IMG/VR virus record: IMGVR_UViG_3300009108_000751
Location: 124,001 to 188,000 of that record
Reading direction: 5' to 3' (one strand)
DNA: 64,000 nt
The notes beneath the pieces were generated by a model. The model saw only the letters and a list, made by a program, of their open reading frames with translations. It had not been told where the DNA came from and searched no databases. This document shows positions 1 through 64,000 of this stretch, in pieces. Position numbers and translations under genes: made by a program. How positions within the stretch are numbered: the stretch's first letter is position 1; each line of letters starts with the position of its first letter.

Positions 1-1
1 T

Positions 2-514
2 AAGTTGAATGACAGCTTATCTGCAGGTCCTCGTTTCACAGGCACAGTTCGCGAATGGTACGAGACCCTGGTCGAGTCCGTTATCGATGTTGCTAACACC
101 ATCCACCGCAAGACACTCCGTGGTTCCGCGAACTTCGTGGTCACCTCTCCGGATGTCTGCACAATGTTCGAAGCTTCAGTGATGTATCGCCCAAGCCTCA
201 GCATTGACAGCGAAGGTCAGGTTTCCTCCCCATTCAGCCTCGGTGCTGAAAAGGTTGGTACCTTGAGCAACCGCTTTACGGTCTACAAGGACCCATACTT
301 CCCTCGCAACAAGATTCTTGTTGGTTATAAGGGTGGTAGCTACCTTGAGACAGGATACGTTTATGCTCCGTATGTTCCGCTGATCGTCACACCAACGATC
401 TTCGCGCCAGAAGACTTCACCCCTCGTAAGGGCGTGATGACTCGCTACGGCAAGAAGATGGTTCGCGCTGACTTCTACGGTACCGTTACGGTTGCTGACT
501 TGAACGTCATCTAA
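2..514 (+). CDS. Major capsid protein, C-terminal part (T4 gp23-like), truncated by window start
   Basis: Motifs 'RGSANFVVTSP', 'VYKDPYF', 'VGYKG..YLETGYVYAPYVPL', 'F.P.KGVMTRYG' match the gp23 C-terminus; frame is open from position 2. Confidence 0.93.
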   Translation, partial: KLNDSLSAGPRFTGTVREWYETLVESVIDVANTIHRKTLRGSANFVVTSPDVCTMFEASVMYRPSLSIDSEGQVSSPFSLGAEKVGTLSNRFTVYKDPYFPRNKILVGYKGGSYLETGYVYAPYVPLIVTPTIFAPEDFTPRKGVMTRYGKKMVRADFYGTVTVADLNVI

Positions 515-523
515 GCGACAATA

Positions 524-570
524 GAAACTTCGGTTTCATGAAGGGGAGTCCGAAAGGGCTCCCCTTTTTT
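524..570 (+). terminator. C(UUCG)G hairpin followed by an intrinsic terminator after the capsid gene
   Basis: gaaac-ttcg-gtttc (524-537), then aaggggagtcc-gaaa-gggctcccctt and a T-run. Confidence 0.9.
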
Positions 571-606
571 TTGTCTCTTTATTTCCTTAAGATTCCAGCA
601 CGGGAA

Positions 607-705
607 CATATCTAATAGTAGGCCCGTCACATTGCATAAGGGTGAACTCGCCACCGTGCCGGAATCATGCGAACAAAATAAAGGAGAAAATTATGCCAAA
701 GGTTA
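607..705 (+). repeat. 99-bp direct repeat, copy 1 (late promoter, structured leader, SD and first codons)
   Basis: Identical to 1150-1248 by direct comparison. Confidence 0.97.
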
Positions 706-1061
706 TTATTTCTGATGATAAAGGTCTGAACCAAACCGCAGGTTCGGGGCTGGAGTCTAGGAGCGCTCACTATAGTAGCTACGGGACTACTACAGCTTTA
801 GCAACAGGTTCTTTCCCGCTTCTTCCTGCGGGAATAGTAAACACTGTTGACAGCACTAACAACGCACATGGTGTTAGATTGCCCAACGCTGCAGGAGCAG
901 GTCAGATCATGATCGTTAGAAATGTAGACAGTGCTCAGGACTGCGTTATTAGAAATCAAGCTGAGACAGGTGCCATCCTTGTCACGCTCGGCGAAGGTAA
1001 GACTGCTCTTTTCGTAAGTACAGCTTCTGGAAATAACTGGTCTGGAAGTCAGCTCGACTAA
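693..1061 (+). CDS. Putative capsid decoration/head-fibre-like protein, paralog A (122 aa)
   Basis: SD aaggag 681-686, ATG 693; directly after the MCP; N-terminus MPKVIISDDKGL matches paralog B; 'LP..AG.GQIMIV...LFV...W' fibre-like domain. Confidence 0.6.
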   Translation: MPKVIISDDKGLNQTAGSGLESRSAHYSSYGTTTALATGSFPLLPAGIVNTVDSTNNAHGVRLPNAAGAGQIMIVRNVDSAQDCVIRNQAETGAILVTLGEGKTALFVSTASGNNWSGSQLD

Positions 1062-1089
1062 AAGAAAACTCAAAAGTGTTATTGCAATC

Positions 1090-1116
1090 AAGGTGCTCAA
1101 TCGAGCACCTTTTTTG
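1090..1116 (+). terminator. Intrinsic terminator
   Basis: aaggtgctc-aatc-gagcacctt followed by a T-run. Confidence 0.85.
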
Positions 1117-1149
1117 TTTGAATATTTTCTTCTTTTTTAAGATCTTCCC

Positions 1150-1248
1150 CATATCTAATAGTAGGCCCGTCACATTGCATAAGGGTGAACTCGCCACCGT
1201 GCCGGAATCATGCGAACAAAATAAAGGAGAAAATTATGCCAAAGGTTA
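1150..1248 (+). repeat. 99-bp direct repeat, copy 2
   Basis: Identical to 607-705. Confidence 0.97.
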
Positions 1249-1682
1249 CGTATTCAGATTCGAAGGGGCTCGTCCAGACGTCAGGTGCTGGGATGGCTCT
1301 AACCGGCTTCATGCATGGTCAAAAATGCCCACAGAAGTCGGTAACAAGCACAGACACGCTTACTGTTGAAGACAGTGGCAAGTTAATTACCCTGACGGGA
1401 TCAGCATTTACTTTGTCGCTGCCCAGTGTCTCAGCGGCAAAAGGATGCCACTATACGATCGTTGCTGGTCAAGCTGCGAATTATGTCCTTTCTGAGCTCG
1501 TCGGAACTGACGACAACGTTTTGACGATGGTAAGCGTAAATGCGTCTGCTACTGAAAGAGATCACGCTTTTACCACAGCTACTCTGAGTGGCGGAGCTAT
1601 CGGAGACAGGTTTTACGCCGTCTCTAACGGAACTTGGTGGGTCATCACGGCCTTCGCCAATGCTGCCGTAGCCGCCGCATAA
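1236..1682 (+). CDS. Putative capsid decoration/head-fibre-like protein, paralog B (148 aa)
   Basis: SD and ATG lie within the repeat; MPKVTYSDSKGL; 'LTVEDSGKLI..TLSLP...G..YTI...SNGT.W' pattern. Confidence 0.6.
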   Translation: MPKVTYSDSKGLVQTSGAGMALTGFMHGQKCPQKSVTSTDTLTVEDSGKLITLTGSAFTLSLPSVSAAKGCHYTIVAGQAANYVLSELVGTDDNVLTMVSVNASATERDHAFTTATLSGGAIGDRFYAVSNGTWWVITAFANAAVAAA

Positions 1683-1727
1683 TATAGTGGTTGACAGCTA
1701 AGACTTAGTACTGTCACACTAGAAGAG

Positions 1728-1760
1728 AAAGGCGCCCCCAAGTGGGGCGCCTTTTTTTTT
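1728..1760 (+). terminator. Intrinsic terminator
   Basis: aaaggcgcccc-caagt-ggggcgccttt followed by a long T-run. Confidence 0.9.
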
Positions 1761-1796
1761 GTTCGTTTTTTCGTCTAGACCTAAGTCTCGTGACTT

Positions 1797-1806
1797 CATA
1801 CTTATA
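1797..1806 (+). promoter_or_regulatory. Putative late promoter (catacttata)
   Basis: ATA(T/C)TTA motif recurring upstream of virion genes. Confidence 0.6.
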
Positions 1807-1830
1807 CTGTGAGAGTTTCTGGAGAGCCTT

Positions 1831-3003
1831 GTGGCAACATTCGCTAATACAACTAACCCAACACCATTCGGTGCTTTTGATAGTGACTCAGAGTTTCAAT
1901 CTGAAGCAGACAAGATGGTTACTTTTGTTAAGAGGAAGCTCGGAGATGACATTCTGTCTGTCGAGTTGACCAAAAAGCAGATCTGGGCTTGTTTCGAAGA
2001 ATCTTTCTTCCAGTACGGGCAGATTGTTAATGAATACCAAGCTAGGTCACAATTATCGACTTTTTTAGGGACTTCAACTGGAAGCATGTCGGGATCTGAG
2101 CAAAAGTTCCCGCATGAGACACTGCAGTTCTTAGAGAGGATGGCAGAGCCCTATGCCTTTGAAGCAGGTGTAGGAGGCTCGTACGACTCAGTCTCAGGAT
2201 CGATTCAGCTAATCAAAGGCCAGCAAGATTATGACATTTACGATAAGCTACAAGATGATTCTGGAAATTTGTTGTATTCTTCGTCTCTCAATACCTACAG
2301 TTCCAAAATGAAGATTCAAGAAGTTTTCCACTTCAATCCCCAAGCAGCATATCGATTCTTCGATACAACCTCAGCTATCAATTACCTTAATAATGAATTT
2401 TCTTTTGAGTCTTTCACCCCGGAAACTATCTTTTATGTTCTCCCTGTTTTTGAAGATATCTTGAGGGCAGGGCAAATGGATGTTTCCCACCGTGTACGAA
2501 GATCTAATTATTCTTTTAAGGTGATCGGAACCAAGATAAGAATCTACCCAACGCCTTCAGGAGATCAGACTAATCGAAAACTATGGATAAGAGTGGCATT
2601 TGCACCTGACCCCCTTAACCCCTCTTACGGGGATGATACAATATACGGTGTATCCAATTTATCCAATGTTCCCTTTGGAGATCTTACTTATTCTAACGTA
2701 AATTCAATAGGTCGTCAATGGGTAAGGCAGTATGCACTTTCTCTTTCTACAGAGCTTCTGGGCCTGGTAAGATCTAAGTTCAAATCTTTACCAATACCAA
2801 ATGCAGATATCCAGCTTGATGGAGATAATCTGATATCACAGGGAAGAGAAGATAAGAAAGAGCTGGTTACAAAGCTCCGTGAGATGCTTGATTCTCTGAC
2901 GTATGATAAGATTATTGAGATGAACGCTATCAAGGCCGAGAATATACAGAAACAACTTAGAACCATTCCGATACCTAACGGTAATGCAATTACAATGGGT
3001 TAG
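1831..3003 (+). CDS. Neck/head-tail adaptor protein (T4 gp13-like)
   Basis: 'KRKLG.....VELT..QI' N-terminus and 'WVRQYAL....ELLG.VRSKF...PIP...LDG' C-terminus; position after capsid genes. Confidence 0.75.
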   Translation: MATFANTTNPTPFGAFDSDSEFQSEADKMVTFVKRKLGDDILSVELTKKQIWACFEESFFQYGQIVNEYQARSQLSTFLGTSTGSMSGSEQKFPHETLQFLERMAEPYAFEAGVGGSYDSVSGSIQLIKGQQDYDIYDKLQDDSGNLLYSSSLNTYSSKMKIQEVFHFNPQAAYRFFDTTSAINYLNNEFSFESFTPETIFYVLPVFEDILRAGQMDVSHRVRRSNYSFKVIGTKIRIYPTPSGDQTNRKLWIRVAFAPDPLNPSYGDDTIYGVSNLSNVPFGDLTYSNVNSIGRQWVRQYALSLSTELLGLVRSKFKSLPIPNADIQLDGDNLISQGREDKKELVTKLREMLDSLTYDKIIEMNAIKAENIQKQLRTIPIPNGNAITMG

Positions 3004-3013
3004 GGAGAGATAG

Positions 3014-3676
3014 TTGGGACGCCTTTTTATAACGCCAAGAGAGATTGATCTTGTAAATGATCTAACCAAAGAGATCATCAAGGATGTAGTCGGTCAAAAG
3101 ATTTACTACTACTCTATATCTGCAGCCAAAACCAAGATCAGCACGCTTTATGATGAAGCACCAGAAAAGATTTTTGAGACCCCCTTGGAGTTGGACTGCT
3201 TAGTAGATTACCAAGAACCAACTTTCAAAACTGACAAGTACGGACCAGAAAAGACCCAAAATATTGAGGTGTTTATCCAGTCTAGAGATTTACTGGATAA
3301 GGAAATTAATATTCTCGTAGGAGACTTTTTCACTTACGGGACAGTCATATTTGAAATAACGTCAGTGACGACAACAAGAAATCTTTTTGGTCAGATTGAG
3401 CACAGTGACGGAATTAAGCTTATTGGCAAGCAAAGCCGCAAGCAGGTTTTCTTCACTAAGGTGCTTGGACCAACAGATGAGGAATACTCAGATCCTGATG
3501 CTGTGCAAGATACATTTGTCCAGCAACGTGGGTTTAAAGATAATGAGCTTGGGCCTACGGGTGATGTTCGATCATTGAGAGAAAAAGGTGTCCTTGCTGA
3601 TCCTATCACAGGTCCTAAGCAGGTCTCTGAAAAGGGTGACCCGCAGGATGTGGGATCTGCTTTCTATGACGAGTAA
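3014..3676 (+). CDS. Neck/head-closure protein (gp14-like)
   Basis: 'E.I...GQKIYYY...LYDEA..K.F' and 'GDFF.YG..FEI' pattern; synteny. Confidence 0.6.
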   Translation: MGRLFITPREIDLVNDLTKEIIKDVVGQKIYYYSISAAKTKISTLYDEAPEKIFETPLELDCLVDYQEPTFKTDKYGPEKTQNIEVFIQSRDLLDKEINILVGDFFTYGTVIFEITSVTTTRNLFGQIEHSDGIKLIGKQSRKQVFFTKVLGPTDEEYSDPDAVQDTFVQQRGFKDNELGPTGDVRSLREKGVLADPITGPKQVSEKGDPQDVGSAFYDE

Positions 3677-3681
3677 ATAAA

Positions 3682-4893
3682 ATGACTGTAAGACAATCAA
3701 TTACGAATCCATCTCTCAATCCTGCGAATAAGCAGGATAGAATTAATTCTGGGCTAGAGGGACAAAACATTCCTGATGATTTTTATCTTCCTCCGTGCGG
3801 CCTAGAGGATATCGATCGAGCGCTCTTTGATCTCTTTGACAAAGAAATACAGTTTGCTATTACACAAAATAATGAAACTAGAAAAGTACCAGTAGTCTTC
3901 GCGACGGGAGAAAGATTCGCTCTTATTAAGCGGAATGAGCCAATCAGAGATGAAAACGAGGCTCTGATTTTACCCCTCATATCCATACGCAGAACTGGCA
4001 TCGACCAGGCTGCAGGCTTTGAAAGGCTTGCAGACACGGGTGACCTGGTTATTAAAAGAAGATTAAGCAAAAGAGATCCCATTTATCAAAACCTAGTAAA
4101 TCCAAAAAATATTAGAAACCAAGATAATGTGAGATCCGAGGAGCATAATGCAAATGCTACCAATCCTATCTCCGCTAAGCCGGGCACTGTTAATTCTCGA
4201 CGCCTCCCTGTAAAAACAGCCTCAGGAGGGCCAGTTCTTTCTAATTCTCTTGATTCTCATCACATCTATGAGATCATTACCATACCTTTTCCTCATTTCA
4301 TTAACGTGAGTTACGAGGTGACATTCTGGACATCTTACACTCTACATATGAATAACATGATTGAGAAGCTCGTGGGATCTTACACGGGCAACAGAAATCA
4401 ATTTAAGATAACTTCCGATAAGGGGTACTGGTTCGTAGCGTACCCAGACAATACAGTCACAAATCAAGATAACTTTGATGACTTCACCAACGATGAAAGA
4501 ATTGTAAGGTATAGCTTTAACATGCAGGTACCAGCTTACATCGTCGCATCAGAAAACTCAGGCGATATGCGACCATTCAGGAAGTTTGTATCTGCTCCTG
4601 ATCTCGCATTCGAGGTATTCACAGCAAATGCGCCAATCGTCCAACATCCTCCTGGATTACCCGATCCTACGGGCGATATCGATCAATTTATTTTAAGCGA
4701 TGTCAACAATATAAACTCTGCCGGAGATATCGTTGAGAATGATCGATTATCGTACTTAAAAGCCCAGGCTAGAATAAGAAATCCTTTCACTGACGAGGAT
4801 GAAATTGAGTATTTAAAAGTGCTCACTCAGAACCAAAGACAGGGCGAGACAGTTGTCAGCGCCCGGATAGTTACCAAGATCGAAGATCTGTAA
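3682..4893 (+). CDS. Tail terminator/sheath stabiliser (gp15-like)
   Basis: 'KVPVVFATGER', 'LILPLISI.R', 'P.P...NVSYEVTFW' pattern; lies between neck and sheath genes. Confidence 0.6.
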   Translation: MTVRQSITNPSLNPANKQDRINSGLEGQNIPDDFYLPPCGLEDIDRALFDLFDKEIQFAITQNNETRKVPVVFATGERFALIKRNEPIRDENEALILPLISIRRTGIDQAAGFERLADTGDLVIKRRLSKRDPIYQNLVNPKNIRNQDNVRSEEHNANATNPISAKPGTVNSRRLPVKTASGGPVLSNSLDSHHIYEIITIPFPHFINVSYEVTFWTSYTLHMNNMIEKLVGSYTGNRNQFKITSDKGYWFVAYPDNTVTNQDNFDDFTNDERIVRYSFNMQVPAYIVASENSGDMRPFRKFVSAPDLAFEVFTANAPIVQHPPGLPDPTGDIDQFILSDVNNINSAGDIVENDRLSYLKAQARIRNPFTDEDEIEYLKVLTQNQRQGETVVSARIVTKIEDL

Positions 4894-4915
4894 GGTGATA
4901 TTTGGCAGAAAGAAG

Positions 4916-4925
4916 CATATTTATA
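4916..4925 (+). promoter_or_regulatory. Putative late promoter (catatttata)
   Basis: ATATTTA motif upstream of sheath 1. Confidence 0.65.
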
Positions 4926-4959
4926 GGCGTGCATAAGAGTCCTGTAGGAGACTGAACAT

Positions 4960-7900
4960 ATGGCTGAACAGACTTTTAGATCTCCCGGATTCTTTGAGCA
5001 AGAGGTTGACTTAACACAGAGAGTTCAATCACCAACGGGAACTCCGGCAGGAGTAGTTGGTACTGCTCAGAGAGGTCCGGCATTTGTTCCTGTGACCGTC
5101 GGGTCTTTTGTAGATTTCCAGACTAAGTTTGGTAATCTTGATTCCAAAAGATTCGGCCCGTACGCAGTTAACGAATTTCTCAAGAATAGAGATGCTGTTA
5201 CGTACGTGCGCGTTCTCGGCGCCGGCGCAAATGATGAGACAGAAGAAATTAATACTACCCGTGTGCAAGGAAGCGTGAAAAATGCAGGCTTCAAGATCAC
5301 ACCAATTACAACAGATAAAAGGCTCGGTCTTTCTACGACACATATCCTTGCTGCTAAACACCACATTTCTGCATCAGAACAATATGGATTCCCAATTTTC
5401 ACACATAACGATTCATATAATTCATCTGCAGATGCCAATCTGGTAAGAGCAGTTATCTTCACTACAACAGACTCCAGAGTTGGTGTGTTGAGTGCATCTT
5501 TCGATGGCACCGACATGAGCGCTGCTTTTTGTAAGTCAGGCGGAGATGCTCTTGCAACGATCGGAACGTCAGGAGACTTAAAAGACAAGTTCAAGTTGTT
5601 TATCTCCTCATCTGATACTTCATTTGCAACAACCGACGGTCAACCGGGCATGAGGATTCTTACTGCTTCTCTTGATCCGAGGAACAAGAATTACATTAGA
5701 AATATTCTAAATACAGATCCTGCTCAATTCTCAACTCAAAAGCATCTTCTTTATGCTGCATTTGATGTTGAATACTGCCTGGCATCAATTTCTTCTGATG
5801 CTAATTCGGTAGGAATGCTTTCAGGATCAGCCGTGGTCTCTAATGACAATGCGGCAGGTGAAAGCTTCTTGACGGCGTTTGGTAGATACGACACCAGATA
5901 CAACACGCCAAAAACAACAGATTTTATCTCCCAGCCTTTCGGCACAACAGAGTATCCTCTCTTTAGTTTTGAAACTATTGACGACGGTGCCTTTGCTGCA
6001 GGCAAATATAAGATTTCTATAGCAAACATTCGCGGGTCCCTTGACGAGAATAATCCGTACGGAACCTTCACAGTCCAGGTCCGAGCTTACAGTGACAATG
6101 ACAAGTCGAAGGAAGTCTTGGAAGAATACCCACAATGCGATCTTAATCCTAATTCCGAGAAGTTTATAGGGAGAATGATCGGGGATAAAAAAGCATTCTT
6201 TAACTTTGATGCTGAGCTTGAATCAGAGAGAAAAGTAACTGTATCGGGCAAATACCCTAATATGTCAAACGTCGTTCGAGTCGTACTCAGCGACGATGTT
6301 GTCAACGGAAATGTCCCAGCAGAAGCCTTACCTTTTGGTTTCAAGGGAATCCCAGCCCTTAAGACGAATGATAAGCTTGATGACTTTACCTCGCAGGCTG
6401 AAGTCGGATATCGCCTTGGAGGAAGAATTGGCAACGCTGCAACAGCCCTTCTCCAGGCATCGATTCTGCCGCCTGTCCCTTACACGTTTAAGTCGACAAA
6501 CGGAGCAGTTAAAGACGGATCCGTTTTCTTCGTCGGCCAACAGGGAACCCAAGAAACAGTAGACAATAGAATCTACTGGGGTGCTAAAACAACTATGCTT
6601 GCAGCAGACAAGAGCGTCCAAAGTTCAGGTATTACGAACTCTGCCCTTAAGTCAAATGCAGGAACTTCTGTGAACCTAGGTTTAAAAGATCAAGCCAAGT
6701 TCCTCGGCATTTCGAAAATGGATGTGTTGCTGACAGGATCCCAGATCATTCCTGCCAAGGCAGGCGATCGCAAGACATTCAATAACAATAAGTTTACCCT
6801 CGCCCGCGTCGCACTTTCCCGACAGGCAGGACTTTCCGATACAGGGGCTTACACAGATACTGAGATCACAGGAACTATCGGTTCCAACATGCTTGAAGCA
6901 GCATACATTCGTGATGCCTATGTTGATCCCACCACTTACACAGTTTCTGACGGAACAAGGCTTAACAGAATTACATTCGCAACCCTGCTAAACCAGACGT
7001 CTTCTGTAACGTTTAATAAGTTCACGGATTACATGAAGTTTACTAACGTTTTCCACGGCGGATTCGATGGCCTTAACATCTTAGATAAGAACGCTACCAG
7101 AATGAACGATAAGTCGATTTCCCTTGATACGGGTGGTGGCGCTAATTCATCATTTACGTCTCCTGGCATGGCATCGAATATGGCAGGAGCAGGCAAAGAT
7201 AACAATGCCGTTCGATCTTATAGAGCTGCCATCGACGTAATGACAGATAGGTTTGCTTCTAATATTAATATTCTGTCTATTCCAGGCGTGAGAGAAACAT
7301 TTGTAACAGATCATGCAATAGACAAGGTCAAGGATTTTGGGCAAGCCCTCTACTTGATGGATATACCTGAATATGATAGCGACGGAAACAGGCTGTACGA
7401 TGATTCAACAAATCGCCCAAGCGTTTCCAAGACCATCGCGAATTTCGAGGCACGTACTATTGATAGCAATACAACGGCAACGTATTTTCCAGGTGTGATT
7501 ATCACGGATGATAGCAACGGATCAAGCGTTAATGTTCCTCCCTCTATAGCAGCCTTAGCTGCTCTAGGATTTAATGATCGGGTAAGCTTCCCGTGGTTCG
7601 CACCTGCAGGATTCAATCGAGGATCACTTGATTTTGTCCAGAATGTGGATGTTCGACTCTCTGCGGGAGACAGGGATTCGCTTTATGATGCACGAATTAA
7701 TCCTATTGCTACTTTCCCACAGCAAGGATTCGTGATCTTTGGGCAAAAAACCCTGCAGATGGCAAAATCTGCGCTGGATAGAGTTAACGTAAGAAGAATG
7801 CTTCTTGAGGTTAAACGAATAGTTTCGCAAGTGGCAAATGGATTTGTTTTTGAACAGAACACTCCTGCACTAAGAGCTAAATTTATTGCTGATGTATCAC

Positions 7901-8091
7901 CTTTGCTTGCAGTAGTTCAGGCACAGAGTGGGATTGAGCAATTCAAAGTTGTAATGGATGACTCTAACAACACCGCTGACGATATTGAGTCTAATAGGCT
8001 GAATGGACGCATTGTGATTGTCCCGACAAGAAGTATTGAGTTTATATCAATTGACTTCGTCATAACAAATGCCGGCGTAAGCTTTGAGTAG
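4960..8091 (+). CDS. Tail sheath protein 1
   Basis: N-terminal 'SPG...E.D', 'G.A.RGPAF.P'; C-terminal 'PWFAPAG..RG', 'INPI', 'GQKTLQ...ALDRVNVRR', 'PTRSIEFI..DF'. Confidence 0.95.
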   Translation: MAEQTFRSPGFFEQEVDLTQRVQSPTGTPAGVVGTAQRGPAFVPVTVGSFVDFQTKFGNLDSKRFGPYAVNEFLKNRDAVTYVRVLGAGANDETEEINTTRVQGSVKNAGFKITPITTDKRLGLSTTHILAAKHHISASEQYGFPIFTHNDSYNSSADANLVRAVIFTTTDSRVGVLSASFDGTDMSAAFCKSGGDALATIGTSGDLKDKFKLFISSSDTSFATTDGQPGMRILTASLDPRNKNYIRNILNTDPAQFSTQKHLLYAAFDVEYCLASISSDANSVGMLSGSAVVSNDNAAGESFLTAFGRYDTRYNTPKTTDFISQPFGTTEYPLFSFETIDDGAFAAGKYKISIANIRGSLDENNPYGTFTVQVRAYSDNDKSKEVLEEYPQCDLNPNSEKFIGRMIGDKKAFFNFDAELESERKVTVSGKYPNMSNVVRVVLSDDVVNGNVPAEALPFGFKGIPALKTNDKLDDFTSQAEVGYRLGGRIGNAATALLQASILPPVPYTFKSTNGAVKDGSVFFVGQQGTQETVDNRIYWGAKTTMLAADKSVQSSGITNSALKSNAGTSVNLGLKDQAKFLGISKMDVLLTGSQIIPAKAGDRKTFNNNKFTLARVALSRQAGLSDTGAYTDTEITGTIGSNMLEAAYIRDAYVDPTTYTVSDGTRLNRITFATLLNQTSSVTFNKFTDYMKFTNVFHGGFDGLNILDKNATRMNDKSISLDTGGGANSSFTSPGMASNMAGAGKDNNAVRSYRAAIDVMTDRFASNINILSIPGVRETFVTDHAIDKVKDFGQALYLMDIPEYDSDGNRLYDDSTNRPSVSKTIANFEARTIDSNTTATYFPGVIITDDSNGSSVNVPPSIAALAALGFNDRVSFPWFAPAGFNRGSLDFVQNVDVRLSAGDRDSLYDARINPIATFPQQGFVIFGQKTLQMAKSALDRVNVRRMLLEVKRIVSQVANGFVFEQNTPALRAKFIADVSPLLAVVQAQSGIEQFKVVMDDSNNTADDIESNRLNGRIVIVPTRSIEFISIDFVITNAGVSFE

Positions 8092-8127
8092 AGCATAGTT
8101 AGAAATGATGATTTGGAGATTTAGATA

Positions 8128-11100
8128 ATGGCCGAACGTACTTTTAAAAGCCCAGGCGTAAGAGCTTTTGAGATCGATAGGTCTGGGCCTACCCCAACCG
8201 GTCCAACGGGCGTTCCAGCAGGCGTAATAGGCACTGCTAAAGAAGGCCCAGCTTTCGTACCGATCACAGTTGCCGACTTCTCCGAATTTGAATCTAAGTT
8301 TGGATTTGTAGGCGGCGATGAGTTCGGACCTATCGCTGCACAAGAATGGCTCAGAAATGCTGGGTCCCTTTCTTATGTGCGAGTACTTGGAGCCGGCAAC
8401 GCGAAGAAAAGGTCTTCAAGCGATGGAACGGTTACGAACGCAGGATTTATCGTAGGCCAGAGATTACCTTTGGATTCTGGGCTTTTAGGAGACAATCCAG
8501 AAGCAAACACCGGCGGAGAAGGAGAAGGAAGAACTTACTTCCTCGGATGCTACATGTCGCAATCCGCAGGATCAACAATCTTCTCCGATGCCGGAATAGG
8601 ATCTGCTCAAAATCTTGGTACCACAGTCGCAGCTTCAGTCCTTCGTGGTGTGCTAATGGCAGCATCAGGTGTCAACCTAAGGCTTTCATGCTCAAATGGT
8701 ACGATGGGCCAGGGAAACACACCAACATCAACAATGACATCATCAATGTCAGGCCAGGGCAACCCATCCGCTGGTTTCTTAACGGGTACAATTAACTTTT
8801 CTAACGGGTCCCCTAAGTTTACCATGCTTTTGCCTGGCCACAAAGGAAAAGATTATCCTCGAGTTCTTACAGCATCTTTAAATCCTGATGACAAAGATTA
8901 CTTTGCAAACATCTTCAATAAAGATCCCCAACAAGTTCAGAAGCACGGCTACGTTCTTTACTCGCATTATGATGTATATCCAGAATATGCCGTCGTGACA
9001 GGTTCGGGAATCTTGGCAACAGGATCAAGCGTTGTGAACGGCGCAGTGTCAGGCTTATACTCAGGAAGCTCTGATGCTGTTTTCCTCCTTACAGGAACTC
9101 AAGGGAGAAACAACGGATCTGCCGCGGCGCCAAACTTCGAAGGATTCCGTGAGAGATTCCAGGCCGCTAAGACGCCATTCATTATCTCACAAGAATTTGG
9201 TGGAACCGCCAAGGATCTCTTCCGAGTGCATCTCTTAAGCGATGGTGTCATGAAGGGCAAATCTTCAGACTCAGTGGGTGCGAACACTAAATACAAGGTT
9301 TCTATTGAGAACGTAGGTAAATCTTCAGATGAACTTAACAAGTTCGGTACGTTCGATCTTGTCTTAAGAGACTTTTACGACAACGATGAGAATACATTCG
9401 TTTATGAGGCCTTCCGCGGCCTTAACCTTGATCCTGCATCGACCAATTACATCGGACGTCGAATTGGCGATACCGACATGTTCTACGATTTTGATCAGGC
9501 ACAGGGATCCCAAAAGCTTGTGATTGACGGAAAGTATGCTAACGTTTCTTCGCGCATAAGAGTTGAAATAGCATCTGATGTTGACAACGGTGAAATCGAT
9601 CCTGAATCTCTGCCCCTAGGGTTTAGAGGTCTAGATCACCTTGTAACCTCTGGATCAAATGTTCTTAGCGCACCTCCAAACGCAAACTTCAGCCTACAGA
9701 GAGACCCAAGCATGACGCTCAAATCAGTTGTGCAACCTCCTGTACCGCTTAGAGAGAACATCGCGATGGGTCTCGCGCCTAAGAAGGTGCCTAATAAGTC
9801 GCTTTACTGGGGCGTCCAATTCACGAAGAAAACCCTCTTAAATGAGCCCAACAAGAGCAGCGTTATTGATCCAAGCATAGTCAGCTTTACGAAATTCTTC
9901 ACTGATCACGCCGTATCTGACTTCAATGTATTGACAGGTTCTAATGCAGGTCAGGCTGATGAAAGCGGCGCAATTCTAGATTGTGATAGGTTTAATAACA
10001 ACAAGTTTACTTTAGAAAACCTGCAGGTCGGTACGGGATCTGATGGTCTTGCATTAACCACGGACGCAGCTCTTGTTAACAGCTGGTCATACGCACGCGA
10101 TGGAAACATCACTACGAATGCTGATGCCAAGACCCGAAGGTTTGAGGTAAACGATACAACAAGCCCGGCGGTTCGAAGGCTCTCTAAGTTTACGATGCCA
10201 TTCCAGGGTGGATTTGATGGATTTAACATCTTTAATAAAAACACCGCCTTGATGAACAACAACGCCGTTAAAGGTGAGATGGATGATTCTAACAGAGGTG
10301 GAATCAACGGCCCGACAGTTGCAGCCTTTAAGAAGGCTCTGGAAGTCATGGGTGAGAAGGCTGATGTTGAGATACAGCTCTTGGCTGTTCCTGGCATTAG
10401 AGAGGCTACCGTCACAAATGATGCTATAACGACTGTAGAGGACAGATTTGATGCACTCTACATCATGGATATCGGCGAGCGTGATAACGTAAACGCAGTG
10501 GTTACTTCCTCTGTGCAAAATGTCAATGTTTCAAATACCGTAGCATCATTCAACGACAGAGCCTTGGATTCATCCTTTGCTGCAGCATATTTCCCAGATG
10601 TTAATATGAACATCCAGGTGAAGACACTGAATCAATCAACGAAGACTGTAGTAGCAAATTCTGCAACAGTTCGGGTTCCGCCGTCAGTTGCAGTTTTAGG
10701 TGCTTTCTCGTTCAACGATGCAGTGGCGTTCCCGTGGTTCGCTCCTGCTGGATTTGCCCGAGGATCTATGAACGCTCTATCTACTGCAGTAAGCCTAAAT
10801 CAAACCAATATGGACGATTTGTACGATAAGGATATCAACCCTATCGTTTCGTTCCCTAATAGTTCTGGCCCGGTAGTTTACGGACAGAAAACTCTGCAAT
10901 CTGCAGCGTCTGCTCTTGACAGAGTCAACGTAAGAAGGCTCTTGATCGACGTAAGGCGCTCAGTTAAGCAAGTTGCACAGCAACTTATCTTCGAGCCTAA
11001 TAGAGAATCAACCCTTCAAAGATTCACTGCTTTGGTAACTCCAATCTTGAAGAGAGTTCAGGAAAACCAAGGTGTTGATCGATTTAGAGTTGTTATTGAT

Positions 11101-11232
11101 TCTAGCACAACTACGCAGGCAGACATTGAAAACAATACAGTTCGAGGGAAGATCTTCTTGCAGCCTACACGAACAGCAGAATTCATCTCGCTTGATTTCG
11201 TGGTAACAAATTCAGGAGTTGATGGACTTTAA
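8128..11232 (+). CDS. Tail sheath protein 2
   Basis: Same sheath motifs (SPGV, PWFAPAG, GQKTLQ, DRVNVRRLL, PTRTAEFI). Confidence 0.95.
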   Translation: MAERTFKSPGVRAFEIDRSGPTPTGPTGVPAGVIGTAKEGPAFVPITVADFSEFESKFGFVGGDEFGPIAAQEWLRNAGSLSYVRVLGAGNAKKRSSSDGTVTNAGFIVGQRLPLDSGLLGDNPEANTGGEGEGRTYFLGCYMSQSAGSTIFSDAGIGSAQNLGTTVAASVLRGVLMAASGVNLRLSCSNGTMGQGNTPTSTMTSSMSGQGNPSAGFLTGTINFSNGSPKFTMLLPGHKGKDYPRVLTASLNPDDKDYFANIFNKDPQQVQKHGYVLYSHYDVYPEYAVVTGSGILATGSSVVNGAVSGLYSGSSDAVFLLTGTQGRNNGSAAAPNFEGFRERFQAAKTPFIISQEFGGTAKDLFRVHLLSDGVMKGKSSDSVGANTKYKVSIENVGKSSDELNKFGTFDLVLRDFYDNDENTFVYEAFRGLNLDPASTNYIGRRIGDTDMFYDFDQAQGSQKLVIDGKYANVSSRIRVEIASDVDNGEIDPESLPLGFRGLDHLVTSGSNVLSAPPNANFSLQRDPSMTLKSVVQPPVPLRENIAMGLAPKKVPNKSLYWGVQFTKKTLLNEPNKSSVIDPSIVSFTKFFTDHAVSDFNVLTGSNAGQADESGAILDCDRFNNNKFTLENLQVGTGSDGLALTTDAALVNSWSYARDGNITTNADAKTRRFEVNDTTSPAVRRLSKFTMPFQGGFDGFNIFNKNTALMNNNAVKGEMDDSNRGGINGPTVAAFKKALEVMGEKADVEIQLLAVPGIREATVTNDAITTVEDRFDALYIMDIGERDNVNAVVTSSVQNVNVSNTVASFNDRALDSSFAAAYFPDVNMNIQVKTLNQSTKTVVANSATVRVPPSVAVLGAFSFNDAVAFPWFAPAGFARGSMNALSTAVSLNQTNMDDLYDKDINPIVSFPNSSGPVVYGQKTLQSAASALDRVNVRRLLIDVRRSVKQVAQQLIFEPNRESTLQRFTALVTPILKRVQENQGVDRFRVVIDSSTTTQADIENNTVRGKIFLQPTRTAEFISLDFVVTNSGVDGL

Positions 11233-11253
11233 GGGACGTTTTTGTTCGATGCA

Positions 11254-11263
11254 TATATTTATA
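11254..11263 (+). promoter_or_regulatory. Putative late promoter (tatatttata)
   Basis: ATATTTA motif upstream of the tube gene. Confidence 0.6.
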
Positions 11264-11286
11264 ACGTGTCACCCTAGGAGATTGTA

Positions 11287-11775
11287 ATGGCTGAGACCCT
11301 TTCTGTTGCTGAGATGCTTCCAAATAAATTTGAACCTAAGCGCCAGTTTAGGTGGGTATTTGCAATTGAAGGCATTGATGCCTTCTTGATGAAGTCAGCC
11401 GCAAGACCTACAATTTCCACTGAGTCTGTAACGCTTCCTTTTATTAATCACACTCGCTATCTTGCTGGTCGAACAACATTCGGCGACATGTCCGTGACGC
11501 TTTACGATCCAATCGCACCTTCCGGTGCGCAGCAGGTCATGGAGTGGATTAGAACTCATTTTGAATCTGTTTCTGGCCGAGCAGGCTACGCAGATTTTTA
11601 CAAGCGTGATTGCCAGATCAAGATGCTTGACCCAATTGGAACAGTTGTTGAGCTTTGGGACGTCAAAGGCGCGTTTATCACAAACGCTGAGTATGGATCT
11701 TTGAGCTATGACACTAACGATGCCGCAGAGATTTCCATGACTCTTCGCTTTGACAACTGCGTGCTTCAATACTGA
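11287..11775 (+). CDS. Tail tube protein (gp19-like)
   Basis: 162 aa after the sheaths; 'EPKRQFRW', 'Y.AGR..F..M.VTLYD', 'W...GAF.....G.L.Y'. Confidence 0.9.
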   Translation: MAETLSVAEMLPNKFEPKRQFRWVFAIEGIDAFLMKSAARPTISTESVTLPFINHTRYLAGRTTFGDMSVTLYDPIAPSGAQQVMEWIRTHFESVSGRAGYADFYKRDCQIKMLDPIGTVVELWDVKGAFITNAEYGSLSYDTNDAAEISMTLRFDNCVLQY

Positions 11776-11819
11776 TACTATCACCCTAAGATAAAGCTCT
11801 TTTAGTTCTGGTCATGCTA

Positions 11820-11848
11820 TTTAACAGATAATCTATCTGTAATACAAT
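11820..11848 (+). promoter_or_regulatory. sigma70-like promoter TTTAAC-N17-TACAAT
   Basis: Spacing counted directly; upstream of 11868. Confidence 0.45.
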
Positions 11849-11867
11849 TCCTATACGAGGAGCTTTC

Positions 11868-12707
11868 ATGTCTAGAAATGACGTATTTAGCGCTGCAAGC
11901 GCATCAGACCCCAGAGTGGCGGAAACATTAGAGCAGGCACAGCAGGATCTTGGATTCGATATCCCGATCGAGACTGTCCCTTTGCCTTCGCTAGGCAAGG
12001 CATATCCTCCGGATCACCCGCTGCATCTTAAAAACTCAGTTGACATTCGAGCGATGACAGCGAGAGAAGAAGATATCTTAACATCCAGAGCCTTTATTAA
12101 AAATGGTACTGTAATTACTAATCTGATTCGATCTTGCTTAACAGATAAGTCAATAGATCCGAGAACGCTCCTGTCAGGTGATCGAAACGCAATTCTTGTT
12201 GCCATTAGGATTACTGGCTACGGCGCAGATTATCATACTAATGTTACTTGCCCTGTATGCGGAACAGCTCAAGTGCATTCTTGCGCTCTGTCCGACTTGC
12301 CAATCAGGTCGCTTGAGTCAGACCCAGTTACTCCCGGGAGAAATGAGTTTGAAGTTGTCCTCCCGGTGTCAGGTAAGAAAGTGACCCTATCTTTCCCGAC
12401 AGGCTTGGACGAGGAAGAAGCACTAACTATCTCGGAGAGAAAACGAAAACAGGGGATCGTAGTAGATAATCTCGTTACAGAGAGGCTCTTTAGAGCTATT
12501 ACTTCCATCCAGGGTAATACAGACAAGTCTTACATCAGCAAGTTTATCCGCAACATGCCCGCTAGGGATTCCTTAGAAATCAGGAGGTTCCTAGAGAAAA
12601 GCGAGCCTACCGTTAACATGGTGACACTCTTCGCATGCGAAGCTTGTGAGCTGCAGGAGGAAATGCCCCTACCCATGGGGGCAAACTTTTTTTGGCCTGA
12701 AACCTGA
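11868..12707 (+). CDS. Tail assembly chaperone / baseplate-hub assembly protein (gp26-like, two CxxC motifs)
   Basis: 'LPS.G..Y', 'MTAREEDIL', 'GDRNAIL..IR...YG', CPVC and CEAC, ends 'FFWP'; between tube and tape measure. Confidence 0.75.
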   Translation: MSRNDVFSAASASDPRVAETLEQAQQDLGFDIPIETVPLPSLGKAYPPDHPLHLKNSVDIRAMTAREEDILTSRAFIKNGTVITNLIRSCLTDKSIDPRTLLSGDRNAILVAIRITGYGADYHTNVTCPVCGTAQVHSCALSDLPIRSLESDPVTPGRNEFEVVLPVSGKKVTLSFPTGLDEEEALTISERKRKQGIVVDNLVTERLFRAITSIQGNTDKSYISKFIRNMPARDSLEIRRFLEKSEPTVNMVTLFACEACELQEEMPLPMGANFFWPET

Positions 12708-12957
12708 GGATCGTGAGCTTTTCTTAGAACAGGCATTTTTGCTTATGTACTATGGGGGCTTCACGTATTCTGAGGCATATAAGATTCCTACTCGTTACCG
12801 CGTTTGGTTCATAGATAGAATCAATAAAGAGTTTAAAAAAGCCGCAGGGACGGGAAATGAGTCATCCCGTGCATCACACAATAATGATCCAGGAAGCAGA
12901 GCTATGAGGGGTATGTCGCGACAAACAGGCCCGTCTAGGACAAGAAGATTCACTTAG
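12688..12957 (+). CDS. Frameshift extension of the tail chaperone (G/GT-like; gp51-like segment)
   Basis: +1 frame reads 'FFGLKPEDRE..LEQAFLLMYYGGFTYSEAY.IP..YR.WFI.R' and is entered at the T7 run 12687-12693; no SD for an independent start. Confidence 0.6.
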   Translation, partial: FFGLKPEDRELFLEQAFLLMYYGGFTYSEAYKIPTRYRVWFIDRINKEFKKAAGTGNESSRASHNNDPGSRAMRGMSRQTGPSRTRRFT

Positions 12958-12959
12958 CG

Positions 12960-12969
12960 CATATTTAAT
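12960..12969 (+). promoter_or_regulatory. Putative late promoter (catatttaat)
   Basis: ATATTTA motif upstream of the tape measure gene. Confidence 0.6.
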
Positions 12970-12989
12970 CTTGACTCCCGAGAACCTCT

Positions 12990-15152
12990 ATGGCCACCAA
13001 AGAACAAATAGAATTACAAAAGCAGCTCATCAGACTGGCTGAAGAATATGAGACTATTCTGCAGCGCATCCAAAGCGGAGAGATAAAAGGCAGAGTAGAA
13101 ATAGAGGATGCTTACAAGCGTTTTTCTAAGCTCCAGAGAAAGGCGCAAGATGAGAGCAAGACTGATTACTCAAAGTTTCTCAAAGAAAATCCCAGGGTAA
13201 GAGACTCCTTTAACGAACTCAGCAAAGCGCAACAAAAAGCAACCGCGACATCGGATTCCTTGGGCAGAGGAATGAAAGGCCTAATGACCCAATTCGGCCC
13301 GGCAGGTCTTGGCATGGTCCTGGGCGGATCTGCTCTAGGGCTCACAAAACTCACTGGTGTTCTTAGAAAGGTCTCCGAGGGCTTTGACGGACTGTCCAAG
13401 CCTATCTTGATGTCTCGTGAGGCGATCACAAACGAGTTCGGGCAAGCTATAAACGACCAGGGTGAGTTGATGACTAACTTCGCCGGCGACGCCGCGAGGT
13501 CTCAAGAAAACCTTATGAATGAGCTTGCAAAGACCCCGCGGGGCCTTGCAGCAGCTGACCCTTACATGCGCAGCTTCTCTCAGAACTTTGCCAAAGCCCA
13601 GCAAGAACTTGTGCAACGGACCGCGAAGATGCGCCATGCCGTTGGCACTGAGATGGAGTTTTTGCAAGCCGCCTTTCGGTCTGACGCTAGCGTCAAGCAG
13701 ATAGATGAACTGCGATTAGCTTTGGGTATGCAGGAAGAAGACCTGGCCTCAGTTGCAGCGCAGGCGCAGATAGGCGGAACTACTCTAGTCAGGCAAATGG
13801 CAGTCTCTGCAGAAGCAACTGACAAGATGAGTAAAAGGTATGGTGTGAATTTTGGGCTTGTCAGAAAAGCTACAAACGCTCTTCGAAAAGACTTCGGCAC
13901 TTTCGGTACTTTTAGCGAGCAGCAGCTGGCAAAAGTTGCAGCCCAAGCAGTTAAGCTAGGCGTCTCTCTTGACGGCATCAAGAAGCTGACGATTCACGAT
14001 AGCTTTGATACTGCAGCAGAGAAAGCCGCGATGCTCGGCCAGTCCTTCGGTATGAATATCGACGCTTTTGACCTCTTTATGGAAGAAGATCCCGCTGAGC
14101 GCCTTCGAATGATCCAAGAGGCTGCTGAGCAAGCCGGGGTCGATGTCGCAAACATGTCACGTGTCGAGATGAAACACCTAGCTGATCTTACCGGCATGGA
14201 CGTCAAGGATACCATGAAAGCCCTGAGCGATTCCGGCCAGAACCTTCGAAGCCAGCTGGGTGTTGCAGAAGAAGGCAAGGTTGCGGCAGAAGATCGAGTG
14301 GCACAAAATAATCGAATGATAAGTGTCCAGGCTCGTTTAGCTGATATTATGGAGAAGGTTGCGCCTAATATCGCAACAATAGGTACTGATACCGGCGCAG
14401 ACATTGCCAAGGGCCAGCTTGAACTACTTGCTGCCCAAGGAAATACTTTCCAGAAAATGGGCAATGCACAAATCAACGCCGCGGCAGCCCTTACTAAAGC
14501 ATCCGGAAAATTAATTACTTTAAATCCTCTCATTCAAGAGCTGGCGAAAAATATGGGTGATTTCGCGTCTCGAAAGCTTGTGGGAGAGGGAACCAAGGCG
14601 ATCACCGGCGGCCTCGCCGCAACGGATGACATGCTCAAAAAGGTCCAGGCCCAGCGGGAAGCCGGCGGAGGTCTTAGGGACGAAGCGTTCTTGAAGTCCC
14701 TGGGAGATAAGAAGCAACAGGCCTTTGCCCTCCAGATCATTAAGGTGTTTGACACAATAGGGAACCAGGCCATCCAGACTGCAAAAAAAGCTGCAGATGC
14801 AATGTCTGCGAAAAAACCCCTTGCAGGTACAGCGGAAAACCCGAGTCACGTCACCCTACCTACACCACTTCCCGTAAAGATAGAACCCGGAACTATCCAA
14901 CAACCTCAGGCTGCAGCACGTCAAACTGCCACCGCGAATGTTCCAGTAACCGCAGACGGAGGAAAATTAAAGGCAGGAACACCCCAAGTTTCAAGCCCCA
15001 TACCTATTGACTTAACTGTGAATCTCCTCGCCAGTAATGACGTGCTTGCTACAGCCACTGCAAATGGAACCCCTGATGGGCAAGCTGCTCCCATAGGAAC
15101 CCAACTAAACAACGGTAACCGTGCTGCGAAGGCGGTGGGCGTTAGCGCTTGA
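12990..15152 (+). CDS. Tape measure protein
   Basis: Ala/Gln/Lys-rich helical 720 aa after the chaperone; 'QA.KLG.SL', 'LA..TGM.V' repeats. Confidence 0.7.
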   Translation: MATKEQIELQKQLIRLAEEYETILQRIQSGEIKGRVEIEDAYKRFSKLQRKAQDESKTDYSKFLKENPRVRDSFNELSKAQQKATATSDSLGRGMKGLMTQFGPAGLGMVLGGSALGLTKLTGVLRKVSEGFDGLSKPILMSREAITNEFGQAINDQGELMTNFAGDAARSQENLMNELAKTPRGLAAADPYMRSFSQNFAKAQQELVQRTAKMRHAVGTEMEFLQAAFRSDASVKQIDELRLALGMQEEDLASVAAQAQIGGTTLVRQMAVSAEATDKMSKRYGVNFGLVRKATNALRKDFGTFGTFSEQQLAKVAAQAVKLGVSLDGIKKLTIHDSFDTAAEKAAMLGQSFGMNIDAFDLFMEEDPAERLRMIQEAAEQAGVDVANMSRVEMKHLADLTGMDVKDTMKALSDSGQNLRSQLGVAEEGKVAAEDRVAQNNRMISVQARLADIMEKVAPNIATIGTDTGADIAKGQLELLAAQGNTFQKMGNAQINAAAALTKASGKLITLNPLIQELAKNMGDFASRKLVGEGTKAITGGLAATDDMLKKVQAQREAGGGLRDEAFLKSLGDKKQQAFALQIIKVFDTIGNQAIQTAKKAADAMSAKKPLAGTAENPSHVTLPTPLPVKIEPGTIQQPQAAARQTATANVPVTADGGKLKAGTPQVSSPIPIDLTVNLLASNDVLATATANGTPDGQAAPIGTQLNNGNRAAKAVGVSA

Positions 15153-15165
15153 TAGGGAGTAGAAG

Positions 15166-15387
15166 TTGTCCAAGAAGATACCTATAAAGGCGCAGCAGTG
15201 GAGTCCTGCTCACGATGAGATCATGAACTCTCCAGAGATTACGAGAATCTTACGAGAACTACCTGAAGAGAGCAGGGCTCAAGTTGAGAAGCACCTTCGA
15301 GATTATGTATCTGTCCTCGGCGGCGTGATCACGACTATGAGCAACTTCAAAACCGCGGCCCAGCAGCAGGAGGACAAAGATGGCTGA
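15166..15387 (+). CDS. Hypothetical protein
   Basis: SD gggag upstream, fills the gap and overlaps the next start. Confidence 0.55.
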   Translation: MSKKIPIKAQQWSPAHDEIMNSPEITRILRELPEESRAQVEKHLRDYVSVLGGVITTMSNFKTAAQQQEDKDG

Positions 15388-18300
15388 TGATACAAAAAAG
15401 GTCCTTATACCCAAGGATAGAAATGGTGATGACCAGCTGGGTAATGACTTCACAGCTGCCAATGCCAACTATGCCGCGCTGCCGGGCTTTGGGAACGCAG
15501 GCCAAGATGATCTGCCACTAGAATCTCCCCAGCCTCTAGACAACGTACAGCAGGTAAGCTTAGGTTCTGCAAGGCAAAAGGTTTTAGATGACACCAGAAT
15601 TAATCCTCGTCAACCTGGCGTAACTGATACGCTTGATTCGACATCACAGTTTCTACCAGATGAGCTTGCGCACTCCACAGTGGACAGACCGAGCACGCTT
15701 ACGTTGGGCAGCATGTTCAACAAGGGCTTGCCTGGAATTAGGAAGTCACCCGCTGTCCCACGAGCCGGCGATGCACTAAGAGATATCAGCACTGATTCGC
15801 AGTCTTTGGATCCGCAAAACGCGCCACAGGGTCGAACAGTGGCCGGAACTCCGGGGCCCGCATACGGCAACCCCGATGAACAATCCGGCGCCGGCCCAGT
15901 TGTGCAGCGCACAGTATCAGCAGTGCTCACTAGAAATCGCTTTGCTGGCATGCACAAAAGAGTTTATGCTCCGGCCAACTCAAACCCCGATGATCAAGTC
16001 GTTGGCTCTTTTCAATCTCAGGTAGGAGCTTACGATTCTGAGGCTCCCACGAATGAGCCGACTCAAGCAGGATATGCCTTCACCCTTGAGGATCTTAAGG
16101 GCACAGCCGCTCAATTAATCAGTCAAGCTGCAGGGTTTTCTACCCAGAGCAGAGAGACAAATCAAGATCAGCGATATGCTAGTGAAGGTGTCGCAGTCTC
16201 TTCTGTTCGCCCTAGGAATCTCCAGGAGGGCGATATTACCAATGATGCCTTCATCAAGTCTAAAGCATCCACGGGAGAGTTTGATGAGCCCAATGACGGA
16301 GAGCCAATAGAAACTTTCGGACAGCTTAACACCCCAGATTCACCTTACGCTGGAATGAATCCAGTCCAGATGAAAAGTCTTGCAGATGCTATTATTGCTG
16401 CGACAGTGCTGGCTTTGGATACGGGTGCAGAGAGATCTTTTATAGATCTGCTCACTTCTAATGCAAGTCAAGGATCTGCCCCGGGTAGCCGACCCTACAC
16501 TAAGGGCAAGTTCATCGAGAATAATACATGGGGCAAACCCGCTCTTAGGTCTGACTTAGGGTTCGCACACACTTCTTTCCCTTATGACAAGGCAATTGAT
16601 GCGGGTAAGTCTTTAGTCTTTGGAATTGAGGACACTGCGATAGCTACGTCTGACATTGGTGAAAGAGCTAATCTTACTGGAAACGCCCGGGCGACCAGGG
16701 GTAATATAGCTAATAATCCCGGATTTTATGTTGTTTTCTGCAGGGCGGTCTTAAGAGACTCGCAGAATCTTCGGCAGAAGTTTGCAGAATTAGGATCCAT
16801 AGCCTCGGGCGCCTCGCAGGAATCATTAGTCGCATCAGCAACGCTAGTTGAATCTTTTAGATCTTCAAAACTAGTTGCTTGCATGAACGTCTTGGCGATG
16901 ACGGGAGATTCTATTTTATCCCGGGCCCAAAGCCCATACAAAGTTGACCAAATAAAGTCCTCAGGGGACCCAGCGTTCTCTGCATTTGGTAGACCCTTAG
17001 AAGTGGGCAAAATACATTACAGGCCTTCTTCTCACGCTATGAAAAGCAGAGATAGCGAAATTGAACCAGGTGTAAGCCCAGCTTCTATGCGTCTTGCCTG
17101 GAGGAATGCTTCTGTCCCCAGCATGTACTTGCTACCTGCAGAGATCGAGTATGGGAGTGTCCAGAACGCCCTTTCTACTCTTAGTAATGATTCACCAGCA
17201 GGTGCACACATCAGCATGGAGGGTATTACGAAAGCTGAGTCTAACGGCCGCCTGCCACAAGAGTTTGTCGAAAATCACGAGCGAACCCTCGACGCTGAAT
17301 ACGTTCCCTTCTATTTTCACGACCTTCGCACAGGAGAGATAATAGCTTTTCACGCTTTCTTAGACAACCTAAGCGATAGTTTCTCAGCACGCTATAACGG
17401 TCAAAAAGCAATTGGTAGAGCAGAGGAAGTCCAGATTTATGACTCAACTTCAAGAGATATCGGATTTTCTTTCTACGTTGCTGCAACATCCCGTGAAGAT
17501 TTTAATGAGATGTGGTTTAAGATCAATAAGCTCGTAACGATGCTCTACCCACAATACACGCAGGGAAGAGGTACAGGAGATCAATCTTTCCAGCCAAAGA
17601 GAAATCCCATTGATTTCCTGGCAGGGCTTTCCGGTGAAAACTTCATTATGCCGTTCTCGCAAGTCCAATCGGCATCTCCAATGATCCGCCTCCGGATTGG
17701 CGATGTTGTGAAAACTAACTTTTCTAAGTTTAACCTGTCTCGCCTGTTTGGGCTAGGGACTGAGCAGTTTTCTCCTGTCCCGGGTGCTTCGATAGCAAAC
17801 GCAGCTACTCTGAATATCATGCGACTTCTTTTCCAAGGATTGGGACTTTTGCACAATAATCGAGGCTCTTCAGCTGGGGCTCAAGCCGGATCAAGCGCAG
17901 TTCTTTCATCACCAGCAACTTCAATTAACTTCTTAGAGATAATGAGGCTTCTTCGGCAAAGAGCACGCCAAAAACCTGAGGGTGTAGGTACGTTCTGGAG
18001 CAGAAGAAGCGGACTTAAAATAGGGGATGTAGTGAGAATTAGCTTTCCAAGCGTGAGGACTCTTAATAGAGTTGACGGTTCCGGAAAGCTGTTTATTCCT
18101 TTTAAAGATGTGTATGCTAAGATTGTAACTGATCCCGTCAATAAAGATGGCGAGCTTTCGATTGATCCGAACGGAGATGTCTTCTACAAGGTGCAAGTTG
18201 CATCTTCAGCAGACATGGCCCGACTTGGAATTTATGACGTCGGTGGCGACGCGACGTACTTGATGAATCATCATGATGCATCGCTGATACCCATGGGCCT

Positions 18301-18793
18301 ATTCAAGGAGTTCGCGGCTGTTAATGTCGTGAGAATTGTAGCAGGCACCGGTGCTTACCTCGCAGGCGCTTTCTCAAGCCAGCTCTTTCTCTCTAACTTT
18401 AATAATGCAGTTGCTAGATCGTTCGATCAATCCAGCGGCAAGGGTCTTCCTGGATTTATCACACAGATGTCATTTGACTGGATTGGGAACGATGTAACGT
18501 GGGAAGTTGATCAAGGAGCAAGAGCGCCCAAGCTCGCAAAGATAACGTGCCGATTTAAACCTGTTCACGACATTGCTCCTGGTATTGATCACTTGGGCTA
18601 TAACAGAGCACCAGTATACCCAGTAGGCGATGTGATGAACGATATCGTCGGAACCTCAGGTGATATACTAGATTCCCAGCTAGCTCAAGCAGCTGGTGAT
18701 GCTATCGCGCATGGGACGTCAGTCGGGGTTAACGGAGCCACTGATGGCTTAACCAAGGATATCTTGGGAATGAAGCTCGGAGATGAGTCATGA
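15380..18793 (+). CDS. Large baseplate / tube-initiator-like structural protein
   Basis: Tube-fold-like segment 'F.AFL..LSDSFS..Y......GR.E....Y..TSR.I.FSF' and C-terminal 'GFI..MSFDW...WE...G.RAP'; synteny. Confidence 0.55.
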   Translation: MADDTKKVLIPKDRNGDDQLGNDFTAANANYAALPGFGNAGQDDLPLESPQPLDNVQQVSLGSARQKVLDDTRINPRQPGVTDTLDSTSQFLPDELAHSTVDRPSTLTLGSMFNKGLPGIRKSPAVPRAGDALRDISTDSQSLDPQNAPQGRTVAGTPGPAYGNPDEQSGAGPVVQRTVSAVLTRNRFAGMHKRVYAPANSNPDDQVVGSFQSQVGAYDSEAPTNEPTQAGYAFTLEDLKGTAAQLISQAAGFSTQSRETNQDQRYASEGVAVSSVRPRNLQEGDITNDAFIKSKASTGEFDEPNDGEPIETFGQLNTPDSPYAGMNPVQMKSLADAIIAATVLALDTGAERSFIDLLTSNASQGSAPGSRPYTKGKFIENNTWGKPALRSDLGFAHTSFPYDKAIDAGKSLVFGIEDTAIATSDIGERANLTGNARATRGNIANNPGFYVVFCRAVLRDSQNLRQKFAELGSIASGASQESLVASATLVESFRSSKLVACMNVLAMTGDSILSRAQSPYKVDQIKSSGDPAFSAFGRPLEVGKIHYRPSSHAMKSRDSEIEPGVSPASMRLAWRNASVPSMYLLPAEIEYGSVQNALSTLSNDSPAGAHISMEGITKAESNGRLPQEFVENHERTLDAEYVPFYFHDLRTGEIIAFHAFLDNLSDSFSARYNGQKAIGRAEEVQIYDSTSRDIGFSFYVAATSREDFNEMWFKINKLVTMLYPQYTQGRGTGDQSFQPKRNPIDFLAGLSGENFIMPFSQVQSASPMIRLRIGDVVKTNFSKFNLSRLFGLGTEQFSPVPGASIANAATLNIMRLLFQGLGLLHNNRGSSAGAQAGSSAVLSSPATSINFLEIMRLLRQRARQKPEGVGTFWSRRSGLKIGDVVRISFPSVRTLNRVDGSGKLFIPFKDVYAKIVTDPVNKDGELSIDPNGDVFYKVQVASSADMARLGIYDVGGDATYLMNHHDASLIPMGLFKEFAAVNVVRIVAGTGAYLAGAFSSQLFLSNFNNAVARSFDQSSGKGLPGFITQMSFDWIGNDVTWEVDQGARAPKLAKITCRFKPVHDIAPGIDHLGYNRAPVYPVGDVMNDIVGTSGDILDSQLAQAAGDAIAHGTSVGVNGATDGLTKDILGMKLGDES

Positions 18794-19086
18794 CAATTTC
18801 TCGATACTCTAGAGACGATATCATTAGCAGGGGAAAAGCTTACGGTTCTGCAGAGGGTGTCATGAGAATACGCGAAGCAGTTCGCCAGAACCGTCTTGCA
18901 GTGTCAGAAACTGTTCTTGAGCAAGCTTCGAGGCTGGATGTCATGGCCGGCCAAAAATATGGAGATGCCTCTCTGTGGTGGGTCATCGCAGCAGCCAGTA
19001 ATATAGGCTGGGGCTTGCAAGTTCCTGCGGGAACAAGAGTCTTAATCCCTAGCAGTATTGAGCAAATTGCGGAAATCGTGGAATGA
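18790..19086 (+). CDS. Baseplate wedge LysM-like protein (gp53/gpX-like)
   Basis: 'RLD.MA...YGD.SLWWVIA.A.NI....VPAG....IP'. Confidence 0.8.
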   Translation: MTISRYSRDDIISRGKAYGSAEGVMRIREAVRQNRLAVSETVLEQASRLDVMAGQKYGDASLWWVIAAASNIGWGLQVPAGTRVLIPSSIEQIAEIVE

Positions 19087-21956
19087 GCCGACTCAAAAAC
19101 AGAAGGCTCCGAGTTGCTGCCAACGAAATTCGTAAAGGATCCGGTATAGGCGGAATGTCCCGTGCCCTCGGAGGGAAACTTAGCCCCGTCTCCCAGTATC
19201 AAGAGGATTTAAACCAGAACATTCTTCGGCTATCAAGAGAGATCTTAGAGAATCTTGATGGAGCCCTCTTGGGGAAAGACATAAAGGTCAAGGCAGACAA
19301 GTTGTTTTCCGCCCCGGGCCAGGCCGAAGCCATAAAAAAAGGAGAGCAAAGAGCGTTTACTGCAGATAATCCCTTTAAGAGTAACTTTAATCTTTACAAT
19401 GAGAATAAGGATGACTCTAGCGGAGAAGTCGCTAGCAATTTCCAATGCTCTGATTTTGCTCCAAAAATTAGTGTGAATGTAAAGGAGCTTGGAAGCACGG
19501 GAAAAGAGAGCGAACCTGAGTATACAGTCACAGGCCTGTCATCCCAGGCAATAAAACCTCAGGATGCCCGACTCAGCGTTTTAACTGCTAAGCATTTCGA
19601 GTTTTGTCCTACGAATGCCCTGACTTCTGAAATAGAAGTTTTTGCCAATGCGATTCCAACACATGAGCTGTCGAGATGTGTGCCCTATCTGGATGTAACT
19701 TTCTTTACTGCTGCTCCCCCTACGAAGGATAAAAAACCGTTCTCCCTCAGCTTAGCCAAGGCTCTCGTAGGGGATAGCGACGTCTCAAATGAGTCAGGTA
19801 CCAAGCAGCTGGCACAGTCTTATAAGGGGCCACAGGGTGAGGAGATGACCCAGTTCGGAATGGAGCTTTTCACTCTTCCTCAAACTGTTACTCCGCTCAA
19901 CAGGAAAGGTCGTACAGTTCCTATACTTGACCCATTCCGCCCTCTAATGTCAATTACAAGTTTTGATGTTTCAGTTGTACCTGCTGCAGGCTTAATGGAG
20001 AAAAAGAAGGCAAAGCTTTCTATTACACTTCACGACAGATCTCGTCTGCATGAAGTAGCAGAATTCGTTAGACCTCAAAACTATGCGGGATTAGAGCTAC
20101 TGATTGAGTACGGGTGGTCTCACCCAGATTCTAGTGGCCGCAACGCTTACGGTGAGTTTCTTAACGCGATGAGAAAGAAAGAGAAATACAGGCTTTATAA
20201 CTCATCCTTCTCCCTGCAGAATAACGGTGAGGTTAGCATAACTCTTGAGCTGATAGCATTAGGTGTAATTCACACAGAGGATACTTCTATTCTCAATAAT
20301 AACACGATGAAACCTATTGGACAAGCTGTTGGTAATATCCGCGCCAAAGTTCAAGCTCAATTAAAGAAGCTGGCCAAGGGTAAAGTAAGAAAAGATATCA
20401 AGCCCCTGATATCTCTCGATGAAGGTCTTCTTAGCAATGCGACTGTATACACTGAGGACAACCCTATTTTTGATAAACCCTTTAGTAAAAAATCTATAGG
20501 TAAAATTGCAGGTGCCACCAGCGATGACGTTGATGCCCTTGTTAAAAATCTAGAAAGCCTTAAACAATCCAGGAATCAGTTTAATACGCAGAAGAAAGTC
20601 TTAATTGAAGGTATTAAAACAACTTTGTTTAACGAAACTGACGATCCGTTTTATCCAGAGAAACCAGATAAATTTGGCGGCGCAATTCGCCGAACAAAGG
20701 CGGCCAAGGGAGATGAGGGAAGCAGGCCTGAATACATTACTCTTGGAAAGCTTTTCTCTTTCTTTGTAGGGCGTCCCCTTGCTTCCACTAATAACTTCTC
20801 AGAAGTCCAGTTGTTTTTCTACGCATTTAGCACAGAAAGTGGATTTCAAGGAGAAGCTGTTAAAGATAATCCTCTATCGAACTACACGATCGACCAGTTT
20901 CTTATAAAGAAAGAAGATGTAGTTCAGGTATTAGATAGAATGATGCAGAACTTAGGTACTGCAGAGATCCCGATAGAAACCTTTATGAACTACATCATAA
21001 AGACATTTGTCGTGTATCCTTTTGCACCACTCACTAAGCCCGACATGGTCGACGACGAAGTAGTGCAGGCAACTCTCGTAAAAAATGGACAGAGAAGCAA
21101 CATCAGTGCTGACGCTAAAGATCCAATCCGAGAAAAGTATAAAGCAGCTACGGAAGGATTTAGGCCCCCAAAGATCCAGGTTATGTTCGACGCTATGCCT
21201 CTTGATCCTACCAGTTCTCCCTCTAGATCAGCGGCAAATGAAGCCACAGTTTTGAGGGTGCACATATTTGACAATCACACAGGGCGACATGCCACAATTG
21301 TTAATGGACTCAAAGCTGGAAGTGATACTTTAGATCTTTTAAAGCAAGCAAACAAAGCGCACTCAAGTGCGCTAAGATCAGGAGAAGCTGCAAAATCCGA
21401 TCCCGCACAAGCTAAAAATAAATTCATGAGAGATCTGGAAGCTGCAGGCGTAAAGCTAAAGGCGATCAAGACTGGAGGCGTCCTCGATGGGTATATGTTG
21501 GATACCAGCTTTGAAAAACTTAAGAAAGTTATAAAGCGCGGTTTCCCTTCTTTGACCTACGGGGCTGATGGCTCTGTGATCACGTCGGCGCGCTTTAGCT
21601 CCTTGCAGAGTAGCGGGTACAAAAACACGATGATGAAAAGAGCAGGAAGAAACACTGAGATGACAGCTAGGGGTACACAGCCAAATGGCCTACCCCTTCA
21701 AATTCAACCTGCAGACGCTAGCATCTCCATGCTAGGGTGCCCAATAATCAGATATGCGCAACACTTTTTCGTGGATTTTGGAACAGGGACTTCAATGGAC
21801 GACCTCTACTTCGTAAAGACCATAAATCACAAGATCTCCCCTGGAACATTTACAACTTCTTTAACTCTAGCGAACAGAGACGGCGATGCAGCATTCCAGA
21901 GCATGTTCAACCTTCTTAACAAGTCAATCGAGATGATCAAGGGGGCAGGTGGCTGA
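19083..21956 (+). CDS. Baseplate hub protein (gp27/late control D-like)
   Basis: 'LLIEYGWS' and C-terminal 'ISMLGCP.I....F.VDF.......Y.V..INHKI.PG.FTT.L'. Confidence 0.6.
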   Translation: MSRLKNRRLRVAANEIRKGSGIGGMSRALGGKLSPVSQYQEDLNQNILRLSREILENLDGALLGKDIKVKADKLFSAPGQAEAIKKGEQRAFTADNPFKSNFNLYNENKDDSSGEVASNFQCSDFAPKISVNVKELGSTGKESEPEYTVTGLSSQAIKPQDARLSVLTAKHFEFCPTNALTSEIEVFANAIPTHELSRCVPYLDVTFFTAAPPTKDKKPFSLSLAKALVGDSDVSNESGTKQLAQSYKGPQGEEMTQFGMELFTLPQTVTPLNRKGRTVPILDPFRPLMSITSFDVSVVPAAGLMEKKKAKLSITLHDRSRLHEVAEFVRPQNYAGLELLIEYGWSHPDSSGRNAYGEFLNAMRKKEKYRLYNSSFSLQNNGEVSITLELIALGVIHTEDTSILNNNTMKPIGQAVGNIRAKVQAQLKKLAKGKVRKDIKPLISLDEGLLSNATVYTEDNPIFDKPFSKKSIGKIAGATSDDVDALVKNLESLKQSRNQFNTQKKVLIEGIKTTLFNETDDPFYPEKPDKFGGAIRRTKAAKGDEGSRPEYITLGKLFSFFVGRPLASTNNFSEVQLFFYAFSTESGFQGEAVKDNPLSNYTIDQFLIKKEDVVQVLDRMMQNLGTAEIPIETFMNYIIKTFVVYPFAPLTKPDMVDDEVVQATLVKNGQRSNISADAKDPIREKYKAATEGFRPPKIQVMFDAMPLDPTSSPSRSAANEATVLRVHIFDNHTGRHATIVNGLKAGSDTLDLLKQANKAHSSALRSGEAAKSDPAQAKNKFMRDLEAAGVKLKAIKTGGVLDGYMLDTSFEKLKKVIKRGFPSLTYGADGSVITSARFSSLQSSGYKNTMMKRAGRNTEMTARGTQPNGLPLQIQPADASISMLGCPIIRYAQHFFVDFGTGTSMDDLYFVKTINHKISPGTFTTSLTLANRDGDAAFQSMFNLLNKSIEMIKGAGG

Positions 21957-21986
21957 GTTATTGAAACTGCATCCGGCCTAGTAAGA

Positions 21987-22015
21987 GTGTAAATCTTGAG
22001 CTGAGTCCATATAAT
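21987..22015 (+). promoter_or_regulatory. sigma70-like early/middle promoter GTGTAA-N17-TATAAT
   Basis: Same GTGTAA...TATAAT layout at 44184 and 48940. Confidence 0.65.
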
Positions 22016-22020
22016 AGCGT

Positions 22021-23211
22021 GTGAAAGTTTGCATCAACCAGAGTATCCTAGGATCCGAACAGCACCTAGTAACTGATTTTAAGTCAGGTGCATCTTGGGT
22101 TAATGAGCCACCCGAAGATGCACTTACGGTGGGATTCAGTGACAGCGAAGAGCTTCAAGTAATATCACGCCTTTCAGGAATCTCAATACCCCGCCACCCC
22201 GACCCTAAGTTTGCAGGCCCTTTTAAGACATTTGGAATTAAAAATATACTCTGGTCGCAAGCTTTGCCTAGGAGTGTGTACAAGAAGTACTTTCAGAATA
22301 TCCAGGATGCTATCAGATTGAACGCGGACTCTGATCAATACGATTACTTTAAAGAGAGGGTTTCAAGGCAACAGAAGCTAATCTCGTCATTGCAGCCTGC
22401 CCACATCGATGAAAAGATCTTTGCTCGAAGGTACGGAGATCCTGCTACTGTTAATAAGTCGGTCTTGACTTCCTTCATGCCTATGAAGGGTGTGACTAAG
22501 AAAGTAGGCTACAATCTTACCGGCACCAACACAGGACGACTCACGATATCAGAAGGCCCCCAGATTCTTACGCTTAAGGCGGAGATGAGGGATATCTTGA
22601 CCTCTCGCTATGAAGGGGGAAAGATCATGCAGTTCGATTACGTAAGCCTGGAGCCTCGCGTTGCACTCATCCTCTCCGGCCAGGATCCTATCAAAGATAT
22701 CTACACTGACCTCTGCGACAAAGTTCTGGACAGCCAGCACGGTCGACAAACTGCAAAGTTGCTGACCATTGCCACGCTGTATGGCATGGGTGTTCGCCGG
22801 GTCAAAGAGTTGATCGGGGTGAGCAAGCACACAGCGCTGGATGTTCTCAAGAATCTGGAGATCTTCTTCGGGGTGGGTGAGGTAAAAGCTCACTTGGAGG
22901 AAGAAGCAAAGTCTGGTTTTATCAAGAATCACTTTGGTAGAAACATCCGAGTTCGCAATAATGCGTCACACGTGCTCTACAACAACTATATACAATCCTC
23001 AGCGATGGATGCAGCACTCGAAGGCTTTTATCAGATTGTGCAAGGTGTAGAGAAGGAAGGCCACAAGTGTGTTCCGCTCTTTCTTTTGCATGATGCGATT
23101 ATTTTTGACTGCCACCCTGAGTGCTTTGACAAGCTTGAGGATATAATGGCACCAGGGCAACAAATACCTGCTTTTAAATCGCGGCTCTACATGGGCGCGG
23201 AGGAACTATAA
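22021..23211 (+). CDS. Minimal family-A DNA polymerase-like protein (no exonuclease domain)
   Basis: 'TGRL', motif A 'DYVSLEPR', motif B 'RQTAK....TLYGMG', 'NYIQS', motif C 'LHDA'. Confidence 0.8.
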   Translation: MKVCINQSILGSEQHLVTDFKSGASWVNEPPEDALTVGFSDSEELQVISRLSGISIPRHPDPKFAGPFKTFGIKNILWSQALPRSVYKKYFQNIQDAIRLNADSDQYDYFKERVSRQQKLISSLQPAHIDEKIFARRYGDPATVNKSVLTSFMPMKGVTKKVGYNLTGTNTGRLTISEGPQILTLKAEMRDILTSRYEGGKIMQFDYVSLEPRVALILSGQDPIKDIYTDLCDKVLDSQHGRQTAKLLTIATLYGMGVRRVKELIGVSKHTALDVLKNLEIFFGVGEVKAHLEEEAKSGFIKNHFGRNIRVRNNASHVLYNNYIQSSAMDAALEGFYQIVQGVEKEGHKCVPLFLLHDAIIFDCHPECFDKLEDIMAPGQQIPAFKSRLYMGAEEL

Positions 23212-23813
23212 TGGATTTAGATATCGAAAAGATGCAAGCTGATTATGAGAAGTTTAAAGCTCTCACTGGAAAGACAGGCAAGCGGGCTAAACAGCTTAAT
23301 GCACTGATCGATAAGCTTGGAGAACGCCTTGTGATGGCTCCCTCTTCAGAGCGCAACGAGTATTTTAACTCTTTCCCTGGGGGTCTGCTAGATCATGCAC
23401 TTAAGATCCTGGAGGCTAGCTACAAGGTTGCTAAGGGATGTGGCATCGAGGTGTCCAACGAGTCTGTGATCTTGTGTTCTTTGTTTTGTCTGATTGGGAA
23501 GGTAGGGGATGATAATCAAGATCTTTATCTACCCCAAGACAACAAGTGGCGAAAGGACAACCTTGGTGAGAACTACAAGTTCAATGATAAACTTCGCCAC
23601 ATGCGAACCACACACCGAAGCCTCTACTTGCTTCAAAAGTTTGGTGTTGGGTTAAACTACGATGAGTGGATGGCTATTCTGCTTGCTGATGGTTTGACAG
23701 ACGACACGCGCCTTTACTCTATGAGAGAGCCCTCACTAGCGCTCGTAATTTCCTCGGCAAACAAGCTTGTTCAGGCACGTTCTCGAGAAGATAGTATTCC
23801 AGTTCCGTTTTAA
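23211..23813 (+). CDS. HD-domain (YhaM-like) protein with a degenerate active site
   Basis: 'APSS....SFPGGLLDH' and 'LFCLIGK' where HD-family proteins have 'LHDIGK'. Confidence 0.65.
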   Translation: MDLDIEKMQADYEKFKALTGKTGKRAKQLNALIDKLGERLVMAPSSERNEYFNSFPGGLLDHALKILEASYKVAKGCGIEVSNESVILCSLFCLIGKVGDDNQDLYLPQDNKWRKDNLGENYKFNDKLRHMRTTHRSLYLLQKFGVGLNYDEWMAILLADGLTDDTRLYSMREPSLALVISSANKLVQARSREDSIPVPF

Positions 23814-23816
23814 GTC

Positions 23817-23826
23817 AATACTTATC
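23817..23826 (+). promoter_or_regulatory. Putative late promoter (aatacttatc), probably leaderless transcript
   Basis: ATACTTA a few nt before ATG 23830; no SD. Confidence 0.5.
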
Positions 23827-23829
23827 TAC

Positions 23830-24495
23830 ATGGCTAAAGTAGTAAAGAGATTTAGACCGAAATACGTGAAGCGTCTGAGAGACCGCCCGTCAGGCATAGG
23901 ACAGACGGGTGCTAGCGCAACTTCAGATCGTCAAAATCCACCAGACATTCATCGTCTAGGTTGGGCCCCAAGGCCCTTTCCAAGATCGGGAATGACAGGC
24001 GAGCCTAATAGTTCGATTATGGGCAGAATGGGATCTGGCACACTCTCAGCATACACTGATACTGATCGAGAAGAGTTTGAAGATCAGTCTGGCATGCCTG
24101 GAAAAGGCGGGAACTATAAGAGTGATATGACAAGACAGTATATTAGCAAACTAAAGGCGCGCCCAGTAATTGGATTACCTGTAGGCCCTATCGGAGAATC
24201 AGAGCTTCGCGAAGTAATACGAGGAATGATAGCCGATCTCAACGAAGACCCCATGGGAAGAGAAGCTTTCAATTATGAGATGCTTAGAAGCCAAGAAGAA
24301 GACGACGAAGAAGAGGACGACGAAGATGATCTTGATGAGTTCTCTGGGGCAGGTGCAGTCGCGGGATTTACACTACCTTTAGGCGCTTCCAATCACCCGT
24401 CTACCCTGAAATCTCGAGGAGATTTTACTGCCAAAATGTACGGCGGAGAGCGTGTGAGAACTATTAAATTACAGCGAATGAAATTGACTGATTAA
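23830..24495 (+). CDS. Hypothetical late protein, probably head-internal
   Basis: Carries 'ESELREVIRGMI' helix, an acidic tract and 'LDEFSGAGAVAG..LPLG'. Confidence 0.6.
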   Translation: MAKVVKRFRPKYVKRLRDRPSGIGQTGASATSDRQNPPDIHRLGWAPRPFPRSGMTGEPNSSIMGRMGSGTLSAYTDTDREEFEDQSGMPGKGGNYKSDMTRQYISKLKARPVIGLPVGPIGESELREVIRGMIADLNEDPMGREAFNYEMLRSQEEDDEEEDDEDDLDEFSGAGAVAGFTLPLGASNHPSTLKSRGDFTAKMYGGERVRTIKLQRMKLTD

Positions 24496-24498
24496 TCA

Positions 24499-24527
24499 TT
24501 GAACATCCTTGCATGCTAGGTTAGAAT
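24499..24527 (+). promoter_or_regulatory. sigma70-like promoter TTGAAC-N17-TAGAAT
   Basis: Spacing counted; upstream of SSB. Confidence 0.7.
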
Positions 24528-24559
24528 ACACCTGACCATCAAGCTACAAGGAGAAAAAG

Positions 24560-25366
24560 ATGGCTATTGATTTTGATGCGATTCGTCGCAAGGTTGCTCA
24601 ACTTTCTGGCAACGGACGTCGAGGCTCTGCCTTTTGGCGCCCAGAAGAGGGTGAGCACACCGTTCGGATTGTGCCCTTCACCGATAACGACGGGCAACCT
24701 TTTAAAGAGCGTTGGTTCTACTACAATGTAGGTGAGAACCGCGGCATTCTGGCACCGAAGCAGTTCGGCAAGCCCGATCCCATTCAGGAGCTGATCAACA
24801 AGCTTCGTGATGAAGGCTCGCCCGAGTCGGCTGAGCTCTGCAAGCGCCTCTATCCCAAGATGCGTGCATACGCTCCGGTTGTTGTCCGCGGCGAAGAAGA
24901 CAAGGGCACCCAGCTCTGGTCGTTCGGCAAGATGGTCTACCAGGACATCCTCAACATTATGCTTGACCCCGACTACGGTGATATCACGGATCCTCTAGAA
25001 GGTCGTGACATCAAGGTGACCCTGTCCAAGCAGCCTGGTCAAAACTGGGCCAAGACGTCAGTCATGCCTCGAGGTAAAGCAACTAAGCTTTCCGGTGACG
25101 ACGACAAGATTAAAACGTGGACTTCTACCATTCCTAACTTGGATGAGATCTATTCTCTTGAGTCGTATGAAGAGATTGAAAAGAAAGTCAATGACTGGCT
25201 TAACGGCTCTTCAGCGGCAGACGACGACGGCATGACCGGCGGGTCCTCCACCAAGACTACAACTACAAGTGCTCCCACTACTGAAAGCACTACCAAAACC
25301 ACCACTGAGTCGAAGTCATACACTTCACTCGATGACGCGTTCGCTGATCTACTCGGCGACGACTAG
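24560..25366 (+). CDS. Single-stranded DNA-binding protein (T4 gp32-like)
   Basis: 'FWRP..G...VRIVP', 'LWSFGK', 'DITDP.EGRDI', acidic tail 'DDAFADLLGDD'. Confidence 0.85.
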   Translation: MAIDFDAIRRKVAQLSGNGRRGSAFWRPEEGEHTVRIVPFTDNDGQPFKERWFYYNVGENRGILAPKQFGKPDPIQELINKLRDEGSPESAELCKRLYPKMRAYAPVVVRGEEDKGTQLWSFGKMVYQDILNIMLDPDYGDITDPLEGRDIKVTLSKQPGQNWAKTSVMPRGKATKLSGDDDKIKTWTSTIPNLDEIYSLESYEEIEKKVNDWLNGSSAADDDGMTGGSSTKTTTTSAPTTESTTKTTTESKSYTSLDDAFADLLGDD

Positions 25367-25374
25367 GAGAAGAG

Positions 25375-26562
25375 ATGGCAAAGAAAGCCGCAGGAAGAAA
25401 GTCAAAAGGTTCTGACGACTTCACAGCGGATCTCATCAAGTCACTGAATAAAGATCACGGAAGCAGAATTGCTTACAATCTCAGTGTTGATGAGTCGCCA
25501 ACTCACGTGAAGGCTTGGGTGTCGACAGGCATCCGACAGCTGGATTACATTGTTGCTAATCGTAAGGGAGGCGGACTTCCTTGTGGCAGGATCGTAGAAA
25601 TCTTCGGCCCTCCTTCGATCGGTAAATCACATATCGCCCTACAAATCGCCCGCAATACGCAGGCGATGGGCGGTGTTGTGGTTTATATCGACACAGAAAA
25701 CGGCACCTCAGTGGAAAACCTGGGGCTGCTAGGTATCGATGTTTCCAAGCGTTTCGTCTTCATTGAAACTGCTTGCACTGAAGAAGTATTTGCTGTTGCT
25801 GAGTCCACAATCGCCAAGGCAAGGGGCTTAAATAAAAAAGTTCCTATCACCATTGTGTGGGATTCAGTCGCTGCATCTTCTCCCAAAGCGGAGCTTGTAG
25901 GTGACTATGATAAGGACTCCATAGGTCTGCAAGCTCGCGCCATCTCGAAGGGTATGCGCAAGATCACACAGGTGATTGGAAACACGAACACGCTCTTTAT
26001 CGCTTTGAACCAGACGAGAACGAAGATCGGTGTAATGTATGGAGATCCTACAACTACACCGGGTGGTATGGCACTTCCTTTTCACTCGTCTGTACGAATT
26101 AAGCTCGGTGCCGGCTCCCCTATCAAAAACAAAGACGGCGATGTTGTCGGTATTAACGTGTCAGCAAAATCTATCAAGAACAAGGTAGCGCCACCGTTCA
26201 GGACTTGCCAGTTTGAGATCCACTTCGGCGTGGGTGTCAAAGAGCATGAGCAAGTCACCGATTTACTGCGATCTTCTGAAGATGTAACTGTAGATGGAAA
26301 GACATACTCAGTTGAAGGTTCAGGTGCCTGGAAGACGCTGGCGGTCTCTGATGAAAAGACCGGAGAAGTCTTAGTAGAGAAGAAGTTCACCAAGAGCGGC
26401 ATGGAAGATCTACTTAAGAGCCCTGAATATAGCCCACATATTGAGTTGATGCTGGAACACATCTTGGTAAAGAAGTTTCAGGGCAATCCTGACTTTGATA
26501 CCGACTCTTACGAGGAAGTTCGAGCAGTTGCAATGGATTTGGCGGAGAATGATCTAAGTTGA
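25375..26562 (+). CDS. recA: RecA/UvsX recombinase
   Basis: 'GLPCGRIVEIFGPPSIGKS', 'YIDTE', 'DSVA', 'NQ.R.KIG.MYG.P.TTPGG.AL.F', 'KNKVAPPFR'. Confidence 0.95.
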   Translation: MAKKAAGRKSKGSDDFTADLIKSLNKDHGSRIAYNLSVDESPTHVKAWVSTGIRQLDYIVANRKGGGLPCGRIVEIFGPPSIGKSHIALQIARNTQAMGGVVVYIDTENGTSVENLGLLGIDVSKRFVFIETACTEEVFAVAESTIAKARGLNKKVPITIVWDSVAASSPKAELVGDYDKDSIGLQARAISKGMRKITQVIGNTNTLFIALNQTRTKIGVMYGDPTTTPGGMALPFHSSVRIKLGAGSPIKNKDGDVVGINVSAKSIKNKVAPPFRTCQFEIHFGVGVKEHEQVTDLLRSSEDVTVDGKTYSVEGSGAWKTLAVSDEKTGEVLVEKKFTKSGMEDLLKSPEYSPHIELMLEHILVKKFQGNPDFDTDSYEEVRAVAMDLAENDLS

Positions 26563-27023
26563 GCCTATACATCAAAGTAAAAAAGACACATCCGGACGCA
26601 GTAATCCCGCGCCAAAAAGTTGGTGATGTGGGGTGGGACCTTACCGCAGTCGAAGATGGAACCATTCAGCCTGGAAAAGTTGCAGTAGCACCCACAGGCT
26701 TGATGTTAGCTGAGAATCCTTTTGCTAACGATATTCACAACCAGATCTTGCTTAAGATCGAGGGTCGAAGCGGCCTAGCTAGCAAGCACTGTGTTTTCCC
26801 AGTAGGAGGCATAATCGACCCCAGCTACCGCGGAGAGATGGGTGTGATGCTCTACAATGGTGGAGATACTCCTTACGAGTTCAAGAAGGGTGACAGAGTT
26901 GCTCAGATTGTCGTTTATGAGGTCCATGCAAAAACTATGAGCAATAAAACATGCTTCATGGAAGCAGACACTGTACGCACATCTGAGCGAGGTAGTAAAG
27001 GTTTTGGCTCCTCTGGAAGATAG
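26559..27023 (+). CDS. dut: Trimeric dUTPase
   Basis: 'GWDL', 'GRSGLA', 'GIIDPSYRGE', 'GDRVAQ', 'RG.KGFGSSG'. Confidence 0.93.
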   Translation: MSLYIKVKKTHPDAVIPRQKVGDVGWDLTAVEDGTIQPGKVAVAPTGLMLAENPFANDIHNQILLKIEGRSGLASKHCVFPVGGIIDPSYRGEMGVMLYNGGDTPYEFKKGDRVAQIVVYEVHAKTMSNKTCFMEADTVRTSERGSKGFGSSGR

Positions 27024-27960
27024 ACCTGTCCTCATCTTCGACGCGATGAACCTGTTTCTACGTGTCTATTCGGCAAACCCGTCGATTAGCAAGCACGGTC
27101 ATCACGTCGGAGGTGTGGTCGGTTTCTTAAAGTCGATGCGCAACATCATAGATCGCTTTAGCCCTAGGCAGATCTATGTTGTGTGGGAAGGCGGAGGTTC
27201 TTCTAGGAGAAGATCCATCTACCCGGAATATAAGAAGGGTAAAAAGCCAGCTCGAATGAACAAGTTTTATGAGCAGGACATTCCCGACACTCAGCAGAAT
27301 CGAAATAAGCAGATTGCTAGCTTAATTAGCATGATGAAAAAGATGCCCATCTGCCAGCTCTACGTCGGTGACTGTGAGGGCGACGACGTCATTGGTTATC
27401 TCTGCAAGTATAAATTACGTGATCTGCCCAAGGTGATAGTGTCCTCAGATCAGGATTATTACCAGCTCTTAAATGATAATACAAGAATCTTTCGCCTGGG
27501 GCGCAAAGAGATCGTAACTCGCGATCACATTCCTGATCTTTTAGGTGTGAGCGCTAATAACTACTGTGTTGCTAAAGCGGCAGTCGGTGACAGCTCCGAC
27601 AACATCGCCGGGATCAAAGGTGCCGGCTACAAGACAATGGCTAAAAGATTTTCTTTCCTTGCTGACGATGAAGAAGCTGACATACAAAAAATATTTGAGT
27701 ATGCTTCTGCACACGCAGAGGGAAAAATTAAAATCTACCGAGAGATAGCGGACAACTTTGACATCTTGGAACGTAACTGGCGCCTGACATATTTAGATTC
27801 GCGAAATTTAGCGGCGGGCCAAGTGAATCAAATCGAACAAATCGTAGATACATTTGAACCAAAGAGGAATAAGATCGGGATGATGAGAGATCTGATTGCT
27901 GAAGGCATCCAAAACTTTGACGTCGAATCGCTTTTCCTTAGCTTTACTTACCTAGATTAA
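27004..27960 (+). CDS. 5'-3' exonuclease / flap endonuclease (T4 RNase H, PolI N-terminal-like)
   Basis: 'LIFDAMN', 'YPEYK', 'EGDDVI', 'SSDQD', 'GDSSDNI.GIKGAG.KT'. Confidence 0.92.
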   Translation: MAPLEDRPVLIFDAMNLFLRVYSANPSISKHGHHVGGVVGFLKSMRNIIDRFSPRQIYVVWEGGGSSRRRSIYPEYKKGKKPARMNKFYEQDIPDTQQNRNKQIASLISMMKKMPICQLYVGDCEGDDVIGYLCKYKLRDLPKVIVSSDQDYYQLLNDNTRIFRLGRKEIVTRDHIPDLLGVSANNYCVAKAAVGDSSDNIAGIKGAGYKTMAKRFSFLADDEEADIQKIFEYASAHAEGKIKIYREIADNFDILERNWRLTYLDSRNLAAGQVNQIEQIVDTFEPKRNKIGMMRDLIAEGIQNFDVESLFLSFTYLD

Positions 27961-27970
27961 GAGGTTCTAC

Positions 27971-29395
27971 GTGACACAAGAGTCCGGCATATCATTCGCG
28001 TCTTATGGAAAAGACTTCCAAGAAAAAATCGTTCAAGGACTCCTTACAGACAGCATGTGGGCAGAACAAATGGCTGAGGTTATCGACACTCAGTTCTTTG
28101 ACCTGAAGTATCTCAGGTTCCTGGCAGATCGATACTTCACTTACCACCAGAAATACAAGGATTTTCCAACTCTTCCGCTTCTTGTCTCTATCATTCGTGA
28201 CGACCTGAAGACGGGTAATGATACAATCCTCCGCGACCAGATCGTTGAGTATCTCCAGCGCATCCGCCACAATCCCAACATGGGAGATTTGGAATATGTC
28301 AAGGATAAAGCACTCGACTTCTGTCGCAAGCAAGCTTTCCGAGGCGCCCTGGAAGAAGCTGTTGATCTTATTCAGGTTGACAAGTTCGACTCGGTGATGG
28401 ATCTGATGAGAAACGCCCTGTCAGTTGGTACCACACCCTCCGTTGGCCACGATTTCTTTGAAGATATGGAAGCTCGCTTCGTTCGAGTTAGTCGATCACC
28501 CATTCCAACGGGCATTGACAAGATTGATGCAAAAGATATCCTCAACGGTGGTCTAGGCAAAGGCGAGATCGGTGTCATCACAGCACCTACAGGAGTTGGC
28601 AAGTCACACATGCTGGTAAATCTTGGATGCTCAGCTTTAAAAGCAGGATTTAACGTAATACACTATACCTTTGAGCTTACCGAGACAGGTACAGGCCTTC
28701 GTTACGATTCCAATCTTTGCCAGATCCCTAGCAACGAAGTTCAGGATCGCAAGGATGAAGTTATCGAATACTACAAGGAAAAAGGTGATCAGCTCGGAAA
28801 ACTGATGATCAAGGAGTATCCTACGGGAACTGCTACCGTACAAACCCTCAGAGCGCATATAGAAAAATTAAGCTTAAAAGGATTTATTCCGCAAGTGCTG
28901 ATTATCGATTACGCAGACATTATGAGATCATCCCGACAGTATGATTCAATGAGGCATGAGCTAAAGAAGGTGTATGAGGATCTCCGAAATTTAGCAATGG
29001 AAAAGAACATGCCCATCTGGACAGCGTCCCAATCTAATAGAGACTCAGCTAACTCTGATATCGTGGGATTGGAAAACATGTCAGAATCTTACGGAAAAGC
29101 ACAAGTTGCCGATGTTGTGATCTCCATATCTCGGAAGCCCGCAGAGAAATCCGAGGGTTTCGGGCGCCTGTATATTGCTAAGAACCGAGCAGGTCGGGAC
29201 GGAATCGTGTTTCCTGTAAAACTCAATACAGCAATGAGCAGGTTCAGCATACTAGAAAATTCAGAAGAAATGTCCTTTATGGACGCAAAGAAAAAGAATG
29301 AAGGTGACCTGAAACATCTCTTGCAACAAAAGTGGAAACAAGTAAGCAAAGTTGAAGTAAAAGATAATAAGGTAAAGGAAGAAGGTAAGACGTAG
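27971..29395 (+). CDS. Replicative DnaB-like helicase (gp41-like)
   Basis: Walker A 'APTGVGKS', 'IIDYAD', 'WTASQ.NR', 'KNRAG'. Confidence 0.92.
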   Translation: MTQESGISFASYGKDFQEKIVQGLLTDSMWAEQMAEVIDTQFFDLKYLRFLADRYFTYHQKYKDFPTLPLLVSIIRDDLKTGNDTILRDQIVEYLQRIRHNPNMGDLEYVKDKALDFCRKQAFRGALEEAVDLIQVDKFDSVMDLMRNALSVGTTPSVGHDFFEDMEARFVRVSRSPIPTGIDKIDAKDILNGGLGKGEIGVITAPTGVGKSHMLVNLGCSALKAGFNVIHYTFELTETGTGLRYDSNLCQIPSNEVQDRKDEVIEYYKEKGDQLGKLMIKEYPTGTATVQTLRAHIEKLSLKGFIPQVLIIDYADIMRSSRQYDSMRHELKKVYEDLRNLAMEKNMPIWTASQSNRDSANSDIVGLENMSESYGKAQVADVVISISRKPAEKSEGFGRLYIAKNRAGRDGIVFPVKLNTAMSRFSILENSEEMSFMDAKKKNEGDLKHLLQQKWKQVSKVEVKDNKVKEEGKT

Positions 29396-29398
29396 AAG

Positions 29399-31867
29399 AT
29401 GGCAACCTATGATGACGTTTTCTCGGAGAGTTTAGAATATTTTGATGGCGACGAGCTGGCAGCCTCAGTATTCGCCACCAAGTACGCATTGCAAGATACC
29501 GAAGGTAATTTCCTAGAATCAAACCCTGATCAGATGCACCGCAGGCTCGCACGTGAGTTCGCTCGCGTTGAGGCTAAGTATGATAATCCCATGACTGAAG
29601 AGGAGGTTTACAACCTTCTAAAGGGCTTTAAGTATGTAGTCCCACAAGGATCACCAATGTCAGGTATTGGCAACTCTCACCAGATCCAGTCTCTATCTAA
29701 CTGCTTTGTAGTCGATAACCCACAAGATTCGTACGGGGGCATTCTTAAGACTGATCAAGAGCAAGTTCAGATTATGAAACGACGCGGAGGCGTAGGGTTC
29801 GATATCTCTACCATCCGTCCGCAGGGGCTGAGAACATCTAATGCTGCTAAGACAACTGACGGCATCGGTGTTTTTATGGAGCGCTTTTCTAACTCCTGTC
29901 GTGAGGTGGCGCAAGGCGGTCGCAGAGGTGCACTCATGCTCACCATCTCAGTTCATCACCCTGATATTGAGACATTCATCAACATCAAGCGCGATCTGTC
30001 CAAAGTGACAGGGGCTAATATTTCAATTCGACTGACTGATGAGTTTATGCAAGCTGTCGAGAACGACGCTGATTACGAGTTGCGCTTCCCGGTAGAACCC
30101 GAAGAAGAAAGAGTTGTAACTCAGCAAGCTTCTGCATCTAATATTTGGGATCAGATCATCGAGTCAGCACACGGGTCAGCAGAGCCAGGTTTGCTCTTCT
30201 GGGATAATGTTCTCAATTATACACCTGCGCAGATCTACAAGGACCAGGGATTTCACACCATTAGCACCAATCCGTGCAGTGAGATCACGCTGTCAGCTTA
30301 CGATAGCTGCAGACTTCTTCTCCTCAACCTGACTTCTTTTGTTGAAAATCCCTTCCAGGATAGCGCTCGTTTCGATTACGAGCTTTTTAGCGAATGCACC
30401 CAGAAGGCACAAAGATTAATGGACGATCTTATTGATCTTGAGATTGAGTGCGTTGATCGAATTATTAAAAAGATCAAGAAAGATCCGGAGTCAAAGGATG
30501 CAAAGCGTGTTGAGCTTGAACTCTGGCAGAAGATCCGCAAGGCAGCCCTCGACGGCCGCCGAACCGGCCTCGGTGTGACAGGCTTGGGTGATACCCTCGC
30601 GATGCTCAATCTCAACTACGGTTCTCCCGATAGCATTCAAGAGACAGAGGACATCTACCGCACGCTTTCCATCGCTGCTTACAAGAGCTCATGTCAGCTT
30701 GCAGCTGAACGAGGTGCCTTCCCTGTCTACAGCTACGAGCAAGAGGAGGGGCACCCCTTTATGGAGCGCCTCTTTAAAGCCTACCCACAGTTACGACATT
30801 TACACCGAGAGCACGGAAGGCGTAACATTGCCTTAACCACCACTGCTCCGTGCGGAAGCGTTTCTACGTTAACGCAGACAACGTCAGGTATCGAACCTGC
30901 ATTCATGCTCAAGTACACGAGGCGCAAGAAGATCAATCCGAATGATCCTGATGCTCAAGTTGATTTCGTGGACGATCTCGGTGATAAGTGGCAGGAGTTT
31001 GATGTCTATCACCACAACTTCAAGAAGTGGATGGACGTCACTGGTAAAGCTGAGATCAATGATAGCCCATACGCAGGATCGACCGCCAACGAGATCGTAT
31101 GGGAGTCAGCAGTAGATATCCAGGCTGCAGCACAGCTCTGGGTGTGCCATGCGATCAGCAAGACGATCAATCTACCCGGGGATGTTTCTGTTGACGATGT
31201 TAAGAAAGTGTATTGGCGTGGGTGGAAGAAGGGCCTGAAGGGAGTCACAGTATATCGCGACGGTTCCCGCTCAGGTGTATTAGTATCTGATGATGCTGCA
31301 GCAAAAAACCAAGACGGTTTTTATGAGACTCCTGCCCCAAAACGCCCAGAAACTTTGACATGTGAGATTCATCACGCCTCTATCAGGGGTGAGAAATGGA
31401 CCATTGTCATGGGATTGATGGACGGAAAGCCATACGAGATCTTTGGGGGAATGGCTAACAAGATTGAGATTCCTCGATACTATAAGAAGGGAACACTCAC
31501 TAAGCGCCCACGAAAGACAAAGAACTCTATTTATGATCTTCGTTTCGGTCATGAAGGAGATGAGTTTTGCATCAAGGACGTGGTTGAAGTATTTGATAAT
31601 CCAAACTACTCAGCATTCACTCGAACTATCTCACTGGCTTTGCGCCACGGAGCTCCTGTTTCCTTTATGGTCGAGCAGCTCCAGAAAGACAAAGAAGCAG
31701 ATATGTTCTCTTTTTCTCGAGTCATCGCTCGAGTTCTCAAGAACTACATCAAAGATGGAACTAAAGCCTCTGAAAAGACGTGCGAAAATTGTGGAGCTGA
31801 AGGGACATTAATCTATCAAGAAGGTTGTGTTACTTGCCTAAGCTGCGGCACTGGCAAGTGCGGTTAA
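29399..31867 (+). CDS. nrdJ: Class II (B12-dependent) ribonucleotide reductase with C-terminal Zn-ribbon
   Basis: 'LSNCFV', 'GGVG', 'RRGALM', 'TNPCSEI', 'TAPCGS', 'KGVTVYRDG', C-terminal 'C..CG...EGC..C..CG..KC'; no beta subunit nearby. Confidence 0.9.
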   Translation: MATYDDVFSESLEYFDGDELAASVFATKYALQDTEGNFLESNPDQMHRRLAREFARVEAKYDNPMTEEEVYNLLKGFKYVVPQGSPMSGIGNSHQIQSLSNCFVVDNPQDSYGGILKTDQEQVQIMKRRGGVGFDISTIRPQGLRTSNAAKTTDGIGVFMERFSNSCREVAQGGRRGALMLTISVHHPDIETFINIKRDLSKVTGANISIRLTDEFMQAVENDADYELRFPVEPEEERVVTQQASASNIWDQIIESAHGSAEPGLLFWDNVLNYTPAQIYKDQGFHTISTNPCSEITLSAYDSCRLLLLNLTSFVENPFQDSARFDYELFSECTQKAQRLMDDLIDLEIECVDRIIKKIKKDPESKDAKRVELELWQKIRKAALDGRRTGLGVTGLGDTLAMLNLNYGSPDSIQETEDIYRTLSIAAYKSSCQLAAERGAFPVYSYEQEEGHPFMERLFKAYPQLRHLHREHGRRNIALTTTAPCGSVSTLTQTTSGIEPAFMLKYTRRKKINPNDPDAQVDFVDDLGDKWQEFDVYHHNFKKWMDVTGKAEINDSPYAGSTANEIVWESAVDIQAAAQLWVCHAISKTINLPGDVSVDDVKKVYWRGWKKGLKGVTVYRDGSRSGVLVSDDAAAKNQDGFYETPAPKRPETLTCEIHHASIRGEKWTIVMGLMDGKPYEIFGGMANKIEIPRYYKKGTLTKRPRKTKNSIYDLRFGHEGDEFCIKDVVEVFDNPNYSAFTRTISLALRHGAPVSFMVEQLQKDKEADMFSFSRVIARVLKNYIKDGTKASEKTCENCGAEGTLIYQEGCVTCLSCGTGKCG

Positions 31868-31887
31868 TTTAATTAAAAGAGGTAAAA

Positions 31888-32490
31888 TTGAAGAAGCAGG
31901 TTAAAGTTGATGGACGAATTAGCGAAGTAAAGCTAATGAACAATCCTATTGTGGTTCGGGTTAATAAATTTAATGAAGATGGTGCTAAGAAGTTCACGCA
32001 GGATATGGCGTCAGCTCATAACTCTGGTCAAAGCATCATTCCTATCGTGATCGACTCCTACGGAGGTCAAGTTTACTCTTTGATGTCAATGATCTCAGAC
32101 ATCAAGTGTGCAGACTTACCTGTTGCTACCATAGTGGAAGGTAAGGCTATGTCTTGCGGAGCTGTTCTTTTCACGTTTGGAGAAGACGGTCATCGATACA
32201 TGGCACCTGATGCTACGGTGATGATTCACGACGTGAGCAGCGGCGGTTTTGGCAAAGTGGAGGAACTTAAAGCTGATGCAGCCGAAGCCGATCGATTAGA
32301 CCAAAAGATCTTCTCGATGATGTCACAAAACTGCGGTAAGAAAGACGACTACTTCAAGAAGATCGTCCATAAGAAAGGTCACGCCGACTGGTTCCTGGAT
32401 GCTGATGAGTGCAAGAAACATAACATCTGCAATCACATTCGTGTTCCGTCATTTACGGTTAGCATCGACGTGAATATGGAACTTGACTAG
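31888..32490 (+). CDS. clpP: ClpP-like protease
   Basis: 'IDSYGG', 'GKAMSCG' (Ser), 'MIHD' (His), 'DWFLDA.E'. Confidence 0.85.
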   Translation: MKKQVKVDGRISEVKLMNNPIVVRVNKFNEDGAKKFTQDMASAHNSGQSIIPIVIDSYGGQVYSLMSMISDIKCADLPVATIVEGKAMSCGAVLFTFGEDGHRYMAPDATVMIHDVSSGGFGKVEELKADAAEADRLDQKIFSMMSQNCGKKDDYFKKIVHKKGHADWFLDADECKKHNICNHIRVPSFTVSIDVNMELD

Positions 32491-33112
32491 CAAGCGACTA
32501 GTACTCATTGGATTTTTTCTTTTGGGGTGCGAACCAGAAGAGCACGTAGTTGATTATCCGGATCACGGCGCTCACCCCATCAAGGTTACGAGCATAGAAG
32601 AAGGTATCCAGGCTTTCTCTCTAGACGATGACTTTGTGCTAGGAAAGCTATCAGACAATCAGCTTGTTAACGTTGTCACGATTATGGATGTTGCTAAAAA
32701 GCAAAAATTTGATGAGTTTACGCTGCTGGCTATTGCATTCCGAGAATCATCTTTCAAGACGGGACTAATATCCAGACAGGGAGATGTAGGAGTCTTCCAG
32801 ATCAACGGTCGCTGGTGGTGGAAGAAACTAGGATACACAAGTCGGGCAGACTTTACTGCAAAAAACCAAGACGTAGCTACCAGCGCAAGAAACGCGATCA
32901 TTATTATAAAAAAATTTAAGAGATTCAAGACCTGTCGAGGAGATAAGGTTTTTGCCTGCTATAACGGCGGGCCAGGATGGCAACTCTCCAAGAACGTTGA
33001 AAAGATCAAAGCTTACCAGAAACGTGTTATTCGTGCCCGATACTTAATTTCGCGCCACATGAAGCGTTGGAAGCAGGAGATCAAAGGTGAGCGATCCCAA
33101 CCATCCCCGTAA
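32483..33112 (+). CDS. Lytic transglycosylase (SLT), predicted lipoprotein
   Basis: Lipobox LLGC; 'AIAFRESSF', 'GVFQIN', 'YNGG'. Confidence 0.8.
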   Translation: MTSKRLVLIGFFLLGCEPEEHVVDYPDHGAHPIKVTSIEEGIQAFSLDDDFVLGKLSDNQLVNVVTIMDVAKKQKFDEFTLLAIAFRESSFKTGLISRQGDVGVFQINGRWWWKKLGYTSRADFTAKNQDVATSARNAIIIIKKFKRFKTCRGDKVFACYNGGPGWQLSKNVEKIKAYQKRVIRARYLISRHMKRWKQEIKGERSQPSP

Positions 33113-33374
33113 GTTCGGTGGGGGAAAGTTTCGTATCCACCATGTTGTGGATGACTGGGATCTTGGGTTCTATGATGGAAGCGCAGTCAAGCTCATTCTC
33201 GAGGCAAAATTTGGCGAGCAAGAGATACAAGATATAGAAAAAGCGATAGAGTATCTTAGGCACCAAATTAGGTCGAGGGGTGAAGAGATTGAACGAGCAA
33301 ATGAGGAACAGACTGCGACTTGGCGCCCTGGCTGTGGTAATTACATCGTTAGTGATACCGAATCCGACGATTGA
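33087..33374 (+). CDS. DUF3310-like protein
   Basis: 'NHP..F', 'GF..GSAVK.I', 'QDIEKAIEYL'. Confidence 0.6.
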   Translation: MSDPNHPRKFGGGKFRIHHVVDDWDLGFYDGSAVKLILEAKFGEQEIQDIEKAIEYLRHQIRSRGEEIERANEEQTATWRPGCGNYIVSDTESDD

Positions 33375-33476
33375 CGCCCTCTCTCGCATAGCCCTTATCG
33401 GACTTTTTGCCGACTGGGCATATCAGCTATATAAACGTTCATAAAACTTAGTATAATACGTCATTGGAGCTTTGAA

Positions 33477-33713
33477 ATGGCAAAGAAGATTTATCGTCTT
33501 GATGATGAAGTGGTCGCAGAAGTGGCCCGTTCCCTACAGCGCGCCCTGCTTACAGGCACTGACATTGTTGATCACATTCGCGCTATTGAACTTAACGTTG
33601 CTCGAGGGTCAAACATGATCGTATTAAGCCCAGAGTATCTTGAAAGAACCCAGACAAATGACCAACGCATGGTCGACGAAGCTGAAGAATTATCTTTCGA
33701 GGGTGAAAAATAA
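33477..33713 (+). CDS. Hypothetical protein
   Basis: SD ggag; 'LQRALLTGTDIVDH.R'. Confidence 0.7.
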   Translation: MAKKIYRLDDEVVAEVARSLQRALLTGTDIVDHIRAIELNVARGSNMIVLSPEYLERTQTNDQRMVDEAEELSFEGEK

Positions 33714-33714
33714 A

Positions 33715-34083
33715 TTGGATCGTCTTGAGCAGATATTCTGGCTGCAAGAATCATTTATGAAGGTGCTCTCCGACAACAAGGAGAAGCTTCCAGAATGGCC
33801 TGTGGATCCTTCTGACAAGAAAGCCCAGCAGTTTATAAGGGATATTATCCATCGAGGCACAGAGGAGGCTTTCGAAGCTCTCCTCCACCTTAAGAACTGG
33901 AAGCCTCATAAGCACACCGAGGTCAAAGAGTTTGACAGAGATGCTTTTCTCGAGGAAATGGTAGATGATTTCACCTATAAGCTCGAAGCTCTTATTCTAA
34001 TGGGGTTTACACCCGAAGACTTCTTTAAGTCATTCTGCTTGAAAAACGGCAAGAATGTTAATCGTGTAAGAGGTGATTATTAA
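33715..34083 (+). CDS. All-alpha NTP pyrophosphatase (dimeric dUTPase/dCTPase, MazG-like)
   Basis: 'EEAFEAL...NWKPHK', 'LEEMVD', 'KN..N..R'; start at TTG 33715 or GTG 33703. Confidence 0.75.
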   Translation: MDRLEQIFWLQESFMKVLSDNKEKLPEWPVDPSDKKAQQFIRDIIHRGTEEAFEALLHLKNWKPHKHTEVKEFDRDAFLEEMVDDFTYKLEALILMGFTPEDFFKSFCLKNGKNVNRVRGDY

Positions 34084-34092
34084 GTCTTAAGT

Positions 34093-34102
34093 GATATTTA
34101 GT
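34093..34102 (+). promoter_or_regulatory. Putative late promoter (gatatttagt)
   Basis: ATATTTA upstream of the fibre cassette. Confidence 0.6.
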
Positions 34103-34118
34103 ATTGCGAGAGACTATA

Positions 34119-35426
34119 ATGCCCCTTACTCGAATCCGAACAGACGATCTACTGTCAGGTTCTGTAGCTAACGGAACTTTAAATGCGACTGCGATCACCG
34201 GACAAGCTGCTGCAACGTCAGCAGATGACGCTGACTTAGTCCTAATATACGACAACGGCGCTTCTGCTCTTAAAAAGATGACGCGTGCTAATTTTACCGC
34301 AGGCCTCTCAACCACGCTTTCCGGTGCATATGACGCAGGCAGATTTATCACTGCTTCTAATGGCGCCGTTGATATTCAAGTTTCAAGTAATACAAACGCT
34401 CCAACTGAACTGCTCAGGCTTGTAGTATCAGGTAATGTAAGCGGCACCGACTCCGGGCCAAGATTATCTTTCCATGTACCGTACTCAGACACCGCTTACA
34501 TAGGTGCAGCGATTGACGGAATTAAAAGTCAGACGTCAGAGAATAACTCTACAACTGAGTTCCAGTTCTCCACGTCAGATAATAATCAAACCCTTTCGCA
34601 TAACGTAACAATAAATACAAACGGCCTAGCAGTCGCAGGCACCTCGGCCACAGTTCCCACCCTCGGCAGCGAACCTCATGCATTTTATGTCGCGACCACC
34701 GGTGACGGTAGTGCGCTGACTGTTAAAAATAGCAATGGTTACGTAGGCATAGGTGAGACAAGCCCAGATTATAATCTTCACATATCTTCTACAGGAGATG
34801 CGGCGATCTTTATCGAAGCAGACACTGACAATTCAGGCGAGGCGGATAATCCCTTTATAAAGCTTTCGCAAGACAACACAGCAGTGCAATCTATCATAGG
34901 TCTTTGCGGCGCTACTGACAAGGATCCTGAGAATAACACTTACACAGGTGTTGTTAATAACAACATGCTGATAGGAACCACGACAAACTACGGTTTACAG
35001 ATTGGCACCAACGATAACGTAAGGATAACAGTTGAGAACGATGGTGACATTAAGCTAGTATCAACTAAAGACGACACAACATCTTCCTCTGCTAACTTGT
35101 TTATAAATTCAAGCACGGGATTCCTTGCAAGGTCAACCTCGGACAGGCGTCAAAAGAAAGATATAACTGCTATTTCAAGTTCTCTTGATGATCTCTGTAG
35201 GCTTTCTCCTAGGCATTTTTACGACGTCAATGACGAAAACAACGAAGTTAGAATTGCGGGCTTTGTTGCTGATGAAGTTCAACCTGTTTTCCCCGAGCTT
35301 GTACCTGAGAGAGAGCTACCAGAGGAGATCTACAGGTCAGTAGCTTACGATCGACTTGGTGCATATATAGTTAGCGCGATTAAAGAGATAAAGCAGCGAT
35401 TAGAAGCTTTAGAAGGCGGGAGTTAA
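34119..35426 (+). CDS. Tail fibre/spike with C-terminal intramolecular chaperone (peptidase S74)
   Basis: 'SDRRQKKDI', 'GFVADEV..VFPELV', 'VAYD.L...IVSAIKE' coiled coil; 'VGIG...P..LHI' repeat. Confidence 0.85.
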   Translation: MPLTRIRTDDLLSGSVANGTLNATAITGQAAATSADDADLVLIYDNGASALKKMTRANFTAGLSTTLSGAYDAGRFITASNGAVDIQVSSNTNAPTELLRLVVSGNVSGTDSGPRLSFHVPYSDTAYIGAAIDGIKSQTSENNSTTEFQFSTSDNNQTLSHNVTINTNGLAVAGTSATVPTLGSEPHAFYVATTGDGSALTVKNSNGYVGIGETSPDYNLHISSTGDAAIFIEADTDNSGEADNPFIKLSQDNTAVQSIIGLCGATDKDPENNTYTGVVNNNMLIGTTTNYGLQIGTNDNVRITVENDGDIKLVSTKDDTTSSSANLFINSSTGFLARSTSDRRQKKDITAISSSLDDLCRLSPRHFYDVNDENNEVRIAGFVADEVQPVFPELVPERELPEEIYRSVAYDRLGAYIVSAIKEIKQRLEALEGGS

Positions 35427-35428
35427 TA

Positions 35429-37777
35429 ATGGGCACAACAGGAATACGCGGAACACAGATTAAAGACGAGACGGTGAAGTCCATCGACATAGCGTCGGGA
35501 TCCATCAAGAAGGGCGAAGTCAGCTCGCAAGTGATATCAAGCCAGGCGACCATAGACTCGGTTGACACTTCCAACGACATGCTCCTTATTTACGATGCTA
35601 ACAATGATGCACTTAAGAAAGTGGCACCTACCAACCTAGGCGTAGGCGGATCCGGATCTCCTGGTGGGTCTGATACTCAAGTTCAATACAATAATGGCGG
35701 CTCCTTTGGCGGTGCCACACAGCTTATATACGATGATTCAAACCATCGGTTAGGCATAGGATCAACTAGTGCTCCCGACTACACACTAGATGTAGCCGGA
35801 AACATTGGAGTAGATCAATACATCTATCACAATGGAGATGGCAACACGCTCATCAATTTTACTGATGATAAAATAATCCTCAAGGCTGGCGGCAAAGCCA
35901 TGATTACTATGGAGGAAAAAGGTTCTGCACCCCACGAAATTACGCTTAACGATGGAGGCAACAATATTGACTTTGTTGTCAAGGGTAACGGCTCCAATGC
36001 AGGAAACCCCGCATTTAAGGTGGACGCTTCTAACAATAGGGTGGGGATTAACGGGGTGGGCGACCCCAGCGTGGAGTTGGACGTCAGTGGCGATGTTAAC
36101 TTTGATGGTGCTGCCGTGTTCAACGAATCAAGCGCAGACAAAGATTTTCGTGTAGAGAGCAATGGCAATGCTAACATGCTTTTCGTCAACGGCGGCACCG
36201 ATCGGGTTGGTATCGGAACTGATACACCTCTAACTACATTGCATATAAGTGGAGCCGCGGCAACCGATTCTTGCATTACTATTCAAGGTCAGGCCGACGC
36301 CGGCATACGTCTTGCAGCGGATAAAGCCAACGGTGATGAAGGCAACAACCCCTATATCGACTGGTATCAAGACGGTCAAAACCCGACAAGTAGAAACAAT
36401 AGAGTGGCAGTGATTGCTATGGAAGGTGACGCCGGCACCGCCTTTACAGGATCCTTGGCGAACTCTCTTTTCGTCGACACTTTCTGCCCTAATTCACAGC
36501 AGTCAAATGTAAGAAGATTCCAGATCGCCACTGATTGCTCCTCCTCATCGGACGGTGCAAACCACAGCGCTAGATTAACCATTGAGGGAGGCCACGGTTA
36601 TGTCGGGCTTCACACGAATGCTGCAACATCTCCTCTCCACGTCTACTCAAATGAAAGTGGAAACTTCGCCGCACTGATCGACAATGATAACGGTTCATCT
36701 GGGCACGGCTTAAAAGTTACAAGCGACGGCACAGGCACCGGAACTAACCTTCTCGATGTTGAGGCAGCTTCAACTACGGTATTCCGAGTTAGAGGCGACG
36801 GTCGCGTTGGTATCGGCAAGGTATCATCGCTGCCGGCAGCTGTTCTCACGGTTTCCAGCAGTAATACAGACGGCGATATCGCTGTAGCACACAAGATACA
36901 ACACATTGGTGACTCGGATACCTACATTGAGTTTGCTGACGATGAAATTGCACTGGCCGCCGGCGGCAGAACATTCATAAAAATAGAAGAAGCCAGCACA
37001 GATAAATTGATAATAAATAACGGCGGTTTAGACATTGATTTAAAAGTAAGTGGTGAAAATCTAGCCAATCTTATTCGAACCGACGCCGCGAATGATCGGG
37101 TTGGCATAGGAACAAGCAGTCCGGACGGTATCCTTCACATCGATAACGGAACCTCCAACACCGAGGTCATCATCGAGAAAGACGCAGGCACTTCAGGTAG
37201 CATCGTGTTCCACAACGCTGGAACCCGAGAAGCAGACATCGCCTTCTCTACCAACGAGGACATTGAGATCACCAACTGGGTGGCCGACAAGGACATCACG
37301 CTTAATATTGTCTCCGGAAGTACAGAAGCAGCAGCACTTACAATAGATGCTAGCACAGGTGCACTCATCGCTAATAAGCAGTTCGCTCGAGGAGTTGCTT
37401 CGCTCAATCTGGGCAGCGGCACAACTTCAACTATAGATCCCTCAGTGGAAGGTGCTGGAACTATTCTAGTAACCTGTTCTTCGATCACTGTTCCCACCAG
37501 TGAGCCAAACGAAAGCCAACACATTTGCTCCATTCCTGACGGCAAGATCGCCGGCCAAATATTGACCGTCTGCCTCATCACAGATTGCCTAGATGGTTCA
37601 ACCGGTCTCGATAGCATGGGCGCATTAATTTTTGGAATGGACACTCCCATACCGTCGTCCAGGGCACTCACGACCATGGGCTCAGCGCTGGGTGGCACAC
37701 CGCAAGGTGCCAGCTTTACCTTATTGTGGACTGGGAGCGGATGGATGGTATTGTCCACGTTCGGCGGCATATCCTGA
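35429..37777 (+). CDS. Long fibre-like virion protein with repeated beta modules
   Basis: Repeated 'RVGIG...P...L.V' units, 'PGGSDTQVQYN.GG.FGG', internal duplications. Confidence 0.75.
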   Translation: MGTTGIRGTQIKDETVKSIDIASGSIKKGEVSSQVISSQATIDSVDTSNDMLLIYDANNDALKKVAPTNLGVGGSGSPGGSDTQVQYNNGGSFGGATQLIYDDSNHRLGIGSTSAPDYTLDVAGNIGVDQYIYHNGDGNTLINFTDDKIILKAGGKAMITMEEKGSAPHEITLNDGGNNIDFVVKGNGSNAGNPAFKVDASNNRVGINGVGDPSVELDVSGDVNFDGAAVFNESSADKDFRVESNGNANMLFVNGGTDRVGIGTDTPLTTLHISGAAATDSCITIQGQADAGIRLAADKANGDEGNNPYIDWYQDGQNPTSRNNRVAVIAMEGDAGTAFTGSLANSLFVDTFCPNSQQSNVRRFQIATDCSSSSDGANHSARLTIEGGHGYVGLHTNAATSPLHVYSNESGNFAALIDNDNGSSGHGLKVTSDGTGTGTNLLDVEAASTTVFRVRGDGRVGIGKVSSLPAAVLTVSSSNTDGDIAVAHKIQHIGDSDTYIEFADDEIALAAGGRTFIKIEEASTDKLIINNGGLDIDLKVSGENLANLIRTDAANDRVGIGTSSPDGILHIDNGTSNTEVIIEKDAGTSGSIVFHNAGTREADIAFSTNEDIEITNWVADKDITLNIVSGSTEAAALTIDASTGALIANKQFARGVASLNLGSGTTSTIDPSVEGAGTILVTCSSITVPTSEPNESQHICSIPDGKIAGQILTVCLITDCLDGSTGLDSMGALIFGMDTPIPSSRALTTMGSALGGTPQGASFTLLWTGSGWMVLSTFGGIS

Positions 37778-37787
37778 TCTTCCTGGC

Positions 37788-37816
37788 TTGAACAATATGA
37801 AAATAGTGCATACAAT
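37788..37816 (+). promoter_or_regulatory. sigma70-like promoter TTGAAC-N17-TACAAT
   Basis: Spacing counted; ATG 37823 follows closely. Confidence 0.7.
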
Positions 37817-37822
37817 GCTTAT

Positions 37823-38779
37823 ATGAAAACGCTACCACAGTTGTTCCAGATCCAGGACCAGTTCTCAGAACTATTCCAAAAGAAGGATGACCTTTCCTTG
37901 GAGGAGAGGGAGCGGCTAACACAGGAGTTCTCTCTAGCACTCCACAGTGAGGTGTCAGCCCTGATCAGTGAGATCAACTTTAAGAACCATCATCAGGATC
38001 GTAAGCAGGTGGTGGAGAACAGCATCCTTTTCGAGGGCGTTGATGTCTTCCGATATCTCTTAGCTATCTTAAATCTCTGGGGCTTCAGTGCAGAGGATTT
38101 CTCGCAGGCTTTCGACGACAAGGAGAACTACCTCCAGGTCAAGTATGTCAAGAACGCGCAGAAGTGGCAAGGCCAACCGGTCATCCTCGTGGATGCCGAC
38201 GATGTGATTGTGGAGTTCCGGAAGGGCTACAGTGAGTATCTTAATGCTATGGAAGGCATCGATGTTGACGTCAACTCCAAAGAATATTATTTCACCAACG
38301 GCATTCCAAAGGACCGCTACAATCCTGAGCAACTATTCCAGGATTTCATCGATCAGCGACGCCTCAGAGATTTAGAGCCTATCACGCCCACAATTCAAGC
38401 AATCAACGACTTGTACGACCAGGGCTATTGGATCCAGATTCTTACAGCTAGACCTGACTGGAACAAAACATGCCAGTATGACACTTATACTTGGCTTGAA
38501 AATAGCGGCCTAAAATTCCACAAAATTGACTTTTCGCCTGAGAAGATGATTTGGGCTGCAAATAGTGAGTATTACGATTCTGAGTCGATTGTGTGCGCTA
38601 TTGATGATAGTTCCAAGCACACTATGGAATATGCTAAGCATGGGATCAAAGTGGCATCGCCAGTCACGCCTTATAACGAGGAGTTGCGAGGGGTAGAGAA
38701 CGTCATTATGTTCGAGACAAAGCAAGAACTTGCTGATATCATTAAACAGTTCTCACTCCGGCGCATATTTAGCGTATGA
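37823..38779 (+). CDS. Fusion of an all-alpha NTP-PPase (MazG-like) and a HAD 5'(3')-deoxyribonucleotidase
   Basis: N-terminal 'SEVSAL....NFK.H', 'FEGVDVFRY'; C-terminal 'LVDADDVI', 'ILTARP', 'T..WL', 'AIDDS'. Confidence 0.75.
   Translation: MKTLPQLFQIQDQFSELFQKKDDLSLEERERLTQEFSLALHSEVSALISEINFKNHHQDRKQVVENSILFEGVDVFRYLLAILNLWGFSAEDFSQAFDDKENYLQVKYVKNAQKWQGQPVILVDADDVIVEFRKGYSEYLNAMEGIDVDVNSKEYYFTNGIPKDRYNPEQLFQDFIDQRRLRDLEPITPTIQAINDLYDQGYWIQILTARPDWNKTCQYDTYTWLENSGLKFHKIDFSPEKMIWAANSEYYDSESIVCAIDDSSKHTMEYAKHGIKVASPVTPYNEELRGVENVIMFETKQELADIIKQFSLRRIFSV
38764..38773 (+). promoter_or_regulatory. Putative late promoter (catatttagc)
   Basis: ATATTTA immediately before the start of 38776. Confidence 0.55.
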
Positions 38780-39447
38780 TGCGTATTACAGTTGGACAAT
38801 TACGAACCCTTATAAAGGAAGCAATGCAGGAGCTGAATCCTGATCTTGACCCAGATTGCAAGAGCTTTGCAGTATTTGATTTCGATGAGACGCTGGCACT
38901 GACGGATTCGAAAATTTTGATAACAGATGACCAGGGAAAAAAGATCCGATCTCTTACCCCCGCGCAGTATGCTCTTTATGTTCCCGAGCCGGGAGAGAAC
39001 TTTGACTTTAGTGAATTTGAAATTGTCAAAGACGGTAAACCAACTGCTTTGATGGATGTTCTGCGAGATGTGGCTGCCTGCGGAACCACCGCCGCGGCCA
39101 TTTTAACAGCTCGAGGCCCTAAATCACAAGACCCTATTAGAGAGTTTCTTGCAGACATGGGGGTAAAATTGCAGATAATCGACACTGTAAACACCTCAGA
39201 TCCCCAAGCCAAAGCCCGGAAGATAAAAGGCTACGTTAGATCTTATAGCCCACAAGTCTTGCACTTTTTTGAGGATTCACCTAAGAATCTCGCTGCAGTA
39301 AAGAAGATGGCAGAGTCTGATCGTGAATTTGAGAACGTAGATGTGATTTTGCATAAGATGGTGGATGGCAACAAGGTAGACGTCGAGCACGTCGTGTATA
39401 AAGGATTAAGCGCAATCGCAGCTCCTGAAGATTCAAAACACATTTGA
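38776..39447 (+). CDS. HAD-family phosphatase with N-terminal 'LRTLIKE' tag
   Basis: 'VFDFDETL', 'ILTARG', 'K', 'FFEDSPKN'. Confidence 0.8.
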   Translation: MMRITVGQLRTLIKEAMQELNPDLDPDCKSFAVFDFDETLALTDSKILITDDQGKKIRSLTPAQYALYVPEPGENFDFSEFEIVKDGKPTALMDVLRDVAACGTTAAAILTARGPKSQDPIREFLADMGVKLQIIDTVNTSDPQAKARKIKGYVRSYSPQVLHFFEDSPKNLAAVKKMAESDREFENVDVILHKMVDGNKVDVEHVVYKGLSAIAAPEDSKHI

Positions 39448-39472
39448 ACAACTAGCTTACTCAACATATAAT
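39444..39472 (+). promoter_or_regulatory. sigma70-like promoter TTGAAC-N17-TATAAT
   Basis: Spacing counted; upstream of the ThyX-like gene. Confidence 0.75.
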
Positions 39473-39501
39473 AACTTATAACTTCACACAAGGAGGCAGT
39501 T

Positions 39502-40485
39502 TTGCCACAGAACCTTAGTCTTGAGCCCGTTACCCTTCCTATGCCCCTTCGCTTCGGCGAGGAACCACAGACCGAGTTTGTCAATGATCTTGACGCACTG
39601 CGTGTTGAGCTTGTCGATAGTCCAACAGCTGAGCAGATGCGTCATGTGGCATATCGCTACGTGAAGGCAACGTGGGCCGACGCGCCCGAAGATACTGATC
39701 CGATGAATGCAACTCAAAAAGAGTTGTCAGAAACTCTTGAGGACGTGATGCAGTTTCGAGCACTCCCAGCCGGAATGGAGGCTATGAGCTTTACATTCTT
39801 AATCGGCGGGATCGATCTGCAGACCGTCACTCACCTAATCCGTCACCGTGCCGGCACCTTTGCAGCACAATGCACCGGTGATCGCTGGCAGTCGCATAGC
39901 CGAGTACTGGCACCTGCTGCTGTTCAAAACAGCCCGGAAATCTATGGCCGCTGGAAGGACCACATTGAAGCAGGCAAGAAGCTTTACGCAGATATGATCG
40001 ATACTAGGCAGATCAGCATTATGGACGCACGGACCATTCTGCCCCGTGCTATCGAAACCTTCTACTACGCGCGTTTCAACCTGAAAGATCTGATCGGTTT
40101 CATCCGCCAGCGATGTGACAAGCAGATCCAGCCCGCAGCAGACAACCTGATGGCTGCCAAGATGGCTCTGGAAGTTTGCAAGGTTATTCCTGAGGCTGCA
40201 GCCTGCATCGGTACTCGGACCCTTACTGCGCCTGCCATGCACTACGTTCGCAACATGCGCACTGGCACCGGAACCAACCTCTACTGGCCTGATGCCGACA
40301 CCGATGCACACATTGAGTATCACCCCAACGACACCATCTATCAAGCTGAGCGTGATGATGTTAATGGCACCAACCCTCCGCCTGATGAGGCAGGTGAGAA
40401 TAGTAAGTTTCGGCAGCACTGGAATGCGCTTCTCGCACAGATCAGTGACATCGAGATGGAATACAAGGATAAAATGGGTCGCTAA
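39502..40485 (+). CDS. Divergent ThyX-family flavin-dependent enzyme
   Basis: 'E.MSFTF.I.G', 'THLIRHR', 'DAR.ILP', 'F...R'; canonical S-x-R-Y replaced by 'CTGDR'. Confidence 0.8.
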   Translation: MPQNLSLEPVTLPMPLRFGEEPQTEFVNDLDALRVELVDSPTAEQMRHVAYRYVKATWADAPEDTDPMNATQKELSETLEDVMQFRALPAGMEAMSFTFLIGGIDLQTVTHLIRHRAGTFAAQCTGDRWQSHSRVLAPAAVQNSPEIYGRWKDHIEAGKKLYADMIDTRQISIMDARTILPRAIETFYYARFNLKDLIGFIRQRCDKQIQPAADNLMAAKMALEVCKVIPEAAACIGTRTLTAPAMHYVRNMRTGTGTNLYWPDADTDAHIEYHPNDTIYQAERDDVNGTNPPPDEAGENSKFRQHWNALLAQISDIEMEYKDKMGR

Positions 40486-40486
40486 C

Positions 40487-40759
40487 TTGCCTTTCTCTAA
40501 TCCAAACACAGCACGAAGGCGCCGGGCCATTTACCGGTGCTTTCACTTAGGTCTCACTTACTTTTCGATTAATGAGGCTCTTAATAATCAGGACGAAAAA
40601 CCCTTGTCGATCGAAGATTATAAAGTTTGGAAATCTCTGCTTTACCCAATCTCAGCGGGAGATACCCTTATGAAGAAAGCTATTATCGAAGAGGGTAAAT
40701 CCCTGTCTTGGGTTGCGAAACAGATAAATAAGAGGCGACAAACCCAGACGCTATCATGA
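40487..40759 (+). CDS. Hypothetical protein
   Basis: 3' part of ORF 40292-40759; TTG directly after the ThyX stop, stop overlaps the next ATG. Confidence 0.5.
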   Translation: MPFSNPNTARRRRAIYRCFHLGLTYFSINEALNNQDEKPLSIEDYKVWKSLLYPISAGDTLMKKAIIEEGKSLSWVAKQINKRRQTQTLS

Positions 40760-40965
40760 AAGAGCTAGATTTGCACGGTCTCACTCACGATCGAATAAGG
40801 GATATCGTCACAAGTTGGGTTCACAGCAACCCTCCTCCTTGCAAGATTATCACAGGAAATAGTGCTGCTATGGAGAAGCTGGTTCGAGAAGCTCTTGACA
40901 AGCACTATCGCTGTGAGTATGAAAGCTATCACAATCTAGGAGCACTCATTGTCACAAGAAGATGA
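40756..40965 (+). CDS. Stand-alone Smr-domain protein
   Basis: 'LDLHGL', 'IITG', 'N.GAL.V'. Confidence 0.8.
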   Translation: MKELDLHGLTHDRIRDIVTSWVHSNPPPCKIITGNSAAMEKLVREALDKHYRCEYESYHNLGALIVTRR

Positions 40966-41173
40966 AGAAAAAGTAGTCGAATTACCCGAAGAGTTTGCGG
41001 GCCTCGACCTGTACACAAAATCAGAATATGAAGCTGGAAGAGCGCTAATCATGGGGCTTATCCATTCCCTTCAAATTGAACAATCTAAAGCTCAGCTGTA
41101 TTTTATGCTCATACCACTAGCGTTTTCAGTCGGATTACTGCTAGGTTACTACATTTCATTTATTAACCTTTGA
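40949..41173 (+). CDS. Small membrane protein
   Basis: C-terminal hydrophobic helix. Confidence 0.55.
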   Translation: MSQEDEEKVVELPEEFAGLDLYTKSEYEAGRALIMGLIHSLQIEQSKAQLYFMLIPLAFSVGLLLGYYISFINL

Positions 41174-41186
41174 GAGGATATCACAA

Positions 41187-41624
41187 ATGAAGGTTTATAT
41201 CGCATCCCCGTTCTTTAACCCCAAGCAAGTTGAGCAAGTTGAGTTTCTTAAAGAAGCCCTCACTGCAGCAGGTCATGAATACTTTAGCCCAAAGGATTTC
41301 TTTGTGCTCAAGCCTAATGCTACGCAAGAGGATCGCACACGTATCTTTGATGTGAACTGCGAGAAGATCCAGTGGGCTGACTTTGTCCTGTGCAACACGG
41401 AAGCCAAGGATCTTGGCACTATTTGGGAGGCAGGTTATGCTTACGGCATCGAAAAGCCGGTCGTCTTCTTTGCTGAGGGCTTGCCCGATGGTAAGTTTAA
41501 CGTGATGCTTAGTGAAGCCGGCAAGTCAGTCAACACCACGCGTGAGCAGATGCAAGACTACCTTAGTCGTGTTTCCGACGCAGGGGAGCTCATCTTCGAA
41601 CAATATTCAGGATTTACTCAGTAG
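41187..41624 (+). CDS. Nucleoside 2-deoxyribosyltransferase / N-glycosidase family (NDT, MilB, DNPH1-like)
   Basis: 'VYIASPFF', 'FSP', 'DLGTIWEAGYA' (catalytic Glu), 'KPVV', 'NVML'. Confidence 0.88.
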   Translation: MKVYIASPFFNPKQVEQVEFLKEALTAAGHEYFSPKDFFVLKPNATQEDRTRIFDVNCEKIQWADFVLCNTEAKDLGTIWEAGYAYGIEKPVVFFAEGLPDGKFNVMLSEAGKSVNTTREQMQDYLSRVSDAGELIFEQYSGFTQ

Positions 41625-41758
41625 TGAGAAAGACCCTACTGTTACTCTTTGCTTTTGGTTTAATGGCATCGTGTGTTCATAAGCCTAGGGTTACTATCCA
41701 AGGGTGGCGTCTAGTGCTTGATTGCGACCCCCAGGAACCTGCTTGCGAAGAGTTTTAA
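41624..41758 (+). CDS. 44-aa predicted lipoprotein (below ORF-track cutoff)
   Basis: GTG overlaps the upstream TAG; MRKTLLLLFAFGLMAS-C lipobox; translated by hand. Confidence 0.6.
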   Translation: MRKTLLLLFAFGLMASCVHKPRVTIQGWRLVLDCDPQEPACEEF

Positions 41759-41778
41759 GATTTAACAGGAGAAATAAA

Positions 41779-42336
41779 ATGAAATTCTTAAAAAATACAA
41801 TCACACACCTTGCACTAGCTTTTATGATTTTAGCTGGTGCTCCATCAACAGCAATGGCCGATGACCATGCTGTTGATATCACCGGAGACAGCGCGGACTG
41901 GAAAAAGCGTTCAGGCCTTCGGTTTGGGTATAACTACCTTAGTAACGGAGATAAACCCACTAATGGTGAAGAGGCAAAGCTTCGTAGCCCGCATATGTTT
42001 GCCATAGGCTATGAGCTTCAACAGACTATGTCAGGCGGCGACTGGTTAGACATCTTGTTTATCCAGAACGTTACCATTAGCGGCCTAGAGCAGAGTGTCA
42101 TTGCACCTTCTGCAAATGTTTTGGTGGGCTTTGAGATTAATGACACGCTTCAGCTAGCTGTAGGTGGCAACCTCTCGGTCTATGACCCATCTCCGGACGG
42201 AAACTATATCCACCTTGTAACTGCTTTGGGCTTTACAGCTGCCGCAGGAAAGCTGAGTGTTCCACTTCATCTTGTGTATGTTCCTGACGTTAACGGGTTC
42301 TGGCGGTTTGCGATCACCACCGGCGTGAACTGGTAG
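41779..42336 (+). CDS. Secreted outer-membrane beta-barrel-like protein 1
   Basis: SD aggag, signal peptide ending AMA, alternating beta-strands, C-terminal 'TTGVNW'. Confidence 0.6.
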   Translation: MKFLKNTITHLALAFMILAGAPSTAMADDHAVDITGDSADWKKRSGLRFGYNYLSNGDKPTNGEEAKLRSPHMFAIGYELQQTMSGGDWLDILFIQNVTISGLEQSVIAPSANVLVGFEINDTLQLAVGGNLSVYDPSPDGNYIHLVTALGFTAAAGKLSVPLHLVYVPDVNGFWRFAITTGVNW

Positions 42337-42346
42337 GAGAAGAACG

Positions 42347-42874
42347 ATGAGATATCTGTTAATTTTTAGTTTATTGCTACCTGCAGCTGCCCAAGCGGAT
42401 GAGCAACGGATCGGTTTCGTTGCTGGCTCTACACACGGCGTAGGCTTAGGATACAGTAGGCAGCATAAGGACGGAACGGGCTGGCAAGTCTCAGCTCTTC
42501 CGATTGTTGAGGATGACTTTGATGCCACCGTTTTTCTCGGGGGAACCTACTTCAAGACTCTAAACTCCACAAGCTGGGGTCGTGCATACTGGTCATTAGG
42601 AATGGCTGCTTTTTACAATCGGAATACTGACGAGCAGTTTGAGTGGGTTTGCGACGCTAATGATGAGAACTGTCGCGACGTAAGTCAGGGATCACGCTTG
42701 GATGAAGGCCTTATGCTTTCCTTTGGTCCGGGCGTAGGCTTGGAACGACGCTGGAAGCAGTTCGCTGTGTCTCTAGAGCTTCCCCTTGCAGTCCAGATCG
42801 GCTATGTCGAGCACAAGGTCCAGTTCTTGGGTATGCACCCAATTCCGAACTTCTCTCTAATGTATTTCTGGTAG
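42347..42874 (+). CDS. Secreted outer-membrane beta-barrel-like protein 2
   Basis: Signal peptide ending AQA, 'GLGY', 'GPGVGLE', C-terminal 'LMYFW'. Confidence 0.65.
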   Translation: MRYLLIFSLLLPAAAQADEQRIGFVAGSTHGVGLGYSRQHKDGTGWQVSALPIVEDDFDATVFLGGTYFKTLNSTSWGRAYWSLGMAAFYNRNTDEQFEWVCDANDENCRDVSQGSRLDEGLMLSFGPGVGLERRWKQFAVSLELPLAVQIGYVEHKVQFLGMHPIPNFSLMYFW

Positions 42875-42888
42875 GAGATTGCAGGTAG

Positions 42889-43215
42889 ATGCGCTTCGAG
42901 CTTATCACTGAAGAAAACCTTGACGACTATACCGACAACGGTGAGTTTCCTAACTTTGTTCATTATCCCATGAAGAAACTAAGAGAAGATTTCTATGATG
43001 TTAAGAAGAAAGATACACTCATCTTCTGGGGCGCCGAAGGTCACAATATAAAATCGAAGAATGTCACGTTAAAATCCATCGGAAAGTTTGACGGGACGCT
43101 AGAAGAAGCATTAGATGTCTTGAAATCTTCTTTGCCGCCAAGCCAGGTGATGCTTGTTCATACTGAGCACGGTGAGATATACAGAGCAATTGTTCCTCGA
43201 AGGAGAATGAGATGA
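42889..43215 (+). CDS. Hypothetical protein
   Basis: SD, stop overlaps the SDR start. Confidence 0.65.
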   Translation: MRFELITEENLDDYTDNGEFPNFVHYPMKKLREDFYDVKKKDTLIFWGAEGHNIKSKNVTLKSIGKFDGTLEEALDVLKSSLPPSQVMLVHTEHGEIYRAIVPRRRMR

Positions 43216-44180
43216 AATTTGTTATTACAGGTGAAGCCGGTTTTATCGGGCGCAACCTCCCTCTAGCATTTGAGAAGCACGGTCACACGTTTGTTTCACT
43301 ACTTAATCATTCAGCTTTTGTTTGTCTCCCTACAGGTGAGCCCTGTGTGCATCGCAACTCAGAAGATCGCTGGTTCTCTGTCCTGGAAGAGAATGATATC
43401 GACCTGGTGATCCACAATGCAGCCTTGGTAGGCACGGATGTGGTGGCACTAAACCCAAACGAAGCATCCCTAACTAACGTCTCAGGCACACACATCATCT
43501 GTCGTGCAGCAGAACGAGCTGGAGCTGCCGTCTCCTATATGGGCACCACAGTGATCTACAATACTGCGCTTTACCAGCGCATTAAGATCCATGAACGATC
43601 TGAGCATCTACCTAAGACGCTTTACGGCTCTCAAAAGCTTGCGTCAGAATACATCGTTCAGAGTGCATGCACCCGCTGGAATGTTGTTCGCCCGCTCTTC
43701 GCTTACGGCGGCGTGGGTGACATGAACTCTCTGATTGCCAAAACCCTCTACGCTTCTCGTGATGGTCGTGATAGCATCAATATGTTCCTGGATCCGATGA
43801 AGGTGAAAGATTACATGCACGTTACCGACTACTGCGATGCCGTTGCCCTATCCTGCCACCTGCAGATGTGGGGTAGCGACTACAATGTCGCAGCTGAGAA
43901 CCCTTATAACACTCGTGAGATCGTGGAGATGATGTCCGAGGTCTCGGGCCGCGACCTAGAAGAGGTGATCAAATGGCACCCGCACACCGACTACCTCGGA
44001 AACCATCGCCTTCTTTCCAAGAAGTTTAGAGATGCCACGGGATGGGAGCCGAAATACACACTCCTCCAAGGCATTCAGGAATCCTGGGAGTCAATCTTGG
44101 AAGATAGAAGCGGCTACAATCCCCTCGTGTACCTGGATGAAGCAGATAAGCGCGGATTAGATCTCACGCAGTTCTACTAG
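43212..44180 (+). CDS. Divergent NAD-dependent epimerase/dehydratase (extended SDR)
   Basis: 'ITGEAGFIG', 'HNAA', 'YGSQK', 'KDYMHV.D'. Confidence 0.88.
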   Translation: MKFVITGEAGFIGRNLPLAFEKHGHTFVSLLNHSAFVCLPTGEPCVHRNSEDRWFSVLEENDIDLVIHNAALVGTDVVALNPNEASLTNVSGTHIICRAAERAGAAVSYMGTTVIYNTALYQRIKIHERSEHLPKTLYGSQKLASEYIVQSACTRWNVVRPLFAYGGVGDMNSLIAKTLYASRDGRDSINMFLDPMKVKDYMHVTDYCDAVALSCHLQMWGSDYNVAAENPYNTREIVEMMSEVSGRDLEEVIKWHPHTDYLGNHRLLSKKFRDATGWEPKYTLLQGIQESWESILEDRSGYNPLVYLDEADKRGLDLTQFY

Positions 44181-44183
44181 GCT

Positions 44184-44212
44184 GTGTAAATCTCTTACTT
44201 ATAGAATATAAT
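44184..44212 (+). promoter_or_regulatory. sigma70-like promoter GTGTAA-N17-TATAAT
   Basis: Spacing counted; upstream of the helicase. Confidence 0.7.
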
Positions 44213-44233
44213 AGGGCGCAAGGAGAACCTCAC

Positions 44234-45859
44234 TTGTCACTTCAAGACGCCTTTCCATTTGACGAACCACGTCAGGCACAGATCGATGCCATCGCTTTCA
44301 CTATTAATACTTTCTTAAAAAGTGATAAACGCTTCTGTATCATCGAGGCAGGAACCGGCGTAGGTAAGTCTGCTATCGGTGTCACCATCGGACGAGTTCT
44401 TAACTCTAAGTACGAGCAGTTTACCGACCAGGATCCTGTCAAAGGTACATACTTTGTCACCACGCAGAAGATCTTGCAAGACCAGTACGTCAAGGATTTC
44501 GGTGGCTACGGTAAGAAGATGAAATCTATCGCTTCCTCTGCTAACTACCCATGTAGATATCATAAGGGCAATAGCTGCGGTGAGTCAAAGCAACTCCTCA
44601 GAACAGCCGAGAGATCTAGTAAGTTCTTCAAAGTTTGCACGATGAACTGCAACTACAATCAGGCGAAGGACGAGTTTATTAACTCGCCCGAGTCAGTGGT
44701 CAACTTTCCCTACCTGCTCACCGAGGCAACCTACAGCGGCAAGCTTAAACCGCGTCACTTGCTGGTGCTAGACGAGGCACACAATATCGAGTCACAGCTT
44801 AGTCGCTTCATCGAGGTGTCAGTTTCGGAGTGGTTCTCTAAAAAGACACTCAAAGCAGGTTGGACGAAGGCAGAAACTCAGTTTCAAGCACATAAGTGGA
44901 TCAGCGAAGTTTACTACACCAAAGTTTGCGACCGACTCAAGCACATCGAAAAGATGATGAGCAAATACGGCGGGCTAAAAGACAAGCTAGATGAGATGAT
45001 GGGTTTCGCCAAGCAGTTGGACATGTTGCGCTCTCATGTTGATCGGCTCCGCATGTTTCTCAAGCACTACGACAAGGAAAACTGGATCGTGGAGTTCGAG
45101 AACTACAAAGGTCGAGGCAAACGCCGCATTACCTTCAAACCTGTGGATGTGTCCAAATTTGGGCAGGATTACCTTTTTAGGCTAGGGACCAAGGTTTTAA
45201 TGATGTCGGCGACGATCCTTGACAGAGAAGCATTCTGTCAATCTCTGGGTATCTCTGCGGGTGATGTGGAGTTTCTTTCTCTGCCTTCACCCTTTCCGAC
45301 GGAAAATCGACCTATCATCGAACTACCGGTGGGGCCAATGAATGCCAAAGAGATCGACAACACCCTGCCCAAGATGGCGAAGGTCGTGGAGGAGTTATTG
45401 GAAGCACATCCCGACGAGAAAGGGATTGTCCACTGCCACACGTTCAAGATTGCCAACTACCTAAAAGACAACATCAATTCCAAGCGCCTGCTCATTCACG
45501 AGACATCAAATCGGGAGGAGATGCTGCAAAAGCACATGCAGTCAAACAAACCAACGGTTCTGCTTAGTCCGTCAATGTCAGAGGGTGTGGATCTACGTGA
45601 TGACTGCTCACGCTTCCAGATTATCTGCAAGATCCCGTATCCCTACTTGGGTGACAAGGTGGTGAAGAAGCGCATGAACAAGTGGCCCGGCTGGTATCCC
45701 CTCCAAACCGCGAAATCCATCGTCCAGGCAGTAGGGCGCAGTATCCGGTCTGTAGACGATCACGCAGTGACTTACATTTTAGATGGCCAGTGGCGTAGCT
45801 TTTACGGAAGGAACAAGAAGTTCTTTCCTGATGATTTTCAAAAATGCATTAAGAGGTGA
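44234..45859 (+). CDS. DinG/XPD-family helicase
   Basis: Q-motif 'PR..Q', 'AGTGVGKS', Cys cluster, 'DEAH', 'SAT', 'EGVD', 'QAVGRSIR...D'. Confidence 0.92.
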   Translation: MSLQDAFPFDEPRQAQIDAIAFTINTFLKSDKRFCIIEAGTGVGKSAIGVTIGRVLNSKYEQFTDQDPVKGTYFVTTQKILQDQYVKDFGGYGKKMKSIASSANYPCRYHKGNSCGESKQLLRTAERSSKFFKVCTMNCNYNQAKDEFINSPESVVNFPYLLTEATYSGKLKPRHLLVLDEAHNIESQLSRFIEVSVSEWFSKKTLKAGWTKAETQFQAHKWISEVYYTKVCDRLKHIEKMMSKYGGLKDKLDEMMGFAKQLDMLRSHVDRLRMFLKHYDKENWIVEFENYKGRGKRRITFKPVDVSKFGQDYLFRLGTKVLMMSATILDREAFCQSLGISAGDVEFLSLPSPFPTENRPIIELPVGPMNAKEIDNTLPKMAKVVEELLEAHPDEKGIVHCHTFKIANYLKDNINSKRLLIHETSNREEMLQKHMQSNKPTVLLSPSMSEGVDLRDDCSRFQIICKIPYPYLGDKVVKKRMNKWPGWYPLQTAKSIVQAVGRSIRSVDDHAVTYILDGQWRSFYGRNKKFFPDDFQKCIKR

Positions 45860-46623
45860 TCATGAGCGAAGACGAAGAAAATAAGCTTGGTAAAGTCATT
45901 GAGTTTCCTTATCATAAGCTTAGGAAAAACTCTGCACCTACCGAAGAAAAATATGTCAATGCGCTTGACCGTTTTGACCCGTCAGAGATGGAAGATGCCA
46001 CGCTGGTAGCTACTTTGCAATCTTGCCCGCTCTATGTGATCGGAGACGTGTTTGATCCTCGCTGGTGGGCTCGACGCGTCGCCTGGATGATGAGGCTTGG
46101 AATGTCAACTAATCATCCTGTTGTTGGAGACGTTTTTCCAGAGATCAAGCACTGCACTTTAATCGAATACAGTTTTCCCAAGCTCGATTTATGCTGGTTC
46201 GACCAAGATACGATGCTCTCTGCAATTAAGATTGTGACAGATAAGTCGATCAAGCAGAATGACATCGATGTTGCAGAGAGATCCTTAGATCGAAAAGGCC
46301 ACAATCCCAAGAAGTATCTACTAAGTTTCTTTGAGCCTAACCCAAAGATTAACACGTCAGATTGGGAAGTTATTCCTATGGCGGATTTCTCATATACGCT
46401 CCACGACATGGCAGATGCCTTAGGTGAAAACCTTGATATGGCTCGGAGCTTAGATGATTGCGGTTCGTGGATGCTTCTGCTGGACGAGTTTACTACACGT
46501 TACCTGTCATATTACAACAGAAACGATGCCAACAACACAGCCATGATGCGCTACTTCGCACAGCAGTTAGGCCTAGACAAGATACTGGATAAAGTGGCCA
46601 AACAGGGCACTGGATTATTTTAA
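45856..46623 (+). CDS. Hypothetical protein
   Basis: 255-aa ORF coupled to the helicase. Confidence 0.7.
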   Translation: MIMSEDEENKLGKVIEFPYHKLRKNSAPTEEKYVNALDRFDPSEMEDATLVATLQSCPLYVIGDVFDPRWWARRVAWMMRLGMSTNHPVVGDVFPEIKHCTLIEYSFPKLDLCWFDQDTMLSAIKIVTDKSIKQNDIDVAERSLDRKGHNPKKYLLSFFEPNPKINTSDWEVIPMADFSYTLHDMADALGENLDMARSLDDCGSWMLLLDEFTTRYLSYYNRNDANNTAMMRYFAQQLGLDKILDKVAKQGTGLF

Positions 46624-46625
46624 AG

Positions 46626-46635
46626 CATATTTAGA
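46626..46635 (+). promoter_or_regulatory. Putative late promoter (catatttaga)
   Basis: ATATTTA upstream of 46650. Confidence 0.65.
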
Positions 46636-46649
46636 AACAGGAGAAAATA

Positions 46650-47783
46650 ATGGGCGGTGCAGCTGGACATATGGCACATCCTTTCGATCTTCCCGCAGTT
46701 CGAAATGGAAAAGACCTGATCAAGTTCTTTGACGACGCGTCAGAATACCTTGCCAATAATGAGTCGAGCGTAAAGATCGACGGCGTCAATGTAAGCTTTA
46801 AGCTCGTCGACGGGCCGAACGGCAAAGAGTTCGCGATGGATCGTGGAAGCTTAAGCCCGCTGGATATCGGTGGCATCACTCGAGCGAAACTTGACCAACG
46901 CTTTCCAGAGGGTCACGGTATGATCGCGGCAGGAAACGAGATGCTCGATCTGCTTAACACTGCACTCCCGGACATTCAATCAGAGCTTGAAGAGCTCGGA
47001 ATGTACGACGATCCGACAATGTTCCTAAACACGGAGTATGTTTCAGGCAAGACCAATGTGACAGATTACGACCAGAAGTTTCTGGCCATTCACGGTCTCA
47101 ACCAGTTCTACGAGAAGATATCACGCATCAAGAGTAAAGCGCGTCGACCAGGCGCTCCACGACCGGAAGGGGTAAAAGCTCCTAGTGCGGAAGTAGCATA
47201 TGACAAATCCGTCATGAAGCGTCTTATTGACAAGCTTGGAGCTGCAGCCAAGAAGCAAGGCTTCGAGGTTTACGGTGATGTCCCGGCTGCTCTCAAAGGA
47301 GATGCTCAGACTGCTGATTTCTCCGGCACTCTCTCGTCGCCGTTTGAGGTGGTGAGGTCCGAGGGCGAAGCGGAAACTAAACCCTTGTCCCAATGGCTTC
47401 AGGCAGCAAACCACCCGGGAGTTGAAAAGATAACTTTAGGTAGCGGCAAGAAGGTGAATGCTCTCAGCAAAGAGGTCTATATGTCCATTATCGATGGAGT
47501 GCCCGTTGATGAGCTTGTCCCAGACTCAGGCCAACAGCAGACTGCCATTGACGCAGCAGTCATCTACCATGCTACTCGAATGCTAGGAAACGATATCCTT
47601 GATGTGCTTACCTCACCAATGGGCGATGTTCGCGCTCACGAAGGTGTGGTTCTCCGAGACGAGCGCTTTGGTTCACGCCCAGTAAAGATCACGGGTGATT
47701 TTATCGTAGGTGGCTTGGAATCTGCGTTCCAGAAGAACGAAAGCCTTCTCAGGAACTACGTTAAAGCTATTCTTAAATCTTAA
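46650..47783 (+). CDS. Ligase-like covalent nucleotidyltransferase-fold protein (DUF6267-like) with C-terminal tag
   Basis: 'GHMAHPFD', motif I 'VKIDG.N', 'NTEYV', 'HEGVVLR', 'PVKITG'; ends 'ESLLRNYVKAIL'. Confidence 0.6.
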   Translation: MGGAAGHMAHPFDLPAVRNGKDLIKFFDDASEYLANNESSVKIDGVNVSFKLVDGPNGKEFAMDRGSLSPLDIGGITRAKLDQRFPEGHGMIAAGNEMLDLLNTALPDIQSELEELGMYDDPTMFLNTEYVSGKTNVTDYDQKFLAIHGLNQFYEKISRIKSKARRPGAPRPEGVKAPSAEVAYDKSVMKRLIDKLGAAAKKQGFEVYGDVPAALKGDAQTADFSGTLSSPFEVVRSEGEAETKPLSQWLQAANHPGVEKITLGSGKKVNALSKEVYMSIIDGVPVDELVPDSGQQQTAIDAAVIYHATRMLGNDILDVLTSPMGDVRAHEGVVLRDERFGSRPVKITGDFIVGGLESAFQKNESLLRNYVKAILKS

Positions 47784-48451
47784 TCGATCGCGGTTCGGAT
47801 GAACGCGCGCAACAGGCTTTCCTGTAAAGCTTTCCCAGATAGGATGTCAAAGATCGCCTGCTTTGAAGCATCACTCAGCTGGAAGGGAAGCATGTCTTTA
47901 AATGCCTCTTCATTCCCGTCAACCAGGTGGCGCCGCATATCGGTGCCGCTTACTGGGACAGTTTCATTGCGATCAAGGGCGACTTTGTCCAGCTTCTCAA
48001 GTACGAAATCTTGATCCAAATACCTCAGCAACTGTTCTTCGCTGTAGTTGTTTTCGATATCAACTGGGTCCGAGTAGATAGTAAAGTGATCTTCAGAGTT
48101 TTGCTCAGAGGAATTCTGTAGAAGCTCATACGCTTTGCGAATAGGCGCGCCCCCGGTGCCTAGAAGATGAAGCGTGACGTTGCTAGGTAGTATTTTGCCT
48201 AGATGATCCTCCCAGACTTTTCGCATGTCATCTCCGTAGATCGGGTGCACCCCGGGCTTCGGTACTTCGATTTTTCTTGCGCCCTGCTTGACCGTCCGCG
48301 TGTCGCTTGGATCTTTAATCTTTCTAACGCCCCTGCTAGACAGAGAGACGAAGAGCTCCACTTTGTCGTTTTCCTTTGCAGCCTTTTCGACCATAGCATG
48401 ATGCCCGGCGTGATAAGGCTTAAAACTACCTGCGACTATTCCGACTTTCAT
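47780..48451 (-). CDS. HIGH-type nucleotidyltransferase (cytidylyltransferase-like) with C-terminal tag
   Basis: 'GSFKPYHAGH', 'VSGT.MR'; ends 'ESLLRAFIRTAID'; the only clear minus-strand gene. Confidence 0.85.
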   Translation of the reverse strand: MKVGIVAGSFKPYHAGHHAMVEKAAKENDKVELFVSLSSRGVRKIKDPSDTRTVKQGARKIEVPKPGVHPIYGDDMRKVWEDHLGKILPSNVTLHLLGTGGAPIRKAYELLQNSSEQNSEDHFTIYSDPVDIENNYSEEQLLRYLDQDFVLEKLDKVALDRNETVPVSGTDMRRHLVDGNEEAFKDMLPFQLSDASKQAIFDILSGKALQESLLRAFIRTAID

Positions 48452-48465
48452 AATGAAACTCCAGG

Positions 48466-48475
48466 CATAAATATT
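48466..48475 (-). promoter_or_regulatory. Putative late promoter on the minus strand (aatatttatg)
   Basis: Reverse complement has ATATTTA upstream of the SD and ATG at 48451. Confidence 0.6.
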
Positions 48476-48535
48476 GAATCGAATTTATTATAACACACGT
48501 ATGTAGATTTACACGGTCCGGGGTAGTATTAATAC

Positions 48536-48772
48536 ATGTCTAAAAAGAGAAGATTTAAACCGGGTGACATGGTCCAGGTTTTGTCTGGGGATGATCATGA
48601 AAAATACAAGAAAGACGATGTAGGCTTAGTGCTCCCCGGGAAAATGGCGTGGCCCTTGTCAAGGGCACACTCAAACGGAAAAAGAACCCTTATGTATTCA
48701 GTCTTAATATTCGGAACTAAGCACTGGATAGATGGAAAAGCACTTCGATTGATTGAGAAGGTAAATGGATAG
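48536..48772 (+). CDS. Small SH3/KOW-like hypothetical protein
   Basis: 'FKPGDMVQV...G.V...Y.VL....W....L.LI'. Confidence 0.6.
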   Translation: MSKKRRFKPGDMVQVLSGDDHEKYKKDDVGLVLPGKMAWPLSRAHSNGKRTLMYSVLIFGTKHWIDGKALRLIEKVNG

Positions 48773-48956
48773 AGATCTCACTTATCTAAGAGAAGGAGAT
48801 CTAGTCTGTATTCCCATGCAGGAACCGCCCGTCGTAGGATTCGTTGCCAGAACTCCACCCCCAACTGCCACTTTTGTCCGGATCCTTGTTGACGGGAAGC
48901 TTGACTGGTGGCACATAACCGACTGCGATATTATAAGTTGTGTAAATCCAGAATAG
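48765..48956 (+). CDS. Small SH3/KOW-like hypothetical protein
   Basis: 'GDLV....GFV....RILVDG..W'. Confidence 0.55.
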   Translation: MDRDLTYLREGDLVCIPMQEPPVVGFVARTPPPTATFVRILVDGKLDWWHITDCDIISCVNPE

Positions 48957-48968
48957 GTGTTTTATAAT
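48940..48968 (+). promoter_or_regulatory. sigma70-like promoter GTGTAA-N17-TATAAT
   Basis: Spacing counted; upstream of dnaE. Confidence 0.7.
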
Positions 48969-48988
48969 CTTAGCACCGGAGATAAAAA

Positions 48989-51900
48989 GTGTCATTTGAC
49001 GATTTCAAGAAACCTAATCGATTCGTAGGCATGCACGGCCACGATGGTTATTCCACTTACGATGGCCTAGGATACCCAGCAGATCACCTGGACTTTGTCT
49101 TGGAGAACGGCATGGATGCCCTCTCTATTACCAACCACGGTAACTGCAACTCCCTCCCTTTCCTCTGGAAGCACGGCGAGAAACTACGCAAGCAAGGTCG
49201 AAATGTTAGAACCATCTCAGGATGTGAGTTCTATTTTGTTCCATCGCTTAAGGAGTGGGAGAAGCAGTATCAAAACCATCGAGATCGAGTAAAGGCGGAA
49301 CGGGATGCTAAAAAGCAAGAAGCCCTATCTAAGATCGATGTCAATAAAGATGCCGAGGATGATGAGGCTCAGGGGGGCCACGTTATTGAGGATGAGGAAG
49401 CCAGCAAGACTTACGACCCCGACGCCTTGGATTGGAAGCGCCGGTATCACTTAGTTGTCACAGCGCGGAACTTGACCGGCCTGCAAAACCTCTTCAGGTT
49501 AATCAAGCGCTCGTACAAGGAAGGGTTTTATCGGTTTCCACGCATTGACTTTGAAATGTTGAAGGAGCACGGGGAAGGGCTCCAGGTGTCGTCTGCCTGT
49601 CTGGCAGGCATCGCCACTGGAACCGTCTTTAAGGGGCAGGCTCACAAGAAAGATTTTGAGGAGATCATGCGGGATCTCGGTAATCTCACAGATCGCTTTC
49701 ATGATGCGCTAAGTCCGGATCGTTTCTTCTGGGAGATCCAGTTCAACTCCTTGGACGCACAACACACCACAAATCACTACCTGCTAGAGATGGCCAAACG
49801 CCACAACCTTCCTCTCATCGCCACCGCAGACAGTCACTATCCACGACCGGACCTGTGGGAAGCCCGGGAGCTCTACAAGAAGCTCGGCTGGATGCGTGAT
49901 AAGCCCACCCCTCTCCCCACCTTCGACGAGCTCAAGTGTGAGCTTTATCCCAAGAACGCGGAACAGATGTGGGAGGAGTACGGAAGGCATTACACTCAGC
50001 ACGACTTCTACAATGGCACCGAAGACATGGTCCGGCAAGCAATCGAGCGTACACATGACCTGACCTGGAACGAGTTCGAGGACGTCTGGATCGACAGCAA
50101 AGCCAAGCTGCCTAACTACGCCAATCCCCAGCGTTCACACGCGTGCTATCCCGAGCCGCCTGAGGACACCCCGTTCCAGCAGCTAGCTAAGCTGGTCAAG
50201 GCGGCGATGATCCGCGAGGGCCTAGGTGACAAGCCCGAGTACGTCGCGCGTGTCAAGGAGGAGATGGACGACATCAAGTTCCTGGGCTTCGAGAACTACT
50301 TCCTGACCATGTATGACGTGTTCCATCTCGCAGAGAAGAAGACGCTGTTCGGGCCGGCCCGTGGTTCGGGTGGTGGCTCGCTGGTCAACTACCTGCTGGG
50401 CATCACGCAGATCGACCCCCTCCCGTTTGGCCTGCTGTGGTCGCGCTTCCTGGGCCGCCACCGCACGTCCTGGCCTGACATCGACTCTGACGCGGGAGAC
50501 CGCGACGCGCTGATCGATGCAGCTCGAGTCCTCTTTGGAGAGGATGCGGTCATTCCCGTGTCCAACTTCAACACGCTGAAACTCAAGTCCATCGTTAAGG
50601 ATGTGGCCAAGTTCTACCAGATCGACTTCGCCGAAGTGAACCGGATCACTGGTCCCCTCCAGGGTGAGGTGGAACCCTTCGCCCGAGATGCCAACACCGA
50701 GAAGTCCGTCTTTGTGCTCAAGCACGACGACTGTATGAAGTACTCCGATAACTACCGGACCTTTATGGAGAAGTATCCGCACGTGGAGAAGCACGTGAGC
50801 ACGTTGTTTATGGAACAACGAGCCATCGGCCGACATGCTGGGGGCGTCCTCATCGCTGATGAGAATGAGTTAGCCGAGACCATGCCCCTGATCGGTGTGC
50901 GTGGTGAGCTCCAGACCCCCTGGACCGAGGGTATGAACTTCCGGAACCTGGAAGACAACGGTTTCATCAAGTTCGACTTCCTCGGCCTAACCCTAATGAA
51001 GGATGTGGAGAACTGCATCAAGCGCGTCCTGCGGACGCCTGACAATCCTCAGCCTAGCTTTGCGCAGATTAAAGAGTATTTTGACGAGCATCTTAACTGC
51101 CGATATGTCAAGCAGGATGACCCTAAGGTGTGGGAGCACTCCTATCACCATCAGAATTTCGCCCCGGGCCTCTTTCAGTTTACGGCTCAGGGAGCTCGCA
51201 ACTTCTGTCAGCAGGCTAAACCCGATAACATTGAGGAACTAGCGGCCATTACTGCTATCTATCGCCCGGGCCCACTCAAGGCTAATGTCCACATCAAGTA
51301 CGTGGAAGCCAAGAACGACCGGGACAACATTGTCTACGACCACCCCGTGATCGAGCGCGTCCTCGGCCCCACCTGCGGTTTCATCACCTTTCAGGAGCAG
51401 TTCATGACCCTGGCAGTCGAGCTCGCAGGGTTTACTCCCGGTGAGTCTGACAAGATGCGTAAGACGCTGGTGAAGAAGTCCTTAGACACCATCGGTAAGA
51501 AGGGTTCCGAACGTGACCAGCTGCGTAAGCAATTCGTGGAAGGTGCTCAACGCCTCCATGACCTAGATCCCAAGATCACTCACGCGCTTTTCGATAAGAT
51601 CGAGTTCTTCTCCCTTTATGGTTTCAATAAGTCGCACGCCGTGGCTTACGCCATCGATAGCTACTACGCCGCCTGGCTCTACACCTACCATCCCAAGGAG
51701 TGGATCGCTACTGTGCTCCAGTCAGAGAACAACTCCCCTAACGGTCTGGCTAAGACCATCCGGGAGGTCAAGGTCCTGGGTTACAAGTTTGCACCATCGG
51801 ATATCAACTACTCCGGTGAGGAGTGGGATTATAATCCTGAGCGAAAAGCCTTTGTACCTCCCCTGTCTTCTATTAAAGGTGTTGGTGGTAAAGCGATGGA

Positions 51901-52879
51901 GGAGATCATCGAGCATCGTCCTTTCCGCAATCTACGCGAGCTCTTCTTTAATGAGGAGGGTAAGTGGCGTCACTCCAAGGTAAATAAGACCTGCTTCGGT
52001 GCGCTCTGTCAGATTGAGGCTTTCACCTCGCTGCAGGAGTTCCAAGACGGTGACCTTGACAACCATCGCCAGCTCTACCACTTGATCGTTGATAACTACG
52101 AGCAGATCCGAAAGTCGGATGAAGGTAAGAAGAAGTGGTTGGATAAGCTAGAAGCCATCGGTGACAAGAACCGCGAGGAGGTCGATAAGATCATCTCCGT
52201 CTACACCAAGACCAAGATGCCTGAGATGGAGGAAGCCGCTCGATCTCTCGTCCTTGATGCTAATGTGATGGACTGGACTTACATCGATCACTTAGTAGAT
52301 TCCCTCAAGACTATCGAGCACCCTAAACCTCGACGACAGCTCCAGATCGATCGCTGCTTCGAACGGATTGCAAAGAACGGCGATCGTCGTGAAAAGATCC
52401 TTGAGCGCATCGATGCTTTCTTCGATCTAGACGAGGCAATGGGTTCTGTTGCGCACATTGAAGACTGGTCGCGTGATGAGAAGATTCGTCTCTACCAGGA
52501 GATCACGTCTGCTATCAATAATGCGTTGGTCTTTCCTGCCGAGGTGATGAAGCGAATCACCAAGACTGATATGCCCTCTGTCTGTGAGATCCCTGGCGGG
52601 GAGAAGGCTGTTGCTTGGGGTTGCGCCGCCGAGATCCAGAAGAAGACCACCAAGAAGGGTAAAGAGTTCTATCGCCTTCGAATGATCGATGACCAGAACA
52701 GATCTTGCTGGCTTCGAGTATGGGGTAAGTTCTTCGAGTGGGGTGAGGAGCGCGGACAAAAGCTCTACTACGAACCACCCGATTTCTCCTACTGGTTGAT
52801 GGAGGTGGATGTAGATCCTAACTGGGGCGCTTCCACCGCAGCCTTTAAGATGCGCAGGATCCCCCTAGCCGATGATTAA
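48989..52879 (+). CDS. dnaE: DNA polymerase III alpha subunit (family C)
   Basis: PHP 'H.H..YS..DG', 'DSHY'; 'GPARGSGGGSLV.YLLGIT', 'PDIDSD', 'HAGG', 'KFDFLGL', 'YRPGP', 'YGFNKSHA'. Confidence 0.96.
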   Translation: MSFDDFKKPNRFVGMHGHDGYSTYDGLGYPADHLDFVLENGMDALSITNHGNCNSLPFLWKHGEKLRKQGRNVRTISGCEFYFVPSLKEWEKQYQNHRDRVKAERDAKKQEALSKIDVNKDAEDDEAQGGHVIEDEEASKTYDPDALDWKRRYHLVVTARNLTGLQNLFRLIKRSYKEGFYRFPRIDFEMLKEHGEGLQVSSACLAGIATGTVFKGQAHKKDFEEIMRDLGNLTDRFHDALSPDRFFWEIQFNSLDAQHTTNHYLLEMAKRHNLPLIATADSHYPRPDLWEARELYKKLGWMRDKPTPLPTFDELKCELYPKNAEQMWEEYGRHYTQHDFYNGTEDMVRQAIERTHDLTWNEFEDVWIDSKAKLPNYANPQRSHACYPEPPEDTPFQQLAKLVKAAMIREGLGDKPEYVARVKEEMDDIKFLGFENYFLTMYDVFHLAEKKTLFGPARGSGGGSLVNYLLGITQIDPLPFGLLWSRFLGRHRTSWPDIDSDAGDRDALIDAARVLFGEDAVIPVSNFNTLKLKSIVKDVAKFYQIDFAEVNRITGPLQGEVEPFARDANTEKSVFVLKHDDCMKYSDNYRTFMEKYPHVEKHVSTLFMEQRAIGRHAGGVLIADENELAETMPLIGVRGELQTPWTEGMNFRNLEDNGFIKFDFLGLTLMKDVENCIKRVLRTPDNPQPSFAQIKEYFDEHLNCRYVKQDDPKVWEHSYHHQNFAPGLFQFTAQGARNFCQQAKPDNIEELAAITAIYRPGPLKANVHIKYVEAKNDRDNIVYDHPVIERVLGPTCGFITFQEQFMTLAVELAGFTPGESDKMRKTLVKKSLDTIGKKGSERDQLRKQFVEGAQRLHDLDPKITHALFDKIEFFSLYGFNKSHAVAYAIDSYYAAWLYTYHPKEWIATVLQSENNSPNGLAKTIREVKVLGYKFAPSDINYSGEEWDYNPERKAFVPPLSSIKGVGGKAMEEIIEHRPFRNLRELFFNEEGKWRHSKVNKTCFGALCQIEAFTSLQEFQDGDLDNHRQLYHLIVDNYEQIRKSDEGKKKWLDKLEAIGDKNREEVDKIISVYTKTKMPEMEEAARSLVLDANVMDWTYIDHLVDSLKTIEHPKPRRQLQIDRCFERIAKNGDRREKILERIDAFFDLDEAMGSVAHIEDWSRDEKIRLYQEITSAINNALVFPAEVMKRITKTDMPSVCEIPGGEKAVAWGCAAEIQKKTTKKGKEFYRLRMIDDQNRSCWLRVWGKFFEWGEERGQKLYYEPPDFSYWLMEVDVDPNWGASTAAFKMRRIPLADD

Positions 52880-53075
52880 TCCGGGACAACTTGTCAGAAT
52901 CACAAAGACAGCTGTGCAGGACAGTCGCCATCTAAATAAGTTGGGTGTCTTGCTGAAGGATAATGGTGTGGACGATTGTGGCATTCCAGAAGTATATATT
53001 TTAGTCGATGGTGATAGAATATGGGTATACCCAGACGGATATGAGGTGATTGATGATCAAGTTTCCGATCTCTAA
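52872..53075 (+). CDS. Small SH3/KOW-like hypothetical protein
   Basis: 'PGQLVRI...LGVL...ILVDG..W'; resembles 48765. Confidence 0.55.
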   Translation: MINPGQLVRITKTAVQDSRHLNKLGVLLKDNGVDDCGIPEVYILVDGDRIWVYPDGYEVIDDQVSDL

Positions 53076-53961
53076 GGTCGTTCTAGAGGGTTGCGACCTA
53101 AGTGGCAAGACCTCGCTCTATAACTCCATTCATAAGCGATCTGGATTCCGATGGAACATTGATGATAGGTCATCTTTGTCAATGTGCGTCTACGCTAATC
53201 AATATGATCGGGATGATTACTACCTTAGAAAGAACCTCACGATGGAGCTATCTAACCTGAACAATCACTTTGTTCTTCTCCATCCTGACCTGGACGTGAT
53301 TCATAACAGATATCTCGACCGAGGAGATGAGTTCCAGGATGTCGACTCTCTGATCGACCTGCACACAAGGTTCAGCAAGGAGTTTGAAAAGATCTGCATG
53401 TTACCTAACGTTCATGCCTTCACTTCAGGGACGCTGAAGGACCAGGCCGATCGATTGATGAGTAACTTCTCTGACTGGGAAGCAAGGACACCTGAACAGA
53501 TCGGTCGTTTGGCCTATGAGTTCGCCAAGTTCAGCCCGAACCGTGAGTGCACAACGATGCAGTTCCACTTCTACGATGACGGAACCTTTGAGGAGGTGAA
53601 TGACAATATTGAATTTACTCCTGGCGAGGAAGTGTACTACGCTCGAATCAGAGGCAAACTGATCGGAAAGATAGAAGATGAGCTTCGCGGCCGAAACCCT
53701 TATAAGCGCAAGGAGACAGACCAGTCACGAAGGTTTGTGTTCTCCGGAGAGGAATGCATCTCCTTCATCCAGGTTCTCGTTCGGGATGGTTTGATGGATG
53801 TCCACGCTGTATTTCGAAGTTCTGATACAGAGCGCAAGACAGCCACCGACATTCAGCTAATCCATTACCTAGGCAGAGAGGCCTTTAGGTTGCTCAGATT
53901 GAACCCAGATGAATATAAAGTTCGCTTCCGGTTTAACATAAACAGTGCTCACGTACTTTAA
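53053..53961 (+). CDS. Fusion of a dNMP kinase (P-loop) and a thymidylate-synthase/dCMP-hydroxymethylase fold
   Basis: N-terminal 'LEGCDLSGKTSL', 'DR...S..VY'; C-terminal 'SRR', 'CISFIQ', 'FRSSD.......D', 'NINSAHV'. Confidence 0.8.
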   Translation: MIKFPISKVVLEGCDLSGKTSLYNSIHKRSGFRWNIDDRSSLSMCVYANQYDRDDYYLRKNLTMELSNLNNHFVLLHPDLDVIHNRYLDRGDEFQDVDSLIDLHTRFSKEFEKICMLPNVHAFTSGTLKDQADRLMSNFSDWEARTPEQIGRLAYEFAKFSPNRECTTMQFHFYDDGTFEEVNDNIEFTPGEEVYYARIRGKLIGKIEDELRGRNPYKRKETDQSRRFVFSGEECISFIQVLVRDGLMDVHAVFRSSDTERKTATDIQLIHYLGREAFRLLRLNPDEYKVRFRFNINSAHVL

Positions 53962-53963
53962 TC

Positions 53964-53992
53964 TTAAACAAATCAAAATTTTTATCTAGAAT
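53964..53992 (+). promoter_or_regulatory. sigma70-like promoter TTAAAC-N17-TAGAAT
   Basis: Spacing counted. Confidence 0.55.
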
Positions 53993-54037
53993 ACCTTATC
54001 ATTAACTTACGTTCAAGGCACAGAAAGGAAAATAATA

Positions 54038-54382
54038 ATGCGCCTAGCACTAGTAACAATGTTCGCAATCGGTCTGATGGGTTGTCCCGACGACAAGGCA
54101 GCCACCACGGCTGCTGCAACCACCACAACCGGTACCGCCACAATGGCAACTGGTAATGAAGGTACGACTAATACGGAGACCACTGAGGGAACCGAAACGA
54201 ATACCGAAAATACCAACAACACTGGTAGCACCACCAATACAGAAGGTGCTGCTACTGAGACCAATGCAGCCGCGGCCAACGAAGCTGCTGCAGCAGCACC
54301 AACCACGGCAACGGAGGAAACTCCTGCCGCAACGAACACCAACACCGATGAGACGAAAACTACTAACAATAGTAACGACTAA
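54038..54382 (+). CDS. Thr/Asn/Ala/Glu-rich lipoprotein
   Basis: Lipobox 'LMG-C', low-complexity mature part, own promoter and terminator. Confidence 0.75.
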   Translation: MRLALVTMFAIGLMGCPDDKAATTAAATTTTGTATMATGNEGTTNTETTEGTETNTENTNNTGSTTNTEGAATETNAAAANEAAAAAPTTATEETPAATNTNTDETKTTNNSND

Positions 54383-54404
54383 TCAAATCGATTTTGGTAA
54401 TCGT

Positions 54405-54435
54405 GAAGGGGGCCTCTGTGCCCCCTTCTTTATTT
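54405..54435 (+). terminator. Intrinsic terminator
   Basis: gaagggggc-ctctgt-gcccccttc followed by tttattt. Confidence 0.8.
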
Positions 54436-54445
54436 GGAGACAAAA

Positions 54446-55375
54446 ATGACAAGACATGCGCTGGTGACGGGAGCCGCTGGGTTTATAGGATCTAATCTTT
54501 GCCGCAAGCTTTTGCAAGAAGGCTGGAAGGTTACAGGAGTAGACGATCTGAGCAGCGGCCATCTTGAGCTTGTCCAGGGATTAAAAGGGCTGACATTGGT
54601 CGTAAATGACTTCGCTTCTGAACCCATTGTAGAAGCTGTGGAGTCAGGAGACTTTGACGTAGTATTTCACGTCGCCGCAGTGCCACGCGTAAGCTATTCA
54701 GTCGAAAATCCATCAGATACAACTCTTAATAACGTGGCTAAGACAGTAAAGTTAATGGAGTCTTGCAGGGGAAAGATCGATAGGTTTGTATTCTCTTCGT
54801 CTTCGTCAGTCTACGGGGGCGCCGAAGTAATGCCCACACCTATAGATCAGCCTCGAGATCCAAAGTCTCCTTATGCTTGGCAGAAGTCTTCTGTAGAAGA
54901 TCTGCTTAGAATGTTTGGTAATCTATACGATTTCGACTCCGTGTGCCTGCGCTACTTTAATGTGTTTGGACCTAATCAATACGGTGACTCACCCTACTCC
55001 ACAGCCATCTCCGCATGGTGTCACGCTGTAAAAGAAGGATTACCTCTTCGAAAAGACGGCACAGGTGAACAGAGTCGTGATATGTGCTATGTTGACAATG
55101 TTGTAGATGTTAATATACGAGCAGCCAACCACGAAGGTGCACTTAAAGGTGAGGCTTTCAACGTCGCATGCGGTGATCGAACTAGCAACAATGAGATCTT
55201 GGCTGCTTTCGAGTCCCGATTTGGAGATATCGACGTAAAGCAGGCTCCATTTCGACCCGGAGATGTCATGCACACTCAGGCAGATATTTCCGAGACAGAA
55301 AGAGTATTTGGTTACAAGCCCCTTGTAAGATTTTGGGACGGTCTTGAAAAGACGTTTGACTGGTGGGGAATATAG
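54446..55375 (+). CDS. NDP-sugar epimerase/dehydratase (WbpP/GalE-like SDR)
   Basis: 'TGAAGFIG', 'VDDLSSG', 'SSSSVYG', 'PYAWQK', 'LRYFNVFGP', 'RPGDV'. Confidence 0.92.
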   Translation: MTRHALVTGAAGFIGSNLCRKLLQEGWKVTGVDDLSSGHLELVQGLKGLTLVVNDFASEPIVEAVESGDFDVVFHVAAVPRVSYSVENPSDTTLNNVAKTVKLMESCRGKIDRFVFSSSSSVYGGAEVMPTPIDQPRDPKSPYAWQKSSVEDLLRMFGNLYDFDSVCLRYFNVFGPNQYGDSPYSTAISAWCHAVKEGLPLRKDGTGEQSRDMCYVDNVVDVNIRAANHEGALKGEAFNVACGDRTSNNEILAAFESRFGDIDVKQAPFRPGDVMHTQADISETERVFGYKPLVRFWDGLEKTFDWWGI

Positions 55376-55386
55376 CAGTAGACCAT

Positions 55387-55396
55387 CATATTTATT
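55387..55396 (+). promoter_or_regulatory. Putative late promoter (catatttatt)
   Basis: ATATTTA upstream of 55423. Confidence 0.65.
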
Positions 55397-55410
55397 CCTG
55401 ATAGTGCACC

Positions 55411-55462
55411 CGGAGTGTTTTTATGAATCTCACTGAAAATGATTTACGCCTTCTGGTTCGCA
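55411..55462 (+). repeat. 52-bp RBS plus N-terminal tag module, copy 1
   Basis: 49/52 nt identical to 56098-56149. Confidence 0.9.
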
Positions 55463-56049
55463 GTATTCTACGGGAAGAATCAGCAAAACCTGGCCCGTCC
55501 AGCGTGAACAAAGCAGATTTTTATCAGAAGCTCCCTGTGGAGAAGCAAGATGATCTGCAAAAAGCTGTCGATAAGTTTGCTAAAGCACAAGTCCCCACGC
55601 TTGTCAATGTCGCAAAAAACATGTCAGGAAAGTCAGGTAAAAAAAGCTCAGAAGTACTCGCATCTTTTCTAAAAAATCCTACGCTTAAAATTCCTCCAAT
55701 GAAGCTAGGAAGAAATTTAAAACTAGGTGGTGAGTTTGGAGCTGGTAATAATTCAAAAGTAAAAGCTGTCGTTGAAAAGGGAAAGCTCAAAGGGTTTACG
55801 TTCTCAGGCGAGCTTGGCCCAGGCTTGGAAATTAAAAATGTTTTCGTACAGACCCCTACGATCTCTCTCAGCAAAGAAGCGACAGCCGAGCTAGACATGG
55901 GTCTAACGCAGGACATGGCTAGCGCAAAAGCAGGCCTAAACTATAAGATTCCAGGCGGATCTATAACAGGTGCAGCAGCAGGAAATATAGCTCTCGATTC
56001 ATCCAAGTCCGATTATGAATTCTCTATTGGCTTAAGCAAGAAGTTCTAA
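55423..56049 (+). CDS. Late hypothetical protein, N-terminal tag and beta-rich C-terminus
   Basis: 'MNLTENDLRLLVRSILREE'; ends 'EFSIGLSKKF'. Confidence 0.7.
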   Translation: MNLTENDLRLLVRSILREESAKPGPSSVNKADFYQKLPVEKQDDLQKAVDKFAKAQVPTLVNVAKNMSGKSGKKSSEVLASFLKNPTLKIPPMKLGRNLKLGGEFGAGNNSKVKAVVEKGKLKGFTFSGELGPGLEIKNVFVQTPTISLSKEATAELDMGLTQDMASAKAGLNYKIPGGSITGAAAGNIALDSSKSDYEFSIGLSKKF

Positions 56050-56097
56050 AATGAGAAAATCTACAGGAATTTGTTGCATATCTATTAAAATAGATCA

Positions 56098-56149
56098 CGG
56101 AGTGTTTTTATGAAGCTCACTGAAAACGATTTACGCCTTCTGATTCGCA
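56098..56149 (+). repeat. 52-bp RBS plus N-terminal tag module, copy 2
   Basis: See 55411-55462; preceded by the late-type motif catatctatt at 56077. Confidence 0.9.
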
Positions 56150-57516
56150 ACATCCTGCGCGAGCAGGACGAAGAAGAAGTTGAAGAAGAAACCGAAGAAG
56201 AGGCTGAGGCCGAAGAAGCGGTCGTTGAACCCGAAGTCAAAGAACCCGAGGTTGATCCTGAGCTCCAGTCCCTAGCAAAGGAATATGAAGACGCAAGTTC
56301 ATTTAAAGCGAAAGCTGAGGCTATAGCTAATATCTTGCGTCGCCCTGAGTTCTTTGGAACTGATATCGTAGGGCCCACCAAAGGGAAGCAGGTAAAAGGC
56401 AAGAATTCCATGCGGTTCGGAGTAGGTGCAGGTGCAAAAGACAAGCATGATTTTAAAGACATCGCTGATAAGATCTATGCTGTCTTGGCTCCAGAAAAAG
56501 TAAATCCAGTTCGCGTGTTCGGTCCCGATACTGGCCCCAATGAGAGCGGAACTTACACATCTTATGTTCTTCCTGACCTGGACAACCTAATGTTCACGTT
56601 CGGAGGAGCAGGTGAGACATCTGGACAACGCAAAGGTGGCTACGAATATGAGATGAACGTGATCTTCCCGAACCTGAAGGATGCAGGTTTAGAAGCAGAG
56701 CTTGGCGCAGATAATACAATCTCAGATGTTTACGTTGTGACTAAGGATGGCAAGCTTGGTATTGAGGTAAAACTCCCTGACGCACAGCTCGGTGAACCCA
56801 CACTCAAGTATAATATTAAAGATAAATCTTTCTTCCCGTCAGTTGAGAAGGGCATTAACGTAGATGTAGCTAATCTGATCAATGCTGACGACACAAGCAC
56901 AGACGCTTATAACCGAATGGTGATTATTCGTGATAAGGTCAACACACAAAGATCAGCTGACGGAGAAGATTCTGAGCTTTCACCCTTCCAGGACATTATC
57001 GATAAGATCACTAGAGCCGAGTATGACCAGATTGTTAAGCCTGCCCTGCGCGCAGACACAGAAGCAGGAAGTGATATCAGCGGAGTGAAGATCGGTGAGT
57101 TTAAGATCGGTTCTGACCGCATGAGGGACTACTACCTTGGAAAGAAAGCAGGCCTAGTTCAAGTGAAGGGTAAGGGACTCTATCATTTGCATCCGGATTT
57201 TGAGATCAAGATTAAAGACGAGGATGGCAACGAGAAGAGAACCATCCTCTTCGACTTCAGTGATCAAGTCTCAGGCGGAGTCCAGTTTCGAAACATGAAG
57301 GGCAACCGATATGGCATCAGATCAGACACAAGAAGTGCTCCTCTTAAAAAGATCCGACAGTCCCCCATCGATCTTGACAGCGAAGCTGACAGAGAGGCAT
57401 TCGCAGCAGTTGTGCCTGACATGACCTTTCCAGATCCAAAATCTTTGATGGATGACAAATCCCTAGCAGAGTCAGTTCAAAACCGCTGGCAACTTTTGGC
57501 CGGCATAAAAGAATAA
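56110..57516 (+). CDS. Late protein with a putative PD-(D/E)XK nuclease domain, tagged at both termini
   Basis: 'MKLTENDLRLLIRNILRE', acidic tract, 'G.EYE', 'SDVYV.......IEVK', C-terminal 'ES..NRWQLLAGIKE'. Confidence 0.6.
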   Translation: MKLTENDLRLLIRNILREQDEEEVEEETEEEAEAEEAVVEPEVKEPEVDPELQSLAKEYEDASSFKAKAEAIANILRRPEFFGTDIVGPTKGKQVKGKNSMRFGVGAGAKDKHDFKDIADKIYAVLAPEKVNPVRVFGPDTGPNESGTYTSYVLPDLDNLMFTFGGAGETSGQRKGGYEYEMNVIFPNLKDAGLEAELGADNTISDVYVVTKDGKLGIEVKLPDAQLGEPTLKYNIKDKSFFPSVEKGINVDVANLINADDTSTDAYNRMVIIRDKVNTQRSADGEDSELSPFQDIIDKITRAEYDQIVKPALRADTEAGSDISGVKIGEFKIGSDRMRDYYLGKKAGLVQVKGKGLYHLHPDFEIKIKDEDGNEKRTILFDFSDQVSGGVQFRNMKGNRYGIRSDTRSAPLKKIRQSPIDLDSEADREAFAAVVPDMTFPDPKSLMDDKSLAESVQNRWQLLAGIKE

Positions 57517-57562
57517 ATTTCACCGCGTTGTGTTATAATCCATAGTAAGCAACGGAGAGAGC

Positions 57563-58588
57563 GTGAAGATCCCTGAAACACTATCCTACGACGACGTGCT
57601 ACTGGTTCCGCAATACAGCGAAATCAGATCCCGCGAGGAGTGCGACACTTCCACAGTGCTCGGACCTGGTGTGGAGCTAAAGATACCGATCATCTCATCC
57701 TGCATGGACACTGTGACAGAGGCAGAGATGGCAGCGGTACTGGCTAGGATGGGTGGATTAGGCATCATTCACCGCTACAACACACCCAAAGATCAGGCTG
57801 AGCTCGTGAGGAGAGCAGTTGAGCATGCAGAGGGTGGCCCCGTTGCTGCAGCTATTGGAGTGACAGGTGACTATTTCAAACGCGCAAGCTTACTACTGGA
57901 TGCTGGAGCCTCTGCTCTTTGTGTCGATGTGGCACACGGCCACCATATCCTTGTGAAAGAGGTGCTGGAGGAGCTACGTGCAACTCACGGAGAAGAGCTC
58001 TGCATCATCGCAGGAAACGTGGCAACCAAGCAAGGCATTAATGACTTAGCAGATTGGGGAGCAAATGCCGTACGATGCAACATTGGTGGAGGCTCTATAT
58101 GCAGCACTCGAATCCAAACGGGACACGGTGTTCCGGGCTTTGAGACGATTTTACGATGCTACCAGACAGACCGGAACGTAGCGATCATTGCTGATGGCGG
58201 CATTCGAAACAGCGGCGATATCGTTAAGTCCATTGCTGCAGGATCTGACTGCGTGATGCTAGGCTCTCTTCTTTCTGGAACTGATGAGTCACCCGGTGAT
58301 TTCGTGTATGTTAACGGAGAAAAGCGCAAGGTCTATAGAGGCATGGCTAGCCAAGAAGCACAGTTCGACTGGCGAGGAAGAGCTAGCAGTCTAGAAGGTG
58401 TATCCGCCACTGTACCTTACAAAGGATCTGCCGATTTAATACTTAATAATCTGGTGCAAGGTTTGCGGAGCGGCATGTCTTATTCCGGGGCAAGAACTCT
58501 CAAGGAGTTGCAGCACCGCGCACAATTTATCAAGCAGACTTCTGCAGGAGAGACCGAAAGTGGAACGCATATTCTCTCTAATCGTTAA
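57563..58588 (+). CDS. guaB: IMP dehydrogenase / GMP reductase family (no CBS domains)
   Basis: 'YDDVLLVP', 'MDTVTE', 'DVAHGH', 'GNVAT', '[14 protein letters not shown]', 'ADGGI', 'YRGMAS', 'GMSY.GA'. Confidence 0.88.
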
Positions 58589-59291
58589 AGTAATCTTGCA
58601 AGCACTGGGTTCAAGCATGAAGCCCACACCTGATCCGGAGCCTGAAGAACCCGTACAGGTAAAGGAAGAACTCACGCCTGAACCCGTCAAGGAGAAGAAA
58701 GTGACACATCAAAAGAAGTATTTGTGGCTGTTAGACAATGGACACGGAGAGACAACGCCCGGTAAGAGATCACCGAAGTTCGATGATGGAACGCGGATGT
58801 TTGAATACGAGTTCAATCGTGCTGTTGTGGCAAGGATTAAGAATCGACTTGATGAGATAGGTGTGGCTTACCTCGACCTTGTTCCAGGGGACAGCGACGT
58901 ATCTCTGAGTGACCGTGTGTCCCTAGCTAAATCTTGTGATGATCAAGGCCTTGAAAAGGTTTACATCTCAGTGCACGGCAATGCAGCAACTGATGATTGG
59001 TCATCTGCGAATGGCATCGAAACCTTCTGTTACCCAGGATCTACCACGGGTCATAGGCTTGGTGATGTGTTCCAGAAACACTTGATCGACCAGACGGGGT
59101 GGAGAGATAGAGGGGTAAAAGAAGCCAAGTTCTATGTGCTTCGAAAAACTACTATGCCAGCTATCTTAACTGAAAACGGATTCTTTAGCAATAAACAACA
59201 ATGTGAACAAATGCTCTCGGCAGAGTATAGAGATAAGATAGCCGAAGCACACGTTCAAGCTATCCTCGAAATAGAAAAGGACAGTATCTAA
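58560..59291 (+). CDS. N-acetylmuramoyl-L-alanine amidase (Amidase_3), probable endolysin
   Basis: 'LDNGHG', 'E.EFN', 'ISVHGNA', 'VLR.T.MPAILTENGF'. Confidence 0.92.
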   Translation: MERIFSLIVKVILQALGSSMKPTPDPEPEEPVQVKEELTPEPVKEKKVTHQKKYLWLLDNGHGETTPGKRSPKFDDGTRMFEYEFNRAVVARIKNRLDEIGVAYLDLVPGDSDVSLSDRVSLAKSCDDQGLEKVYISVHGNAATDDWSSANGIETFCYPGSTTGHRLGDVFQKHLIDQTGWRDRGVKEAKFYVLRKTTMPAILTENGFFSNKQQCEQMLSAEYRDKIAEAHVQAILEIEKDSI

Positions 59292-59485
59292 TGATCGAGA
59301 TCGACAATGTAAACATCCTGCGGATCGCTATTGCCAAGTTTTTGGCAGGCTTTCCTGAGAAGACGATTAATCTTCACTCGCACGCAGCGATAAAGATCCT
59401 CTCCGGTGAACTTTCTGAGCATCTAAAATCTGAGTTCAGCTCCGATAGCGTCGAGCAGCTCCAGTTTGATTTTGACGGTGAGTAG
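59291..59485 (+). CDS. Hypothetical protein
   Basis: Translationally coupled on both sides. Confidence 0.55.
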   Translation: MIEIDNVNILRIAIAKFLAGFPEKTINLHSHAAIKILSGELSEHLKSEFSSDSVEQLQFDFDGE

Positions 59486-60058
59486 ATGCCCACACCGGAG
59501 TTTAAGATATACTGCGGTCCAATGTTTGGATCTAAAACAACACGCCTAATGGCTGCTGTTGACAGGTATCGATACCAGAATCGAAATGTTATAGCTTTCA
59601 AACCTAGGCTAGACGATCGATATGATGAATCAGATATTGTCACTCATAACGGGGGCAAGATCCCTGCAGTAACAGTTTTCGACGCGGAAGATATCTATAA
59701 ACATCTGGCCGAGTCCGACGAAGTCTATGACGTCGTTGCTGTGGATGAAGCCTTTCTCATCGAGGGTGTGTCCGATGTGCTCCGGTGGCTGTATAGCAAA
59801 GGAGTGACTATCGTGGTATCTACGCTAGATCTTTCTGCTGCTTGCAATCCTTTTGATGAAGTACAACAAATGATGCCTTGGGCAACCCATGTTGAGAAGT
59901 GCCCAGCCGTTTGTCCCGTCTGCAGTAAGGATGCCTACTACACTTACAAGAAGAATGATGACGGAATTGAGATCGCGATCGGGGGAGCCGAGCTTTATGA
60001 GCCTCGCTGCTTTGATCATCACCCTTTAATGAACCAGCGAGAAGCTCATGATTCCTAA
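59486..60058 (+). CDS. tdk: Thymidine kinase
   Basis: 'GPMFGSKTT', 'KP..D.RY', 'VDEA', 'C.VC', 'IGG.E.YEPRC'. Confidence 0.92.
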   Translation: MPTPEFKIYCGPMFGSKTTRLMAAVDRYRYQNRNVIAFKPRLDDRYDESDIVTHNGGKIPAVTVFDAEDIYKHLAESDEVYDVVAVDEAFLIEGVSDVLRWLYSKGVTIVVSTLDLSAACNPFDEVQQMMPWATHVEKCPAVCPVCSKDAYYTYKKNDDGIEIAIGGAELYEPRCFDHHPLMNQREAHDS

Positions 60059-60941
60059 TCCGCGCGACGTAGATCTCGTCATCTACCATAAAAATTGCAC
60101 TGATGGATTTGGTGCTGCATATTCAGCATGGAGACTTCTAGGCAATAGAGCCGAGTATCTTGCATGCTCTCACGGTGAAGATCCACCCAATGTTAAAGGC
60201 AAGAATGTTGCCATCTGCGACTTTTCATTTAAAAATGACGTCACAAAGAAGATGATCGAGGACGCTGACTCCCTGGTTATTCTTGACCACCACAAATCAG
60301 CAATGGTCGAGTTGCACGATATTCCTGACGCCATCTTCAATATGGAGAAATCAGGAGCTGTGATTACCTGGGAGTTTTTCCATCCGGGCAAGGACGTTCC
60401 AAAGTTTGTCCAGTATATTGAGGATAGAGATTTGTGGAAGTGGGAGCTTCCTTACTCACGTGAGTTCGCTGCAGCATTTGATATGGTCCAGTTTAACTTC
60501 GAAGATTTCGACAAATTCGTTGACGATTCTGTCTTTGACGATGCAGTGAAACGTGGATCTTACATTCTCGCTTATTCAAAGACTGTTGTGAAGAAGATTG
60601 CAGCAAAGGCTATCCCACGAAAACTTGCCGGACACGAAGCCCTCGTGGTCAATGCATCACATTGGATGTCTGAGGTTGGAAATGCGCTGTCTCCTCATTG
60701 TGATCTTGCGATGATCTGGTTTCACGATCACGAGGATAAGAAGATCAAGGTAAGCCTAAGAGCTTTCCACGACAACATCGACGCGTCAGAGATTGCCAAG
60801 AAGTACGGCGGCGGAGGTCACAAGTCAGCAGCAGGGTTTACTTGGGAAAAAGGTATCGAGGAGCTATTTGACAAGCCAAAACCGAAGCGCAAAAGATCTA
60901 CTAAAAAGACTGATTCTGCAAAATCAAAAGACAGCTCATGA
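60048..60941 (+). CDS. DHH/DHHA1 phosphoesterase
   Basis: 'YH..C.DG', 'DFS', 'LDHH', 'D.DLW', 'SLR', 'GGGH..AAG'. Confidence 0.92.
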   Translation: MIPNPRDVDLVIYHKNCTDGFGAAYSAWRLLGNRAEYLACSHGEDPPNVKGKNVAICDFSFKNDVTKKMIEDADSLVILDHHKSAMVELHDIPDAIFNMEKSGAVITWEFFHPGKDVPKFVQYIEDRDLWKWELPYSREFAAAFDMVQFNFEDFDKFVDDSVFDDAVKRGSYILAYSKTVVKKIAAKAIPRKLAGHEALVVNASHWMSEVGNALSPHCDLAMIWFHDHEDKKIKVSLRAFHDNIDASEIAKKYGGGGHKSAAGFTWEKGIEELFDKPKPKRKRSTKKTDSAKSKDSS

Positions 60942-61420
60942 TCGACGTTGAATGCGGAAATTGTGGATGCAACACCACGCCAGCATGCCCTGAGCATGAA
61001 AAAGATGGTAGGCCTTCCTGGGACAAAGTTTGGATGCGTGTGGCGCATACTATTGCTGAGAGGTCTGTCGATCCTCGACACCAGGTGGGAACAATCATCG
61101 TGACGGAGGATAACACCCAGCTTCTTTCTCTAGGCTATAATGGCAACTACAAAGGTGGGCCAAACAAAGTAGAATCAGAGGTCCCTGGCCAATCTGGTCT
61201 CATTCACGCAGAGCAGAACGCATTAATAAAACTAGATTACAATAATCCCAAGAAAAAGAAGATGTATGTGACATTGTCACCTTGCAGTCACTGTGCTAAG
61301 ATGATAGTTAACGCAAACGTAAATGAAGTGATTTATGATGATCTATACAGAGATTCCACAGGAATAGAAATCATGAAGTCCGCAGGATTAACTGTTAGAA
61401 GATTTTCTCAGCCTAAGTAA
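60938..61420 (+). CDS. dCMP deaminase
   Basis: 'RPSWD', 'GYNG', 'HAEQNA', 'SPCSHC'. Confidence 0.92.
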   Translation: MIDVECGNCGCNTTPACPEHEKDGRPSWDKVWMRVAHTIAERSVDPRHQVGTIIVTEDNTQLLSLGYNGNYKGGPNKVESEVPGQSGLIHAEQNALIKLDYNNPKKKKMYVTLSPCSHCAKMIVNANVNEVIYDDLYRDSTGIEIMKSAGLTVRRFSQPK

Positions 61421-61435
61421 TAAGCTGAAAGAGTT

Positions 61436-61445
61436 CATATTTATT
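61436..61445 (+). promoter_or_regulatory. Putative late promoter (catatttatt)
   Basis: ATATTTA upstream of the 61464-63064 cluster. Confidence 0.65.
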
Positions 61446-61463
61446 ACAGCATGGGAGTGCTCT

Positions 61464-61748
61464 ATGTCTAATCCGCTTACTCACGAAAAAGTTTTGGCAA
61501 TCATCGCCGAGGAAAGACAAAAGATACAAGATGATCTTTGCAATAGCAAGAAGCACTCCCTAGGAAAGAAGGCAGATCTAATCAGCAAAGGATTACGAGT
61601 CTGCTGCAAGAAATCTAATAAGGATTACTACGTTGCCAAAAGGAAAAAAGTAGGCAAAAACATGATGTTCATACTGGTAGACCCAGAGGGAAATAGCCTA
61701 GATCCCATGCCAGCTGAACAACTTTTAAAAGGTTATAGGTTAGATTAA
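61464..61748 (+). CDS. Late hypothetical protein
   Basis: N-terminal 'LTHEKVLAIIAEE' helix. Confidence 0.65.
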   Translation: MSNPLTHEKVLAIIAEERQKIQDDLCNSKKHSLGKKADLISKGLRVCCKKSNKDYYVAKRKKVGKNMMFILVDPEGNSLDPMPAEQLLKGYRLD

Positions 61749-61749
61749 T

Positions 61750-62436
61750 ATGAAGAAGAAAGATGTGGCAAAAAATATCCGTGAATCTTTGGGTATGAGA
61801 AATACTGAGAGCCTCGATGAGGCGCTAGTAGTTCAAGCAAAGCCGTTTGCTATTCCAACAGAAGCCCTCTCAGGCGAAAACATTAGAAATCATTACAGCC
61901 TGTACGAGACTTACGCAAAAGATTTTAACAAAATAAGCGCAGAACTCGATGGTGCAGACAGATCTAATGCTTCATCAAATCACTCAGCGTTTAGAAGCTT
62001 GAAAATAGATGAAGTCTACAATTTAAATGCCACGTATTTGCACGAGCTTTACTTTGCTAACATCGGTGATTTGCAGAGCGAAATTACAATGGATACGCTT
62101 TCTTTCATGCGCCTTGAAAGAGACTTCGGTTCTTTTGACGCATGGCAAATGGATTTTCTTGCTTGCGCAAAGTCATCTCGCTGCGGCTGGGTTATCACTG
62201 GATTTAATGTTTTTACTCACACTTACATGAACTATGTTGTTGATCTTCATTCTCTTAACATGCCCGTTGGTGTCATTCCCGTAATTGTTCTGGATGTCTG
62301 GCAGCATGCTTACTACAAGGACTACTTAAAGGATGTATCTGCATATACAGTCAACATGATGAAGGAATTAAACTGGAACGTGATTGAGCAGAGGTTTGGG
62401 CGAACTGATAAGATCGCCCAGGTTATGAGAGGTTAA
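61750..62436 (+). CDS. Fe/Mn superoxide dismutase-like protein
   Basis: 'NHYSLY..Y', 'N...LHELYF', 'DFGSF..W', 'GW', 'LDVWQHAYY.DY'. Confidence 0.85.
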   Translation: MKKKDVAKNIRESLGMRNTESLDEALVVQAKPFAIPTEALSGENIRNHYSLYETYAKDFNKISAELDGADRSNASSNHSAFRSLKIDEVYNLNATYLHELYFANIGDLQSEITMDTLSFMRLERDFGSFDAWQMDFLACAKSSRCGWVITGFNVFTHTYMNYVVDLHSLNMPVGVIPVIVLDVWQHAYYKDYLKDVSAYTVNMMKELNWNVIEQRFGRTDKIAQVMRG

Positions 62437-62437
62437 G

Positions 62438-63064
62438 ATGAACGACAAAGATCTAAGAAAATTGATTGCAGAGGAATTTGCTGCAATAATATCAGAACAA
62501 GAAACTCAAGAAGTGCCTACAGGTGATGAACCTGATGTGCCTGCCCCAGATTCAGTAGATGTCCAGATTGATGAGCTTTTGCTGCAATATGAAAAGCTTT
62601 CTCTTCCTGACGAAGAAGAGGTTCTTGAAGAAGTTTTGACTACTACTTCTCTTCGGTTTATTTTAGAACAAGAAGAAGTTGATGTTGAAGTCGACGTCGA
62701 AGAAGAGGGCGAAGAAGAAGGCGACGATGAGGGTGGAGAAGAAGCTGAAGCTGAAGAGGAAGATGAAGAAGTAGAGGTTGAGGAAAAAATGCCTAAGCTT
62801 GACGTCATTACTTTTGCAACTAAAGTGGCACGCCTCGCAGAGATCCCTGAGAAGGTTTTAGATCTAAAAGACGCGATCATCAATCGCGCTATACATTATC
62901 TTCAGACAAATTACGATGAGAATGTCGCAAAAGAATTTGAGACTGCTCTAATGGACAAGTTTCAGCTGGCCGTGCCGGAAGAAGAAGTTGAAAAGCTTGT
63001 TGCTTCTGATTTACCCGCACCTCCAGCAGTTGGAGCAGGCCCAGGAGGCGGCGCCGGAGGCTGA
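62438..63064 (+). CDS. Acidic late protein, possibly head-internal or scaffold-like
   Basis: 'DLRKLIAEE', 'SVD.QID..L..YE', long Glu tract. Confidence 0.65.
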   Translation: MNDKDLRKLIAEEFAAIISEQETQEVPTGDEPDVPAPDSVDVQIDELLLQYEKLSLPDEEEVLEEVLTTTSLRFILEQEEVDVEVDVEEEGEEEGDDEGGEEAEAEEEDEEVEVEEKMPKLDVITFATKVARLAEIPEKVLDLKDAIINRAIHYLQTNYDENVAKEFETALMDKFQLAVPEEEVEKLVASDLPAPPAVGAGPGGGAGG

Positions 63065-63346
63065 GTGGCTAAGTACAAGGACTTTGATCGACGCAAGTCT
63101 ATCCATGTAAAGCTTTATACCGAGACTCATGCAGCATTCAGAGTTGAACTCATGAAAAAGAAGCTGTCTATGCAGGAAGTCTTTGAGGATTTTGCTCAAA
63201 GGGTTGTGTCTGGAGACGGTTTTGCCCATCGGGTCCTAGAGACAATTGAGAAAAGAAAGAGAAATCGGGAGATTGAAAAGCTTTCTGAGACAGACGTTGA
63301 ATCTCTTTTTGATGCAATAGAAGATAATCAAAGTTATGAGGGATGA
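63065..63346 (+). CDS. Ribbon-helix-helix-like DNA-binding protein
   Basis: 'KSIHVKL..ETH..FR.......SMQEV.E.F'. Confidence 0.6.
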   Translation: MAKYKDFDRRKSIHVKLYTETHAAFRVELMKKKLSMQEVFEDFAQRVVSGDGFAHRVLETIEKRKRNREIEKLSETDVESLFDAIEDNQSYEG

Positions 63347-63570
63347 TGTTTAGAAACGCTAGGAAGATAAAAGATCTTGAAGCTGAAGTGAGAGACCTAA
63401 AGCTGCTTTGCACTCAACTAACCAACAACGCTATTTCTCTAATGAAAGAGCAGGCGATGCTTGCAGATGTTTTAAAAAAAGTACTTGAACATCAAAAAGT
63501 CATTGATAGGCTTATAAATACTAAATACACGATCACTACGGCGAACGACGATGATGACATCATCCACTAG
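63343..63570 (+). CDS. Coiled-coil hypothetical protein
   Basis: Coupled ORF ending 'DDDIIH'. Confidence 0.6.
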   Translation: MMFRNARKIKDLEAEVRDLKLLCTQLTNNAISLMKEQAMLADVLKKVLEHQKVIDRLINTKYTITTANDDDDIIH

Positions 63571-63578
63571 GGCGAAAA

Positions 63579-63767
63579 ATGGTACAATCACTTCTAGACT
63601 CAAAGCTTAAAAAATTCATCTCACGAAAGTTTCTTGTGTGGCTTTCTTCTACTTCCTTGCTAATGTATGGCAAAATCACCGGTGAACAGTGGGTTTACAT
63701 CTCAATGATTTATATTGGAACGCAGGCGGTCATCGACTCCTTCCTCCAGTGGAAAGGTAAATCCTAG
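63579..63767 (+). CDS. Holin-like membrane protein
   Basis: 'SRKFLV', two hydrophobic segments, 'W..I..IYIG.QA..D'. Confidence 0.6.
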   Translation: MVQSLLDSKLKKFISRKFLVWLSSTSLLMYGKITGEQWVYISMIYIGTQAVIDSFLQWKGKS

Positions 63768-64000
63768 TGATTTTTCTCTCTAAGGCATGGGCGTGGATCA
63801 AAAAGTCCTGGAAGTTGGTTGTCGGTCTCATTGTAGGATTCCTCGCCGCATTTTTTGCGCTAAGGGAAGGTCCTGTCTCCGAGGGTTTCAGGGCACTCAT
63901 GAAGATACGCAAGGACGAAGAAGAGCTAGAAGAAAAGATTGAAGATGAACTTTCATCTCAATCTGAAAAAGAAAAGAGAATCGACGAGGAAACACAAAAG
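63767..64000 (+). CDS. Partial membrane-anchored coiled-coil protein (i-spanin-like), truncated by window end
   Basis: GTG overlapping the holin TAG; MIFLSKAWAWIKKSWKLVVGLIVGFLAAFFAL then a charged coiled coil; translated by hand. Confidence 0.55.
   Translation, partial: MIFLSKAWAWIKKSWKLVVGLIVGFLAAFFALREGPVSEGFRALMKIRKDEEELEEKIEDELSSQSEKEKRIDEETQK

What the first reader, a model, noticed from the sequence alone, without database searches (positions are those of the whole stretch)
607..1248. Identical 99-bp leader with a predicted pseudoknot upstream of two divergent decoration-like genes
Seen: 607-705 equals 1150-1248 exactly, while the two ORFs diverge after four codons. Between the late motif and the SD the RNA can form P1 CCG-U-CAC (624-630) with GUG-C-CGG (656-662) and P2 GGUG (641-644) with CACC (652-655). 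The looped-out UUGCAU (632-637) pairs with AUGCGA (667-672), giving a pseudoknot ending 8 nt before the SD (681-686). It does not match riboswitch or ribozyme consensuses I can recall. Each unit has its own terminator. Inference: a new cis-regulatory RNA (autogenous operator like the T4 gene 32 pseudoknot, a ligand sensor or a stabiliser). The repeat could also allow recombinational loss or swapping of the 543-bp gene A cassette.
Basis: partly seen in the sequence, partly recalled or inferred. Interest (0 to 1): 0.75.

Follow-up and report, generated by a model that had tools for sequence, protein, structure and literature searches.

The report
Start-codon-pairing pseudoknot leader of phage spike genes
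The exact 99-bp repeat is a complete late-gene expression cassette (promoter, structured 5' leader, ribosome site, first four codons). Its leader belongs to an apparently undescribed RNA family of uncultured T4-like phages (some from Tara Oceans samples) that folds into a pseudoknot and pairs with its own start codon, probably to control translation of swappable spike-like virion proteins.

Summary
The repeat is real: window 607-705 equals 1150-1248 exactly. It starts at a T4-late-type promoter element and ends one base after codon 4.

The leader is not private to this phage. About 60 distinct versions occur in viral and metagenome contigs. Each heads a transcription unit for small proteins that share a 20-residue N-terminus and have unrelated bodies.

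Two other helices fit better:
- P3': the P2 loop UCGC (648-651) pairs with GCGA (669-672). It is 100% paired, with two pairs that change on both sides.
- P4: the invariant internal loop GCAUAA (634-639) pairs with UUAUGC across the start codon (691-696). A G-C to C-G swap in genes that start AUGG supports it, as does a register-shifted variant.

The Shine-Dalgarno stays unpaired. No Rfam family matches.

My best reading is a new cis-regulatory leader that controls translation by sequestering the start codon. The effector is unknown. Near-identical phages carry different genes behind the same leader, so the cassette also marks a swapping hotspot.

The parts
540..567 (+). Intrinsic terminator after the major capsid (gp23-like) gene, which ends at 514
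   Evidence: 12-bp G+C stem plus T run; Pfam Gp23 E 3.3e-36 for 5-511
607..614 (+). Late-promoter element CATATCTA of copy 1, at -13 to -6 of the inferred start A620. The exact repeat begins here
   Evidence: T-11, A-10, T-7 and A-6 are invariant at fixed distance in 52 distinct upstream regions. A (C)ATATTTA motif also lies upstream of other structural genes of this phage. Promoter function is inferred
620..692 (+). 5' UTR of gene A, from the inferred transcription start at invariant A620 to the base before the ATG
   Evidence: the start site is inferred from T4-late promoter geometry and not measured
624..662 (+). P1, 624-630 with 656-662 (U627.C659 mismatch in this phage), enclosing P2, 641-644 with 652-655
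   Evidence: P1 is 97.2% paired, with A-U/G-C/U-A and C-G/U-A swaps. P2 is 100% paired, with C-G in 29 and G-C in 28 sequences
648..672 (+). P3' pseudoknot: P2 loop UCGC 648-651 with GCGA 669-672
   Evidence: 100% paired in 57 sequences. Pair types are U-A 53 / C-G 4 and G-C 51 / A-U 6, with no one-sided changes
634..696 (+). P4 long-range helix: internal loop GCAUAA 634-639 with UUAUGC 691-696 (AUG = 693-695)
   Evidence: G-C 51 / C-G 4; the only failures are two misaligned rows that really form 7 bp.: L181 has a register-shifted complement.: 56/56 leader-linked genes keep the complement, against 6/14 leaderless paralogues
681..686 (+). Shine-Dalgarno AAGGAG of gene A, in the variable-length spacer between P3' and P4. 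No conserved pairing partner was found
693..1061 (+). Gene A, 122 aa: conserved N-terminal module MPKVxISDxKGLxQ plus a beta-rich body
   Evidence: pLDDT 79.5; best hit is a tailspike N-terminal region, E 6e-5
1090..1111 (+). Intrinsic terminator after gene A
1150..1248 (+). Copy 2 of the cassette. Promoter element 1150-1157; inferred start 1163; P1 1167-1173/1199-1205; P2 1184-1187/1195-1198; P3' 1191-1194/1212-1215; P4 1177-1182/1234-1239; SD 1224-1229; ATG 1236
   Evidence: identical to 607-705; found by the covariance model at 85 bits
1236..1682 (+). Gene B, 148 aa: same N-terminal module, different body
   Evidence: pLDDT 88.5; best PDB hit is the Pa223 capsid spike, E 7.3e-6, TM 0.55
1722..1760 (+). 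Intrinsic terminator after gene B; the neck-protein-like gene starts at 1831

Best explanation
Each 99-bp copy is a self-contained late expression cassette. It holds a T4-late-type promoter (CATATCTA at -13 to -6), an inferred transcript start at A620/A1163, a 73-nt structured 5' UTR, the Shine-Dalgarno, the AUG and four codons.

The UTR is one member of a conserved, phage-restricted RNA family. It folds into P1, P2 and a loop-to-tail pseudoknot (P3'). Its invariant internal loop GCAUAA base-pairs with UUAUGC across the start codon (P4). The Shine-Dalgarno is left single-stranded.

I infer that this fold gates or tunes translation initiation of the first gene of the transcription unit by sequestering the AUG. 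A trans-acting factor that recognises the invariant unpaired bases probably stabilises or releases the fold. In logic it resembles the start-site pseudoknots of the E. coli alpha-operon and rpsO mRNAs.

Shown here: the repeat, the conservation, the four helices by covariation, and the gene association. Inferred: the start site, the direction of the effect on translation, and the existence and identity of an effector.

Separately, the cassette and the N-terminal coding module form the conserved 5' border of a locus where spike-like gene bodies are swapped, duplicated and lost. The 100% identity of the two copies most likely reflects gene conversion.
For: Conservation and gene association:
- Pattern scans and a covariance model recovered about 60 distinct leaders. 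All sit upstream of MPK/MVK-type genes.
- The model finds only these two copies in the 78-kb record, and only two in a near-identical 235-kb contig. The element is therefore gene-specific, not a general late leader.
- It occurs once per transcription unit. Paralogues that follow directly in the same operon have no leader.

Helices:
- P1 is 97% paired.
- P2 is 100% paired (CG 29 / GC 28).
- P3' is 100% paired, with two double-change pairs.
- P4 is 97% paired (GC 51 / CG 4).
- None of 500 shuffles reaches the observed covariation score, and slid controls pair only 27-45% of cells.

Extra support for P4:
- Bulge CCAUAA occurs only with AUGG starts, 4 of 4.
- L181 has a different bulge, UAUAAUC, complementary to GAUUAUG.
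- All 56 leader-linked genes keep AUUAUG plus the matching next base. Of 14 leaderless paralogues, 8 deviate.
- No search pattern ever included the start region.

Other points:
- A brute-force scan of the alignment finds P2, P3', P4 and only one further compatible helix. None involves the Shine-Dalgarno.
- The promoter element lies at a fixed distance, and the repeat begins exactly at its 5' edge.

Gene conversion:
- Both copies share the lineage-specific U627.C659 mismatch.
- In strain L009 the slot-1 copy keeps two slot-1 variants, also seen in L048, that the window has lost.
Against: - No experimental data exist. The start site, the fold and any effect on expression are all inferred.
- The helices are individually weak (P1+P2 -9.2, P4 duplex -4.3, P3' -3.6 kcal/mol). 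The nested MFE is no better than shuffles.
- P4 covariation comes from two lineages only: one clade carrying four sequences, plus L181. Most of P4 is invariant, which is uninformative on its own.
- Homologues were collected with patterns that fixed parts of P1 and P2, so divergent members are under-sampled.
- A 6-bp A/U-rich helix at the AUG may be too weak to repress without a stabilising partner, and none is identified.
- Whether a 6-nt linker (663-668) can span P1+P2 in three dimensions was not modelled.
Confidence: 0.6

Rival explanations
1. The element is a 5'-terminal stabiliser only. A compact fold at the very 5' end, closed onto the start region, protects a highly expressed late mRNA from 5'-end-dependent decay. 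It has no regulatory switch and no effector.
For: P1 starts about 4 nt from the inferred 5' end. The element occurs once per transcript and not once per gene. The distance to the Shine-Dalgarno varies widely, from about 8 to about 35 nt after the tail.
Against: A simple hairpin would be enough for stabilisation. Here the unpaired bases A664, C666, U668, A673 and the loop bases are invariant, there is a pseudoknot, and there is a covarying helix onto the AUG itself. All of this points to more than end protection.
Confidence: 0.2
2. The element is a riboswitch. The pseudoknotted core binds a small molecule, and binding controls whether the internal loop is free to pair with the start codon.
For: The core is small (about 50 nt), pseudoknotted and has invariant unpaired bases, as in the small pseudoknot riboswitch classes. 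Start-codon pairing could serve as the expression platform.
Against: No Rfam riboswitch family matches, even when the 121-nt stretch is searched alone at E up to 10. The regulated genes are structural spike-like proteins with no metabolic theme. The element was found in none of 185,579 prokaryotic species genomes.
Confidence: 0.07
3. The element is conserved only as recombination homology. Leader identity is kept because it is the crossover site for cassette exchange, as with PeSLs, and the RNA has no function.
For: Cassette swapping, tandem arrays of two or three units and loss of units are evident. The two copies look homogenised by gene conversion.
Against: Recombination homology does not predict compensatory double substitutions in four helices with almost no intermediates. 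It also does not predict a bulge-to-start-codon swap.
Confidence: 0.05

Closest known systems
E. coli alpha-operon (rpsM) S4 operator and rpsO S15 operator: start-site mRNA pseudoknots acting by ribosome entrapment
   Same: A 5'-leader pseudoknot takes in the ribosome binding site and start-codon region, while the 30S subunit can still bind (PMC10931766). Here too a leader helix pairs across the AUG and the Shine-Dalgarno stays unpaired.
   Different: There is no sequence or family relationship. This is a phage late structural gene and not a ribosomal protein operon. The effector is unknown and entrapment is untested.
T4 gene 32 mRNA 5' pseudoknot (autogenous operator)
   Same: Both lie in T4-type phages. 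Both are H-type pseudoknots at the 5' end of a leader, upstream of an A-rich spacer and the ribosome site.
   Different: The downstream genes here are spike-like and not a single-strand DNA-binding protein. The gene 32 pseudoknot nucleates cooperative coating of the leader and does not pair with the AUG.
PeSLs (promoter-early stem-loops) of T4-type phages
   Same: Both are repeated small regulatory cassettes that flank variable genes and mediate modular shuffling, insertion, deletion and replacement between close relatives (PMC2839356, PMC4122927). The same pattern is seen at this locus.
   Different: PeSLs are sigma-70-type early promoters joined to terminator stem-loops and are scattered through hyperplastic regions. 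This cassette has a late-type promoter plus a structured, covarying 5' UTR and an N-terminal coding module. It occurs only at this one locus.
Pseudomonas phage Pa223 capsid spike gp52 and tailspike N-terminal anchor domains (for proteins A and B)
   Same: The best PDB match of the B model is 9ny6_C (E 7.3e-6, TM 0.55). Pa223 gp52 is a trimer anchored by an N-terminal attachment domain, residues 2-41 (bioRxiv 10.1101/2025.06.11.659172). That parallels the conserved N-terminal module with variable bodies seen here.
   Different: The similarity is moderate and there is no sequence homology. The A model matches tailspike N-terminal regions better than the capsid spike. The site of attachment on the virion is unknown.

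Membership tests
Any Rfam 15 family (riboswitches, ribozymes, leaders, sRNAs) | Covariance-model match at or near the family's gathering score | tested here: not met
   cmscan at E up to 10 on 1-3000 and on 600-720 alone gives no hit inside 607-700
T4 gene 32-type autogenous pseudoknot operator | Lies in the leader of the gene for the protein that binds it (the single-strand DNA-binding protein gp32) | tested here: not met
   The downstream genes A and B model as spike or tailspike-anchor-like beta proteins. They have no Pfam or PHROG gp32 hit
T4 gene 32-type autogenous pseudoknot operator | H-type pseudoknot at the 5' end of the leader, followed by an unstructured A/U-rich tract | tested here: inconclusive
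   A pseudoknot (P2/P3') near the 5' end is supported. The spacer is A-rich and of variable length. But the leader also pairs with the AUG, which the gene 32 operator does not
PeSL regulatory cassette | Strong sigma-70-like early promoter | tested here: not met
   No sigma-70-like site lies in 560-700 or 1110-1240. The conserved upstream element is T4-late-like, xTAxxTA at -12 to -6
PeSL regulatory cassette | Many dispersed copies that flank variable ORFs and mark indel or replacement borders | tested here: inconclusive
   Replacement borders coincide with the cassette. However, copies occur only at this locus, one to three per genome
Start-site pseudoknot operators (alpha-operon S4, rpsO S15 type) | A leader pseudoknot that includes the initiation region while leaving the Shine-Dalgarno accessible | tested here: met
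   P4 pairs 634-639 with 691-696 across the AUG, with covariation. No conserved helix involves the Shine-Dalgarno
Start-site pseudoknot operators (alpha-operon S4, rpsO S15 type) | A specific repressor protein binds the pseudoknot and traps the 30S subunit | not testable with these tools
   Needs binding and toeprint assays
Riboswitch | Conserved aptamer plus a ligand, with regulated genes linked to that ligand's metabolism or transport | tested here: not met
   The fold is conserved, but the regulated genes are structural and no known class matches. Ligand binding itself is not testable here
Phage capsid spike / tailspike anchor proteins (for A and B) | Fold similarity to solved virion spikes that have an N-terminal attachment segment | tested here: inconclusive
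   B: 9ny6_C, E 7.3e-6, TM 0.55. A: 24qj, E 6.2e-5, TM 0.55. Alignment rmsd values are high. Trimer formation and capsid binding were not tested

The most novel reading that the evidence does not exclude
The leader is an assembly-coupled autogenous operator. When there is no free capsid site to occupy, the conserved 20-residue N-terminal attachment module of the spike proteins, or a partner that recognises it, binds the pseudoknot core and locks the internal loop onto the start codon. Spike synthesis would then be titrated against capsid assembly. Because the operator and the N-terminal module travel together as one portable unit, any new spike body acquired by recombination would be regulated and mounted correctly at once.
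Probability: 0.15. Interest if true: 0.85.

Novelty: new variant of a known kind. Interest (0 to 1): 0.62.

Why it matters
- It would add a well-supported structured RNA class, with four covarying helices in about 75 nt, to the few known cis-regulatory RNAs of phage late genes. It comes from an uncultured lineage that has no close cultured relative.
- A leader that pairs directly with its own start codon through a pseudoknotted core is experimentally tractable. It could show how phages set the dose of accessory virion proteins.
- The link between a regulatory RNA, an N-terminal attachment module and freely exchanged spike bodies suggests a plug-and-play unit for diversifying virion surface proteins. 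That bears on host range and adsorption in the sea, and such a unit could serve as a portable expression and display module.

Tried and rejected
- **Thermodynamic significance.** The MFE is weaker than shuffles, so energy alone gives no support. Pseudoknots are outside that model.
Rejected on pair counts. The G634C variants and L181 would also break it.
- **A 5'-end GGC (621-623) pairing with GCC (695-697), as seen in the MFE.** Rejected, because AUGG-start genes keep GGC.
- **A leader peptide or an in-frame N-terminal extension from GTG 642.** Rejected, because spacer lengths differ by amounts that are not multiples of three.
- **Cultured relatives.** Megablast, blastn and tblastn against 50,697 phage records find no leader and no protein B. 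The capsid protein matches at only 36-53% identity.
- **Prokaryotic genomes.** No instance in 185,579 species genomes.
- **Pfam and PHROGs for A and B.** Nothing significant.
- **Published IMG/VR catalogue of candidate structured RNAs (PMC10690425).** I tried to check whether the motif is listed, but its supplements are not held, so prior listing cannot be excluded.
- **Alternative hairpin 655-658/668-671.** It is compatible in at least 93% of sequences per pair but shows only one-sided changes. I kept it as a possible alternative conformer and not as part of the model.

Full report
**1. The observation**

Window 607-705 and 1150-1248 are identical over exactly 99 nt, and the identity stops on both sides. 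The repeat finder extends the similarity to 147 nt at 87% identity, with a spacing of 543 nt.

Terminator-like hairpins lie at 540-567, 1090-1111 and 1722-1760. Each of the two small genes (A, 693-1061; B, 1236-1682) therefore sits in its own unit.

The window is part of a 78-kb IMG/VR virus record with T4-type structural genes. A gp23-type capsid gene ends at 514 (Pfam E 3.3e-36). Neck-like, gp15-like and sheath genes follow.

**2. What the 99 bp contain**

Intergenic regions upstream of other structural genes of this phage share a (C)ATATTTA motif. In 52 distinct homologous upstream regions, T-11, A-10, T-7 and A-6 are invariant at a fixed distance from an invariant TA(G)G. This is the geometry of a T4 late promoter, with TATAAATA at -13 to -6 (established knowledge).

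The repeat begins exactly at position -13 (C607). I therefore read the repeat as:
- the promoter, 607-614;
- the inferred start, A620;
- the 5' UTR, 620-692;
- the Shine-Dalgarno, 681-686;
- the AUG, 693-695;
- four codons plus one base.

The start site is inferred and not measured.

**3. Conservation elsewhere**

An exact 27-mer found only near-identical strains. Degenerate patterns in the viral collection and in metagenomes gave many more leaders. A covariance model built from 46 distinct cores then scored 73 sites at 68-90 bits in 70 loci.

- All sites lie upstream of genes that begin MPK (or MVK) and share about 20 N-terminal residues. Their bodies are unrelated and range from 122 to 278 residues.
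- The model finds only the two tandem copies in the own record and in a near-identical 235-kb contig. It finds one copy each in 136-kb and 63-kb contigs. The element is therefore gene-specific.
- It is absent from 50,697 GenBank phage records and from 185,579 prokaryotic species genomes.
- The capsid protein is at most 36-53% identical to any deposited phage.
- Some contigs and proteins carry Tara Oceans labels.

**4. Secondary structure**

On the 46-sequence core alignment, P1 is 96.6% paired. It shows C-G/U-A and A-U/G-C swaps, plus a variable fourth pair (G.U, A-U, G-C, or a mismatch as in this window). P2 is 100% paired, with C-G in 24 and G-C in 22 sequences.

Its pairs 633/671 and 637/667 fail in 26 and 24 sequences.

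The tail instead pairs with the P2 hairpin loop: 648-651 (UCGC) with 669-672 (GCGA). This helix, P3', is 100% paired. Its pair types are U-A 42 / C-G 4 and G-C 40 / A-U 6, with no one-sided change. The loop and tail positions that vary were never fixed by any search pattern.

**5. Pairing with the start codon**

The invariant internal loop GCAUAA (634-639) is the exact complement of the invariant UUAUGC (691-696). Four results support this helix, P4.

- On a 57-sequence alignment reaching past the AUG, P4 is 97.1% paired. Pair 634/696 is G-C in 51 and C-G in 4 sequences. The only failures are two misaligned rows whose bulge GCAUAAU really gives 7 bp.
- The four C-G cases are the first and third cassettes of the three-cassette arrays in L087 and L134/L042. 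There the gene starts AUGGUA and the bulge reads CCAUAA.
- A further variant, L181, has a different bulge, UAUAAUC, complementary to GAUUAUG in a shifted register. It also carries an A-U to U-A swap in P1.
- All 56 distinct leader-linked genes keep AUUAUG plus the matching next base. Only 6 of 14 paralogues that lack their own leader do so.

No search pattern included the start region.

A brute-force scan for conserved helices finds only P4, P3', P2 and one compatible alternative hairpin (655-658/668-671). It finds nothing that involves the Shine-Dalgarno.

For the whole four-helix model, none of 500 shuffles reaches the observed covariation score. Slid controls pair only 27-45% of cells, against 98.2% for the model.

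**6. Caveats on the structure**

- The helices are individually weak, and the nested MFE is no better than shuffles.
- P4 covariation rests on two lineages.
- The patterns fixed parts of P1 and P2, so only the N positions could vary there.
- Three-dimensional feasibility was not modelled.
- The unpaired invariants A664, C666, U668 and A673 are not explained by any helix. They suggest tertiary contacts or a binding partner.

**7. Mechanism**

The best-supported reading is translational control by start-codon sequestration within a pseudoknotted 5' element, with the Shine-Dalgarno exposed. In logic it resembles the alpha-operon S4 and rpsO S15 start-site pseudoknots (PMC10931766). It is not a member of those families, nor of any Rfam family.

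The element occurs once per transcript. L063 and L057 have one leader followed by three A-type genes, and second genes in L023, L060, L064 and others have none. This fits control of the first cistron or a role at the 5' end.

The rivals are a pure 5' stabiliser, a riboswitch, and recombination homology alone. They are weighed in their own sections.

**8. The proteins**

The AlphaFold models are beta-rich, with an N-terminal hairpin (B pLDDT 88.5; A pLDDT 79.5).

- The best solved match of B is the Pa223 capsid spike (E 7.3e-6, TM 0.55).
- The best solved match of A is a tailspike N-terminal region (E 6.2e-5).
- Both also match the CBA120 TSP4 N-terminus and baseplate-cup proteins.
- A and B are distant paralogues (hhalign 92.6%).
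- The Pa223 spike is anchored by an N-terminal attachment domain (bioRxiv 10.1101/2025.06.11.659172).

By analogy, the shared 20-residue module is probably the virion anchor. 'Decoration-like' is thus plausible but not shown.

The B body also exists with a different N-terminal module (MGxKRVGLARTQ) and a different short leader that lacks the element. Leader and N-terminal module therefore travel together as one 5' unit.

**9. Cassette dynamics**

- L015 has capsid gene-leader-A-neck gene. L010 has leader-B only.
- L048 is 93.6% identical to the window over 1-748 and 95.9% identical from 1794 on, but holds one unrelated gene between.
- L087 and L134 hold three tandem promoter-leader-gene-terminator units.

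The borders of replacement fall about 18 codons into the gene and after the terminator.

Both window copies share the lineage-specific U627.C659 mismatch. In the 96%-identical strain L009, the slot-1 copy keeps two variants (at -12 and -2) that it shares with slot 1 of L048, and the window has lost them. I infer gene conversion of slot 1 by slot 2.

This parallels PeSL-mediated shuffling (PMC2839356, PMC4122927). The promoter type and the distribution of copies differ, so it is not a PeSL.

**10. Novelty**

There is no Rfam match and no cultured relative. A catalogue of 8,495 candidate structured RNAs from IMG/VR exists (PMC10690425), but its alignments are not held here. Prior automatic listing therefore cannot be excluded.

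As a described and analysed element, I rate it a new variant of a known kind, namely cis-regulatory leader pseudoknots.

Noticed in passing
window 4894-4959, 11233-11286, 12958-12989, 34084-34118, 46624-46649 (intergenic): A (C)ATATTTA motif recurs 20-40 nt upstream of structural-gene start codons. It is probably this phage's version of the T4 late promoter TATAAATA. The leader copies carry the variant CATATCTA.
   Followed up: partly
L011 about 2850-3000, L012, L013 (upstream of B-type genes): The B-type body also occurs with a different, helix-like N-terminal module (MGxKRVGLARTQxLIENLKRE). It then has a short leader reading TATAAATGGAGG, without the RNA element. N-terminal module and leader swap together.
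   Followed up: partly
L087 2099-3546; L134 3418-4859 (also L042, L179): These loci hold three tandem promoter-leader-gene-terminator cassettes. Copies 1 and 3 resemble each other (bulge CCAUAA, genes starting MVK) and differ from copy 2.
   Followed up: yes
L063 1454-2783 (minus strand); L057 9186-10508: One leader is followed by three A-type paralogues in a single operon. The internal genes have AUCAUG rather than AUUAUG before and at the start codon.
   Followed up: yes
L010 581-1315: A 244-aa ORF of unknown function lies between the capsid gene and the leader in this relative. The leader is therefore not always directly downstream of the capsid terminator.
   Followed up: no
window 655-658 with 668-671 (and 1198-1201 with 1211-1214): An alternative hairpin, CGUG/UGCG, is compatible in at least 93% of homologues per pair. 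It would compete with P1, P2 and P3', so it may be an alternative conformer. It shows only one-sided changes.
   Followed up: partly
window 627/659 and 1170/1202: Both copies carry a U.C mismatch in the middle of P1. Most homologues have G.U, A-U or G-C there. It is a derived state shared by the two copies.
   Followed up: partly
window 21957-22476 and 33113-33657: My crude ATG-only ORF call leaves two stretches of about 520 and 545 nt without a long ATG-started ORF. They may hold genes with other start codons or be non-coding regions.
   Followed up: no
window 1-64000: ARAGORN finds no tRNA or tmRNA gene in the whole window.
   Followed up: yes

What the first reader, a model, noticed from the sequence alone, without database searches (positions are those of the whole stretch)
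12675..12957. Programmed +1 (or -2) frameshift in the tail assembly chaperone
Seen: 11868 ends AAC TTT TTT TGG CCT GAA ACC TGA (NFFWPET). Slipping on the T7 run (12687-12693) enters the +1 frame (FFGLKPEDRE...), open to 12957 just before the tape measure gene, with no SD-linked start of its own. Known: lambda G/GT uses -1 and Mu uses -2 frameshifts at this genomic position. Inference: a G/GT-type pair joining gp26-like and gp51-like segments through an uncommon shift direction.
Basis: partly seen in the sequence, partly recalled or inferred. Interest (0 to 1): 0.62.

Follow-up and report, generated by a model that had tools for sequence, protein, structure and literature searches.

The report
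Plus-one frameshift in phage tail chaperone
A marine jumbo-phage gene of the T4 gp26/gp51 family, lying between the tail-tube and tape-measure genes, makes a short and a long protein through a conserved +1 ribosomal slip on UUU-UGG, and relatives that lack the slip carry two separate genes instead, as T4 does, which suggests why T4 seemed to lack the usual tail-chaperone frameshift.

Summary
ORF1 (11868-12707, 279 aa) ends AAC TTT TTT TGG CCT GAA ACC TGA. The T7 run is at 12687-12693, and the +1 frame is open to 12957, 33 nt before the putative tape-measure gene.

ORF1 belongs to Pfam PF12322, the family of both T4 gp26 and T4 gp51. Its predicted fold best matches the three solved tail assembly chaperones.

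In 92 related viral loci (79 distinct contexts) the core TTY YTT TGG CCT is invariant, wobble bases included, and the +1 frame stays open for 150-280 nt. The +1 product is conserved as protein from the first codon after the T-run. In 26 of 71 loci no start codon is available for it.

Natural controls fit. Three relatives carry tandem short and in-frame long paralogs, joined exactly where the shift is predicted. Two others encode the extension as a separate gene. All five have lost the exact motif.

Interrupted T-runs (TTTCTTT, TTCTTTT) argue against a -2 shift and against transcriptional slippage. Independent assemblies show no indel.

Best reading: a programmed +1 ribosomal frameshift at Y-UUU-GG-C, with a P-site like that of prfB, giving a G/GT-like chaperone pair. 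T4 gp26 and gp51 look like the two-gene version. I found no published description. It is a new variant of a known kind.

The parts
11868..12707 (+). ORF1, the short form (279 aa). It is a gp26/gp51-family protein (PF12322) with two CxxC pairs, and is the predicted tail assembly chaperone. It ends ..GANFFWPET*.
   Evidence: PF12322 at E 2.2e-15 and phrog_150. AF2 model pLDDT 87.8. The top three of 48,161 PDB representatives are the solved tail assembly chaperones 3fgx (Z 6.4), 2ob9 (Z 6.0) and 3klu (Z 5.8); excluding rank 4 (5ir0, Z 4.7, which matches a different domain), the next chain scores 3.4.
12687..12698 (+). Shift site TTT TTT TGG CCT. The proposed event is that peptidyl-tRNA on UUU (12690-12692) re-pairs to UUU (12691-12693), so that GGC (12694-12696) is read instead of UGG.
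   Evidence: The core TTY YTT TGG CCT is invariant in 79 distinct contexts, wobble bases included, while upstream wobble positions carry 1.8-1.96 bits of entropy. +1-frame stops one to two codons upstream bound the shift window in L043 and in L104-L112.
12694..12957 (+). +1-frame extension: 87 codons plus a stop, GLKPEDRE...RRFT*. It is the T-like C-terminal domain of the long form.
   Evidence: Conserved as protein in 68 non-redundant relatives. Codon-position differences are 0.30/0.26/0.56 for the first 17 codons. 1078 clusters match its profile. In the model of an in-frame homologue it forms helices followed by a disordered tail.
11868..12957 (+). The long form (362 aa): ORF1 codons 1-275 joined to the extension, with base 12693 skipped.
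   Evidence: The model P0003 aligns end to end, with no gap at the junction, with the natural in-frame protein L067-B (39% identity, E 6e-83).
11287..11775 (+). Tail tube gene (gp19 family), directly upstream.
   Evidence: PF06841 and phrog_4542.
12990..15152 (+). Putative tape measure protein (720 aa), directly downstream.
   Evidence: Assigned from its position, which matches the annotated tape-measure genes of immuto, LIS04, HSE3 and SP-15, and from a weak BLASTP match to the immuto tape measure (E 0.004). It has no family hit.
8128..11232 (+). Tail sheath gene (context).
   Evidence: phrog_23 and PF17482.

Best explanation
ORF1 is the tail assembly chaperone of a T4-type contractile tail. 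Most ribosomes read it to the TGA at 12705 and make the 279-aa short form.

A minority shift +1 on the run U UUU UUU GG. With peptidyl-tRNA-Phe on UUU (12690-12692) in the P site and the Trp codon UGG waiting in the A site, the tRNA re-pairs one base downstream to UUU. GGC (Gly) is then read, and translation continues for 87 codons to 12957. The result is a 362-aa long form with the junction ..ANFF-GLKPEDRE...

The P-site options seen in relatives are UUU_U in most and CUU_U in some. These are the same two options known for the +1 shift in bacterial release factor 2 genes. The incoming +1 codon, GGC, is the one used by yeast Ty1.

By analogy with lambda G/GT, the shared N-terminal chaperone domain would coat the tape measure protein. 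The extension would recruit a tail component, and neither form would stay in the virion.

The need for two products is met in two other ways in relatives. Some carry tandem short and in-frame long paralogs, and some encode the extension as a free-standing gene. T4 gp26 (short) and gp51 (long) look like the two-gene version.

Shown: the coding and conservation of both frames, the bounds of the shift window, the in-frame natural fusions, and the chaperone-like fold. Inferred: the ribosomal mechanism, the exact P-site codon, the ratio of the two products, their binding partners, and the equivalence with T4.
For: 1. Family and position. ORF1 is PF12322 / phrog_150, and lies between the tube gene and the putative tape-measure gene. 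The same order (sheath, tube, PF12322 gene, 200-280 nt without a long called gene, tape measure) is found in Mel-JY01, immuto, LIS04, HSE3, SP-15 and BRock.

2. The +1 frame. In all seven cultured or assembled distant phages the +1 frame, and only that frame, fills the gap and encodes a related peptide.

3. The motif. In 92 viral-contig loci (79 distinct contexts) the site is TTTTTTT (56), TTTCTTT (12) or TTCTTTT (11), followed by invariant GG CCT, whereas neighbouring wobble positions are nearly random.

4. Bounds on the shift. +1-frame stops lie directly upstream of the run in L043 and L104-L112, and 0-frame stops lie 2-5 codons after TGG, so the shift must occur within a few codons.

5. No start of its own. 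The 17 codons after the junction vary as coding sequence in the +1 frame (0.30/0.26/0.56, against 0.36/0.26/0.62 for ORF1). 26 of 71 loci have no ATG, GTG or TTG available there, and 62 of 71 have no ATG.

6. Natural fusions. L067-B, P0016 and ten further proteins of 306-354 aa carry PF12322 plus the extension in one frame, with junctions such as ..FFGI.. and ..MFGLNPE... The modelled long form aligns with L067-B at E 6e-83.

7. Controls. The short paralogs in L067, L125 and L126, and the loci with a separate extension gene (L113, L120), read TTT TTC TGG CCA, GAA TTC TGG ATG, TTC TTG TAT CCT and TTC CTT TGG CCA. The exact motif is kept only where the +1 extension overlaps.

8. Fold. Models of ORF1 and of L067-B both have the three solved tail assembly chaperones as their top three hits. 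Their identity as chaperones is stated in PMC9603447.

9. No indel at the run in independent assemblies.

10. T4. gp26 and gp51 are both PF12322, and gp51 has about 48 extra C-terminal residues. A profile of natural long forms aligns to T4-like gp51 through to its last residue (probability 86%, E 4.8e-6). The T4 tail review lists gp26 and gp51 as hub assembly chaperones and says gp51 is required for assembly but absent from the particle (PMC3004832).
Against: There is no direct evidence of the protein products: no mass spectrometry, ribosome profiling or reporter data. The single RNA contig that reaches the site ends two bases after the run.

UGG is not a classically slow codon. No conserved stimulator was found, neither an SD-like element at prfB-like spacing nor a conserved downstream structure. 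Efficiency is therefore unknown and could be low.

The invariance of TGG CCT is also explained by double coding (FFWP in frame 0, GL in frame +1), so it does not by itself identify the A-site codon.

The exact P-site codon is unresolved. In the TTT CTT TGG variants the slip could be on UUU_C (product FFGL) or on CUU_U (product FLGL). Distant phages use UUU_C followed by other A-site codons.

Homology of the extension to the gp51 tail is not significant when tested alone (E 0.25; hmmsearch not significant).

The structural Z scores (5.5-6.4) lie below the level the tool regards as safe on their own. The binding partners are inferred only by analogy.
Confidence: 0.85

Rival explanations
1. A -2 ribosomal frameshift on the T7 run, as reported for phage Mu. 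It would reach the same frame but add one extra residue.
For: The window's own run of seven T would allow -2 re-pairing. -2 frameshifting is on record for Mu tail genes (PMC5009743).
Against: 23 of 79 distinct contexts have TTT CTT TGG or TTC TTT TGG. There a tRNA moved back by two bases would face TTC/GCT or TCT, with mismatches, whereas +1 re-pairing stays perfect or prfB-like. Distant phages (TTC TTT CGT, CTG TTT CGC, TTT CTA) offer no -2 site. Natural in-frame fusions read FF-G/S, with no extra residue.
Confidence: 0.04
2. Transcriptional slippage. RNA polymerase drops one U, or adds two, on the T7 run, and ribosomes then read the edited mRNA straight through.
For: Homopolymer runs of seven or more are known slippage sites in bacteria (PMC5009743). 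The majority variant is T7 (56 of 79 contexts).
Against: The arrangement is just as well conserved where the run is broken into T3CT3 or T2CT4 (23 of 79 contexts), and in distant phages whose runs are only 3-6 T long. Such runs are too short for efficient polymerase slippage. No length variant appears in any contig, although contigs cannot show rare variants.
Confidence: 0.05
3. The extension is an independent small gene, started at GTG 12646 or ATG 12745, as in relatives L113 and L120. No recoding would be involved.
For: Two relatives do encode the domain as a free-standing protein with its own ATG. Gene callers often call fragments starting at the conserved Met, which is profile position 18 in many hits.
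Against: In those two relatives the gene sits in a different frame, after the ORF1 stop, and carries an extra N-terminal segment. In the window's clade, 26 of 71 loci have no ATG, GTG or TTG before or within the first 17 conserved codons, and 62 of 71 have no ATG. Those 17 codons are under coding selection. In L043 and L104-L112 the +1 frame opens only 1-2 codons before the run. No SD-like sequence precedes ATG 12745.
Confidence: 0.04
4. An artefact or a decaying gene: an assembly indel in a homopolymer, or a recently frameshifted pseudogene of an originally in-frame long form.
For: Homopolymers are error-prone, and in-frame long forms do exist.
Against: Independent assemblies from other studies agree base for base at the run. 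The same frame arrangement recurs in 92 loci at 46-88% identity and in seven distant phages. Both frames are under purifying selection.
Confidence: 0.01

Closest known systems
Lambda gpG / gpGT tail assembly chaperone pair (-1 frameshift), and the conserved G-T arrangement of long-tailed phages
   Same: Both lie between the major tail (tube) gene and the tape-measure gene. Both make a short product and a C-terminally extended product from a shift a few codons before the stop, and the second ORF has no start of its own. The N-terminal domain has a chaperone-like fold.
   Different: The direction is +1, not -1. The shift site is a single-tRNA P-site slip (Y UUU GG) rather than a tandem X_XXY_YYZ heptamer. 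The chaperone domain is about 250 aa, carries a four-Cys zinc-ribbon-like element and belongs to PF12322, not to any named chaperone family. Binding partners and product ratio have not been tested.
T4 gp26 and gp51 (hub assembly chaperones)
   Same: They belong to the same Pfam family as ORF1. gp26 stops three residues after the ..EFF motif, just as the short form stops after ..NFFWPET. gp51 continues for about 48 residues and aligns collinearly with the long form. gp51 is needed for assembly but absent from virions (PMC3004832).
   Different: In T4 these are two separate, divergently transcribed genes, with no overlap and no frameshift. They lie next to hub genes rather than between the tube and tape-measure genes. 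Homology of the gp51 tail with the extension is suggestive, not proven.
Bacterial release factor 2 (prfB) +1 frameshift, CUU_UGA_C
   Same: The P-site codon is CUU, or in a minority of species UUU, re-pairing to UUU one base downstream (PMC5009743). Here it is UUU_UGG_C in 67 of 79 contexts and CUU_UGG_C in 12 of 79.
   Different: The A-site codon is the sense codon UGG, not a stop. There is no SD-like stimulator three bases upstream and no autoregulatory logic. The shift here yields a second product rather than the only functional one.
Yeast Ty1 +1 frameshift, CUU_AGG_C
   Same: A P-site slip in which the incoming +1-frame codon is GGC (PMC5009743).
   Different: Ty1 is eukaryotic and depends on a rare Arg tRNA. 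Nothing comparable is shown here for Trp.
Haloarchaeal myovirus HSTV-2 tail assembly chaperone (likely +1) and phage Mu (-2)
   Same: Both are precedents for tail-chaperone pairs that reach the +1 frame.
   Different: The HSTV-2 chaperone has no PF12322 match, so it belongs to a different protein family. Mu is reported as -2.

Membership tests
Pfam PF12322 T4_baseplate (T4 gp26/gp51 family) | A match to the family profile above its gathering score | tested here: met
   ORF1 scores 57.4 bits against a cut-off of 24.5, covering profile positions 14-219. T4 gp26 scores 215.6 bits and gp51 177.5 bits against the same model. phrog_150 'baseplate hub' matches at E 3.8e-19.
Pfam PF12322 T4_baseplate (T4 gp26/gp51 family) | Two conserved Cys pairs, and a C-terminal aromatic motif (..FF..) at the end of the domain | tested here: met
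   C128, C131, C257 and C260 are nearly invariant. The ends compared are ..NFFWPET in the window..KEFFELL in gp26 and ..VDVFKLL.. in gp51.
G/GT-type tail assembly chaperone pair | The gene lies between the major tail/tube gene and the tape-measure gene | tested here: met
   Tube gene 11287-11775, ORF1 11868-12707, extension to 12957, putative tape measure from 12990. The order is the same in six annotated phages. The window's tape-measure identity rests on position and a weak match.
G/GT-type tail assembly chaperone pair | A second ORF that overlaps the 3' end of the first, has no start of its own and is conserved as protein | tested here: met
G/GT-type tail assembly chaperone pair | A conserved slippery sequence inside the overlap | tested here: met
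   TTY YTT TGG CCT is invariant in 79 contexts. The exact motif is absent from all five loci that do not need it, and the YTT TGG core from four of them.
G/GT-type tail assembly chaperone pair | The classical shift is -1 on an X_XXY_YYZ heptamer | tested here: not met
   The extension is in the +1 frame in all 92 loci, and the -1 (+2) frame is closed. This is therefore a variant of the classical pair, not a standard member.
G/GT-type tail assembly chaperone pair | The fold of solved tail assembly chaperones (HK97 gp13 2ob9, YqbN 3klu, Rbstp2171 3fgx) | tested here: met
   These three are ranks 1-3 of 48,161 chains for both models. Z scores are 5.5-6.4, covering 83-98 residues of chains 96-119 residues long. 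For ORF1, rank 4 (5ir0, Z 4.7) matches a different domain and rank 5 scores 3.4. The Z values are moderate. Foldseek alone found nothing significant.
G/GT-type tail assembly chaperone pair | The short and long products are both made in a fixed ratio, are both needed for tail assembly, and are absent from virions | not testable with these tools
   This needs protein analysis and genetics. The only indirect support is that T4 gp51 is essential for assembly and absent from the particle (PMC3004832).
G/GT-type tail assembly chaperone pair | The common domain binds the tape measure, and the extension binds the tail tube protein | not testable with these tools
   This needs pull-down or co-expression experiments. 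It is inferred here only by analogy with lambda (PMC5009743).
prfB-type +1 P-site slip | A P-site codon CUU or UUU followed by U, allowing re-pairing to UUU | tested here: met
   UUU_U in 67 and CUU_U in 12 of 79 contexts. The RF2 sites are described in PMC5009743.
prfB-type +1 P-site slip | A stop codon in the A site, and an SD-like stimulator three bases upstream | tested here: not met
   The A-site codon is UGG. The upstream codons vary freely at wobble positions, and no SD-like block lies at that spacing. The site resembles the prfB shift site but is not a member of that regulatory system.

The most novel reading that the evidence does not exclude
PF12322 (gp26/gp51), still annotated as 'baseplate hub', is the tail assembly chaperone family of T4-type contractile tails. 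Its ancestral or commonest mode of expression would be a +1 programmed frameshift at Y-UUU-GG-C, found in over a thousand 50%-identity protein clusters of mostly marine phages. T4, long cited as the exception that lacks G-T frameshifting, would instead have replaced the frameshift with two paralogous genes: 26 for the short form and 51 for the long form. This would define one of the largest families of +1 frameshifting on a sense codon in bacterial systems, and would assign a function to two T4 genes that are not understood.
Probability: 0.55. Interest if true: 0.8.

Novelty: new variant of a known kind. Interest (0 to 1): 0.7.

Why it matters
Frameshift-linked tail assembly chaperone pairs are a hallmark of long-tailed phages. 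The standard review states that they are conserved 'except T4' (PMC5009743). This locus and its relatives supply the missing link, in three steps:
- The T4 gp26/gp51 family sits in the chaperone position between the tube and tape-measure genes.
- It has a chaperone-like fold.
- It makes its two forms either by a +1 slip or by gene duplication.

Several consequences follow. The roles of T4 gp26 and gp51 become directly testable. Hundreds of orphan 50-130-aa ORFs in marine phage genomes, and the label 'baseplate hub', would need re-annotation. The set also offers a large natural series of +1 shift sites on a sense A-site codon (UUU_UGG_C and CUU_UGG_C), with built-in evolutionary controls. That is useful for studying how +1 frameshifting works without a stop codon, a rare codon or a known stimulator.

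Tried and rejected
- tblastn of the extension against 50,697 phage records found no match. The cultured relatives were found only through ORF1.
- A word-index search with the fused model, scored on residues 272-345, gave 9 candidates and none significant. The full profile search was needed.
- Modelling the shift with the four-letter words TTTT=F and AACT=N produced wrong frames, because those words recur in frame. TGGC=G gave the intended model. This is a device to write out the shifted product, not a claim that the phage uses another genetic code.
- The extension-only profile against the C-terminal 62 residues of gp51 was not significant by hhalign (E 0.25; global score negative) or by hmmsearch. 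Only full-length profiles align through the tail.
- Complex prediction with the tube protein and the extension returned 'no answer'. It is evidence neither for nor against binding.
- A PDB sequence search and Foldseek against the PDB found nothing significant.
- Search for an RNA stimulator. The window's own 80 nt downstream fold well (-28.5 kcal/mol, z -3.8), but 40 relatives average z -0.44, and the alignment of 30 sequences gives no consensus pair. No conserved SD-like block lies upstream.
- A search for relatives of the SP-15 protein in viral contigs returned only SP-15 itself.
- The HSTV-2 +1 chaperone was checked as a possible member of the family and is not PF12322.
- Seven literature searches found no paper that describes a frameshift in a gp26/gp51-family gene or calls that family a tail assembly chaperone. 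The library lacks most subscription journals, so prior description cannot be excluded.
- The window encodes no tRNA genes.

Full report
**What is in the window**

The window is a 64-kb piece of a 78-kb IMG/VR virus record. CheckV estimates the record is about 25% complete, so it is a fragment of a jumbo phage. It occurs in marine metagenomes from at least a dozen studies.

The finding sits inside a tail module. In order, the module holds:
- two tandem sheath genes (4960-8091 and 8128-11232);
- a gp19-family tube gene (11287-11775);
- ORF1 (11868-12707);
- a 250-nt stretch with no long frame-0 ORF;
- a 720-aa gene (12990-15152) in the position of the tape measure.

ORF1 ends AAC TTT TTT TGG CCT GAA ACC TGA, with seven T at 12687-12693. 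The +1 frame reads ..FFGLKPEDRE.. and stays open to 12957. The motif TTTTTTTGG alone is no rarer than chance, with 1 match found and 1.05 expected. The case rests on position and conservation.

**What ORF1 is**

ORF1 matches Pfam PF12322 'T4_baseplate' and phrog_150 'baseplate hub'. T4 gp26 (208 aa) and T4 gp51 (249 aa) both match the same model along its full length. gp26 ends three residues after an ..EFF motif, while gp51 runs on for about 48 residues.

AlphaFold models were built for ORF1 (pLDDT 87.8) and for a natural long homologue (pLDDT 85.5). Both were compared with 48,161 PDB representatives. In both searches ranks 1-3 were 3fgx, 2ob9 and 3klu, with Z scores of 5.5-6.4 covering 83-98 residues of chains 96-119 residues long. 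For ORF1, rank 4 (5ir0, Z 4.7) matches a different domain and rank 5 scores 3.4. These three entries are the solved phage tail assembly chaperones (PMC9603447). The Z values are moderate and Foldseek alone saw nothing. Even so, having the only three such structures at the top in two separate searches is hard to put down to chance.

**The second frame is a conserved protein, joined at the T-run**

Seven distant phages have the same gene order: Mel-JY01, immuto, an uncultured 484-kb phage, LIS04, HSE3, SP-15 and BRock. In each, the +1 frame alone fills the gap before the tape-measure gene, and it encodes a related peptide.

Scans of IMG/VR returned at least 599 relatives. Of the 99 loci fetched, 92 have the +1 extension. 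The +1 product is conserved from its first residue, with the consensus GLTPxDKExxLExxFLLMYYxGFSYxExYNxP...RRFT.

The 17 codons between the junction and the first conserved Met differ at codon positions 1/2/3 by 0.30/0.26/0.56. That pattern is the same as for ORF1 in its own frame. In 26 of 71 loci there is no ATG, GTG or TTG that could start this segment.

In L043 and in clade L104-L112, a +1-frame stop lies one or two codons before the run. The frame-0 stop follows 2-5 codons after TGG. The change of frame must therefore happen within the run.

**The site**

Across 79 distinct contexts the sequence is TTT TTT TGG CCT (56), TTT CTT TGG CCT (12) or TTC TTT TGG CCT (11). The last eight bases are invariant, while wobble positions just upstream carry 1.8-1.96 bits of entropy.

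The only codon that can re-pair +1 in all three variants is the one before TGG, either UUU_U or CUU_U. These are exactly the two P-site options recorded for the +1 shift of release factor 2 genes. The incoming +1 codon, GGC, is the one used at the Ty1 site (PMC5009743).

A more general rule also fits, and it covers the distant phages as well: a frame-0 UUU followed by U or C. Examples are TTT TTT CAC, TTC TTT CGT, CTG TTT CGC and TTT CTA. I cannot decide between these two readings for the TTT CTT variants.

A -2 shift and transcriptional slippage both need the long homopolymer, and the interrupted runs argue against them. No conserved RNA structure or SD-like stimulator was found.

**Natural controls**

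A profile of the extension alone hits 1078 clusters in 1.8 billion representative proteins. Most hits are orphan ORFs of 50-130 aa. At least 12 of the best 150 are proteins of 306-354 aa in which PF12322 and the extension are in one frame, joined at ..FFGI.. or ..MFGLNPE... The modelled 362-aa product of the window aligns with one of them end to end and without a gap at the junction (E 6e-83).

The genomic contexts are informative. L067, L125 and L126 carry a short paralog directly followed by the in-frame long paralog. In those short paralogs the site reads TTT TTC TGG CCA or GAA TTC TGG ATG.

In L113 and L120 the extension is a separate gene with its own ATG, in another frame. There the site reads TTC TTG TAT CCT or TTC CTT TGG CCA.

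So the exact motif is kept only where a shift is needed. The need for two products is met in three interchangeable ways.

**T4**

The review of recoding states that G-T frameshifting is conserved in long-tailed phages 'except T4' (PMC5009743). The T4 tail review lists gp26 and gp51 as hub assembly chaperones, and notes that gp51 is required for assembly but absent from the particle (PMC3004832).

A profile of the natural long forms aligns with T4-like gp51 from the first Cys pair to the last residue of gp51 (probability 86%, E 4.8e-6). The extension tested alone is not significant.

I read gp26 and gp51 as the two-gene equivalent of the short and long forms. I put this at about 0.6, lower than the frameshift itself at about 0.85.

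**Artefact check**

Contigs from independent studies cross the run with no indel. In the same call, contigs of more distant phages aligned only to 12655-12713, the block around the site.

**Limits**

No protein-level or ribosome-level data exist. The efficiency of the shift, the exact P-site codon in some variants, and the binding partners are all inferred. The literature library is incomplete, so 'not described' means not found in seven searches.

The four-letter word used only writes out the shifted product. No alternative genetic code is proposed.

Noticed in passing
window 4960-8091 and 8128-11232: Two tandem tail-sheath paralogs (1043 and 1034 aa). Both match phrog_23 and other sheath families, mainly through their C-terminal parts, and both are about twice the usual sheath length.
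   Followed up: no
L067:120-2075; L125:3121-4999; L126:2-1053: These relatives have replaced the frameshift with tandem short and in-frame long PF12322 paralogs, a T4-like gp26/gp51 arrangement. In L125 the pair lies next to an RNA ligase gene rather than next to tube and tape-measure genes.
   Followed up: partly
L113:1632-1949; L120:1623-1910: In two relatives the extension domain is a free-standing gene with its own ATG and an extra N-terminal segment (MENIDNLL..), placed in the other frame directly after the ORF1 stop.
   Followed up: partly
window 12697-12776: In this phage only, the 80 nt after the shift site fold into a long imperfect hairpin (-28.5 kcal/mol, z -3.8). The structure is not conserved in relatives (mean z -0.44; no consensus pairs).
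   Followed up: yes
window 12655-12713: Contigs of other, more divergent marine phages aligned to the window only over this 59-nt block around the shift site. It is therefore the most conserved nucleotide stretch of the region.
   Followed up: partly
window ORF1 residues 158-253 (about 12339-12626): The second half of ORF1 gives its best structural match (Z 4.7, 89 of 103 residues) to ORF19 of a Vibrio cholerae PICI-like element (5ir0), a protein of unknown function. The match recurs with the L067-B model.
   Followed up: no
window 15166-15387 and 15380-18793: A 73-aa ORF and an 1137-aa ORF follow the putative tape measure, overlapping by 8 nt. Neither has any Pfam or PHROG match. Replication and recombination genes begin at 22021: a DNA polymerase fragment, an SSB and a UvsX-like recombinase.
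   Followed up: no
L008:5803-6090 (T4 gene 26'): The T4 record annotates an internal in-frame start in gene 26, giving a 95-aa C-terminal product (26'). T4 may therefore make three PF12322-derived products.
   Followed up: no

Follow-up and report, generated by a model that had tools for sequence, protein, structure and literature searches.

Short amphipathic helices at the ends of unrelated late proteins as candidate prohead-targeting peptides in a Far-T4 phage

Why should proteins that otherwise appear unrelated begin or end with the same kind of short helix? In the window, by which we mean the whole 64,000-nucleotide stretch analysed here, from an uncultured, marine, 235-kb T4-like ("Far-T4") phage, an earlier note had quoted ten such peptides on late proteins and read them as one general "zip code" for entry into the head. 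All ten peptides were present at or near their genes, and nine lay in recurrent end-tags, the exception being KDVAKNIRESL in gene 61750 (genes are designated by their lowest coordinate). The single code gave way to at least three motif classes: an N-terminal class (N-tag), [KR]-[LI]-T-x3-L-[RK]-x-[LI]-[IV]-[RK]..E, and two C-terminal classes, R-W-x-x-L-A-G-I (C1) and E-S-L-L-R-x-x-[IV]-[RK]-x-x-I-L (C2). Helices of this amphipathic kind, with many L, R, I and E residues, are common.

Two of these classes recur in the head module of the phage. The window opens inside a gp23-type major capsid protein gene (3' end at 5..514, plus strand), and the remaining head module, upstream of the window, was read from locus L084, which comes from a nearly identical phage, is contiguous with the window, and whose position 9529 corresponds to window position 1; gene calls in this and other related loci were crude, being the longest open reading frames. 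Pfam matched Gp23 at L084:8126-10042 (6.5e-75), and directly upstream lie a gp20-type portal (Portal_T4, 1.2e-76), a gp21-type prohead protease (Peptidase_S77, 6.4e-25) and an acidic scaffold, so that protease, portal and capsid protein of a T4-type head are all encoded. Between the protease and scaffold genes are encoded two small protein families of ~85 aa and ~140 aa, which by gene position are presumably head-core proteins. They resemble T4 gp67 and gp68 in gene position and size only; homology was not detected with hhalign (probability 0.3% and 0.1%). The N-tag is the conserved N-terminus of both families, represented by 24 and 18 unique N-terminal tag sequences. The protein in the scaffold position ends in R-W-x-x-L-A-G-[IL], 1–5 residues before the stop, in about 70 relatives, with R, W, L, A and G invariant among 54 unique tails, and two of these relatives, Flavobacterium phage immuto and Microcystis phage Mel-JY01, are in culture. 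Just before this tail stands a likely protease site, L-N-E-[GS]: [LIVM]-x-E occurred at -8..-6 from RW in 32/54 scaffolds, compared with a baseline of 5.2%. The protease itself ends in a conserved amphipathic helix, DRIDRIFNDILEW.

Position matrices for the N-tag and C1 were trained on head-module proteins of other phages only. With the N-tag matrix, four N-termini in the window (38776, 56110, 55423 and 61464) scored >=8, where 2000 shuffles gave an expectation of 0.002; the proteins singled out in the earlier note ranked at the top of the window, and every match lay at residues 2–4. The C1 matrix gave the C-terminus of the 56110 protein a score of 23.6, where maxima after shuffling were 7.3±2.7. 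Among 1131 proteins from the first set of loci plus the window, the pattern L[RK]..[IV][RK]..[ILM] occurred 43 times (10.5±3.1 after shuffling), and 36 of the 43 occurrences were at a terminus (3.1±1.8 after shuffling), an enrichment of four-fold overall and eleven-fold at termini. In a subsequent set, enlarged to 2041 distinct proteins, 75 had an N-terminal tag scoring >=8; with the ~140-aa head-core family excluded, these were mostly small and had no assigned function. N-tag and C-tag occurred together on L100:10637, L006:7478, L068:3740 and the 56110 protein of the window. What these otherwise unrelated proteins have in common is thus a short terminal peptide, at residues 2–4 or in the last 15 residues, and untagged homologues of tagged proteins exist. 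Pairwise similarity between tags was at noise level, with unrelated pairs reaching 12-mer BLOSUM scores of 35–46 and the two C2 tags of the window scoring about 29 by hand. Since pairwise similarity was no better than chance, the evidence rests on recurrence, terminal position and the independent matrices.

The highest N-tag score in the window, 16.3, belonged to the N-terminus of the 38776 protein (MMRITVGQLRTLIKEAMQE; N-tag MMRITVGQLRTLIKEAMQEL, 38776..38835, plus strand). This HAD phosphatase-like protein (gene 38776-39447) matched phrog_415, polynucleotide kinase/phosphatase, at 3.8e-7; its HAD motif DFDET starts at about residue 35, and ATATTTA stands ahead of the gene at 38765-38771. MNLTENDLRLLVRSILREES (55423..55482, plus strand) opens a 208-aa protein without known function (gene 55423-56049), scoring 9.3 at residue 2, with ATATTTA at 55388-55394 ahead of the gene. 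MKLTENDLRLLIRNILREQD (56110..56169, plus strand), on a 468-aa protein (gene 56110-57516) preceded by ATATCTA at 56078-56084, scored 14.8, and the 55423 and 56110 N-termini both fit M[NK]LTENDLRLL[VI]R.ILRE. A weaker N-tag, MSNPLTHEKVLAIIAEERQK (61464..61523, plus strand; 8.2 at residue 4), lies on a 94-aa protein encoded by the first gene of the late-motif cluster 61464-63064, ahead of which ATATTTA was found at 61437-61443. Within the same cluster, the N-terminal MNDKDLRKLIAEEFAAIISE of an acidic 208-aa protein (62438..62497, plus strand) fits the N-tag core only, with a core-only score of 10.8, the second best in the window; gene 62438 lacks its own ATAT[TC]TA in the 60 nt ahead of it and follows 61464 and 61750 with gaps of <20 nt. 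Judged by their sequences, the N-tags of 38776, 55423 and 56110 and the C-terminus of 56110 are strongly supported as tags, and the N-tags of 61464 and 62438 moderately so.

The 56110 protein is tagged at both ends. Its N-tag is followed by an acidic disordered linker, and its core is PD-(D/E)xK nuclease-like, with D206, E219 and K221 invariant and weak Foldseek matches to the HhaI and Hjc nucleases. The AF2 model places a helix at residues 5-21, a disordered segment at 18-47 and a globular domain at 50-446; the C1 tail is predicted as a detached helix (451-466, pLDDT 36). This C1 tag, SLAESVQNRWQLLAGIKE (57454..57513, plus strand), runs up to the stop codon and shares its motif with the scaffold C-terminus, reading NRWQLLAGIKE with L-A-E just before the tag. 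Members of the 56110 family carry C1, C2 or no tag at the same C-terminal position, with [LIV]-x-E before each tag.

The N-tag matrix did not score the C2 tags, and none of them was found on a clearly head-module protein; their connection to the tag system is indirect, by way of this interchange with C1 and of the late motif. In the window, FQKNESLLRNYVKAILKS (47727..47780, plus strand) is appended, just before the stop codon, to an RNA-ligase-like nucleotidyltransferase (gene 46650-47783, with ATATTTA at 46627-46633 ahead of it). The protein has >478 viral homologues, most of which end in GLESAF.K, without a tag, exactly where the tag starts, and AF2 models residues 7-356 as a confident core and the tail, residues 357-377, as a helix of pLDDT <50. 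The second C2 tag, KALQESLLRAFIRTAID (47783..47833, minus strand), likewise ends at the stop codon of a cytidylyltransferase/NMNAT-like protein (gene 47780-48451; Pfam CTP_transf_like, phrog_395 and phrog_3462), ahead of which ATATTTA was found on the minus strand at 48468-48474. The two genes are convergent with a 4-nt overlap, and the DNA at their ends showed no strong palindrome. Near-identical C2-type C-terminal peptides occur in other phages (ETLRNYIKRIV and, up to the stop codon, SETLRNLIRKIL and SQLRSLIRMHLKTLI). The C-terminal ESLLRNYVKAILKS (46650) and ESLLRAFIRTAID (47780) thus appear to be tags supported by recurrence, not by a matrix. That most ligase-like homologues stop where the tag begins, and that AF2 predicts low-confidence helices off confident cores, indicates that the tags are add-ons.

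Two of the quoted peptides were more doubtful. Gene 23830-24495 encodes a 221-aa protein that is mostly low-complexity and probably disordered, and its peptide is internal (PIGESELREVIRGMIADL, 24187..24240, plus strand). Residues E123, L126, R127 and I130 of the internal ESELREVIRGMI were invariant in 7 homologues, and this helix may, with some uncertainty, be regarded as a candidate internal docking helix. KDVAKNIRESL, in a Fe/Mn superoxide-dismutase-like gene of the 61464-63064 cluster (61750..62436, plus strand; Pfam Sod_Fe_C, 5e-17), had no matrix match and was not supported as a tag.

The motif upstream of the tagged genes is common to them and to structural genes and is distinct from TATAAT-type promoters. 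CATAT[TC]TA occurred 10 times in the window, all on the plus strand, compared with 3.1 expected, and 9/10 ATATTTA matches lay 10-45 nt before a start codon on the coding strand. ATATTTA was found before the tail sheath gene (4917..4923, plus strand), ahead of the tube gene (11255) and at 12961 and 34094, and ATATCTA at 608 and 1151; Pfam confirmed the sheath and the gp19-type tube, and in L084 the same ATAT[TC]TA motif stands ahead of the portal and scaffold genes. Its position suggests that ATATTTA is a late promoter. Beyond 22 kb in the window, six of the seven genes with ATAT[TC]TA <=60 nt upstream were tagged, compared with 2/41 others (Fisher p=1.5e-5). The proposal that this motif heads the tagged genes or their clusters is borne out there as an association, but it does not extend to gene 23830, upstream of which no canonical ATAT[TC]TA was found. 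Tail proteins behind the same motif carried no tags in the N-tag matrix and motif scans.

A precedent for such peptides is the capsid-targeting sequence (CTS) of T4, carried by IPI, IPII, IPIII and Alt (Mullaney & Black 1996; reviewed in PMC9026906 and PMC3012670). In both phages, otherwise unrelated proteins share a terminal peptide some 10-20 residues long, the head is of the gp20/gp21/gp22/gp23 type, and the genes of the cargo, candidate cargo in the Far-T4 phage, lie scattered away from the head module. The T4 peptide has at or beside its end an (L/I)-x-E, the cleavage motif of gp21 (PMC9026906). The supported tags of the window show sequences of this form (ILRE, LIKE, IIAE, LIAE, and LAE, LQE and IGE each followed by S), with the 46650 tag, which has K-N-E, as the sole exception; these are candidate cleavage sites, Glu being common in these helices. 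Alt, which is also processed C-terminally (PMC9026906), sets a precedent for propeptides at both termini. The two systems differ in sequence. The T4 IPI, IPII and IPIII N-termini (NC_000866; MKTYQEFIAE, MKTFKEFTS) scored -18 to -21 with the Far-T4 N-tag matrix, and the T4 CTS ending -IAE- was found only in 61464 and 62438. The Far-T4 system differs further in that its motifs fall into three or more classes, some of them purely C-terminal, in that one class copies the scaffold's own C-terminus, and in candidate cargo that includes sizeable enzymes. The earlier proposal of a portable terminal signal into the head on the T4 model gains strong circumstantial support from the gp21-type protease, from the same tags on head-module proteins, from the late motif and from the [LIVM]-x-E before the scaffold tail; the likeness to the T4 CTS does not reach the sequence.

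On this evidence, the tags of this T4-superfamily ("Far-T4") jumbo phage are probably prohead-targeting peptides, CTS-like in action and unrelated to the CTS in sequence; by analogy with T4, tagged proteins would be packaged, cleaved after Glu and injected. Genes behind ATATTTA would be transcribed late in infection, along with the head and tail genes, and some of their products would bear a short amphipathic helix on a flexible linker modelled on a terminal helix of proteins in the phage's own head core. The N-tag would copy the N-terminus of the two small proteins whose genes lie between those of the protease and the scaffold, C1 the extreme C-terminus of the scaffold (RWxxLAGI), and C2 would be a C-terminal alternative (ESLLRxx[IV][RK]xxIL) interchangeable with C1. 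Through these helices, the cargo may co-assemble with the scaffold core or bind the inner face of the gp23-type shell, after which the gp21-type protease would cut after a nearby (L/I)-x-E and free the cargo inside the head; there it would stay, probably to enter the next host along with the DNA. Candidate cargo would include the Pnkp-type HAD phosphatase, the RNA-ligase-like, cytidylyltransferase/NMNAT-like and PD-(D/E)xK nuclease-like proteins, and several small or acidic proteins without known function.

The helices might instead hold enzymes together, with split ligase-like, cytidylyltransferase-like and HAD pieces reassembling in the infected cell into a non-covalent complex through a coiled coil or helical bundle. 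Relatives L006-L024 contain ligase-cytidylyltransferase fusions, L007 and L008 encode polyproteins of >1300 aa, and L039 has an apparent ligase-like plus HAD-like fusion (uncertain, with stop codons in frame); the ligase-like tag of the window lies exactly at the fusion junction, and the convergent partners 46650 and 47780 both end in near-identical C2 tags. Such a complex would leave unexplained the N-tag on two head-module proteins, C1 on the scaffold, the tags on dozens of unrelated small proteins and the late motif common to tagged, head and tail genes. Fused relatives, moreover, still end in a C-terminal amphipathic helix, DEVMRLIMERGILR, at the stop codon, so that the tag is kept even where there is no partner to recruit, and we consider this explanation unlikely. 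Alternatively, tagged proteins may enter proheads as assembly-only extras of the scaffold or core, to be degraded by the protease and expelled before DNA packaging, with nothing delivered. T4 gp22, gp67 and gp68 behave in this way (PMC9026906), and the acidic, low-complexity, scaffold-like character of several tagged proteins (62438, the 56110 linker and the ~260-aa proteins with two tandem tags beside the ligase fusion in relatives) would fit it. Folded enzymes such as the HAD phosphatase and the ligase-, cytidylyltransferase- and nuclease-like proteins, however, have no obvious assembly role, and tags on flexible linkers outside confident cores have the layout of the T4 internal proteins that are retained and injected; we rate this explanation as quite unlikely.

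A role unconnected with the capsid, in which the helices bind membranes or serve late proteins as general aids to solubility or expression, is very unlikely. Membrane targeting is a classic task of terminal amphipathic helices, MK starts many tags, and T4 proheads begin assembly at the membrane, but conserved Glu stands beside Arg and Lys on the polar faces, the conserved positions (L-T-x3-L-R; R-W-x-x-L-A-G-I) exceed mere amphipathicity, the tail proteins behind the late motif lack tags, and a scaffold is not expected in the membrane. Chance resemblance among common helical peptides picked by eye would agree with pairwise 12-mer scores within the background of unrelated protein pairs, with the failure of 61750 in every test and with the weakness of 61464. 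It is largely refuted already by the terminal enrichment in independent contigs and by both matrices from other phages, which lead back to the same window proteins and the same terminal positions in them (4 vs 0.002; 23.6 vs 7.3±2.7); with clear conservation within families besides, we regard chance as most improbable.

Targeting to the prohead, the reading that we prefer, has parallels beyond T4. The coat-binding C-terminus of P22 gp8 is a helix-turn-helix, the herpesvirus scaffold tail is cut off by the maturation protease, and in P22 virus-like particles the coat-binding segment, fused to foreign proteins, loads them into capsids. The Far-T4 scaffold is similar in that its extreme C-terminus is its most conserved part, with the likely protease site before it, and by analogy this tail may bind the capsid protein. 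It differs in that at least four unrelated proteins borrow the tail, at either end; in the P22 and herpesvirus systems, we know of no natural set of non-scaffold proteins that do so. Encapsulin targeting peptides (GGDLGIRK, GSLGIGSLR, (PEKR)LTVGSLRR; PMC10960027) are likewise short, portable and usually C-terminal, and through them enzymes of many kinds attach to the inside of an HK97-fold shell. A loose sequence likeness over 5-8 residues, the C-terminal LAGIK against LGIRK, and RITVGQLRT or KLTxxxLR against LTVGSLRR, is a lead only, and encapsulins differ in having no scaffold, protease or DNA. Duda et al., in 2013, reportedly found that the C-terminal tail of the HK97 maturation protease suffices to carry a protein into the prohead, and the Far-T4 protease likewise ends in a conserved amphipathic helix; HK97, however, has a delta domain in place of a separate scaffold, and one cargo, not a family of tagged proteins. 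Iyer et al., in 2017, are said to have described polyvalent proteins of phages and conjugative elements, multidomain and proposed to be packaged, injected and self-processed. L007 and L008 resemble these in fusing ligase-like and cytidylyltransferase-like domains to long extensions, which contain an HExxH motif and internal tag-like helices; no MuF or other polyvalent-protein marker domain was found, and in the window, by contrast, the domains are separate genes with tags. If the tags do act as prohead-targeting peptides, the proteins that such phages inject would be predictable from sequence alone.

IMGVR_UViG_3300009108_000751 is a 235,681-bp viral contig, 64 kb of which make up the window. 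DNA and protein queries against cultured phages found no close cultured relative, whether by DNA or by the tagged proteins; the capsid protein alone gave cultured relatives, distant ones, the nearest being Flavobacterium phage immuto, Microcystis phage Mel-JY01, and Rhodothermus phage RM378. By sequence, the phage is assigned to the "Far-T4" group, whose members abound in freshwater and marine viromes (PMC4360716). The window opens within a gp23-type major capsid gene, the first open reading frame (5–514) being the 3′ end of that gene, and window position 1 corresponds to position 9529 of a near-identical phage contiguous with it (locus L084), which provides the upstream 9.5 kb. In this upstream part, genes for the terminase large subunit and a T4-type portal (PF07230, 1e-76) are followed by those for a 282-aa protein, a Peptidase_S77 prohead protease (6e-25), and four small proteins; a 476-aa acidic protein then occupies the scaffold position, ahead of the capsid protein (PF07068, 6.5e-75). 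Tail proteins are encoded at 1–22 kb of the window, with a gp19-type tube and two adjacent sheath paralogues (4960–8091 and 8128–11232; 1043 and 1034 aa) that both match Pfam Phage_sheath_1C and have conserved blocks in common, e.g. FPWFAPAGF.RG. The remainder serves replication and nucleotide metabolism (gp32, RecA, ribonucleotide reductase, ThyX, a DnaE-type PolIII alpha, and a PolA fragment). The polymerases lie at 48989–52879 (DnaE-type PolIII alpha, 1296 aa, with PHP, NTPase, finger, and HHH domains) and 22021–23211 (a short 396-aa family-A fragment), and no T4 gp43-type polymerase was seen within the 64-kb window.

Several further features were observed along the way. Two paralogous small genes lie 3′ of the capsid gene (642–1061 and 1185–1682); their leaders (515–641 and 1062–1184) have an identical region in common (...catatctaatagtaggcccgtcacattgcataagg...), each preceded by a terminator-like G+C-rich hairpin with a T run. 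The 42347 protein (window 41722–42874; genes are named by their starts) has a signal-peptide-like start (MRYLLIFSLLLPAAAQA) and the end ...MYFW and resembles an outer-membrane beta-barrel protein; its 41722 neighbor ends in ...TGVNW, and the tagged 55423 protein ends in ...GLSKKF. About 190 bp to 1.2 kb beyond the window end, a related locus encodes a tubulin/FtsZ-like GTPase (L003:18767–19789; Pfam Tubulin, 1.2e-7, 32.6 bits, slightly below the gathering score of 33) adjoining small membrane-like proteins.

The head module itself carries the motifs of interest. In about 70 relatives, the scaffold-position protein ends in R-W-x-x-L-A-G-[IL], 1–5 residues from the stop, on scaffolds that are otherwise variable (410 to 716 aa), with R, W, L, A, and G invariant across 54 unique tails; immuto and Mel-JY01, both cultured, have scaffolds ending in ...SRWQKLAGIIK and ...ERMKKLAGIVK, respectively. 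The end of the window 56110 protein, ...NRWQLLAGIKE, has the same form (motif C1, R-W-x-x-L-A-G-I). Two small families, with genes between those of the protease and the scaffold, have a second motif at the N terminus (N-tag, [KR]-[LI]-T-x3-L-[RK]-x-[LI]-[IV]-[RK]..E). Members of the ∼140-aa family start M-K-L-T-[RK]-x-x-L-K-x-[IL]-V-K-E-C-L-V-E-I-L-x-E-G (MKLTRAKLKDLIKECIVEVLAEG in the 138-aa L084 member) and end ...W-A-x-L-A-F, and those of the ∼85-aa family start K-L-T-x3-L-[KR]-[KR]-I-I-x-E-E. The gp21-type protease (L084:3809–4432 and relatives) ends in a conserved amphipathic helix, [DN]-R-[IV]-[DN]-R-[IVL]-[FLM]-N-[DES]-I-L-x-W, which may be its own targeting tail; targeting tails have been reported on other prohead proteases. 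Directly 5′ of the scaffold gene, many relatives encode a small basic protein (L087:6786–7025, L089:6591–6854, and others), annotated in Mel-JY01 (L165:6146–6373) as ribosomal protein S21 (RpsU).

An earlier note had proposed that one general amphipathic tag, usable at either terminus, loads unrelated late proteins into the capsid, and all of the peptides quoted there were found in the sequence. We built a position matrix solely from the N termini of the two small head-module families of other phages and scanned the 63 window proteins with it. Proteins named in that note ranked as the top four (38776, 16.3; 56110, 14.8; 55423, 9.3; 61464, 8.2), all with matches at residues 2–4, and the next N-terminal score was −2.4. 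Four N termini scored at least 8 vs 0.002 expected, with a maximum of 1 in 2000 shuffles. The 62438 protein matched the core of the N-tag with a score of 10.8, and KDVAKNIRESL (61750), also put forward as a tag, gave no matrix match. With a matrix made from the scaffold tails, the 56110 C terminus scored 23.6 vs a shuffled maximum of 7.3±2.7. The scaffold tail, the head-module N-tags, and these matrix matches tie the tags to head assembly at the level of sequence.

A pairwise 12-mer comparison of all window proteins did not raise the tags above background (unrelated pairs, 35–46), save for the 55423/56110 paralogues, so that the case rests on recurrence and on the independent models. The window and 78 related viral loci together gave 1131 distinct proteins, in which L[RK]..[IV][RK]..[ILM] occurred 43 times vs 10.5±3.1 in shuffled proteins, and 36 of the 43 matches fell within the first 60 or last 30 residues vs 3.1±1.8 in shuffles. 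Many unrelated proteins start with M-K-L-T-K-S-Q-L-K-Q-I-I-K-E-E or similar; a tagged 73-aa immuto protein (L164:5454–5675) starts MKKSQIVKAVQEVLEEM, and a 604-aa protein just beyond the window end (L003:20259–22073) starts MAVKITETALREFVRNMLLEE. N- and C-terminal tags occur together on window 56110, L100:10637–11434, L006:7478–8443, and L068:3740–4282. Pfam and PHROGs gave no family for most tagged proteins, and none of their families covered the tags. The tags are real and portable; they form three classes and not a single one.

The third class, C2 (C-terminal E-S-L-L-R-x-x-[IV]-[RK]-x-x-I-L), is found on the ligase-like 46650 protein and the cytidylyltransferase-like 47780 protein (minus strand), whose convergent genes overlap by 4 nt. 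An inverted repeat giving the same peptide on both strands could produce such a pair as a palindrome artifact; the DNA there holds only 8–11-nt imperfect arms, which places the likeness at the protein level. Of the viral homologues of the ligase-like domain, which number more than 478, most end in ...GLESAF.K, where the 46650 tag starts, and in the AF2 model of 46650 the core (7–356) is confident (mean pLDDT 89) and the terminal helix (357–377) is of low confidence. The C2 tags on both proteins are add-ons. Homologues of 56110 have the same globular end, ...FPD[AP]KSL..., followed by L[AS]ES...RWQLLAGIKE (P0001–P0009 and P0021–P0024), by [LIV]SE[AT]LR.LIRKIL and close variants (P0013, P0016, and P0020), or by no tail (P0014 and P0017–P0019). 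Since C1 and C2 occupy the same position, the two C-terminal classes are interchangeable in this family, which is C2's strongest link to the head. Similar C-terminal peptides occur elsewhere (ETLRNYIKRIV... and, beside a head module, a protein ending in SQLRSLIRMHLKTLI).

In T4, gp21 cleaves after L/I-x-E, the first 10 residues of IPIII are the capsid-targeting sequence, and Alt undergoes processing at its two ends (PMC9026906). Here, [LIVM]-x-E lies at −8 to −6 from the scaffold RW in 32 of 54 tails vs a 5.2% baseline, and [LIV]-x-E precedes both C-terminal classes in the 56110 family. The supported cargo tags end in or follow such a site, with the exception of 46650 (K-N-E). The capsid protein N terminus has a conserved L-[RK]-E followed by a Gly-rich segment, at a position homologous to the T4 gp23 cleavage region. 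Sites of the (L/I)-x-E type near the scaffold tail, the cargo tags, and the capsid N terminus would fit processing. A further motif, in which an acidic tract leads into a Gly/Ala-rich S-G-A-G-A-V-A-G-[FYH], seemed to mimic the capsid cleavage site; simple patterns gave no consistent register across proteins, and the ligase-like N-terminal GGAAGHMAHPFD, considered as part of it, is an invariant part of the enzyme itself. The motif was therefore set aside as evidence. The mostly low-complexity 23830–24495 protein has a basic N terminus (KRF.PKY[IV]KR) and, after an acidic tract, an invariant D-E-F-S-G-A-A-A-V-A-G-[YF]-T-L-P-L-G; this segment loosely resembles Gly-rich segments after tags elsewhere, a likeness not definable precisely.

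The tags also go with a putative late motif, ATAT[TC]TA, as the earlier note had suggested. CATAT[TC]TA occurs 10 times in the window, always on the plus strand, vs 3.1 expected, a count attained in 0 of 100 shuffles. Nine of 10 ATATTTA sites are on the coding strand, 10–45 nt ahead of a start codon; they head the genes for sheath, tube, 12990, and 34104 and the tagged 38776, 46650, 47780 (minus strand), 55423, and 61464. ATATCTA lies upstream of 642, 1185, and 56110, and L084 has the motif before the portal gene, one head-module gene, and the scaffold gene. Beyond 22 kb there are 48 genes, and a tag is present on 6 of the 7 that have the motif vs 2 of the 41 that lack it (Fisher p = 1.5e-5); if matrix-supported N-tags alone are counted, the figures become 4 of 7 vs 0 of 41 (p = 1.8e-4). 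Genes with TATAAT-like sequences upstream (22021, 39502, 44234, 48989, and 57563) all lack a tag. The exception is 23830, where the internal helix is conserved and the canonical motif is absent.

The candidate cargo includes enzymes. The 38776 protein, a HAD phosphatase, is akin to the Pnkp phosphatase family (phrog_415, 3.8e-7); 46650 has a KxDG motif and weakly matches T4 RNA ligase 1 best in structure, followed by other ligases and capping enzymes; 47780 is cytidylyltransferase/NMNAT-like. Together they suggest a putative RNA-repair-like module. The ligase-like and cytidylyltransferase-like proteins, encoded separately in the window (46650–48451), are one fused protein in relatives (L006–L024), and in two of these (L007:8539–12990 and L008:10001–13942) the fusion is extended to 1300–1480 aa, has tag-like helices in its interior as well as an HExxH motif, and is reminiscent of polyvalent proteins. 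Because domains of the ligase-like, cytidylyltransferase-like, and HAD group are fused in relatives, they probably act together, possibly in RNA repair. In the 56110 protein, an N-terminal helix is followed by a disordered acidic linker and a globular core, and the C-terminal helix is detached; the core, with an invariant D...E-x-K, weakly matches HhaI, Hjc, and other PD-(D/E)xK nucleases, and an ESM Atlas search gave a weak lead only (R.HinP1I at rank 79). Acidic proteins of ∼260 aa with two tandem N-terminal tag copies and a conserved STGINVLEDLLKKIIPVLE block are encoded directly 3′ of the fusion (L006:11943–12743, L007:12990–13772, L010:11923–12744, L014:11989–12762, and L080:3302–4081); their weak similarity to window 62438 (BLASTP 3e-5) is largely one of acidic composition.

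Taken together, capsid loading by the tags is the best-supported explanation, and we regard it as somewhat favored. The tag system is likened to the T4 capsid-targeting sequence in its working and not in its sequence. Sequence relatedness to the T4 signal was not borne out, as the N termini of T4 IPI, IPII, and IPIII (NC_000866) scored −18 to −21 with the N-tag matrix. Matching motifs were absent from T4 gp22, gp67, and gp68, and no homology was detected between the two small head-module families and gp67/gp68. The tag motif strings were not found in the literature searched, and the Far-T4 genomics paper contains no scaffold, prohead, or promoter discussion. To our knowledge, a scaffold's own C-terminal tail reused as a cargo tag has only engineered precedents, in P22 virus-like particles. 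Among natural systems, the encapsulin targeting peptide (PMC10960027) comes closest. A bolder joint reading, by analogy and in our estimate improbable, is that the scaffold tail RWxxLAGI(K) and the cargo tags would dock in the inner face of the gp23-type HK97-fold shell as encapsulin targeting peptides (…LGIRK, LTVGSLRR) do in encapsulin shells; Far-T4 phages would then keep a scaffold-derived mechanism ancestral to encapsulin cargo loading, and the three motifs would be a code, readable from metagenomes, for the injected-protein set of abundant, almost uncultured marine phages.

Phage proteins injected with the DNA act ahead of any phage gene expression, which makes them prime counter-defence candidates. 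Beyond T4 and a few giant phages, they are, as far as we know, detectable only through proteomics on phages in culture. A loading code that is readable from sequence, with the phage's own scaffold and head-core proteins as its anchor, would permit injected proteins to be predicted from metagenomes. The predicted cargo, which includes a Pnkp-type phosphatase along with RNA-ligase-like, cytidylyltransferase/NMNAT-like, and nuclease-like proteins, suggests that RNA-repair and nuclease activities are delivered ready-made at infection. The tags would be new handles for loading phage capsids with foreign proteins, and they may connect phage scaffolding with encapsulin cargo loading.
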